Shown here in pieces: positions 1-20,000 of a stretch of 20,000 nucleotides of DNA. The notes below the pieces were generated by a model. It ran no database searches. It was not told the DNA's origin and was given only the letters and a program-made list of their open reading frames with translations. Numbering within the stretch: the first letter of the stretch is position 1; every line of letters begins with the position of its first letter. Position numbers and translations under genes: made by a program. Source of the DNA: an uncultured virus (IMG/VR IMGVR_UViG_3300017783_005492) (lineage: Duplodnaviria > Heunggongvirae > Uroviricota > Caudoviricetes); the IMG/VR virus record IMGVR_UViG_3300017783_005492; one strand, written 5' to 3'.

Positions 1-2
1 GC

Positions 3-761
3 ACTGCGATTGGTTCTTCGGTTCTTTCTAGCACATACGCTAATACCACTCCTCCGAAAATTGGTAGGATTGAAAGTAAAAAACCGACGAAAATCTTAGG
101 GATAGATAAGATTGGTCAAAGGAATCCTTCAGAAAATTCTAAAAGAGTTGTACCTAAACCTAGAGCTATAGCTATTATTCCTGATCCAGTTTTTAATCCA
201 AACAACGCAGGAATAATTACTTCTAAAACAAAACTAAATAGAGGTATATCTCTTGCTAAATTCTTAGGAGGTAGAGGTGACCAAGTAACCCTTGATCATA
301 TTTCGAAAGAAAGTGATAAGCTTGATTTAGCAAGACAATTATATTTGCACGGAGAAGTTCTTAAAAAGATTTCTAATGACGAAGGAAGATTTAGAGATTT
401 TAGATTAGTGGTAGTTGAAGGTGTGTATAGAGCAGGGCCTGGCGAAACTTTGCAAACTGATACTCCTAATTGGCTTGCGTCTAAAGGAAGACGTGTAGTA
501 TATGAACTTATAGATGAAACTGGAAGCCAGGCTAGCGAAAAAACTTTTGATTTGGCAGTGTACCTAAAAGACTTTTTATTTTACGATAAGTTAACCCTTG
601 ATTACGACACCTTTGATCCTAGTGGATTAATTAATGCACAAATTATTATTGACATGCCTAAAGTAGGTGAAGACTATGACTGTGTATATGGTATGAATTT
701 AGAAACAGTGTTTAATAATAAGGTACAAACAAACAAAGAACTCATTGAAATTATAGTATAA
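3..761 (+). CDS. 3' part of a gene truncated by the window start; probable baseplate hub (gp5-like) or adjacent baseplate protein with a degenerate peptidase M15-like C-terminal domain
   Basis: The frame of the 345..761 ORF is open back to position 3 (TAIGSSVLSSTYANTTPPKIGR...GISLAKFLGG...LARQLYLHGEVLKK), so TTG 345 is not the real start. It lies directly upstream of gp25, where hub/lysin genes sit in T4-like phages. Motif spacing resembles phage M15 peptidases. Confidence 0.5.
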   Translation, partial: TAIGSSVLSSTYANTTPPKIGRIESKKPTKILGIDKIGQRNPSENSKRVVPKPRAIAIIPDPVFNPNNAGIITSKTKLNRGISLAKFLGGRGDQVTLDHISKESDKLDLARQLYLHGEVLKKISNDEGRFRDFRLVVVEGVYRAGPGETLQTDTPNWLASKGRRVVYELIDETGSQASEKTFDLAVYLKDFLFYDKLTLDYDTFDPSGLINAQIIIDMPKVGEDYDCVYGMNLETVFNNKVQTNKELIEIIV

Positions 762-764
762 ATA
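757..764 (+). promoter_or_regulatory. T4-type late promoter (TATAAATA)
   Basis: Exact gp55 consensus, overlapping the stop codon of the upstream gene, 22 nt before the gp25 ATG. Confidence 0.85.
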
Positions 765-786
765 GTACAAAATCAGAGAGTTCAAT

Positions 787-1230
787 ATGGCAACTAAAAT
801 ATTATCAAGAGAAGATGGAAACTTATCAGGTAGTACGCTGATAGGATCTAGATCTCAAGAATATGGTGACATTGACTTAACGTTTAATAATAAGCCAAGC
901 GGTGACATTTTCAAAAAGTCTGCGGCCGGGGCAGTTAAACAAGCTGTTAAAAATTTACTTTTAACAAACTTTAATGAAAAACCTTTTAGGCCTAACTTTG
1001 GTGGAGATCTAAATAATCTTTTATTTGAATTGGCTGATGAAGATATTGATTACGATGTTGAAGAACAAATTATAAGAGCAGTAGAAAACTTTGAGCCACG
1101 TGCTAAAATTCTAAAGGTAGAATCTAATACACAGCTTGATAGAAATGAATTAAAAGTAAAGGTTACTTTTCTTGTAAAAAACCTCAACGAGGTCGTAGAA
1201 TTTGAAACCGCATTGTCGAGGTTGAGATAA
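787..1230 (+). CDS. gp25: baseplate wedge subunit gp25 (GPW/gp25 family)
   Basis: 147 aa with DIDLTF...AVKQAVKNLLLTNFNEKPFRPNFGGDL...LFE...IIRAVENFEPRAKI, the typical gp25 signature; immediately precedes gp6. Confidence 0.93.
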   Translation: MATKILSREDGNLSGSTLIGSRSQEYGDIDLTFNNKPSGDIFKKSAAGAVKQAVKNLLLTNFNEKPFRPNFGGDLNNLLFELADEDIDYDVEEQIIRAVENFEPRAKILKVESNTQLDRNELKVKVTFLVKNLNEVVEFETALSRLR

Positions 1231-3069
1231 ATGGCAGTAACTAACATTGAATCTACCCAGCTAGATTTTCAACAAATTAAGCAAAGATTAAAAACATATC
1301 TTGCTTCCGATAACGAGTTTCAAGATTATAATTTTGAAGCTTCAGGCCTAAGCAATATTCTTGATGTTCTTGCATACAACACACACTTTAATGGTCTTAT
1401 TGCAAACTTTGCTTTGAATGAAGCATTCCTTAATACTGCTCAACTTAGATCTTCAATTGTTTCTCATGCTCAAGGATTAGGTTACTCACCTAGATCCAAA
1501 ACATCTTCTCAAACAAATGTAAATCTTACTCTTAATCTTGCTGGTGTTTCTAATAGAAACACTACATATATTCTTCCAGCCTTTACGCTATTTACCACAT
1601 CTATTAATGACATAACTTATACGTTTCAAACAACTGAATCTTTAACTGCTACAGATAATGGCTCAGGTCTATATGAATTTTCTGACGTTAATGGAAATAA
1701 AAATGTCATTCTATTTGAAGGTACTAAAAGAACTAAAAAGTTTTATGTTGGTAAAGTTGGTGAAAGACAAATTTATGTTATACCAGATTCAACAATGGAC
1801 ACTGCTACCACAATTGTAAAGGTTTTTGCTAATCCTTCAACTACAGAGTTTGAAGCGTACACACCAATTAGTAAAGCTATTAGAGTAGATCAAAATTCTA
1901 AATTTTATCAAATCACAGAAGCTCCTAATGGATTTTATGAATTAAACTTTGGTGATGGTATATCATTTGGTCAAGCACCAGAAACAGGTACTGTAGTTCA
2001 AGTAGAATATCTTTCTACTGTAGGAGCAGATGCTAATGGTGGACAAGTGTTTTCTCCAAGTTCACAGTATACTGTTAACGGACAAGGCTATGACTTATCT
2101 GTAACTACAGTTTCTAATTCTACATCTGGATCAGATAGACAAACAGTTGAAAGTATTAGATCAAACGCTCCATTGGCATTTGCTGCACAACAAAGACTTG
2201 TTACAGCAGAAGATTATAAAGCTATTATTCTTGCTAACTATTCTAACATCGTTGATGCAATTGCTTGGGGAGGTGAAGATAACATTCCAGCAAATTACGG
2301 AAACGTTTATGTTGGATTAAAATTTCAAGATGGTATTACTGAAGCAGAAAAAACTTCAACAAAAGATTCTATTACAAGTAATATTACAGATTTTCTTTCA
2401 GTGTTATCTATTGGTACGATATATGTTGATCCAATTGAAACATTTATTGAGGCAGTTGTTGAATTTAACTTCGATCCAAACTTAACAAGTGTGACATTAC
2501 AATCTACGGAATCTGTTGTTTATAGTAAGGTCAGACAATTTTTCGAAAGTAACTTAGGACTTTTTGGTAGTATATTTAGAAGATCTAATTTGTTAACGAC
2601 CGTAGACCAATTAGAAGAGTCTGTTATTAACTCATCAGTTGCTATTAAAGTTCAACAGAGATTTGAGCCAATATTAAATCAATCTCTTTCATATGAAATT
2701 AATTTTCCAGTTACACTTCAAGCACCAGACGATATAATTGAAACTGTAACTTCATCTACATTTAGATTTAACAATAAAGTTTGTTTAATCAAAAATAAAC
2801 TTAACTCAAAAAAGCTTGTTATAACAGATACTCTTGGAAACGTTGAAGTTGATAATCTTGGACAATACGATCCTGATAGAGGTAAGGTAGAACTAAATGG
2901 GTTTATTCCAGAAAGTATTACTTCTGGCCAAACCTACATAAAACTTTCTGTTACTCCGAGAGATCAATCAGTAATTAAACCCTTAAGAAATTATATCCTT
3001 TTATTGGATACTGATGCATCGTTTGCTTCAGGTAAAGTTGATAGACAAACGGTTGATGTGACACTGTAA
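1231..3069 (+). CDS. gp6: baseplate wedge subunit gp6
   Basis: 612 aa with LDFQQIKQRLKTYL...FQDYNFEASGLSNILDVLAYNTH...NEAFLNTAQLRSSIVSHAQGLGYSPRS, YELNFGDG and QQRLVTAEDY, all T4 gp6 hallmarks. Confidence 0.95.
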   Translation: MAVTNIESTQLDFQQIKQRLKTYLASDNEFQDYNFEASGLSNILDVLAYNTHFNGLIANFALNEAFLNTAQLRSSIVSHAQGLGYSPRSKTSSQTNVNLTLNLAGVSNRNTTYILPAFTLFTTSINDITYTFQTTESLTATDNGSGLYEFSDVNGNKNVILFEGTKRTKKFYVGKVGERQIYVIPDSTMDTATTIVKVFANPSTTEFEAYTPISKAIRVDQNSKFYQITEAPNGFYELNFGDGISFGQAPETGTVVQVEYLSTVGADANGGQVFSPSSQYTVNGQGYDLSVTTVSNSTSGSDRQTVESIRSNAPLAFAAQQRLVTAEDYKAIILANYSNIVDAIAWGGEDNIPANYGNVYVGLKFQDGITEAEKTSTKDSITSNITDFLSVLSIGTIYVDPIETFIEAVVEFNFDPNLTSVTLQSTESVVYSKVRQFFESNLGLFGSIFRRSNLLTTVDQLEESVINSSVAIKVQQRFEPILNQSLSYEINFPVTLQAPDDIIETVTSSTFRFNNKVCLIKNKLNSKKLVITDTLGNVEVDNLGQYDPDRGKVELNGFIPESITSGQTYIKLSVTPRDQSVIKPLRNYILLLDTDASFASGKVDRQTVDVTL

Positions 3070-4037
3070 TGACAACACAAACAGAAGAAGTATTTTTTAA
3101 TAGACGTAATCTTGTTTTCCATACAGACGTGGTTGAACAAGTATTGCCAGAATATTTTCAAAGAGATTATCCTAATCTTATAAAATTCATGAATGCTTAT
3201 TACTCATTTATGGATTCAGATGAGCTTACAGATTCTCTTAAAGACTTATACGCGATTAGAGATATCGAATCTTCTTCTGCTAAACAGTTAGATCAAATAT
3301 TTGCAGAAATTGCTCAAGGCGCATCAGCTTCATACTTTGCAGATTCGCGAGAAGCATTAAGAAACTTTGCTAACTTTTTTAGAGTTAAAGGTAGCTTATA
3401 TTCTGCTGAAGGTTTTTTTAGAGCATTTTTTAATGAAACAGTAGAAATTCAATTTCCAAAAGAACAAATGTTTAGAATAGATGATTCTTTAATTGGTGCT
3501 GAATCTCTTAAATATATACAAAACGCAGGATTATATCAAATTTTTTCTGTGTTAATTAAATCTTCTGTTCCAATTATTAGATGGAAAGAATTATATAGAA
3601 GGTTTGTACACCCTGCAGGATTTTTTCTTGGAGGTGAAGTTTCACTTGAAATACAGGCGCAATCCATATTTGATGTTAATGGAACACAACCAACAGTTGT
3701 GCTTATTGATTCTGCCTCATTGGCAAGAACAAGCGAAGCGTTTGCAACATTGGATGCTCCACAAGCATTCCATGAAGTAGTCGGTGAATTTGAAGATGGT
3801 ATTGACGGAGATAGCGATGTGACTAGAGCAAGGTTTGTACAGATTAATAGATATTCAAATATGTCTATTCAAGAGCTTATAAATTCTTATGGAAACTTTG
3901 CACCTGGAACTGACGGTATTTTGGACGTTAACTCTCCAACATTAGATGAAGATACAGGAAGAACTCCTGGATTACTTAAAATATCCAATGCGATTGAAAC
4001 AATGGATCTAGATCGCTTCGAACTGTATGATAGTTGA
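3069..4037 (+). CDS. gp7: baseplate wedge protein, short gp7-like
   Basis: Coupled to gp6 by a TAATG overlap. LPEYFQRDYPNLIKFMNAYYSFM, FFRVKGSLYSAEGFFRAFFNE and YQIFSVLIKS...WKELYRRFVHPAGFFLGGEV match the conserved N- and C-terminal motifs of gp7-like proteins in T4-like phages. Confidence 0.72.
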   Translation: MTTQTEEVFFNRRNLVFHTDVVEQVLPEYFQRDYPNLIKFMNAYYSFMDSDELTDSLKDLYAIRDIESSSAKQLDQIFAEIAQGASASYFADSREALRNFANFFRVKGSLYSAEGFFRAFFNETVEIQFPKEQMFRIDDSLIGAESLKYIQNAGLYQIFSVLIKSSVPIIRWKELYRRFVHPAGFFLGGEVSLEIQAQSIFDVNGTQPTVVLIDSASLARTSEAFATLDAPQAFHEVVGEFEDGIDGDSDVTRARFVQINRYSNMSIQELINSYGNFAPGTDGILDVNSPTLDEDTGRTPGLLKISNAIETMDLDRFELYDS

Positions 4038-4045
4038 TATAAATA
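4038..4045 (+). promoter_or_regulatory. T4-type late promoter (TATAAATA)
   Basis: Exact consensus directly after the gp7-like stop; AGGTGA ribosome-binding site and ATG 4074 follow. Confidence 0.85.
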
Positions 4046-4073
4046 ACAATAAGAATTTTCAATAGGTGATTGA

Positions 4074-5060
4074 ATGGCACGGCAAAACTTAGGCACTGGC
4101 AGTACCGCAAATGACGGTACAGGAGATACACTCCGAGCAGCTGCCACTAAAATTAACTCAAACTTTGTAGAACTTTACCAAAAGCTTGGTGGAGATTCTG
4201 ATTTATTGTCAGGTGAGTTATCTGTTACAGCAAACGGTATTCAGTTTGAAGGCACTACTGATGATAACTTTGAAACTACACTAAAAGCAGTTGATCCGGA
4301 TTCTGATAGAACAATTAGGTTACCTAATGCAGATGGTGAAATTATTACTGATTCTGCAACTCAAACAATAATTAATAAAACTCTTATTTCTCCAGTTCTT
4401 GGTGCACCTCAAATTCATGATTTAGATTCCTCTCATCAATATATTCTTAAAGCAGGTTCACTAACATCAGATCATAATGTTAACATCCCTTCACTTACTG
4501 ATAGTGATACATTTACATTTTTGAAGTCTACACAAACTTTAGAAAATAAAACTTTAGATTCTGCAACAATTAACAACCCAGCTATTACTGGAAAAATAAA
4601 TGATGTTAACGGTGCTGAGCTATTAAAGATAACGGCTACAGCATCAGCAGTAAATGAAGTCACACTAACTAATGCTGCAACTGCAGGAAAACCTGAACTA
4701 GCGGCGTCAGGAAGCGATACAGATATTAACTTAAAGCTTTCACCTAAAGGCTTAGGATCAGTTGAAGTACAAAAGATTGCTACAACTGTTACTGAAATGA
4801 CTTCTGCTGGTACTGCACCAAGTGCAACTTCTTATGTAATTATTAATATAGGAACTGCTTCAGCAATTGGTCTAGCAGATGGAACCACTATTGGAGAACA
4901 AAAGATTTTTACAAACAAAGGTGCTGGTATAGCAACTATCACACCTACCTCATTCGGTCCAGGCGCTGATATTGTATTGGACCAAACCGATGGTTGCATT
5001 TTAATTTGGGATAATACCAATTGGCAGATTATTGGCCAATACGGTGCTACGGTAGTATAG
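4074..5060 (+). CDS. baseplate wedge/tail-fibre connector-like protein (gp9/gp10-type N-terminus)
   Basis: N-terminus MARQNLGTGSTANDGTGDTLRAAATKINSNFVELY is the gp9/gp10 DGTGDTLR..KIN.NF.ELY motif, followed by fibre-like TQTLxNKTL repeats. Confidence 0.75.
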   Translation: MARQNLGTGSTANDGTGDTLRAAATKINSNFVELYQKLGGDSDLLSGELSVTANGIQFEGTTDDNFETTLKAVDPDSDRTIRLPNADGEIITDSATQTIINKTLISPVLGAPQIHDLDSSHQYILKAGSLTSDHNVNIPSLTDSDTFTFLKSTQTLENKTLDSATINNPAITGKINDVNGAELLKITATASAVNEVTLTNAATAGKPELAASGSDTDINLKLSPKGLGSVEVQKIATTVTEMTSAGTAPSATSYVIINIGTASAIGLADGTTIGEQKIFTNKGAGIATITPTSFGPGADIVLDQTDGCILIWDNTNWQIIGQYGATVV

Positions 5061-5068
5061 GATAAAAC

Positions 5069-6469
5069 ATGGCTGCGATTATTACAGATAGACTTAAAAG
5101 ACAATTCATTAATCATTTATTTGATGATGTGTTAGACTCTAGTAACAACTACTATGTTGGGATTGGAAGATCTGAACCTTGGGATTCCAACGATGCTGCA
5201 CCTACACCAATTAAGTCTCAAAGAGATGAAAGAAATGCACGCTTAGGAATGCAAGCAGTAAAGACTGCTGAAACAGTTTCCTTTGTTGTTCCTCGACATA
5301 ACTGGTCGTCTGGTACTATTTACAGCGCATTTGATGATGCGTATGCTGCATATCCAACCAATCCATATTATGTTCTTACAGATGAAAACTCTGTGTATAT
5401 GTGTATTCAACCAGGTCTAAACGCGGCTGGATCATCAGTGACATCAACGGTTAAACCAACCGGTACAAATTCTAGACCAATTTCGACTGCAGATGGTTAC
5501 ATTTGGAAATACTTATACACTATCGGTGCGCTTGATGGTACTAAATTTACTTCAGCAAATTTCATTCCTGTAACTAAAGTTAATGATTCAGCAGGAACTC
5601 CAGGATTATCTGCTTTGCAGGTTAACCAAAGGCTTGTGCAAGAAGCAGCAACTCAAGGAGAAATTATTTCTATACAGTTAATAAATGCTGGCAGTGGATA
5701 CACAGGAACTCCTACAATACAAATTACAGGAGATAACTCTGGCAAGCAGGCTGCTGCGACGGCTACAGTTTCAAATGGAATAGTAACTAAAATTGAAATG
5801 AATGATTCCGGAGCAGGTTCTAAAACAGGACATGCATTTGGATCCGGATACACTAGAGCTGATATTTCAATTAATGGTGGCGGTGGTACAGGTGCTACTG
5901 CTAGAGCAGTCTTTGGACCAGACTCTGGCGTTGGTGCAGATCCAAGAGAAGACTTAAGATCATTTTCATTAATGTTTAACTCAAGAATTGCTGGTGATGA
6001 AAATGATATTCTAAAAGTTGGTAACGACTTTAGACAAACACTATTGCTTAAAAATGTCGAAGCAGATAGTGCTGGTGGAGATGGACCACTATACGTTGCA
6101 GATGTTGGAAACACGTTGAATTATCTAAAACTTTCAACTGTATCAACACCATTTACTGTTGATAGAACAATCCTTGGAGCCTCATCCTCAGCTAAAGGTT
6201 TAGTTGATTTTGTAGATTCAAGTAGAATTTATTACCATCAATCAGAAGTAACCGGCTTTGGTATTTTCCAAGAAGGAGAAGTCCTCACTGAACAAAATGG
6301 TAATGGAGATGGCATTGTTGAAAACGCTGCCACTGATTCTGATACATTTGCATATAGATTCCCAGACGTAAATCCCTTTTCAGGGGAGTTACTATATATT
6401 GATAATAGATCACCAATTGAAAGGTCTAATGACCAAACAGAGGACATTAAAGTTGTGATTCAACTCTAA
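5069..6469 (+). CDS. gp8: baseplate wedge subunit gp8
   Basis: YYVGIGRSEPW, VVPRHNWSSGTIY, YYVLTDENSVYMCI, TADGYIWKYLYTI, NDFRQ and C-terminal SGELLYIDNRSPIERSNDQTEDIKVVIQL are characteristic of gp8 in T4-like phages. Confidence 0.9.
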   Translation: MAAIITDRLKRQFINHLFDDVLDSSNNYYVGIGRSEPWDSNDAAPTPIKSQRDERNARLGMQAVKTAETVSFVVPRHNWSSGTIYSAFDDAYAAYPTNPYYVLTDENSVYMCIQPGLNAAGSSVTSTVKPTGTNSRPISTADGYIWKYLYTIGALDGTKFTSANFIPVTKVNDSAGTPGLSALQVNQRLVQEAATQGEIISIQLINAGSGYTGTPTIQITGDNSGKQAAATATVSNGIVTKIEMNDSGAGSKTGHAFGSGYTRADISINGGGGTGATARAVFGPDSGVGADPREDLRSFSLMFNSRIAGDENDILKVGNDFRQTLLLKNVEADSAGGDGPLYVADVGNTLNYLKLSTVSTPFTVDRTILGASSSAKGLVDFVDSSRIYYHQSEVTGFGIFQEGEVLTEQNGNGDGIVENAATDSDTFAYRFPDVNPFSGELLYIDNRSPIERSNDQTEDIKVVIQL

Positions 6470-6484
6470 TAGGTAAAAAATAAG

Positions 6485-9400
6485 ATGGCTGTTGATTTTA
6501 CGAAAAAAATATTTTCGGATACATATAGAGACGATTTCAGAGATAGCGATAACTATCATCGTATTCTCTTTAACTCGGGTCGAGCATTGCAAGCTAGAGA
6601 GCTTACGCAAATGCAGACTATTATACAAAGAGAAATTGAAACGTTTGCTTCAAACATTTTCAAAGAAGGTGCTGCAGTAAATCCAGGTGGAATTACTATT
6701 AACAAAGAATACGAGTTTATTAAGCTAGATACTTCTGTAAATATTTTTAGAACAGACCCTAACGATTATAATAACATAGAATTTACAGGAGCAACTTCAG
6801 GAGTTAAAGCTGTAGTCATTGAAGCTGTTGCCGCGGGTTCAGTCGATCCTGCAACACTATATCTTAGATACACTAAAACTTCAACAGGAACTTCATCTAC
6901 TAGTCCTATTAGATTTACTCCTGGTGAGGAAATTTCTGGAGGAGGATTTACTCTTACAGTTCAAACAACAAACACTGTTGCTAATCCGTCATCAGGTATG
7001 GGTACCCGAGCTTCTGTTAATACCGGATCATTCTTTGTACAAGGCCACTTCGTTTTCTTCGAAGACCAATCAATCATTCTTTCAAAATATAGCAATACTG
7101 TAACAGCGACTGTTGGATTCAAGGTAATTCAAGATATTGTAAAAGCATCAGACAATGAAGCTTTATATGATAATCAAGGAGCAATTCCTAATAAGGCAGC
7201 AGCAGGTGCTGATCGATATAGAATTAGACTAGAGTTAATTGACAAAGCCAATGTTGATTCTGATGAAAATTTTGTTTTTTATGCTAATGTAATTAATGGT
7301 TCCGTTTCTGAATTTGCAAATGGAACAAATCAATATGCAAAAATTGCAGACTATGTTTCACAAAGAGCATATGAAACAAATGGTAACTTTAGTGCTAAGC
7401 AGTTTAGAGTTAAATTTGACGAGAATGATTCTGATAACACTAAACTTGATGTAGATGTTTCTGCTGGTGTGGCTTATGTTAATGGCTATCGCGCTGAAAG
7501 CATGATTCCTAAAACAATTACTATTAATAAAGCACAAGAAACTACTGATCTTAATAACCAGGTTGTTGCTGCAAACTTTGGTAACTTTGTTGAACTTGAC
7601 TCAACAAACGATCCAAGACTAGAGGTGATGTTTAAGAGGCTTCCTAATCTAAACGCCTATCAAGTTAGAAATTTAAGAGATTCTGCTAATCACTTAGGCG
7701 CAACAATTGGTACTGCAAGAGCAAGATATATTGAAGAAGATGGTGCAGATTATAAGTACTATCTTTTTGATATTTCAATGAATAGCGGTAAATCATTTCG
7801 TGATGTCAAATCAATTGGTGGCTCAACTTCAGACTATGTTAACGTTAGGCAAACACGAGGTGAAACTGAACTTAAAGGAGCTATTAATAATAATCTTCTA
7901 TTCCCTCTTCCAAATAGTCGACCTAAGCAAATTACAGATATTAGTCTTGAAGTACAAAGATACTTTACTGGACAGTTTGACTTTTCTGGATCAGAAACAC
8001 TTACGTTAACAGCAAACGGTGAAACTTTCGCTTCTCCATCTGAGTGGATTTTTACTATTGATTCAAGTGGTAAAATGCTTACTAATAATGATGTGACTAT
8101 CACTGGTACTGGCACAGCAACTATTAATATTTCAGGCGGACCAACAACAACAAACTTTGAGTTATTAACTAAAGTTGATAAATCTCAAGGTACTGTTAGA
8201 TCTAAAACTCTAAATTCTCCTCCTACAACTGGACCAAAGGGTTTAGCAACCAATGGAACCTTTATTAAAACTACATTGGATTCAAATAACGTACTAGATC
8301 TTGCTAAACCAGATTTGTTTAAGGTAGTGCTTATTGCTGATGGTGAATCTGATGGCACAGATATTTCAAGTAGATTTATTGTTGACAATGGACAAAGAGA
8401 CAATTTTTATGCGCCAGCTAGACTAATTCTTAAGCAAGGTGCGGCGGAACCTGCTGGTAACGTTTTCTGCTCATTTTCATATTTTACACATGGTGCATCT
8501 GGCGATTTCTTTGCAGTTAACTCATATACTGGACAAGTAGATTATGCTGACATTCCAAACCACGAATTGTCAAATGGAACTGTAGTTAATTTAAGAGATG
8601 TATTAGACTTCCGTCCTCGATTGAAAGACGATGCGCTTGACTTTGCTGGTGGTACTGCTCGTATTAACGAGCTACCAAAGCCTAACTCTTTGATTAGATT
8701 TGATCAAGAAACTTATATGCCAAGATATGATAAACTCATTATCAAAGAAACTGGATTAATTGAAATCATTCCTGGTCAATCAGATCTTTCACCAAGATTT
8801 CCAGAAACACCAGAAAATTCATTAGAGCTTTATAAGCTTAAGCTAAATCCTTTTACTCTAAATGATTCAGACACTGACACTGATCTTATTGAGACAAAAG
8901 TATTTACAATGGCAGACATTGGTAAACTTGAAACTCGTATCGATCAATTAGAAGAAATAGCTACGCTTAATGCTTTAGAAACAAATCTAAGAACATTTAG
9001 TGTTTTTGATTCAACAGGTGCTGATAGAACTAAAGCTGGATTTTTAGTTGATAACTTTTCTGATCAACTAGCATCAGCAGTTAATAGTCCAGAATACGCT
9101 GCAGCGATTGATCCAAGAGAAGGAATAGTTAGACCTTCGTTTAATGAAGATCAAATCGGTTTTGTTTATGACTCAGATAAGTCAACCAATACAATTAAAA
9201 AAGGCGATAACGTTTATATTAAATATGATGATCTAAAGTTTATTGATCAGCCTTTATATTCTGGTACAATTAACGTTAACCCGTTTGCAGTTATTACTCA
9301 TACAGGTCGAGTTCTTCTTTCACCACAATCAGACGATTGGCGTGAAGTAAAAAGAGTACCACCAAGAATTGTAGATGGAGGATTCAGACTTAATCCTGCA

Positions 9401-11653
9401 CAGCAAAATCTTTGGAATAACTGGGAATGGCAGTGGGGTGGAACAGATCTTTCTAATCTTGCTGGTAGACAACTAGGTCGTTCAGTTTCGTCAGGATCTA
9501 GTCAAAGCGGTCGTACTATAACCACTACAACTACGACTTCAGTTACTAGAATTGTTCAAGGTGAAACTATTCGTGAAGTTATTGGCGATAGAGTTTTGGA
9601 TGTTGCAGTTATTCCGTTTATGAGATCTAGGAAAATTTATTTTAAGGCTGAAGGCTTAAAACCGGAAACAAGACTATTCCCTTACTTTGATGAAAAAGAT
9701 ATTTCTCAATGGGTAAGAGAAGAAACATTCCAAAGAACTTCAGATGATCCTACTCAATTTGGGTCTAGACACAATAATGCAACTGAGCATCCTGAAGGTA
9801 AGTCTACTCTTATTACAGATGAGACTGGTAAAATTGAAGGATCTTTCTTCATTCCTAATGGCGTTCAAAAATTTAGAACAGGTAGAAGAGAGTTTATGCT
9901 TTTGGACATTACAGTTCCAAAGCCTGCAGATTCTACTTCAAGAGCATTTGCTTCATATGAGGCAAACGGTATTCTTGAAACTAGACAACAAACTATTAGA
10001 TCAACAAGAAGCTTAAATATTAGAACTGATACACGTACTGCAAGATCTGTAAGAAGAATTCCAGATCCACCTGATGACGGTGGCCGCGAAGGTGGTGATG
10101 GTGGCGGCGGTGGTGATCCTATCGCTCAAACATTCTATGTTCCAAGGCCAGATGGTATTTTCTGTACAAAGGTTGGTGTAAGATTTGCTTCAAAAGATCC
10201 AATTGTTCCGGTTCAACTAGAACTAAGGCCTGCTGTTGAAGGTGCTCCTGCGGCATACCAAGTATTGCCGGGAGGTGTAGTATTTAAGGATCCGGCTGAT
10301 GTGAATATATCTGCTGATGGTACTGCTATCACCTACTTTGAATTTGATGAGCCTATTTACCTGAATTCGTATACTGAATATGCATTTGTTCTAAAAGCTG
10401 AAACAATTGAATATAACGTTTACATTGGTAAAACAGGTGAATTTATTCTTGGATCTACTGAAAGAAGAATTACACAGCAACCAACACTAGGTTCATTTTT
10501 CAAATCTCAAAACTCATTTATTTGGGAACCAGATCAAACAATTGATATGGCGTTTGAATTGCACACAGCTAGATTTAGACATTCAACAGCTGAAGCAATA
10601 TTGGAAAATGCAGATCCATCAATAAACCTTTTAACAACTGATCCTATTGATGTAACTAGTGGGTCACCAGCAGCTACAGTATTCCACCCTGATCATGGGT
10701 TTACTGATGGTGATCAGGTTATGATCACCGGACTTGACTCATCTGCTAGATACGCAGGAATCTTAGGTTCTTCTATTATGGGTATCCGCGCAATCGATAG
10801 TGCAGATAATGATTTCTTCAAAGTAGACTTTGATTCAGATGCAACCAATAGTGAAATTATTGGTAACAACTTAGTAGCAATGTCAAAACAGCAACTATTT
10901 GAACAAGTTGTTCCAGCTATCGATACTCTGGTGCCTACTTCTACTAGGATTACACCTACCGGTAGATTTACTACAGGACGGTCTATTGCTGGTAATGAAA
11001 CAAAATACACAAAGGCAACTACATATTTAACTTTGGCAGGAAGAGAAAACAATTACTTTAACGTTCCTCAAATTATTCCTTCTAAAGAACAAAGAGTTAA
11101 TAACCTAGGACTTGAAAAAGCTATAACACTAAAACTAAATATGATATCACAAAGTCCTGATGTTTCTCCAGTGATTGATATGCAACGAGCTTCTATGTGG
11201 ACAATTCATAATAGAATTGATTTCCAAAGCCAATATGGTGATTCTGCTGATAGAAATAATCCTATAACGTATGTTGATGAAACTAACTCTCAAAACGGAA
11301 CGTCTCTTGCTAAGCATATTACTAGACCAGTAACTCTAGAAAATGATGCCATTGGCCTTAAAATTTTGCTAGCAGCTAACCGGCCTTCAGCCTCTAACTT
11401 TAGAGTTTACTATAAAGCAATTGGTGAAGATATACTATTTTCGGATACTCCTTGGACAGAAGTTATAAAAGAAGTTGATCAACCAACAGATGAAAATCCT
11501 TCAATCTTTAGAGATTATGAATATTTAGTGGGTGGAGAAGACGGACTATCAACACCATTCTCGAAGTTTATGCTTAAGATTGTTATGAACAGTTCTAACA
11601 ATGCTTCGGTTCCTCAATTTACTGATTTAAGAGTGATAGCACTGAGCGCATAA
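6485..11653 (+). CDS. large virion structural protein, DUF4815/VrlC-like
   Basis: 1722 aa with YRDDF...NYHRILFNSGRALQARELTQMQTI, GADRYRIRL, FTMADIGKLETRIDQLE, GFLVDNF, NVNPFAV, PFMRSR, DPIAQTF and SPVIDMQR. This family follows gp8 in marine T4-like phages. Confidence 0.85.
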   Translation: MAVDFTKKIFSDTYRDDFRDSDNYHRILFNSGRALQARELTQMQTIIQREIETFASNIFKEGAAVNPGGITINKEYEFIKLDTSVNIFRTDPNDYNNIEFTGATSGVKAVVIEAVAAGSVDPATLYLRYTKTSTGTSSTSPIRFTPGEEISGGGFTLTVQTTNTVANPSSGMGTRASVNTGSFFVQGHFVFFEDQSIILSKYSNTVTATVGFKVIQDIVKASDNEALYDNQGAIPNKAAAGADRYRIRLELIDKANVDSDENFVFYANVINGSVSEFANGTNQYAKIADYVSQRAYETNGNFSAKQFRVKFDENDSDNTKLDVDVSAGVAYVNGYRAESMIPKTITINKAQETTDLNNQVVAANFGNFVELDSTNDPRLEVMFKRLPNLNAYQVRNLRDSANHLGATIGTARARYIEEDGADYKYYLFDISMNSGKSFRDVKSIGGSTSDYVNVRQTRGETELKGAINNNLLFPLPNSRPKQITDISLEVQRYFTGQFDFSGSETLTLTANGETFASPSEWIFTIDSSGKMLTNNDVTITGTGTATINISGGPTTTNFELLTKVDKSQGTVRSKTLNSPPTTGPKGLATNGTFIKTTLDSNNVLDLAKPDLFKVVLIADGESDGTDISSRFIVDNGQRDNFYAPARLILKQGAAEPAGNVFCSFSYFTHGASGDFFAVNSYTGQVDYADIPNHELSNGTVVNLRDVLDFRPRLKDDALDFAGGTARINELPKPNSLIRFDQETYMPRYDKLIIKETGLIEIIPGQSDLSPRFPETPENSLELYKLKLNPFTLNDSDTDTDLIETKVFTMADIGKLETRIDQLEEIATLNALETNLRTFSVFDSTGADRTKAGFLVDNFSDQLASAVNSPEYAAAIDPREGIVRPSFNEDQIGFVYDSDKSTNTIKKGDNVYIKYDDLKFIDQPLYSGTINVNPFAVITHTGRVLLSPQSDDWREVKRVPPRIVDGGFRLNPAQQNLWNNWEWQWGGTDLSNLAGRQLGRSVSSGSSQSGRTITTTTTTSVTRIVQGETIREVIGDRVLDVAVIPFMRSRKIYFKAEGLKPETRLFPYFDEKDISQWVREETFQRTSDDPTQFGSRHNNATEHPEGKSTLITDETGKIEGSFFIPNGVQKFRTGRREFMLLDITVPKPADSTSRAFASYEANGILETRQQTIRSTRSLNIRTDTRTARSVRRIPDPPDDGGREGGDGGGGGDPIAQTFYVPRPDGIFCTKVGVRFASKDPIVPVQLELRPAVEGAPAAYQVLPGGVVFKDPADVNISADGTAITYFEFDEPIYLNSYTEYAFVLKAETIEYNVYIGKTGEFILGSTERRITQQPTLGSFFKSQNSFIWEPDQTIDMAFELHTARFRHSTAEAILENADPSINLLTTDPIDVTSGSPAATVFHPDHGFTDGDQVMITGLDSSARYAGILGSSIMGIRAIDSADNDFFKVDFDSDATNSEIIGNNLVAMSKQQLFEQVVPAIDTLVPTSTRITPTGRFTTGRSIAGNETKYTKATTYLTLAGRENNYFNVPQIIPSKEQRVNNLGLEKAITLKLNMISQSPDVSPVIDMQRASMWTIHNRIDFQSQYGDSADRNNPITYVDETNSQNGTSLAKHITRPVTLENDAIGLKILLAANRPSASNFRVYYKAIGEDILFSDTPWTEVIKEVDQPTDENPSIFRDYEYLVGGEDGLSTPFSKFMLKIVMNSSNNASVPQFTDLRVIALSA

Positions 11654-11883
11654 TGAACGCAGAAAATAAATTTGGAAGATTTGTTGACATTGAAGGTCAT
11701 CCTGGCTGGAAAAGAGATATGAGATCTAATGCTATTGTTAGATCTAAAAGTGAAGATGGTAACGTTGCCAGGGCTGCTAAGAAGAAAAAAAAACAAATGG
11801 AAAATGATATAAATAACTTAAAGAATGAAATAGGTGAGATAAAAAATTTGCTCAAAATATTGGTAGATAAAAATGGCACGTAG
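11653..11883 (+). CDS. small hypothetical protein with C-terminal coiled coil
   Basis: 76 aa, coupled by TAATG to the upstream gene; VDIEGHPGWKRD...AIV followed by heptads (INNLKNEIGEIKNLLKILVDK). Similar small genes follow VrlC-like genes in T4-like phages. Confidence 0.75.
   Translation: MNAENKFGRFVDIEGHPGWKRDMRSNAIVRSKSEDGNVARAAKKKKKQMENDINNLKNEIGEIKNLLKILVDKNGT
11808..11815 (+). promoter_or_regulatory. T4-type late promoter (TATAAATA) inside the 76-aa gene
   Basis: Exact consensus 57 nt upstream of ATG 11873. Confidence 0.65.
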
Positions 11884-12400
11884 AATTAAAATTGAAATTG
11901 ATGATCTCGTAGATGATTGGCGCACCAAAACCAATACGTTAAGTAATTACTTTGGCGATCTTGACGAGCTTGCAACAGATGCAGACTCTGACCTCGTTGA
12001 AGCTATTAACGAAATCAACCTTAACTCTAAGGACTCTGCTGAAATCAATCGTATGATTGATTCAAACTTAGATTCTTTTTACGGTTTATATTTTCCAGTA
12101 GATTCAATTAATCTTGGGGATTTAGCAGTTGATTCAAATGCTATTCAAGCAAGATCAGTAGGTACATTAAAGCTTCAGCTTGATGCTGTCACAGGTATTA
12201 TTATTGCTACTGATGCGATTGACTCAACTCATGTTGGATCTCTCAGTCTTACAACTGCTATGGTTCAAGACTTTGCAATTACAAATGGTAAAATTGCAGA
12301 CAACACTATTCAGTCATCGAAGTTTGATTCGACTGTTACTCTCACAATTACAGATTCTGCGGGAACGATAGTAAAGACACTAAGATCTCCGGGGAGCTAG
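11873..12400 (+). CDS. putative virion fibre/structural protein with 10-residue repeats
   Basis: GDLDELATDADSDLVEAINEI fibre-type motif followed by about 10-aa periodic units (AVDSNAIQAR/SVGTLKLQLD/AVTGIIIATD/AIDSTHVGSL/SLTTAMVQDF/AITNGKIADN); 9 DS in 175 aa. Confidence 0.6.
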   Translation: MARRIKIEIDDLVDDWRTKTNTLSNYFGDLDELATDADSDLVEAINEINLNSKDSAEINRMIDSNLDSFYGLYFPVDSINLGDLAVDSNAIQARSVGTLKLQLDAVTGIIIATDAIDSTHVGSLSLTTAMVQDFAITNGKIADNTIQSSKFDSTVTLTITDSAGTIVKTLRSPGS

Positions 12401-12403
12401 TCG

Positions 12404-13348
12404 ATGGCTATTAGGTATCCGGTATACTGGGATCATGCGGCAGGCACAATTCGCCCCATGTCTGTTCAAGGCATACAAAGAATTCGCAAGCGCGTATTAT
12501 TTTTACATGGAAATTACAAAACAGTAAACATTCAAGTTGCCTCTGGAGTTCTTGGAGGTAATATGCTGACGATCTCCGATACTCGTAAAATGGCAGGAGC
12601 AGGTAATACTCACGTATCATCATTTCGTACTGCAGCACAAACTGCTGATGTAACCACAAAAACAATTAATTATAATCGTTTAATTCATTCACCTGATTCT
12701 ATGTCAGGTGTTACAGATACTAATAACAGAAGATACCCACTTTATCTTGATGGCACAAATAACTTAGTTGCTATGAACCAACAGGATATGTTTGACACCT
12801 TTATTACTCAAGCATTAGATGATATTGTGGATGGAAGCGATCACCCTGGAGTTTATAAGCTTTCAACTTTAACCAGTCTAGCTAATCACACAATTGTTTC
12901 AGGTACTCCTGTATTTACTGATACTAGAGCTAATGTTGGTGCCTATACGTCTGGCGGTATTAGTGAAACAAAAGATCAACCTACTACTATTAATAATTAC
13001 TATCTTCACATTGGTAATGCTTCTTTAACTACAGTTGAAAATCACCCTTTGCCTTTGAAAATTGGTGCAGATGATAACATAGAAACATACGATGCTGCTG
13101 CTTTAGATGTTACATTAGGAGAACTTTTGCAATATTATGGCGGAGCTAACGGAGGTACTGGTAACCAAATTTCGTATAACTGGACTGGAACAGGACAACA
13201 AAGAGGAACTGCCCTTGTAAACACTGTCGTTAATGGATCTACGTATAGAACTAGAAAAGTAGATACAAACGATTACCGCGCGCAGGAGCACCCTTCAGGA
13301 TCAGTAATTACAGTTAACACTTATACATTTTCTATACAAAGGTCTTAA
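12404..13348 (+). CDS. hypothetical virion-associated protein with three internal ~100-aa repeats
   Basis: 314-aa Thr/Gly/Asn-rich ORF in the late operon with a GGAG ribosome-binding site; repeated YP(V/L)Y.D and DTR...TIN.Y motifs. Confidence 0.6.
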   Translation: MAIRYPVYWDHAAGTIRPMSVQGIQRIRKRVLFLHGNYKTVNIQVASGVLGGNMLTISDTRKMAGAGNTHVSSFRTAAQTADVTTKTINYNRLIHSPDSMSGVTDTNNRRYPLYLDGTNNLVAMNQQDMFDTFITQALDDIVDGSDHPGVYKLSTLTSLANHTIVSGTPVFTDTRANVGAYTSGGISETKDQPTTINNYYLHIGNASLTTVENHPLPLKIGADDNIETYDAAALDVTLGELLQYYGGANGGTGNQISYNWTGTGQQRGTALVNTVVNGSTYRTRKVDTNDYRAQEHPSGSVITVNTYTFSIQRS

Positions 13349-13350
13349 TC

Positions 13351-14061
13351 ATGACATATCAATTTTATAACGCATATTTTACAAACGACACTAGAAATAC
13401 TATAGAAGTGGTTTATGTAAATCCTGATAATGATGAAGACGCATACGTTGAATATTTGAAAGCTGATAAATCACAAAAGGTTTATCAAGATCTTTTGGAA
13501 ATAGTAACCGAAGATCAGCTACATGAAAATACGTATAAGCGTATGAAAGTGATGCAGGAAGATTATGAAAAAGATGTTATTGCAATTGCAAAAGATCAAG
13601 GCTTAATTTATGATGTGGATGATCTAAATAGTAAACTATATGAAGTTCTACTTAAATCTATCTTTATTGACTTTGACGCAGAAGACCATAAAGAAAAACT
13701 TTTCTTAATTAAAATTGCTTTATTTGAAAATGAAGAAATTATGAATAGTAAAAATAAAGCTCTTAAATCTAAATTAAGAAAAGCTCCGACTTTACTTGAA
13801 GCCGTTAATATTTCTACAGAAATTGTTATTGAGGCTCGTGCAGCAAATACTCCTGCCACCACCCAGGCTGAAGCATCTTCTGATGATTCTGATTCATCAG
13901 AACAACAGGATACTCCGGTAAATCTCGAAACTCTGTCTGATACGAGCAATAACCATACCAATGAAAGTTTAGATTCGGACGAATCATCTCATGAAAATAT
14001 TGATCAATCCCTAGATAATACTTCAACTGATAGTAATCTGGATTCTGATCCCACAACTTAA
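13351..14061 (+). CDS. hypothetical protein: globular N-terminal ~160 aa plus an acidic Ser/Thr/Asp-rich tail overlapping the antisense gene
   Basis: 236-aa ORF starting 2 nt after the previous stop; the last ~78 codons overlap the - strand glycosyltransferase-like gene. Confidence 0.7.
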   Translation: MTYQFYNAYFTNDTRNTIEVVYVNPDNDEDAYVEYLKADKSQKVYQDLLEIVTEDQLHENTYKRMKVMQEDYEKDVIAIAKDQGLIYDVDDLNSKLYEVLLKSIFIDFDAEDHKEKLFLIKIALFENEEIMNSKNKALKSKLRKAPTLLEAVNISTEIVIEARAANTPATTQAEASSDDSDSSEQQDTPVNLETLSDTSNNHTNESLDSDESSHENIDQSLDNTSTDSNLDSDPTT

Positions 14062-14407
14062 ACACATCACTTCTATCACCGGTCCAAGATATAATGCTTG
14101 AATTTAGTGGTGTGTGCCATGCATCTCTCCACCAGGCCCAACAAACTTTTAATGAGTTTGACAAAAACCTATTGCAATCTCCTTTTATAATAACATCTAA
14201 GTCAAAATAAATATTTGTTCCAGTGCGAAACTTATCAAACATAATAAGTTTATTTGCAACCTGAAGATCGTATTTGTTTTCTTTTATCACCACAAATTCA
14301 TCGTATTCTAAATTAGAATACGTATCAATCATATGCTTTATGTTATTGACGTACCACTCACTATATTTTGTGCCAGTGTTAACTACAATAATTCTATCAA
14401 GGTGCAT
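13826..14407 (-). CDS. glycosyltransferase-like protein (GT-A fold, DxD motif)
   Basis: Likely start ATG 14407 (MHLDRIIVVNTGTKYSEWYVNNIKHMI), overlapping the radical SAM stop. Motifs GTKYS..YV, NKL.MF, NIYFDLDVII, NSSIISW and GIDQYF are typical of small phage glycosyltransferase-like proteins. Confidence 0.7.
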   Translation of the reverse strand: MHLDRIIVVNTGTKYSEWYVNNIKHMIDTYSNLEYDEFVVIKENKYDLQVANKLIMFDKFRTGTNIYFDLDVIIKGDCNRFLSNSLKVCWAWWRDAWHTPLNSSIISWTGDRSDVFKLWDQNPDYYQLKYYLGIDQYFHEMIRPNLNFHWYGYCSYQTEFRDLPEYPVVLMNQNHQKMLQPGWWQEYLLHEPQ

Positions 14408-15461
14408 GTAATTCTCTAATCTGATGAGTTTTCTTTTGTCTATTAGAACAATTTCTAACACATTGGCCAATTGGATCATTACCTTTTATACTATCTGGTA
14501 AAGCTTTTGTAAACCAGTCTGAATTTAATATTTCAGATAATTTCGTATGTAGTACATTATAAGACTTCAAATTTCTATTATAGTCTTCGCTATAAACAGC
14601 ATTTAAGTTTAATGCTGTTTTGCTGTTTTTATATACAGGATCGTGTCTTTGCCAAAAGTGTGCGTTTGCGTGAAAACAACAAGGCATAATTTGACCATCA
14701 GGGTTAACTACAATTTCGTTTCTCGGCAAAGCCCATCTACATTTTATTTCATAAGAATTATATCTGTCTGTACTTCCAGCAATTATTCCATCCGGCAATA
14801 CTTCTCTGTCAGCAGCTTCTAAACAATCTTTTTCTCCATGTTCATTAATAAATGATCTAATTTCTTTACCTCTAAATCTATCACTAATTACAAATGCGTG
14901 AGCAATAGATCCATGTGCTTTAACTAGGTTTTTAATTTCACTTTTATATTCTTGGTTGTGCTTAAATAAAATAGTTTGAGATTTTACTAATGATGTAGTC
15001 TGACTAAGCATATCCATATTTTCTAGAACTTTACTTAAGTGAGTAAATCTTCTATATTTTTCATGCATTTCCTGATTGATTCCATCAATATCAAATATAA
15101 CTTCTAATCTAGATCTACACTTAACACCTATATCCCACCACCAATCAGCATTTCGGATACTTCCATTTGTATCCATAGAAATTAAAGTGTCTGAGTTATC
15201 AATAATATATGCAAAAATTTTATCTAAGTCTTTGCACATAACCGGATCGCCCCATGTTCCACAAAACTTAAATATCTTAATACGCATCATTTCACTAGGA
15301 GGAAATGCTTTTTTGAACATATCAAGATCCCATTGTATTAGTGGCAGCCAATCGGTTTTACCTAAACCGTTTTCGCTTGTTCTATGACATTGAGGACAAC
15401 CAGCATTACAATAAGTTGATATGTCAAGAAAAACCTTTATTGAATTAGGATTCCATTTCAT
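14397..15461 (-). CDS. radical SAM enzyme with C-terminal twitch/SPASM-like Fe-S domain
   Basis: CNAGCPQC (CxxxCxxC), FCGTWGDP, TNGS, FDIDG; C-terminal C...VNPDGQIMPCC...C...C. GGAG ribosome-binding site upstream. Confidence 0.9.
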   Translation of the reverse strand: MKWNPNSIKVFLDISTYCNAGCPQCHRTSENGLGKTDWLPLIQWDLDMFKKAFPPSEMMRIKIFKFCGTWGDPVMCKDLDKIFAYIIDNSDTLISMDTNGSIRNADWWWDIGVKCRSRLEVIFDIDGINQEMHEKYRRFTHLSKVLENMDMLSQTTSLVKSQTILFKHNQEYKSEIKNLVKAHGSIAHAFVISDRFRGKEIRSFINEHGEKDCLEAADREVLPDGIIAGSTDRYNSYEIKCRWALPRNEIVVNPDGQIMPCCFHANAHFWQRHDPVYKNSKTALNLNAVYSEDYNRNLKSYNVLHTKLSEILNSDWFTKALPDSIKGNDPIGQCVRNCSNRQKKTHQIRELHAP

Positions 15462-16236
15462 CTATTTCTCCAAAGGTAATATCAAATTCTTTTTTTATGT
15501 GGTGTAAAAAGTGCGATGATTCTCCTCCTCGAGGCGCATAATCGTCAAGCATAAAATTCCAAGCCATGCCAATATTTGTGTAAGGTACATTATATTTTTC
15601 TATCATCCATGATATAAACACTTCGTTATTAGGTCTCCAAGATCTTGAAATTTCTTCTGGATATAGATTATCAATACACGATTCTTCAAAAACTTTATAT
15701 GCTTCAGGCAATCTTTTACTAAAATTTAAGTTTTGGATTGCTTTACGATTACCTCCAATAACTCCTGTGTTAATCATTGTATCATTGCCAGACATGTTTT
15801 CTAAAATTAACATTGATTTTTTAGCACAAGTTTTTGCATATACATTCATTCTATCCCAGTCATTTGCTTGAAACTTCCACTTTAATTCATTTGCTCCAGG
15901 AGTTCTAGACATAGAATAGGCGTTAATTTTATTCATATCAAAGTATTCAAAAAAGTTGACATCTGTTTGAGGGATTACATCAAAATCTAAATACAAAACT
16001 TCGTCATATATTTTTGATAATTCTTCAAGTTTATTTAGTTTCATAAATTGAATTTTATCGTAGTCGGTTTCTTTTATAATGTATAGTTTATAATCAGCGC
16101 TAACTTTTGTTGCGTATTCTAATTGTTTTGTTTCTAAGTGTAGTTTGTATTTCTTAAACTGATTTTTTTTATAATCAGTTGAAGACATATGCTCACCTAC
16201 ATTTTCACTGTATAGACTGTATATGATTCTTGACAA
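15445..16236 (-). CDS. glycosyltransferase-like protein (GT-A, DxD), paralog of the upstream gene
   Basis: VLYLDFDVIP, INTGVIGG, NNEVFISW, WNFMLD and FLHHIKKEF. Probable TTG start at 16236 (MSRIIYSLY), 8 nt after AAGGA. Confidence 0.75.
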   Translation of the reverse strand: MSRIIYSLYSENVGEHMSSTDYKKNQFKKYKLHLETKQLEYATKVSADYKLYIIKETDYDKIQFMKLNKLEELSKIYDEVLYLDFDVIPQTDVNFFEYFDMNKINAYSMSRTPGANELKWKFQANDWDRMNVYAKTCAKKSMLILENMSGNDTMINTGVIGGNRKAIQNLNFSKRLPEAYKVFEESCIDNLYPEEISRSWRPNNEVFISWMIEKYNVPYTNIGMAWNFMLDDYAPRGGESSHFLHHIKKEFDITFGEIDEMES

Positions 16237-17098
16237 AATCAAAATCCTTTTTAATGCAATGAACTAATTTAGTTCCTTTTGGTATGTATGAAAACTTATC
16301 CATAAAGTAATGCCAAGAAGGACTTAGTTTATTGTATGGTATTTTTTTGCTTATCATTAAATAGCTCCACAAAGTTTCATTATCATACCCAAATAATTTT
16401 TGTATGTAGTCTGGATATATACTATCTTGTTCTTTTACTAAGCTATCCATATACTTAATATTCTTTTCAAAAGAATTAAAATAATCAAGAAGCTCAAGAC
16501 TTTTTTTATTTGACCCAATTATTCCAGTATTAAAAACTTCAATATCGCTAGTGCTAAAATCTCTATTAAATAGCATTGCTTGTGTATTCCAATATTTTGC
16601 AGTAGGTGATCTATTGCTATGTTTTTTTGTACTACGTTTCATCCTTAGTAGAGCTTTATTATTAGTTTCAATTCTTGTTTGACTTTCAGCCGTACCTGAC
16701 ATTATAGTTAAGCCTGGCCATCTCTTAAAAAAACACTGATCTGTCATTGGAATAACGTCAAGGTCTAAATATAAAACCTCATCATATTTTTCAGCTAAAT
16801 CATATAAGAGCTTAATTTTATAAAAGTTAACAATGTTATATTCAGTGATTGTGCTTGGCATAGTTTTTGCATATTCTTCATACGCTTTATCATATGTAAA
16901 ACAAAAATAGTCTGCGCCTATTAAAGATGCATACTGCTTTTGCTTTTCTATAAGCCAAGGGGAATGTATTAAAAATTGTTCTTTTGTATGTAATGTTTTG
17001 GAAATTGTCGTATCTACATGAGGAGGTTGATAATCTAATTTTTCTTCTGGAATATCTACGTATAAACTAAAGACTACTTTATTTTTATAAATACTCAT
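16205..17098 (-). CDS. glycosyltransferase-like protein (GT-A, DxD)
   Basis: Likely start ATG 17098 (MSIYKNKVVFSLYVDIP) with AGGA 6 nt upstream. YASLIGADY, NFYKI, VLYLDLDVIP, FNTGIIG, YDNETLWSY, WHYFMD and LVHCIKKDF resemble GT8/GT34-like motifs. Confidence 0.78.
   Translation of the reverse strand: MSIYKNKVVFSLYVDIPEEKLDYQPPHVDTTISKTLHTKEQFLIHSPWLIEKQKQYASLIGADYFCFTYDKAYEEYAKTMPSTITEYNIVNFYKIKLLYDLAEKYDEVLYLDLDVIPMTDQCFFKRWPGLTIMSGTAESQTRIETNNKALLRMKRSTKKHSNRSPTAKYWNTQAMLFNRDFSTSDIEVFNTGIIGSNKKSLELLDYFNSFEKNIKYMDSLVKEQDSIYPDYIQKLFGYDNETLWSYLMISKKIPYNKLSPSWHYFMDKFSYIPKGTKLVHCIKKDFDFVKNHIQSIQ
17086..17093 (+). promoter_or_regulatory. T4-type late promoter (TATAAATA) embedded in the first codons of the antisense glycosyltransferase gene
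   Basis: Exact consensus ending 8 nt before ATG 17102. Confidence 0.7.
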
Positions 17099-17101
17099 AC
17101 T

Positions 17102-17707
17102 ATGTCCTATTACAAAGAAGCTCTTAAATCTGTTGACACTGCATTGCGTCAATGGCCGCACAATGTTGACTTAGCTTTATCTATAGCTAACCATGTAAAT
17201 GAAAATCAAATGGCAACCAAAAAGTGGTTGACTCTTGAATTGGCTGACATGTGCGAAATGAAAGAACTTGTAAATCCTAATGTTTTAATTCACGCCGGGT
17301 GGTTTGGCCTAGTAGGTGATATGATTAGAACTTCTAAAATAAAACCTAATAAAGTATGTATAATGGACAAAGATCCAATGTGTCAACCTATTGGCGGTTG
17401 GATGTATCCTAAGATTAAACATACGTGGGGTAAAATAGAAGATTGGAATCCAGATGATGAACACTTTGATATTATTGTATTGCCTTCATGCGAGCATATC
17501 ACAGATGAAACATTAAACAACTTTCTTTCTAAAAAAAATGAAAGCACTTTAGTTTGCTTAACTTCAAATAATATGCATGGTCATGAAGATCATATTAATT
17601 CTAAAGGGTCTGTTCATGATTTTTCAAATTCAGTAAAGTTAAGAATACTTAAAGAATGCGAACTTAAGCTTGATGGTTATACACGGTTCATGATCTTTGG
17701 GGTATAA
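17102..17707 (+). CDS. class I SAM-dependent methyltransferase-like protein
   Basis: VLIHAGWFGLVG (motif I-like), IMDKDPMC (acidic end of strand 2), FDIIVLPSCEHI and CLTSNNM...DHIN. Confidence 0.65.
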   Translation: MSYYKEALKSVDTALRQWPHNVDLALSIANHVNENQMATKKWLTLELADMCEMKELVNPNVLIHAGWFGLVGDMIRTSKIKPNKVCIMDKDPMCQPIGGWMYPKIKHTWGKIEDWNPDDEHFDIIVLPSCEHITDETLNNFLSKKNESTLVCLTSNNMHGHEDHINSKGSVHDFSNSVKLRILKECELKLDGYTRFMIFGV

Positions 17708-17710
17708 ATA
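17703..17710 (+). promoter_or_regulatory. T4-type late promoter (TATAAATA)
   Basis: Exact consensus overlapping the methyltransferase-like stop codon, 32 nt before ATG 17743. Confidence 0.85.
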
Positions 17711-17742
17711 GAACAAACCCTTTTAATATATGAGTTTGTTTT

Positions 17743-18093
17743 ATGGCACAGCAAGAAGAAATCACAATAGATCAAGGTACAGATGTAACGATAAAGCTAG
17801 AGCTTGTCGACATTGACGGTAATAAGAAAAATTTGCTAGACTATTCTGTTGCAGCAAAAATGAAAAAAACTTATAACACACCTGATTCAGATGCAACAGT
17901 ATTTACATCGTCAGTTATCTCTCCCGAAACTGATGGTATAGTAGAACTAACACTAAATAATGCTACTACTGCTGCATTAAAAAATGGACGATACGTATAT
18001 GATGTAGAGATCTCTTTCCAAGATAGTAATACAAACACGGTGATCGAAAGAATCCTTGAAGGACAAATTACAGTAACGCCAGGCGTTACTTGA
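17743..18093 (+). CDS. small virion structural/adaptor protein (BppU N-terminal-like beta domain)
   Basis: IDQGTD...L.DYSVAAKMKK...G.VELTL...GRYVYDVEI...RILEGQITVTPGVT, a common small structural protein found before fibre genes in T4-like phages. Confidence 0.65.
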   Translation: MAQQEEITIDQGTDVTIKLELVDIDGNKKNLLDYSVAAKMKKTYNTPDSDATVFTSSVISPETDGIVELTLNNATTAALKNGRYVYDVEISFQDSNTNTVIERILEGQITVTPGVT

Positions 18094-18108
18094 TTACCGG
18101 AGTAATGA

Positions 18109-20000
18109 ATGGCTGAAATCATTGTAAGTGCAGGGAAAACACGAGTACGTCAAGTAACTAAAGTTGTTGTTCCTGGCAATAAGACTATCGTAAAGAAAGT
18201 CGTTGTTGGTACGCCAATTAAAACAGGCATTGCTGCGCAAGGTTTCTTAGTCAATCTTTCAGATGTAGATGGAAGTAATAACTTAAGCGAAGGATCATTT
18301 CTTCGCTATGATTCTGCACAATCAAAATTCAAACACGTAAGCTTAGCTCAGGCTATTGGACAAAATGTTTCAGTTAATAGCACTGGTGACTTTGCATCAC
18401 TTGCATTTGATTCTATTGGCGGTACATTTAATTTCCAAGGTGTTAACACTTCGGATATTCGCGGGGTTTTATCTGCAAGAAAAGATTCGTCTGGCGCTGG
18501 TGATGGTGATATCACGTATGATTCTGCGACAGGCACAATTTTATTTACTGGACCAGAAACAAGAAAGCTTATTTCTGGTCAGGTCACAGGCCAAGATAGC
18601 ACAGACTTTACTTACGATTCTGCTACAGGAATCTTTACCTTCAATGATTCCAACTTTGGCAGAACCGATTTCCGTTCGACATATCACGAAGGTATAGCTT
18701 TACCTGACGGACAAAATATTAGCTTTGGCACAGGAAACAAATTTTCCACAATAAAAGAAAGTGATAACAATCTTCAAATAGAAAACAACTATGGTGCTAT
18801 TGAAATAACACCTAGGATAGGTTCTAATCTTGTTATTACTTCTGCTAATAATATATCAGGCGGACAACAACTTATTATTGCCGGAGATTCCGGAGGCGTT
18901 CAGCTTAATTACAGAGATGGAGACAGAAGACTAACAACAACAGATTCCGGTATTACTATTAGTGGTAATATCTTTGTTGATTCAAATGCGTTAGTTGATG
19001 GTACTCTCACTGTAAGACAAGGTGTAACATTACAAAGCACATTAGATGTAACAGATTCTTCAAGAATTAGAGATAACCTTACCGTTGATTCCAATCTTAA
19101 TGTAGGTGGCAACATCACATTAGCAGGAACACTTACCGGTAGCATTAGTGCAGCCAATGTAAGGGAACATTTTAGCGCAGGCGGCGACATAACATATGAT
19201 TCCGCAACAGGAAAATTCTCGATTGATGTCGAGGAAATATACACCGCAGCTAATTTTGACTCTGACTTCAGAGTTAGACTACTTTCAACAACAACAGATT
19301 CTATTGCAGAAGGAACAAATTTATATTACACTACAGCAAGAGCTGATAGTGATGCAAAGAGATCCATTAGTGTTGTAGATGCTGGTGGTGATGGTTCACT
19401 TGAATACAATGAAACTACTGGTGTTATTACATACACTGGAGCTACACCAGATTCAGTAAGATCTCATTTTAGTGCTGGTGCTAGTTTAACTTATGATTCT
19501 TCTACAGGAAAATTTACAACAAATCAAGCATTAGACTCAAATAGTAATGTTAGATTTCAAAATATTACTCAAACCGGTCAGCTACGTGGTCCTGCAGAAT
19601 TCATAATTGATCCAGCAGCTATTGGTGATAATACTGGTACTGTTAAAATTCTCGGTAACCTTCAGGTTGAAGGTACTCAAACAATTATTAATTCTACTAC
19701 TGTAAGTATCAATGATAAAAACATTGTGCTTGCTGACAGTGCTGCTGATAGCTCAGCAATGCATGGCGCAGGTATTACGGTAGGTGGATCAAATATTGTT
19801 AATAAGCCATCATTAACATATTCACATGCTGATGAAAGATTTGTATTTAATAGAAATATTCAAGCCGATAGTTTTATTGGTAATGTTACAGGTAACGTAA
19901 CTGGTCAAGTTAGTGATATATCAAATCTTTCTACTGACTCTTTAGCAGAAGGTTCAACAAATAAGTACTACACTCAGGCTAGAACAGACTCTGATGCTAA
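18109..20000 (+). CDS. long tail fibre/fibre-like virion protein, truncated by the window end (missing from the ORF track)
   Basis: GGAG at 18099-18102 then ATG 18109 (MAEIIVSAGKTRVRQV...). Open for 630 codons to the window end. Gly/Ser/Thr-rich with repeated TYDSATG, TDS.AEG..N.YYT.AR.DSDA, GNLQVEGTQTIINSTTVSINDKNIVL and GNVTGNVTG fibre motifs. Confidence 0.85.
   Translation, partial: MAEIIVSAGKTRVRQVTKVVVPGNKTIVKKVVVGTPIKTGIAAQGFLVNLSDVDGSNNLSEGSFLRYDSAQSKFKHVSLAQAIGQNVSVNSTGDFASLAFDSIGGTFNFQGVNTSDIRGVLSARKDSSGAGDGDITYDSATGTILFTGPETRKLISGQVTGQDSTDFTYDSATGIFTFNDSNFGRTDFRSTYHEGIALPDGQNISFGTGNKFSTIKESDNNLQIENNYGAIEITPRIGSNLVITSANNISGGQQLIIAGDSGGVQLNYRDGDRRLTTTDSGITISGNIFVDSNALVDGTLTVRQGVTLQSTLDVTDSSRIRDNLTVDSNLNVGGNITLAGTLTGSISAANVREHFSAGGDITYDSATGKFSIDVEEIYTAANFDSDFRVRLLSTTTDSIAEGTNLYYTTARADSDAKRSISVVDAGGDGSLEYNETTGVITYTGATPDSVRSHFSAGASLTYDSSTGKFTTNQALDSNSNVRFQNITQTGQLRGPAEFIIDPAAIGDNTGTVKILGNLQVEGTQTIINSTTVSINDKNIVLADSAADSSAMHGAGITVGGSNIVNKPSLTYSHADERFVFNRNIQADSFIGNVTGNVTGQVSDISNLSTDSLAEGSTNKYYTQARTDSDA
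19294..19998 (+). repeat. protein-level repeat units in the fibre gene
   Basis: TDSIAEGTNLYYTTARADSDA (about 19294-19356) recurs as TDSLAEGSTNKYYTQARTDSDA (about 19933-19998). VR.HFSAG...TYDS.TGKF occurs twice in the gene. Confidence 0.7.

Follow-up and report, generated by a model that had tools for sequence, protein, structure and literature searches.

An Asp-Ser motif in fibres and outer baseplate proteins of uncultured T4-like phages from the sea, and a neighbouring glycosyltransferase island that does not track it

The window examined here, meaning the whole 20,000-nt stretch of DNA from an uncultured marine T4-like phage, carries a baseplate and tail fibre module into which a group of enzyme genes is set. 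Its genes, including those rich in the dipeptide Asp-Ser (DS), and its promoter-like motifs are as follows.

757..764, 4038-4045, 11808-11815, 17086-17093 and 17703-17710, + strand: exact matches to TATAAATA
787..1230, + strand: gp25, inner baseplate wedge protein (PF04965, E 3.9e-13)
1231..3069, + strand: gp6, inner baseplate wedge protein (phrog_219, E 1.8e-131)
3069..4037, + strand: gp7-like peripheral wedge protein, DS-rich (PF23786, E 1.2e-13)
4074..5060, + strand: gp9/gp10-like fibre connector, DS-rich (PF07880, E 4.8e-7; phrog_677)
5069..6469, + strand: gp8 baseplate wedge protein, DS-rich (phrog_438, E 4.1e-81)
6485..11653, + strand: DUF4815/VrlC giant structural protein (PF16075, E 8.5e-51)
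11653..11883, + strand: 76-aa virion structural protein (phrog_473, E 3.2e-15)
11873..12400, + strand: g175, 175-aa fibre-like protein (phrog_892, tail fibre, E 1.2e-8)
12404..13348, + strand: g314, conserved 314-aa protein that precedes the enzyme island in relatives
13351..14061, + strand: g236, conserved domain of ~155 aa plus a 78-aa acidic tail (26 homologues)
13826..14479, - strand: DxD protein, remote kin of the GT8-like genes
14397..15461, - strand: radical SAM enzyme, SPASM-type domain at the C-terminus
15445..16242, - strand: GT8a, GT8-like retaining GT-A glycosyltransferase
16205..17161, - strand: GT8b, second GT8-like glycosyltransferase
17102..17707, + strand: g201, predicted class I SAM-dependent transferase fold, downstream of a late promoter
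17743..18093, + strand: g116, tail fibre assembly protein (phrog_3304, 'L-shaped tail fiber protein assembly', E 1.5e-18)
18109..19998, + strand: tail fibre protein with structural matches in PHROG, its 3' end beyond the window

All five matches to TATAAATA, which we take to be the T4-type late promoter consensus, lie on the plus strand just 5' of a gene start (gp25, gp9/10-like, g175, g201 and g116), and the minus strand, which carries the glycosyltransferase (GT) and radical SAM genes, has zero matches in the window; the count alone is not above chance, as 31 of 200 shuffles reach five. Ahead of the enzymes, g314 had no match in Pfam, PHROG or NCBIfam, and an iterative HMM search gathered 24 homologues of it in related loci. 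The ~155-aa domain of g236 always comes first in the enzyme island, is present in C48C1 and Mosig too, and matched only viral hypothetical clusters in the Atlas. Its C-terminal 78 aa, which contain 5 DS, overlap the 3' end of the convergent gene at 13826-14479 by 236 nt in antisense, and this tail is absent from most of the 22 homologues, whose usual length is 146-209 aa. On its downstream side the island is bordered by g116, found at the same position in related loci.

The first-pass annotation had placed three DxD GT-like genes, a radical SAM gene and a methyltransferase-like gene amid the structural module, and all five were located. GT8a scores 24.3 bits against PF01501, exactly the gathering cut-off, and its LDFD (86-88) is invariant. 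Its AF2 model (pLDDT 91.8) gave 230 Foldseek matches in the PDB at E <= 0.001, with GT6, GT8 and A64R enzymes at the head; the best were retaining GT-A enzymes (alpha-1,3-galactosyltransferase, E 6.5e-7), with A64R of chlorovirus PBCV-1 at rank 13, and a GT-A Rossmann-like fold is predicted for GT8a, the only enzyme modelled for it. A64R (PDB 2p6w, 2p72) resembles GT8a in its retaining GT-A fold (Foldseek E 4e-6, TM 0.60 by target length) but shares only 11% identity, and since mammalian GT6 enzymes score slightly above A64R, the match points to the fold and not to the acceptor. GT8b falls under the PF01501 cut-off (16.5 bits), carries LDLD at 133-135, shares 39% identity with a gene of Mosig (E 1e-51) and probably starts at Met22, near 17098. 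The DxD protein at 13826-14479, with a probable start at Met25 (near 14407), had no Pfam match; it merges with the GT8a and GT8b families in an iterative HMM (40 shared members), hhalign aligned it over 34 columns around the DxD (E 8.1e-5, probability 61%), and within its FDLD (93-95) both D93 and D95 are invariant in 14 sequences. Taken together, the DxD metal/nucleotide-sugar motifs of the three proteins, each following a beta strand, are invariant in 16 and 14 aligned sequences. The radical SAM protein exceeds the cut-off for SPASM (PF13186, 27.7 bits, cut-off 21.5) and lies under that for Radical_SAM (PF04055, 21.8 bits, cut-off 29.5); it matches phrog_21308 (E 6.8e-25), shows a CxxxCxxC motif (CNAGCPQC, residues 18-25) and six further C-terminal Cys, and had no NCBIfam equivalog near its cut-off. 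Searched against the PDB, a g201 profile built from 19 homologues matched methyltransferases as well as spermidine synthases (E 1.3e-6), which suggests a methyltransferase-like or aminopropyltransferase-like enzyme. Membrane segments were found in none of the enzymes (top 19-residue hydropathy 1.17).

The order g175, g314, g236, GT-like genes, radical SAM gene, methyltransferase-fold gene, fibre assembly gene and fibre recurs in the related locus L004; more than 20 related loci keep it with other enzymes swapped in, and the enzyme content of the island varies over these loci and Mosig. Passages of Zaragoza-Solas et al. 2020 (PMC7029224) describe in pelagimyophages a host recognition cluster (HRC), an island bounded by VrlC and gp14 in which GT8 is the most frequent GT family and radical SAM cassettes occur; there DUF4815/VrlC is the upstream border, and the GTs are read as modifiers of the host O-chain. 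Our window has a hypervariable island with fibre, GT8 and radical SAM genes directly after VrlC/DUF4815, and it resembles the HRC of those passages (PMC7029224) in mixing fibre genes with mostly GT8 glycosyltransferases and swappable radical SAM cassettes; Mosig, a cultured HRC member, has GT8b-like and DxD homologues in common with the present phage. It differs in that the border gene gp14 is beyond the window, which stops inside the first fibre gene, and the neck side is visible only in G002, where neck genes lie ~5 kb past the fibres. The genes at 13826-17707 are the present phage's version of the pelagimyophage HRC enzyme island. The enzyme island itself is already described in the passages cited above (PMC7029224), and a term search of that text returned no mention of DS-rich tail proteins.

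Expected DS counts were derived from composition, with significance taken as the share of 5000 shuffles that reached the observed count. The hand counts of DS previously made for the structural proteins were all exact on recount, and the 0-1 DS given for each enzyme holds for four of them, the exception being GT8b with 2 (the five have 0, 1, 0, 2 and 0). The fibre (24 DS vs 5.7 expected, 0/5000 shuffles), g175 (9 vs 2.3, 0/5000; the densest in DS among the complete genes), the gp7-like protein (7 vs 2.2, p 0.002), the gp9/10-like protein (6 vs 2.0, p 0.008) and gp8 (8 vs 3.2, p 0.011) are each enriched; DUF4815 is non-significant alone (15 vs 10.0, p 0.07), gp25 has 0 vs 0.6 and gp6, with 2 vs 3.3, is not DS-rich. 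When the six peripheral tail proteins are pooled (3643 aa), DS occurs 69 times vs 25.6 (z 9.3) and ranks first of 400 dipeptides, the next real one being LK (z 4.5); depletion is seen for DT (12 vs 28.1), DA and ES, and the reverse pair SD shows no enrichment. The DS excess noted in the first-pass annotation is confirmed.

That this enrichment is an artefact of chance, loop-residue clustering, amplified repeats or the DNA word GANTC (GAY-TCN) appears exceedingly improbable. Many fibre DS do sit in repeated motifs, such as TYDSATG and TDSLAEGSTN, and GANTC occurs 91 times in the window vs ~64 expected from base composition. Against such an origin stand the size, rank and direction of the pooled excess (SD being unenriched), the DS enrichment of the non-repetitive gp8, gp7-like and gp9/10-like proteins in ~70 relatives, and the lack of enrichment in gp6, gp25 and the enzymes on the same DNA. 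The AGY share of Ser codons is higher, not lower, at DS (31.8% vs 26.0% elsewhere; 2516 DS sites), which means that the enrichment acts on the protein and not on the DNA. An artefact origin was thus tested through codon use, dipeptide rank and non-repetitive proteins, and found unsupported.

Across the window and its DS-rich relatives z ranges from 7.5 to 12.6, with DS ranking first in the window, L004, L022, L039 and L064 and third in L025. For a whole-genome comparison we used the complete, syntenic relative G002, in which the DS-rich tail ORFs (observed/expected) are gp7-like (8/2.5), gp8 (7/2.6) and DUF4815 (18/10.1) together with fibres at 30/11.4, 9/3.1, 10/3.3 and 3/0.8. One GT25-like protein (3/0.7) and a 242-aa ORF lacking annotation (3/0.7) pass as well. 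The capsid (3/1.9), sheath (6/4.1), tube (0/0.9) and portal (3/2.4) do not count as DS-rich, nor do the neck proteins. Among G002 virion proteins, DS enrichment is restricted to the fibres and the outer baseplate. Elsewhere in the proteome DS is not avoided (observed/expected 0.83-0.96 in three DS-rich genomes vs 0.82-0.93 in six DS-poor ones).

The residues around DS define a three-residue motif, D-S-[D/A]. Over 2076 distinct contexts, the position after DS favours D (3.9x) and A (3.5x) and disfavours K/R/M/Q/F (0.1-0.2x), and the position beyond favours G (2.1x); after D, S is favoured 1.92x and T stands at 0.75x. The gp8 alignment has 64 DS columns among 70 sequences, with a mean of 7.9 DS per protein, which lie in variable loops at positions that shift between relatives and are without DS in outgroups. 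In the AF2 model of gp8 (pLDDT 90.1), six of the eight DS fall in coil and two at strand ends. A fibre repeat shared with cyanophage WH25-B reads TDAL or TDNV there, with A or N after D in place of the S found here. These observations support DS as a selected, sequon-like motif that is directional and Ser-specific.

To relate motif and cassette, each genome was scanned for GT8-like HMM matches and for DS-rich ORFs (p <= 0.02). Mosig has GT8b-like, DxD, methyltransferase and radical SAM homologues and four GT8-like matches, yet its DS z is -0.3 and 1 of its 184 ORFs is DS-rich. The core of GT8a, GT8b, g201 and the DxD gene accompanies a DS z of 0.5 (baseplate set) in L032 and of 8.9 in L039, and G011, a 160-kb relative of L032 with the same core, combines seven GT8-like matches with 3/201 DS-rich ORFs. 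G015, L022 and L025 are DS-rich without this cassette; G015, which is 65% complete, has no GT8-like match and 8/128 DS-rich ORFs. On the widest view the two features do coincide: GT8-like genes are carried by six of seven further DS-rich genomes, and the complete genomes of T4, HTVC008M and Melnitz have neither GT8-like matches nor DS enrichment, so that equal enrichment in GT-less relatives, an outcome that the first-pass annotation had set against its own proposal, was not seen in these three. In these comparisons, which are confounded by shared descent and use a quick tree, no enzyme family among those tested tracks the motif, and the expected co-occurrence of GT cassette and DS enrichment fails. 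Because each occurs without the other, the proposal that the cassette glycosylates the Ser of DS sites was not borne out; what survives of that interpretation is the selected, sequon-like motif, and what falls is its tie to the cassette.

It is improbable that GT8-like and DxD enzymes O-glycosylate DS Ser of the outer baseplate and fibre proteins in the cytoplasm, after which the radical SAM and methyltransferase-fold enzymes tailor the glycan. Such a role would suit a selected, sequon-like motif, soluble enzymes inside the fibre module (one of them behind a late promoter), a GT8a model resembling retaining GT-A enzymes that include the capsid-glycosylating A64R, and GT-less relatives that lack the motif. 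It fits poorly with Mosig and G011/L032, where homologous enzymes go with no or weak DS enrichment, with G015, L022 and L025, which are DS-rich without them, with GT and radical SAM genes that lie opposite the late genes' strand and have no late-promoter match, with a capsid and sheath that are not DS-rich despite their exposure, and with the lack of DS avoidance in other proteins.

An enzyme encoded outside the window (another phage transferase, such as a GT25 pair or a family termed comp2, or a host enzyme) is also unlikely, if somewhat less so, to modify D-S-[D/A]. Selected turnover of the motif in loops and its Ser specificity speak for it, as does the occurrence of the GT25 pair (G002 61561-62930; PF01755, E 9.3e-13 and 8.6e-7) in 6/7 DS-rich and 0/6 DS-poor genomes; but the pair is also in G011, which is weak in DS, and in DS-rich G015 it is missing from what looks like the syntenic position, between flanking orthologues ~600 bp apart, one of which is a weak match (28% identity). 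The comp2 family occurs in DS-poor C48C1, and non-tail proteins show no DS avoidance. Wherever the site is visible in a DS-rich genome, one or more DxD proteins adjoin g236, L025 being the exception; for L022 and G015 the protein belongs to comp2, judged nucleotide-sugar transferase-like only from its motif and an ESM-feature score of 0.97. With a DxD protein at this place in nearly all of these genomes, a DS-specific GT subfamily may exist.

Belief and doubt being about evenly balanced, we read the locus as bearing two real, separable features, an HRC enzyme island and a selected D-S-[D/A] motif. In the island, three soluble DxD sugar transferases of GT-A type would work with the SPASM radical SAM protein and the SAM-dependent transferase to build and modify a small glycan in the cytoplasm of the infected cell. 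The acceptor, which DS does not define, may be either a virion protein or, as published, a glycan of the host envelope. The motif is maintained by selection on the protein; it occupies variable surface loops and turns solely in the host-recognition apparatus (outer baseplate and fibres) and occurs in one large lineage of uncultured marine T4-like phages. Its enrichment, protein-level nature, loop position, turnover, lineage limits and uncoupling from the cassette are shown by the data, and its role is inferred. There is a chance only a little short of even that D-S-[D/A] is unmodified and forms a turn (type I or Asx) in an acidic loop, possibly binding cations or a receptor; a purely structural role leaves the single-lineage preference for Ser after Asp unexplained. 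A tag for covalent modification is conceivable though doubtful, and modification by this very cassette, which that includes, is a slim prospect. Rather unlikely, too, is an acceptor code within the host-recognition apparatus only for cytoplasmic Ser modification, most plausibly O-glycosylation by one subfamily of the many small DxD transferases that these phages encode.

Known systems offer partial parallels. The staphylococcal enzymes SdgA/SdgB are GT-B enzymes that modify long tandem SD repeats; they share with the present case a Ser flanked by Asp (D-S-D) as acceptor context and a cytoplasmic-type transferase, but in the present phage the DS sites stand singly within loops, and its enzymes are of GT-A type. 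In mycobacteriophages, Freeman and colleagues are said to have demonstrated in 2023 virion O-glycosylation, with glycans on capsid and tail-tube subunits. The likeness lies in phage-encoded glycosyltransferases that would act cytoplasmically on the phage's own structural proteins; the glycans are reportedly demonstrated there, whereas our case is built from sequence, with a capsid and tube that are not DS-rich and enzymes that do not track the motif. Bacteroidota O-glycosylation is periplasmic, and phage virions assemble in the cytoplasm. The general Bacteroidota sequon, given as D-(S/T)-(A/I/L/V/M/T) in PMC8550257, likewise has Asp right before the modified Ser and favours Ala next, but it uses both Ser and Thr, whereas in the contexts counted here D is seldom followed by Thr (0.75x), the position after DS favours D no less than A, and M stands there at 0.1x. 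With DT depleted and D as favoured as A, the motif does not fit this sequon, to which the first-pass annotation had likened it.

A literature search found no report in print of a marine T4-like phage lineage in which a three-residue motif is packed into the loops of exactly the host-contacting proteins. As a tag for modification, the motif would be the first code of its kind in T4-like virions, with consequences for how very abundant ocean viruses choose hosts, bind receptors and keep their particles stable; as an acceptor code, it would let the variable island diversify the attached glycan, yielding a 'glyco-code' on the virion for oceanic host range. If unmodified, it would represent clear lineage-wide selection on loop sequence that calls for a structural explanation. 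Either way the easy answer is removed, since the neighbouring glycosyltransferases do not track the motif. The DS-rich phages compared include no cultured isolate; the nearest cultured kin of their lineage infect SAR11 and OM43.

The window has a genuine enzyme cassette and a genuine Asp-Ser (DS) enrichment, each part of a host-recognition module. The first-pass annotation had proposed that they form a single system, in which the cassette enzymes may O-glycosylate the Ser of DS sites on outer baseplate and fibre proteins. The window covers a tail module from a Kyanoviridae-type, T4-like phage that is marine and uncultured. Among cultured phages its gp6 reaches at most 41% identity, with C48C1 as best match and then Melnitz (a phage of OM43) and the SAR11 phages HTVC008M and Mosig; megablast and blastn searches of 50,697 phage records retrieved no relative at the DNA level and no close cultured relative. 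The nearest record, G001, is 13.7 kb long. The + strand order is gp25, gp6, gp7-like, gp9/10-like, gp8, DUF4815/VrlC, a 76-aa virion protein, a 175-aa fibre-like protein, conserved unknowns of 314 and 236 aa, the methyltransferase-fold gene, the fibre-assembly gene and the fibre, with a four-gene − strand block (13826-17161) inserted ahead of the methyltransferase-fold gene:

6485-11653, +, DUF4815/VrlC, a single 1722-aa ORF
11873-12400, +, 175-aa fibre-like protein (g175)
12404-13348, +, conserved unknown of 314 aa (g314)
13351-14061, +, conserved unknown of 236 aa (g236)
13826-14479, −, DxD protein
14397-15461, −, radical SAM enzyme
15445-16242, −, GT8-like protein (GT8a)
16205-17161, −, GT8-like protein (GT8b)
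17102-17707, +, methyltransferase-fold gene

DUF4815/VrlC is divided into two ORFs (~1350 and ~525 aa) in 21 of 70 related loci (L012-L073 compared), with an ORF of 155-162 aa between the halves in L012 and L072; a frameshift, an inserted element or splitting of the gene could explain the two-ORF form.

Every DS count in the first-pass annotation was exact on recount, and most of the proteins concerned exceeded the expectation derived from their own composition.

DS dipeptides in outer tail proteins of the window (observed; expected; outcome)
Fibre: 24; 5.7; significant by shuffling
g175: 9; 2.3; significant by shuffling
gp7-like: 7; 2.2; significant by shuffling
gp9/10-like: 6; 2.0; significant by shuffling
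gp8: 8; 3.2; significant by shuffling
DUF4815: 15; 10.0; not significant alone

In the pooled set, DS reached 69 against 25.6 expected (z 9.3, first of the 400 dipeptides), while DT, DA and ES were depleted and SD stood at expectation. No DS enrichment was present in gp25, gp6 or the cassette enzymes of the window; the enzymes had been described as low in DS, which holds, although the stated 0-1 in each is wrong for GT8b, which has two. The five DS reported in the 78-aa tail of g236 are real as well. This tail is acidic and rich in Ser, Asp and Thr, and 236 nt of its coding sequence run into the 3′ end of the convergent DxD gene. Most g236 homologues end at ~150-210 aa and do not have it, so the tail could have arisen by recent read-through, or it could go untranslated.

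Judged by codon use, the DS signal acts at the protein level. Ser codons at 2516 DS sites (333 distinct proteins from related loci) were AGY in 31.8% of cases compared with 26.0% elsewhere, so that a DNA word such as GANTC is not the target, and a DNA-level cause, whether word or codon pair, was discarded. Clustering of loop residues was discarded too, as SD shows no enrichment and the signal is directional. Across 2076 distinct contexts the residue after DS was enriched for D (3.9x) and A (3.5x), K, R, M, Q and F hardly ever occurring there; G is favoured at the next position. Among 70 distinct gp8 sequences DS occupied 64 different columns (mean 7.9 per protein), and where a column bears DS, almost every D precedes an S; the gp8 model (pLDDT 90.1) places six of the eight DS in coil and two at strand ends, one a tight hairpin. 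On this alignment and model, the sites lie in variable loops. The fold does not impose them: the gp8 orthologues of T4, HTVC008M, Melnitz, Mosig and C48C1 are without DS at those columns, and in a fibre repeat that the window has in common with cyanophage WH25-B at 70% identity, the window reads T-D-S-L and the cyanophage T-D-A-L or T-D-N-V.

The motif marks the host-recognition apparatus. In the complete, syntenic genome G002 (146.6 kb), ten ORFs had p≤0.05 and at least three DS, eight of them tail proteins (gp7-like, gp8, DUF4815, the g175 homologue, three fibre proteins and a 353-aa tail protein), the others being a GT25-like protein and an unannotated 242-aa ORF (3 DS vs 0.7 expected in each). 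The major capsid, sheath, tube, portal, neck and inner baseplate proteins of G002 were at expectation, and thus exposure alone does not determine DS. Counting ORFs with p≤0.02 over whole genomes or long contigs, seven records were DS-rich (G002 6/198, G003 3/188, G004 11/154, G012 7/191, G013 5/186, G014 6/146, G015 8/128), G011 gave a weak signal (3/201) and six were DS-poor (Mosig 1/184, HTVC008M 0/180, Melnitz 2/198, C48C1 0/183, S-CAM7 2/235, P-SSM2 2/294), while T4 was at expectation in the 18 proteins covered. Tail proteins of other phages have strongly enriched dipeptides of their own, namely TH and HD in locus L025 (z 15), FE in HTVC008M (L077, z 10.5) and GN and NY in C48C1 (L001, z 13-15); amplified fibre repeats are their probable source. 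In Mosig and Melnitz the highest-ranking dipeptide is SG.

Within the cassette, GT8a scored exactly at the Pfam GT8 cut-off and has an invariant LDxD; its model (pLDDT 91.8) has a retaining GT-A fold and best matches GT6 and GT8 enzymes and chlorovirus A64R. GT8b is its paralogue. The first-pass annotation had counted three glycosyltransferase-like genes, and the third, 13826-14479, is a reasonable but weakly based candidate: its FDLD is invariant, and only an iterative HMM and a 34-column profile match group it with the GT8-like set. Sequence-profile searches of the PDB returned nothing significant for either the GT8-like (E 0.61) or the DxD family (E 0.12), and no related locus came up when GT8a was the only query. 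The radical SAM enzyme carries a CxxxCxxC motif together with a SPASM domain; for the 17102 gene, the family profile finds spermidine synthases and methyltransferases; and no cassette enzyme has a membrane segment. The T4-type late promoter consensus TATAAATA has five matches (757-764, 4038-4045, 11808-11815, 17086-17093 and 17703-17710), all on the + strand just 5′ of gene starts, which suggests that late transcription units begin at gp25, the gp9/10-like gene, g175, the methyltransferase-fold gene and the fibre-assembly gene; the − strand cassette block has no match. An island of this kind is already in print: PMC7029224 describes a hypervariable "host recognition cluster" of pelagimyophages beyond VrlC, with fibres, mostly GT8 glycosyltransferases and radical SAM cassettes, read there as serving host O-chain modification. 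At the same site, relatives of the window carry other enzymes, including a sugar epimerase/dehydratase, a DegT aminotransferase, a carbamoyltransferase, a sulfotransferase, oxygenases of the TauD and Asp/Asn-hydroxylase types and additional radical SAM genes. L006, an unrelated viral contig, has nine or more radical SAM paralogues, several of them consecutive.

The proposed link between DS enrichment and the glycosyltransferase cassette did not hold up. In favour of a link, the GT8-like family profile had no match in HTVC008M, Melnitz or T4, all without DS enrichment, and GT8-like genes were present in six of seven further DS-rich genomes. Against it, the cassette occurs without the motif in Mosig and locus L032 (and with a weak motif in G011), and the motif without the cassette in G015 and loci L022 and L025. 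Mosig, a cultured SAR11 phage, has at the same site a GT8b-like gene (39% identity), DxD and methyltransferase genes, three radical SAM genes and a carbamoyltransferase, with a DS z of −0.3. L032 and L039 have a four-gene core in common and DS z of 0.5 vs 8.9. G011 and L032 have identical gp8 proteins; G011 has seven GT8-like and nine radical SAM matches, yet its baseplate proteins are ordinary in DS and just one fibre is DS-rich. Conversely, DS-rich G015 gave no GT8-like match in 115 kb and no glycosyltransferase among the 80 of 128 ORFs scanned with Pfam, and only two genes, both unknowns, separate g236 from the fibre-assembly gene; L022 carries that very pair at the g236 site and L025 none. 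Nor was there any signal of DS avoidance in the remaining, non-tail proteome. All these comparisons share one limitation: in a quick gp8 tree, the DS-rich phages fall essentially into a single clade.

Since this comparative pattern lacks coupling and does not make either feature the substrate code of the other, we treat cassette and motif as separate: one would be a sugar-building island of the published type (13826-17707), the other a selected, previously undescribed D-S-[D/A] loop motif. D-S-D-G and D-S-x-G match canonical type I turn preferences, and because of this fit an unmodified role, structural or cation-binding, is the single most likely reading of the motif, though we would put it slightly short of even. 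Such a role leaves unexplained why Ser is preferred after Asp in one lineage only, and for this reason we retain, tentatively, the possibility that the motif is a modification tag.

None of the other enzyme families tested follows the motif. Of the two genes at the G015/L022 site, one (comp2, a DxD-type family) has an IDAD motif and an ESM-feature likeness to nucleotide-sugar transferases; it also occurs in DS-poor C48C1, and its hhalign comparison with the GT8 profile gave no significant match (E 0.1). Always next after comp2 beside g236 is a further family (comp3; 21157-21813 in L022, and homologues) without a Pfam match, whose conserved WHNN...H pattern suggests a cupin or oxygenase-like enzyme. 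A gene-content search for a motif-tracking enzyme yielded ten candidate ORFs of G002. Among them, a 140-aa cytidylyltransferase-like candidate matched DS-poor P-SSM2. A GT25-family pair (1561-2930 of the G002 locus L093) sits ~26 kb upstream of the baseplate genes, in a second island rich in enzymes, and is present in six of seven DS-rich and none of six DS-poor genomes; it was rejected because it is found in G011, where DS is weak, and is missing from DS-rich G015 at the apparent syntenic site (one flank match being weak). Thymidylate-synthase-family and UDG-like genes occur in G002 (L090, 11116-16166), G003 and G004, and the same G002 region and G004 also encode a DNA alpha-glucosyltransferase (PF11440, E 1.4e-34) and a C5 DNA methylase; blastp against the six DS-poor genomes found no homologue of any of these or of the GT25 pair. 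The thymidylate synthase, UDG, alpha-glucosyltransferase and methylase genes point to glucosylated, hydroxymethyl-pyrimidine DNA in the DS-rich lineage.

Follow-up and report, generated by a model that had tools for sequence, protein, structure and literature searches.

Shared coding sequence of two convergent genes

When genes on opposite strands overlap at length in bacteria or phages, annotation error is mostly held responsible; convincing cases are rare, and ribosome profiling is normally needed to recognise them. The convergent gene pair described here raises the question of whether the same 236 nt can code on both strands, and whether the silent sites of one gene have been shaped by the protein encoded opposite. 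The pair lies in a 20,000-nucleotide stretch of DNA (hereafter the window; IMG/VR record IMGVR_UViG_3300017783_005492) from an uncultured, marine, T4-like phage, and belongs to the part of SAR11-type myophage genomes that carries tail-fibre and glycosyltransferase genes. The features are summarized in Table 1.

Table 1. Positions of the A/B gene pair, its parts and its neighbours in the window
Feature	Position	Strand	Description
Gene A	13351..14061	+	Open reading frame, 236 aa
Folded domain of A (residues 1-166)	13351..13848	+	Predicted three strands plus helices, common to all homologues
Putatively overprinted tail at the C-terminus of A (residues 167-236)	13849..14058	+	Acidic, Ser/Thr-rich, predicted disordered
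Gene B	13826..14407	-	193 aa, small glycosyltransferase of predicted GT-A fold, with DxD motif (FDLD)
Dual-coding overlap	13826..14061	both	236 nt, both stop codons counted in
Terminator-like hairpin, weak	13787..13804	-	Just downstream of the B stop, inside the A coding region
Radical SAM/SPASM protein gene	14397..15461	-	Upstream of B; its stop overlaps the B start by 11 nt
Two GT8-like glycosyltransferase genes	15445-16242 and 16205-17161	-	Same minus-strand block as B

Two open frames share the nucleotides of the overlap on opposite strands, and a base-by-base phase check showed that codon position 3 of B falls on codon position 2 of A. The stop codon of B occupies 13826-13828 on the minus strand, and the start was placed at the ATG at 14407 as in the homologues, which do not use the upstream ATG at 14479. 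A recount upheld the overlap length, reading-frame coordinates, phase and codon counts of the original prediction: 15 of the 17 Gln, Lys and Glu codons of B in the overlap end in G, against 4 of 13 outside it (Fisher P = 0.002). Across the whole window, 168 of 869 such codons (19.3%) end in G, a rate from which the overlap deviates with a binomial P of 1.8e-9. The wobble bases of B are A 8, C 4, G 32 and T 33 in the 77 overlap codons, and A 32, C 17, G 19 and T 48 in the 116 codons outside; since the change is specifically from A to G, GC3 is not raised in general. No repeats were found within the overlap, and an Rfam scan gave no relevant match.

Gln, Lys and Glu codons of B place a T at position 3 of A, so a stop in the A frame is impossible whatever the wobble base. 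The G bias thus concerns the polarity of the tail and not the openness of its frame. It had been proposed that the bias keeps the tail both open and hydrophilic; the second part stands, hydrophobic residues being turned into Ser, Thr, Pro or Ala, while the first does not.

The products of A and B

Both A and B are real genes. The predicted model of B is of high confidence over the full length, including the overlapped C-terminal third (pLDDT 92.2, pTM 0.90). Foldseek searches against the PDB gave 54 matches at E <= 0.001, and among the matches listed all were glycosyltransferases or contained such a domain. The top match was the PBCV-1 capsid glycosyltransferase (2p72/2p6w/2p73, E 2.4e-5 to 5.5e-5, TM 0.66-0.68), followed by GT6 and GT8 enzymes. 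DxD is the metal and nucleotide-sugar motif of glycosyltransferases, and in B the residues F68, D69, L70 and D71 are the same in each of 38 aligned homologues. The predicted fold supports B as a GT-A fold glycosyltransferase and bears out the label first given to it. As B has no match to a curated sequence family (no Pfam match at E <= 0.01, no PHROG match at E <= 0.001), it was filed by fold only and not as a GT8 member. Full-length homologues with 66% identity are encoded at loci without a convergent partner. Of promoter and terminator signals, only the weak hairpin downstream of B was seen (6 pairs, 3 of them G-C); it comes from a consensus scan that returned 2 sites against 0.9 expected, and is given no functional weight. 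In the same block, the radical SAM gene matches Pfam SPASM (3.2e-06), Radical_SAM (2.3e-04) and phrog_21308 (6.8e-25), and the two GT8-like genes match Pfam Glyco_transf_8, one at 2.7e-05, right at the cut-off, the other at 6.4e-03, which falls short of it.

Gene A belongs to a virus-only family and directly follows adjoining tail-fibre-like genes. It has no Pfam or PHROG match, and an atlas search returned virus-only hypothetical clusters of 155-172 aa together with weak leads (DUF4376, XkdW and tail fibre assembly), all scoring below 0.9. The AlphaFold2 model has block pLDDT values of 73-96 for residues 1-160 and 81 for residues 161-170, falling to 47-60 in the tail. The folded domain could be aligned to all 46 other alignment rows. 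Its fold gave nothing at E <= 0.001 in Foldseek searches against the PDB, and only generic three-helix-bundle matches of 50-60 residues with Z <= 7.3 in a wide VIA search. The tail comprises about 70 residues and lies opposite the 77 final codons of B.

The gene pair in related phages

A scan of viral contigs with the single A protein gave no relatives, whereas the alignment-based scan did; none were found in the genome contigs scan. Ten homologous proteins were obtained, and 97 of 135 candidate viral stretches encode one, 80 of which were kept. A convergent, overlapping A/B pair is present in 41 of these 80 viral loci, and in 39 of the 41 the overlap is only 4-53 nt. The sole cultured relative, phage Mosig, has the pair with an overlap of 14 nt and no tail, and most A homologues are likewise without one. 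Long overlaps are present in the window (236 nt) and in three relatives, L005 (248 nt), L086 (167 nt) and L012 (146 nt), with identical phase; in each of the four the tail continues the A frame without a break. In a tree made without the overlapped columns, these lineages form one pelagimyophage-like clade with support of 99/96, and by phylogeny the tail is the younger part. A second viral scan returned nothing beyond L005, now labelled L089, and L090, a copy of L086 at 99.9%. The nearest record, G001, stops at about window position 13327, short of the overlap. Another relative, L010, has a separate tail on A, 30 residues rich in Ser, Thr, Pro and Glu and encoded mostly by non-overlapping DNA. 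Matches by tblastn extend into the 'tail' region of L006 and L009 although stops occur there; these matches, and the similarity of the tails between lineages, result from the conservation of B. The identities between the window and L005 in the overlap are 0.78, 0.83 and 0.68 at B codon positions 1, 2 and 3, from which the B frame is seen to dominate.

A metagenome contig of 150 kb contains the same sequence; over 5.7 kb there are 7 differences, all of them outside 13301-14494. Positions 13355 to 14312 are also unchanged in contigs of four public runs, three of which are RNA libraries (RNA libraries can carry DNA, and the contigs are strandless). One RNA library, X16, yielded a 247-nt contig spanning 13819-14065, approximately the overlap; being a single, strandless contig from a single run, it is given no weight, and neither are the stretches left uncovered in X16 and in another library, X17.

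Lineage-specific wobble shift in B

The G-ending bias at Gln, Lys and Glu codons follows the overlap of each lineage. Besides the window, 17/20 such codons inside the lineage's own overlap against 1/12 outside end in G in L005, 9/11 against 4/18 in L086, and 6/10 against 2/28 in L012. Pooled over the four lineages, the counts are 47/58 inside and 11/71 outside (Fisher 3e-14), a P value that, like the other pooled ones, overstates independence, as the lineages share ancestry and the origin of the tail counts as one event; replication within the clade consists of the differing overlap boundaries only. At columns that are overlapped in the window and not in L086 or L012, G was found at 0/8 positions in L086 and 1/12 in L012, while the window has 5/6 and 7/8, respectively, and in each lineage only a few codons separate its A stop from the switch between A-ending and G-ending codons. 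Among 45 other unique B homologues lacking a long overlap, G-ending codons reach at most 9/20 in the homologous third and are mostly at 0-25%. The comparison of homologues thus came out as the original prediction had anticipated: G is elevated only in the long-overlap lineages and there inside their own overlap, early-stop relatives being free of the bias, and the synonymous sites of B appear to be shaped by the tail on the opposite strand. Read in the same antisense frame, 40 other homologues contain 3-9 stops and have a hydrophobic fraction of 0.27-0.49, against 0 stops and 0.09 for the window and L005.

As a null model, B was recoded synonymously 100,000 times per lineage, with the codon usage of the window applied to all four. 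The frame stayed open in 1.3%, 2.0%, 6.3% and 17.8% of the recodings across the four lineages. Recoded products had a hydrophobic fraction of 0.36-0.48, whether the frame was open or not; the observed 0.10-0.21 was reached in 0/100,000 recodings in each lineage. For the 78 residues of A lying over B in the window (159-236), the hydrophobic fraction is 0.115 against 0.357 +/- 0.038 in recodings, D/E amounts to 0.244 against 0.157, and S/T to 0.333 against 0.147. D/E exceeds the recoding expectation in the tails of all four lineages (P 0.001-0.014). The richness in Ser, Thr, Ala and Pro follows from the replacement of T by C at tail position 2. With S/T at 0.33 and a predicted pLDDT of about 50, the tail qualifies as a Ser/Thr-rich, putatively accessible segment.

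Conservation of the particular tail sequence was also considered. Identical codons at conserved degenerate residues number 31/45 inside the overlap against 51/84 outside for the window and L005, 23/31 against 40/80 for the window and L086, and 16/27 against 44/90 for L005 and L086. As the conservation of synonymous sites hardly rises in the overlap, nothing points to a constraint tied to the particular tail sequence, and the idea that its sequence itself is kept by selection was dropped. The five DS dipeptides that had been reported in the tail are indeed present, and the other tailed lineages have 4, 2 and 1; DS was rejected as a conserved motif. Of 121 single changes that are synonymous in B, no more than 6 would put a stop into the tail, so the lasting open frame is by itself weak evidence. 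The signature of selection that may be ascribed to the A frame is one of composition only.

Origin of the tail and alternative explanations

We consider it most probable, at roughly 80%, that the tail is an overprinted and translated C-terminal extension of A whose polarity has been selected through the wobble sites of B, the target being composition and not particular sites. The ancestral stop of A would have been lost or shifted, probably once, in the common ancestor of the small pelagimyophage-like clade, after which the A frame would continue for 146-248 nt through the antisense of the 3' end of the convergent B. With B as the main constraint, retaining its amino-acid sequence and fold, the only free sites would be the B wobble positions, which are the second codon positions of the tail. 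Once the tail was translated, T (Phe/Leu/Ile/Val) and G (Arg/Gly/Cys/Trp) at its second positions would be disfavoured and C and A favoured. The visible outcome would be otherwise rare G-ending Gln, Lys and Glu codons in B, and in A an acidic, disordered tail rich in Ser, Thr, Ala and Pro; the trait under selection would be a polar, soluble and non-aggregating tail. As there is no stop before 14059, every ribosome translating A must produce the tail. Translation of the tail is probable, and selection is the probable cause of the wobble shift.

That the long A frame is an artefact, with B not coding through the overlap or with a frameshift or sequencing error extending A, is very improbable. 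The ortholog-length rule of a survey of prokaryotic overlaps (PMC2478687), as described there, would flag A as a 3' extension. Against this, the C-terminal third of B is conserved and modelled with confidence, its identities by codon position are those of a region coding in the B frame, the sequence recurs in the 150-kb contig and in many public runs, and the architecture is repeated in three diverged relatives. It is also unlikely that A is unexpressed or its frame untranslated past the ancestral end, the G-rich wobble bases stemming from a mutational asymmetry or a recombined segment and the open frame being a by-product. Antisense reading frames are often long and mostly without selection according to what is presented in bioRxiv 10.1101/724807, and annotated long overlaps are attributed in PMC2478687 mostly to errors or stop-codon mutations; moreover, a stop is soon expected where the G tract ends, so boundary tracking alone leaves the direction of cause open. 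What speaks against this reading is that any translated A includes the tail, that the strongest signal, at Gln, Lys and Glu, has no bearing on stops in the A frame, that recodings open by chance are as hydrophobic as the others, that at the wobble position G is up but C is down, which suits neither a symmetric bias nor a donor rich in GC, and that each switch lies so close to the lineage's own stop.

The tail might, somewhat less improbably, have a positive role, as a candidate O-glycosylation acceptor or as an acidic tail on which the glycosyltransferase cluster docks. By its predicted GT-A fold, B is nearest to an enzyme that glycosylates a viral capsid and to GT8 enzymes that glycosylate proteins, the block holds two further GT8-like genes and a radical SAM enzyme, the tail is Ser/Thr-rich, predicted disordered and in all four lineages more acidic than recoding would give, and the separate tail of L010 hints that polar A tails may be favoured recurrently. 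However, the acceptor idea of the original prediction draws no support from these results: the Ser/Thr/Ala/Pro richness is an automatic result of the change from T to C and not independent evidence, a conserved acceptor motif is absent and tail length and sequence vary, most family members, including the cultured one, keep the A/B pair without a tail, and site-specific synonymous constraint is weak at most. In addition, the pelagimyophage glycosyltransferases are read as modifiers of the host surface in PMC7029224. We regard as improbable the more specific proposal that the tail serves the glycosyltransferase block as a substrate or as a peptide for docking, so that one 236-nt segment would encode the peptide on one strand and an enzyme on the other; if true, an enzyme and its peptide would have to co-evolve through shared nucleotides.

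Selection on the composition of a translated tail, our preferred reading, would imply that a newborn protein segment can adapt solely through the wobble positions of the underlying gene, and that this adaptation goes first towards polarity and disorder. The locus offers a natural control, in that one convergent pair occurs with four overlap lengths and the silent sites of B switch at each boundary, while dozens of relatives without the long overlap show no such switch. It makes a sequence-only case for an antisense extension that is probably read by ribosomes, and the boundary switch in wobble bases across relatives with different stops provides a reusable test for candidate overlaps.

Comparison with known systems

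B and the PBCV-1 A64R domain (2p72, 2p6w, 2p73) are both small virus-encoded GT-A proteins, superimposing over about 210 columns with TM 0.66-0.68; sequence identity is only 10-11%, and the likeness is one of predicted fold. As in the long convergent overlaps of prokaryotes described in PMC2478687, where among long overlaps only the convergent ones are suggested to be possibly real, A and B meet tail-to-tail over more than 60 nt. According to PMC7017920, 82 of 544 Myoviridae reference genomes carry annotated antisense overlaps of at least 50 nt. Both surveys build on annotation and ortholog length, whereas at the A/B locus the four overlap lengths serve as an internal control for selection on the second frame. 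The antisense genes of E. coli O157:H7 and Pseudomonas aeruginosa (PMC9927249, PMC8850804) likewise code opposite an established gene; the cases presented there are embedded, independent reading frames supported by ribosome profiling, while the tail of A is an extension of a gene end supported by comparative sequence analysis only.

In viral overprinting as outlined in PMC3744397, a gene already in place is overlaid by new coding sequence while its own frame is kept, and the new product is disordered and of odd composition, all of which resembles the locus described here. The A/B locus differs in that the overlap is on the opposite strand, that an existing convergent gene has been extended at its C-terminus and no new gene has arisen, and that the distortion of codon usage sits in the older gene instead of being used to spot the younger. 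De novo C-termini formed by stop-codon loss (PMC4494051) are, in the examples given, also polar, disordered extensions into downstream sequence. There the downstream sequence is non-coding; here a conserved enzyme gene occupies its other strand, and the extension of A would therefore adapt only through the silent sites of B.

The overlap and its codon bias

The convergent overlap between the plus-strand gene (gene A) and the minus-strand glycosyltransferase gene (gene B) spans 236 nt, precisely where the original prediction had placed it, with B starting at the ATG where its homologues begin and not at the ATG further upstream (14479). Compared base by base, positions 1, 2 and 3 of the A codons face positions 1, 3 and 2 of the B codons, which bears out that the wobble position of B is the second codon position of A.

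Features of the window and contigs from public runs matching it
Feature	Position	Strand	Remarks
Gene A	13351-14061	+	236 aa
Gene B	stop 13826-13828, ATG 14407	-	193 aa
Overlap of A and B	13826-14061		236 nt
TDSNLDSD in A tail	14020-14040	+	contains DSNLDS
Third open frame	13608-13961	-	117 aa
1722-aa protein	6485-11653		DUF4815, E 8.5e-51; phrog_358
Tail-fibre-like gene	11873-12400		two genes upstream of A
Minus-strand block	13826-17161	-	B, radical SAM/SPASM gene, two GT8-like genes
B start/radical SAM stop	14397-14407	-	11-nt overlap
Apparent head-to-head overlap	17102-17161		60 nt; ORFs 16205-17161 (-, GTG start) and 17102-17707 (+)
RNA-library contig	13000-14290
RNA-library contig (X16)	13819-14065		247 nt
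RNA-library contig (X17)	13617-13857
DNA contig	13208-14131

The predicted counts of G-ending Gln, Lys and Glu codons of B inside and outside the overlap were reproduced exactly. Elsewhere in the coding sequence of the window, these codons end in G in 168 of 869 cases (19.3%), at an equal rate on both strands (133/683 and 35/186), and the binomial probability of at least 15 of 17 relative to this rate is 1.8e-9. The wobble bases of B comprise 8 A, 4 C, 32 G and 33 T in the 77 overlapped codons and 32 A, 17 C, 19 G and 48 T in the remaining 116; G goes up, A and C go down and T is unchanged, which rules out a general rise in GC3 as the source of the shift. A Gln, Lys or Glu codon in B places T at the third position of A; since stop codons never end in T, such codons can never interrupt the A frame. 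Their wobble base sets only whether the tail codon reads NTT (Phe, Leu, Ile or Val) or NCT (Ser, Pro, Thr or Ala). The proposed shaping of the tail by the G bias thus stands as regards polarity, NCT being favoured over NTT, and fails as regards keeping the frame open. A third open frame, on the minus strand, crosses the end of the folded domain of A and extends over part of the overlap; rich in Leu and Ser, it carries no sign of a gene and is probably a by-product of regional stop depletion.

Distribution of the overlap and of the wobble shift

Viral contigs were scanned with an alignment of A homologues, and 80 loci were kept. A convergent B overlaps A at 41 loci, lies 491-1587 nt further downstream at 15 (one of them a doubtful partial match) and is absent from the fetched flank at 24, some of which are cut by contig ends. 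The overlap measures 4-53 nt in 39 of the 41 overlapping pairs; in Pelagibacter phage Mosig, the sole named relative found, it is 14 nt. Long overlaps in a phase identical to that of the window occur at loci L005 and L012 and at the metagenome locus L086. The window and a 150-kb contig (L085) are almost identical; over 5.7 kb there are 7 differences, all of them outside 13301-14494. In a tree of 44 rows after de-duplication, built from the A folded domain and the first 112 residues of B with overlapped columns excluded, the four rows with a long overlap group as a single clade (ultrafast bootstrap 99, SH-aLRT 96) nested among short-overlap rows. Most simply, A would have been extended once, in the ancestor of this clade, and its stop would later have come to lie at differing positions.

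Long-overlap lineages: G-ending Gln/Lys/Glu codons of B relative to each lineage's own overlap, and synonymous recodings of the overlapped B codons
Lineage	Overlap (nt)	G-ending inside	G-ending outside	Open recodings (%)	Hydrophobic mean, recoded	Hydrophobic, observed
Window	236	15/17	4/13	1.3	0.357	0.115
L005	248	17/20	1/12	2.0	0.386	0.098
L086	167	9/11	4/18	6.3	0.445	0.145
L012	146	6/10	2/28	17.8	0.476	0.208

An elevation of wobble G in B solely where the overlap exists, as expected from the original prediction, was found in all four lineages. Pooled, 47 of 58 codons end in G inside the overlaps versus 11 of 71 outside (Fisher P 3e-14, a value that treats related lineages as though they were independent), and the pooled wobble fractions of A, C, G and T are 0.13, 0.06, 0.40 and 0.42 inside and 0.30, 0.16, 0.13 and 0.41 outside. 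In columns lying past the A stop of L086 yet overlapped in the window, 0/8 codons end in G in L086 versus 5/6 in the window, and in those past the A stop of L012 the counts are 1/12 in L012 versus 7/8 in the window. Among 48 unique B genes (L086 not among them), values above 45% in the homologous 3' third are confined to the window and L005, most others having 0-25%.

Composition of the tail

Over the last 77 codons of 40 other B homologues, the antisense frame holds 3-9 stops (mean 5.1) and has a hydrophobic fraction of 0.27-0.49 (mean 0.40); in the window and L005 it holds no stop and the fraction is 0.09. In L086 and L012 the frame is hydrophobic and stop-ridden directly past each own stop. 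As a null model, the overlapped codons of B were recoded synonymously with the codon usage of the window, 100,000 times per lineage. Ascertainment by openness was ruled out as the source of the polarity, because the recoded hydrophobic means were equal for open and non-open frames and none of the recodings reached the observed value in any lineage. Relative to the recodings, Ser/Thr and Asp/Glu are enriched in the tail, and Gly, Cys, Arg and Trp are depleted.

Between the window and L005, identities at positions 1, 2 and 3 of B inside the overlap are 0.78, 0.83 and 0.68. Read in the A frame, conservation is highest at the third position and lowest at the second, contrary to what a region that codes mainly for A would show. 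Synonymous codons are identical slightly more often inside the overlap than outside (window and L005, 31/45 versus 51/84; window and L086, 23/31 versus 40/80; L005 and L086, 16/27 versus 44/90), and since this difference is only slight, selection on the tail appears to concern its composition and no particular sequence. Where the tail looks conserved between lineages, this is mostly a reflection of B; tblastn in the viral-contig scan aligned a 'tail' even at two loci where stops interrupt the frame (L006 and L009).

The proteins encoded by A and B

The model of B, obtained from a 38-homologue alignment, has a mean pLDDT of 92.2 and a pTM of 0.90, with no segment below 50, the overlapped C-terminal third included. 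Foldseek returned 54 PDB chains at E <= 0.001; among the matches listed, all are glycosyltransferases or glycosyltransferase-domain proteins, the best of these being the PBCV-1 capsid-glycosylating enzyme (2p72, 2p6w and 2p73; TM 0.66-0.68), followed by GT6 and GT8 enzymes, among them glycogenin and GlyE. All 38 aligned homologues share the FDLD motif. Because searches of Pfam and PHROG with B gave no match, B is classed by structure, as a predicted GT-A-fold enzyme, and not as a proven member of any sequence family. Homologues of full length with 66% identity occur in two viral contigs (L002 and L003) in a co-directional context without a convergent partner, and the C-terminal third of B therefore appears to be maintained for its own sake. 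These homologues adjoin a clamp-loader-like gene, followed by co-directional small genes; as this neighbourhood is quite different, small glycosyltransferases of the B type seem to move between genome modules.

The folded domain of A is modelled confidently: block pLDDT is 73-96 over residues 1-160 and 81 over residues 161-170, and 47-60 in the tail. A fold search with A gave no informative match, and its Atlas clusters are virus-only, hypothetical and of 155-172 aa, with weak leads to tail-fibre assembly proteins. Ten homologous A proteins comprise four with a tail (236, 236, 211 and 211 aa) and six without (162-163 aa). In a relative outside the tailed clade (L010:2992-3564), the A protein has 190 aa and ends in a Ser/Thr/Pro/Glu tail of 30 residues; most of this tail comes from about 56 nt of additional DNA lying between the usual end of A and B, and the overlap is only 33 nt. 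A polar tail would here have arisen on A by another route, independent of the first.

Genomic context and public runs

The window derives from a T4-like marine myophage and encodes gp6-, gp8- and gp9/10-like baseplate wedge proteins; the tail-fibre-like genes come after these and the gene for the 1722-aa DUF4815 protein, whose position relative to A and B is that of the Mosig 'putative VrlC protein'. The 1722-aa DUF4815 protein marks the start of the host-recognition cluster known from pelagimyophages (PMC7029224). Tight packing of the minus-strand block suggests one operon, and the stop of the radical SAM/SPASM gene upstream and the start codon of B overlap. The apparent head-to-head overlap at the far end of the block is probably a mis-set start codon and not a real overlap. 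The hexapeptide DSNLDS is common to the A tail and the tail-fibre-like protein encoded two genes upstream, which also has many (A/P)(V/I)DS repeats; given the composition, this could be chance.

Twenty public runs, including six RNA libraries, contain the stretch or part of it. Four were compared with the window, all as contigs, which show neither strand nor level; no differences are listed within 13355-14312, and one contig from an RNA library carries a match to the tail of the L086 type. These contigs demonstrate presence only, and RNA libraries may contain DNA. The X16 contig, a single contig from one run, covers almost exactly the overlap with both flanks uncovered, and could stem from double coverage or from a protected RNA duplex of convergent transcripts.

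Probable overprinting, possible benefit and proposed glycosylation

To our knowledge, translation is the sole process that reads DNA in a fixed triplet frame. Because the bias at silent sites of B is frame- and boundary-specific and alters only amino acids of the A tail, the best explanation for it is that the tail is translated and that hydrophobic residues in it, and to a lesser degree also Arg, Gly, Cys and Trp, are selected against. On these comparative grounds, we consider it likely (probability about 0.8) that the tail is an overprinted C-terminal extension, B being the older, dominant frame and the tail a younger one adapting via the wobble positions of B.

Such a tail could be merely kept harmless, and its persistence is cheap, because only 6 of 121 B-synonymous single changes truncate it; most of the A family, moreover, is tailless. 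However, the tail persists across a clade whose A folded domain has diverged to ~43% identity, its acidity is enriched beyond expectation, and a polar tail was acquired independently in L010 from mostly non-overlapping DNA, which would together speak for some benefit. The suggestion in the original prediction that the tail is a glycosylation acceptor peptide appears improbable, although the neighbourhood fits a glycan-modifying block, the minus strand carrying B, the radical SAM/SPASM gene and the two GT8-like genes; according to PMC7029224, such genes of pelagimyophages lie within the host-recognition cluster and are read as host-surface modifiers. Ser/Thr richness is automatic once C replaces T at the second position of the tail codons, the DS counts are 5, 4, 2 and 1 across the four lineages, and nothing specific was found supporting glycosylation of the tail.

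Relation to known overlaps

Of 544 Myoviridae reference genomes, 82 carry annotated antisense overlaps of at least 50 nt (PMC7017920), most long antiparallel ORFs in a large survey are without selection (bioRxiv 10.1101/724807), and among prokaryotic overlaps longer than 60 nt only convergent ones might be real (PMC2478687), under which rule a case like A and B would be flagged as a 3' extension via stop-codon mutation. Since overprinting (PMC3744397) and de novo C-termini (PMC4494051) are established concepts, the A/B pair falls within already known phenomena, and its value lies in an unusually clean internal control.

Follow-up and report, generated by a model that had tools for sequence, protein, structure and literature searches.

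Why should a phage tail fibre place a serine directly behind nearly half of its aspartates? The question is raised by the last open reading frame (ORF) of the 20,000-nucleotide stretch of DNA analysed here (the window), and any answer depends on what the protein is and on where else the Asp-Ser dipeptide (DS) is overrepresented. Translation of positions 18109-19998 on the forward strand gives 630 aa without a stop, and the ORF continues past the window end. An orthologue of 1054 aa (P0122) is identical at 628 of the 630 positions; the full-length protein, called fibre 1 below, was taken from P0122 and L017. We assign the ORF to a long tail fibre, of which it covers the N-terminal 60%, and the phage to the uncultured marine T4-like myophages; the fibre 1 gene lies in a host recognition cluster downstream of VrlC.

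Several lines of evidence agree with this assignment. Fibre 1 is similar to PHROG 19195 and 697, which are annotated as fibre or virion structural proteins, and its tblastn matches include tail fibre proteins of cyanophages and roseophages. Its position fits a T4-like tail-fibre module, 3' of the baseplate genes and VrlC, with a small fibre-assembly-like gene just before it; HTVC008M has the same gene order, including an "L-shaped tail fiber protein assembly" gene of its own. A sequence search found no PDB relative of fibre 1, and fibre 2, a further fibre of the clade, gave only a weak CBM-like match to NodB-domain proteins among solved structures. The ESM Atlas search returned only viral clusters without names. 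Redundant sequences were removed with a 5-mer filter. The features of the window that bear on the question are collected in Table 1.

Table 1. Features of the window, with observed versus expected DS counts where available
Feature	Coordinates	Strand	Remarks
Three outer baseplate proteins (322-aa wedge, gp9/10-like, gp8-like)	3069..6469	+	Modest DS excess, jointly 21 vs 7.4
VrlC-like protein (DUF4815)	6485..11653	+	Marks where the host recognition cluster of pelagimyophage type begins; no clear enrichment (DS 15 vs 10.0)
p175, small fibre-related protein	11873..12400	+	DS 9 vs 2.3 (P 2e-4)
m217, protein without assigned function	13826..14479	-	Conserved with the GT8 pair; DS 0 vs 0.7
Radical SAM / SPASM enzyme	14397..15461	-	Variable cassette member
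GT8a, GT8-like glycosyltransferase	15445..16242	-	Pfam PF01501 24.3 bits, at cut-off; motif DEVLYLDFDVIP
GT8b, GT8-like GT-A glycosyltransferase	16205..17161	-	Paralogue of GT8a; motif DEVLYLDLDVIP
MT201, weak methyltransferase-like ORF	17102..17707	+	Conserved upstream of p116 and fibre 1; DS 0 vs 0.8
p116, phrog_1084 / phrog_3304 ("L-shaped tail fiber protein assembly")	17743..18093	+	Small protein
Fibre 1	18109..20000	+	Long tail fibre, N-terminal 630 of 1054 aa; PHROG virion structural proteins

The first-pass annotation had put DS at about 24 of the 51 Asp where about six were expected, with no DT, a single ES and about seven of the reversed SD, and the recount bears it out. The window product, with 51 Asp, 71 Ser (11.3%) and 71 Thr, contains DS 24 times against 5.75 expected, DT never (5.75 expected), ES once (1.92), SD seven times (5.75) and DD never (4.13). 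None of 20000 residue shuffles reached 24, the highest count being 15. Two further details were recovered as described: the Ser codons following Asp (19 TCN and 5 AGY), and the breadth of the residue after DS at the 24 sites (Ala 5, Ser 4, Asn 4, Asp 3, Ile 2, Gly 2, and Thr, Val, Phe and Leu 1 each). Over the 1054 aa of P0122, DS occurs 42 times against 10.9 expected, with DT and ES twice each.

Could repeats, composition or a DNA-level motif, GANTC, produce such counts? At least nine of the 24 DS sites lie inside overt repeats, and GAY followed by TCN spells GANTC. A self-BLAST returned the self hit only; segment BLAST exposed the internal repeats, and the later copy of each was masked (127 residues masked, 503 kept). 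The masked product still contains 16 DS against 4.0 expected (binomial P 4e-7), and no DT against 3.7, so a repeat artefact was rejected; the first-pass view that the excess is not confined to repeats holds. Selection for GANTC at the DNA level was likewise rejected, since 19 of its 20 occurrences fall in codon phase 0, with one in phase 1 and none in phase 2. Moreover, ES (GAA/GAG-TCN) is not enriched, AGY codons are used at 5 of the 24 DS sites, and in fibre 2 three of seven invariant DS serines alternate between TCN and AGY codons. Because GANTC is restricted to phase 0 and serines switch between the two codon families, the codon patterns demonstrate an excess that acts at the amino-acid level. 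It is under selection, as the first-pass annotation had proposed when it spoke of a peptide motif. We consider an artefact of any of these kinds extremely improbable.

The trait extends beyond fibre 1 to unrelated fibre proteins of the same clade, an observation absent from the first-pass annotation. Across 25 related loci, at least four proteins of the fibre module that are not homologous to one another have the excess: fibre 1 3.5x (26 ORFs, DS 756 vs 215.7 expected), fibre 2 3.2x (15 ORFs, 397 vs 125.4), p175 3.6x (8 ORFs, 63 vs 17.7) and p296 2.8x (16 ORFs, 43 vs 15.2). A single fibre 2 (L017:13791-17876) carries 33 DS against 11.7 expected. DT is reduced to about 0.3x in three of the four (0.30x in fibre 1, 0.38x in fibre 2), p296 being the exception at 1.68x. 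The sites share a context, hydrophobic-D-S-(A/S/G/D/N), with Lys, Arg and Pro absent after the Ser; these flank preferences agree in fibre 1, fibre 2 and p175, and p296 agrees at +1 while preferring small residues over hydrophobic ones at -1. DS sites are also more strongly conserved than other Asp and Ser residues, Ser conservation being 0.78 in DS versus 0.58 elsewhere in fibre 1 and 0.67 versus 0.39 in fibre 2 (P 1e-4 for both).

Other proteins of the clade genome G002 are not enriched, namely TerL (0 vs 2.2), sheath (6 vs 3.3), portal (3 vs 2.4) and major capsid protein (3 vs 1.7), and the window's cassette enzymes jointly have 3 DS against 6.3 expected. These two sets of proteins led us to reject a genome-wide dipeptide bias.

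Homologues outside the clade lack the enrichment, with DS ratios of 0.5-1.2. The first-pass annotation had suggested an alignment with homologous fibres, and had named equal enrichment in all of them as an outcome that would speak against its claim; what the alignment gave instead was other dipeptides at the DS positions. Non-clade fibre 1 modules have DD, DT, TA, NS, SE, GT, DA or SG there, and their DS counts are 2 vs 3.7 (CRP-207 gp46), 6 vs 4.8 (S-CAM7 gp205) and 11 vs 9.3 (S-TIM5 gp129). Cultured fibre 2 homologues are similar, both in counts (S-CAM3 3 vs 6.4, S-SSM7 8 vs 6.6, P-SSM2 7 vs 6.7, Mosig 4 vs 7.8) and in DS kept at aligned sites (1/20, 0/12, 1/14 and 1/15, respectively). For 150 representatives of fibre 2 homologues the DS ratio has a median of 0.83; clear enrichment is confined to the two nearest (3.27 and 2.92), and two more lie at 2.0-2.3. 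A motif intrinsic to the fold of all phage fibres was rejected by control proteins from T4 and marine phages: T4 gp8, 9, 10, 11, 12, wac, 34, 35, 36 and 37 have ratios of 0.5-1.9, none significant, and further controls came from HTVC008M, S-TIM5, S-SSM4, Mosig and CRP-207. Because homologues outside the clade do without it, DS is not required by the fibre folds, and on these comparisons the excess is derived: it belongs to a single clade of uncultured marine T4-like phages and is not a property of a fold.

What, then, could have driven it? Tailed-phage virions assemble in the cytoplasm. One candidate is a host system for general O-glycosylation like that of Bacteroidota, whose sequon is D-(S/T)-x; the likeness lies in a three-residue motif with Asp immediately before a hydroxyl residue. 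PMC8550257 and PMC8729774 give the sequon as (D)(S/T)(A/I/L/V/M/T/S/G/F/C), and describe a periplasmic, host-encoded system in which Thr is accepted and neither Asp nor Asn stands at the third position. That extended third position (PMC8729774) fits 29 of the 42 DS sites, and the strict set A/I/L/V/M/T fits 20; Asp or Asn follows in 13 of 42 (31%). Thr is avoided here, DT being absent from the window product despite its 51 Asp and standing at 0.30-0.38x in the clade. The mismatch with the Bacteroides rule already seen in the first-pass annotation holds. In addition, the Bacteroidota system is not active in the cytoplasm (PMC8729774), whereas the proteins at issue here are virion proteins assembled there, and the closest relatives in culture have SAR11 and OM43 as hosts, not Bacteroidota. 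This reading is close to refuted, and we give it very little credence.

A different suggestion is that Ca2+/Mg2+ sites lined by Asp carboxylates and Ser hydroxyls make the fibres more rigid in seawater, some of these sites lying in EF-hand-like loops. Fibre 1 does contain a loop pattern of this kind, D-x-G-G-D-G-S-hydrophobic-x-Y; a profile of 16 orthologues gave calmodulin matches over residues 628-689, and Pfam EF-hand_7 matched 5 of the 16 members. We counted as an EF-hand a significant match together with a 12-residue loop bearing D/N/S at positions 1, 3 and 5 and E/D at position 12. No such combination was found in fibre 1: every calmodulin or EF-hand match falls below the significance threshold (best E 0.019 in PDB and 0.021 in Pfam), Gly occupies the canonical ligand position 3, and most DS sites lie outside EF-hand-like loops. 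Cation binding therefore appears improbable as the cause. A structural role in cis deserves more weight. In an Asx-turn or helix N-cap, an Asp or Asn stands at the start of the turn or helix, with a small polar residue next and a hydrophobic one before. The DS sites have the same layout, and the clade might simply have fixed Asp-Ser for capping beta-turns or helix N-termini, Asp being followed by a small non-beta-branched neighbour, with no other factor involved. The position before DS is hydrophobic or aromatic and the one after it small or acidic; DS and NS alternate in the module Y-[DN]-S-x-T-G, and of 339 Y-x-x-x-T-G modules 104 have DS and 75 NS, so that Asn stands in for Asp nearly as often, as in an Asx-turn. 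On our reading of the sequence, many DS sites fall where a helix or turn appears to begin, and DS-AYVLARVAEA, DS-ASAINLI and DS-NALKQASVKALETAVAG resemble capped helices. At several fibre 2 sites outgroups retain the Asx and only the next residue varies. Orthologues that lack the Ser at a DS site mostly have Ala there (35 cells) and rarely Thr (4), which fits a steric small-residue rule and counts against modification of the Ser. However, capping is a generic feature for which many dipeptides serve, the same folds in phages outside the clade manage without DS, and DT stands at 0.38x in clade fibre 2 versus about 0.77x (1029 vs 1340) outside. Capping would also leave without reason a joint, clade-specific shift of four unrelated fibre-module proteins that spares capsid, sheath, portal and enzymes. 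As a sufficient account it seems to us rather unlikely, although it is the chief rival to the proposal that follows.

The convergence of unrelated proteins on one motif in one clade makes a trans-acting phage factor the simplest cause. Our tentative reading, which we hold as possible though somewhat short of probable, is that DS is the recognition site of such a factor, encoded by the phage and acting on the fibre-module proteins, most plausibly through Ser O-glycosylation by the two GT8-like enzymes encoded upstream. The DS serines would be O-modified in the cytoplasm during fibre maturation by the paralogous GT8-like GT-A candidates GT8a and GT8b, immediately upstream of the fibre; sugar-nucleotide genes in the same cluster of a clade member could supply the sugar, and a Ser-specific enzyme might have driven DT sites to DS and so depleted DT. 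The fully specified version, in which an abundant marine clade glycosylates or otherwise O-modifies its own tail fibres in the cytoplasm at hydrophobic-Asp-Ser-small by means of phage GT8-like transferases and sugar-nucleotide genes, we regard as doubtful.

The gene neighbourhood bears on this proposal in both directions. PF01501 scores are 24.3 bits for GT8a (equal to the cut-off), 16.5 bits for GT8b and 21.5 bits for the G002 orthologue, and precomputed PF01501 assignments stand on 14 of the 120 GT8b relatives listed. In both enzymes a DxD motif (Table 1) follows a hydrophobic strand, the typical GT8 context. The true start of GT8b is probably about 20 codons further in, because its homologues are about 295-300 aa long. 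No relatives with solved structures were found for either enzyme, and a pattern search of viral contigs gave no close relatives of GT8a. At 18 of the 26 loci examined, fibre 1 has both GT8a and GT8b upstream of it, and the other eight loci end within 1.6 kb upstream of the fibre; p116 is directly upstream of fibre 1 in every related locus with upstream flank. The radical SAM / SPASM enzyme is found at 99% identity only in L017, with weak matches of 23-27% elsewhere. The G002 cluster also encodes an epimerase/dehydratase, a PfkB sugar kinase, a HAD phosphatase, a cupin and two carbamoyltransferases. It is important to remember that the VrlC-to-fibre block is syntenic as a whole in the clade, so the linkage of GT8 genes to the fibre may reflect shared ancestry only, and adjacency is weak evidence. 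Two genomes also argue against modification by GT8. The Pelagibacter phage Mosig has a GT8-like gene 28-39% identical to those here, yet none of its 10 tested fibre, baseplate or neighbouring proteins is DS-enriched. L002 also has GT8-like genes, and enrichment there is limited to the giant fibre (77 vs 26.5) and a 217-aa protein (10 vs 3.5); the remaining fibres, of 1756, 472, 318 and 275 aa, lack it.

Known systems offer partial parallels. The pelagimyophage "host recognition cluster" (Zaragoza-Solas et al. 2020, PMC7029224) has the same order, with gp25, gp6, gp8-like, VrlC and then tail fibres interleaved with GT8 and radical SAM cassettes. The available part of that paper ascribes such GT8 genes to modification of host LPS, which counts against fibre modification, and makes no mention of a dipeptide bias. 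The cultured pelagimyophages HTVC008M and Mosig, unlike the clade, have fibres that are not DS-enriched.

Another analogy, to enzymatic modification of the fibres, comes from the adhesin systems AIDA-I/Aah, TibA/TibC and HMW1/HMW1C, in each of which a dedicated cytoplasmic glycosyltransferase is encoded next door to the adhesin. Shared features are a long, repetitive, beta-rich protein with many acceptor residues and an adjacent transferase gene, a pairing kept at the 18 fibre 1 loci described above (the other eight have too little upstream sequence). The adhesin transferases are heptosyltransferases or GT41, whereas the candidates proposed here are GT8-like. Giant-virus fibrils are glycosylated, and work attributed to Freeman and colleagues in 2023 reportedly describes virion glycosylation in mycobacteriophages. 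In these cases, which involve other hosts and virus groups, viral glycosyltransferases decorate the virus's own structural proteins, as we suggest here from sequence; the targets are, to our knowledge, capsid, tail-tube proteins or fibrils, and we know of no D-S type motif in them. The literature searched, which lies outside most subscription journals, yielded no account of Asp-Ser as a bias or a sequon in the fibres of phages.

Marine myophages commonly carry glycosyltransferase genes within their fibre modules, and the usual reading is that these genes serve to alter the host surface. A conserved Asp-Ser motif that is specific to one clade, confined to fibre proteins and situated beside such genes is evidence, at the level of sequence, that their target may be the virion. 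Should the motif serve structure alone, it would remain a clear instance of convergence on one dipeptide by several unrelated proteins of one lineage. If modification is real, each fibre would carry 30-40 modified serines, and the receptor-binding proteins of abundant ocean phages would bear a post-translational coat with possible effects on host range, protease resistance or the stickiness of particles in the sea. This would change both the prediction of host range from fibre sequences and the reading of auxiliary "LPS" genes in viromes.

The window is the baseplate-to-fibre region of an uncultured marine T4-like myophage. The nearest cultured relatives by gp6 are Phage C48C1 (41%), then OM43 phage Melnitz and Pelagibacter phage HTVC008M (~34%), and the gene order is also found in HTVC008M. 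The region is the pelagimyophage "host recognition cluster", described in PMC7029224 as having GT8 glycosyltransferases and radical SAM cassettes interspersed among fibres. In its cassette the radical SAM/SPASM gene counts as a variable insert, which echoes the cassettes described there: high identity is confined to the window and L017, a 99% identical stretch on a 150-kb metagenomic contig, while 7 further loci give weak matches (23-27%) and L001 lacks the gene. Two convergent ORFs, m217 and its neighbor, overlap by 236 bases, and the last 60 residues of the neighbor form a low-complexity tail of acidic residues and Ser (DSDSSEQQD..., NLDSDPTT); one end may thus be miscalled.

Features of the window and of the near-identical locus L017
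Feature	Position (strand)	Basis or content
gp25, gp6, wedge protein, gp9/10, gp8 matches	ORFs within 787-6469	sequence matches
VrlC-like DUF4815 protein	6485-11653	sequence match
p175	11873-12400 (+)	
Neighbor of m217	13351-14061 (+)	
m217	13826-14479 (-)	
Radical SAM/SPASM gene	14397-15461 (-)	
GT8a	15445-16242 (-)	
GT8b	16205-17161 (-)	
MT201	17102-17707 (+)	
p116	17743-18093 (+)	
Fibre 1, first 630 aa of 1054-aa fibre	18109-19998 (+), 3' end open	full length from P0122 and L017
Fibre 2, 1361 aa, phrog_9851	L017, gene after fibre 1	CBM5/12-like repeats

For the 630-aa fibre 1 product (628/630 identical to its orthologue P0122), the first-pass annotation had counted 24 DS among 51 Asp, no DT, one ES, and seven SD, with TCN (19) and AGY (5) as the Ser codons in DS, and all of these figures are correct. 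The expectation is 5.75 DS, and 0 of 20,000 shuffles get to 24. Overt repeats were found by segment BLAST, namely a Y-D-S-x-T-G hairpin module and a T-D-S-x-A-E-G...A-R-x-D-S-D module; with later copies masked, the excess persists (16 vs 4.0 expected, P 4e-7; DT 0), which excludes a repeat artefact. Because GAY-TCN spells GANTC, this DNA motif was also considered. Its sites in the gene lie in codon phase 0 in 19 of 20 cases (one in phase 1, none in phase 2), and ES is not enriched. The signal therefore acts at the amino-acid level, as had been proposed, and a DNA-level artefact is excluded. The GANTC density of the gene (20 in 1.89 kb, or 10.6 per kb, where the window as a whole has 4.55 per kb) is a by-product of the DS excess. 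GANTC is the sequence methylated by CcrM-type enzymes in Alphaproteobacteria.

All 120 longer fibre 1 homologues have observed/expected DS ratios of 1.4-3.7 (median 2.9; median DT ratio 0.31), and 37 non-redundant relatives give DS 2.58x, DT 0.33x, DD 0.43x, ES 0.35x, and NS 0.81x. Preferred neighbors of the pair are F/Y/W/A/I/V at -1 and A/D/S at +1. The excess first looked like a family trait. An alignment of 16 orthologues (55-99% identity) shows 19 of the 42 DS pairs unchanged throughout. Conservation is 0.78 for Ser in DS and 0.58 for Ser elsewhere (P 1e-4); for Asp the values are 0.83 and 0.70. A pair that does change usually becomes DA (35 cells) and seldom DT (4), DS (104) and NS (75) interchange in the Y-x-x-x-T-G module, and DS follows NLY[YF]TxxRx in 221 of 262 copies. 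Read by eye, many DS sites fall at apparent helix or turn starts. On these family data alone, before fibre 2 was compared, a structural cap looked sufficient. Fibre 1 modules also occur in Roseobacter phage CRP-207 gp46 (DS 2 vs 3.7 expected), S-CAM7 gp205 (6 vs 4.8), and S-TIM5 gp129 (11 vs 9.3), where the DS positions are occupied by DD, DT, TA, NS, SE, GT, DA, and SG. The CRP-207 (L041) fibres are DS-poor; a putative coat protein of this phage (34144-35199) has 7 DS vs 2.4 (P 0.008, uncorrected).

Fibre 2 is a different kind of fibre, with no detectable relation to fibre 1, and in L017 it has 33 DS vs 11.7 expected (P 3e-8). Its cultured homologues are unenriched (S-CAM3 3/6.4, S-SSM7 8/6.6, P-SSM2 7/6.7, Mosig 4/7.8) and have DS at 1/20, 0/12, 1/14, and 1/15 aligned sites, respectively. 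Residues 1-1200, searched against 1.84 billion representatives, returned 150 relatives with a median DS ratio of 0.83 (10th-90th percentile 0.39-1.40); clear enrichment is limited to the closest two, at 61% and 42% identity (ratios 3.27 and 2.92), and two further relatives reach 2.0-2.3. When 12 clade orthologues were aligned with 4 outgroups, 7 DS columns were common to all 12 and 13 more to 9-11, the outgroups having AQ, AT, DG, DV, NE, NN, SL, DP, NA, ST, and similar pairs. Ser in DS is again much the more conserved (0.67 vs 0.39, P 1e-4), and at 3 of the 7 invariant sites the serine is encoded by TCN in some sequences and by AGY in others. The first-pass annotation had suggested selection on the peptide motif, to be checked against homologous fibres; in fibre 1 and fibre 2 alike, other dipeptides replace DS outside the clade, and the enrichment is not common to all phages. 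Judged from sequence, the DS trait belongs to the clade, not the fold. The fibre 2 N-terminus (L017 13791-14900) has seven ~50-aa tandem W-x-x-x-x-Y-x-x-G-D-x-V-x-Y-G-G-x-x-Y units, which give a weak match (E 0.007) to the carbohydrate-binding modules found in NodB-domain proteins, with DS right after the conserved aromatic residue in 4/7.

Over 25 related loci, whose orthologues are not independent events, DS is in excess in ORFs like fibre 1 (756 vs 215.7 expected), fibre 2 (397 vs 125.4), p175 (63 vs 17.7), and p296 (43 vs 15.2); ratios elsewhere are VrlC 1.19x, GT8a 0.77x, GT8b 1.06x, m217 1.03x, and p314 0.81x. MT201 is DS-poor (0.16x; 2 vs 12.8 over 15 non-independent orthologues). Within the window, DS sums to 21 vs 7.4 (P 3e-5) over three outer baseplate proteins and to 3 vs 6.3 over the five cassette ORFs. 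In G002, a 38.8-kb contig of the clade, DS is conspicuous in fibre 1 (34 vs 9.1 expected) and in fibre 2 (30 vs 9.1 expected), but not in the terminase, sheath, tube, portal, or major capsid protein. Fibre 1, fibre 2, and p175 share their flank preferences, and p296 shares those at +1: hydrophobic residues at -1 (1.8-2.0x; in p296 1.3x, small residues leading at 1.6x), and at +1 small residues (1.5-2.2x), with few basic (0-0.2x) or Pro (0-0.3x). Fibres of T4, HTVC008M, S-TIM5, S-SSM4, and Mosig have no comparable excess. No DS motif on phage fibres is reported in the literature covered, which excludes most subscription journals.

The genes directly upstream of fibre 1 can be read in 18 of 26 loci, the other 8 ending within 1.6 kb of the fibre, and all 18 have there two paralogous GT8-like genes, the uncharacterised 217-aa m217, the weakly methyltransferase-like MT201, and the small p116. 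Both GT8-like proteins contain DEVLYLD[FL]DVIP, a DxD motif; one matches Pfam GT8 exactly at the cut-off and the other below it, and PF01501 is found on 14 among the 120 listed of 439 uncharacterised relatives. A giant fibre in L002/L003 (4772-12181; 2469 aa; DS 77 vs 26.5), assembled from the modules already described, follows a p116 homologue and distant GT8-like genes. The G002 fibre cluster (17977-25299) encodes an NAD epimerase/dehydratase, PfkB sugar kinase, HAD phosphatase/hydrolase, cupin, two carbamoyltransferases, heme oxygenase, and ferredoxin-dependent bilin reductase. A kinase, a phosphatase, and an epimerase in one cluster may be reminiscent of ADP-heptose synthesis.

What, then, might read the motif? 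The most concrete candidate is a putative Ser-specific O-glycosyltransferase encoded next to fibre 1, under which DT sites would be converted to DS, leaving DT depleted. We regard this tentatively, as a possibility that falls short of probable: Mosig, whose fibres are not DS-rich, encodes a related GT8-like protein, enrichment in L002 reaches the giant fibre and one 217-aa protein but none of its other fibres, and, as the whole block is syntenic, the GT8-fibre linkage may be ancestry. The Ser-to-Ala replacements and Asp/Asn alternation also argue against it, since they suit a steric turn rule. They would fit a purely structural cap, as would our own placement of DS at apparent helix or turn starts; such a cap is nevertheless rather unlikely to account for the DS excess, as homologues outside the clade are not DS-rich and the trait tracks clade, not fold.

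EF-hand-like repeats (DS-D-A-K-x-A-I-S-V-x-D-x-G-G-D-G-S-hydrophobic-x-Y-x-x-x-T-G) occur at P0122 ~413-470 (covered by window 19345-19998), 628-720, and 933-960, with matches below threshold to the EF-hands of calmodulin (best E 0.019) and, in 5/16 orthologues, to Pfam EF-hand_7. These matches are the sole support for cation binding at DS sites, which we consider improbable. A Bacteroidota O-glycosylation sequon, as set out in PMC8729774, fails on Thr usage, third residue, and cell compartment, the second in agreement with the mismatch noted originally.

By comparison of their sequences, four unrelated proteins of the clade have converged on one short motif. Because this convergence is seen in one clade, and not in homologues elsewhere or in other proteins of the same genomes, the simplest explanation would be that a trans-acting factor of these phages reads the DS motif.
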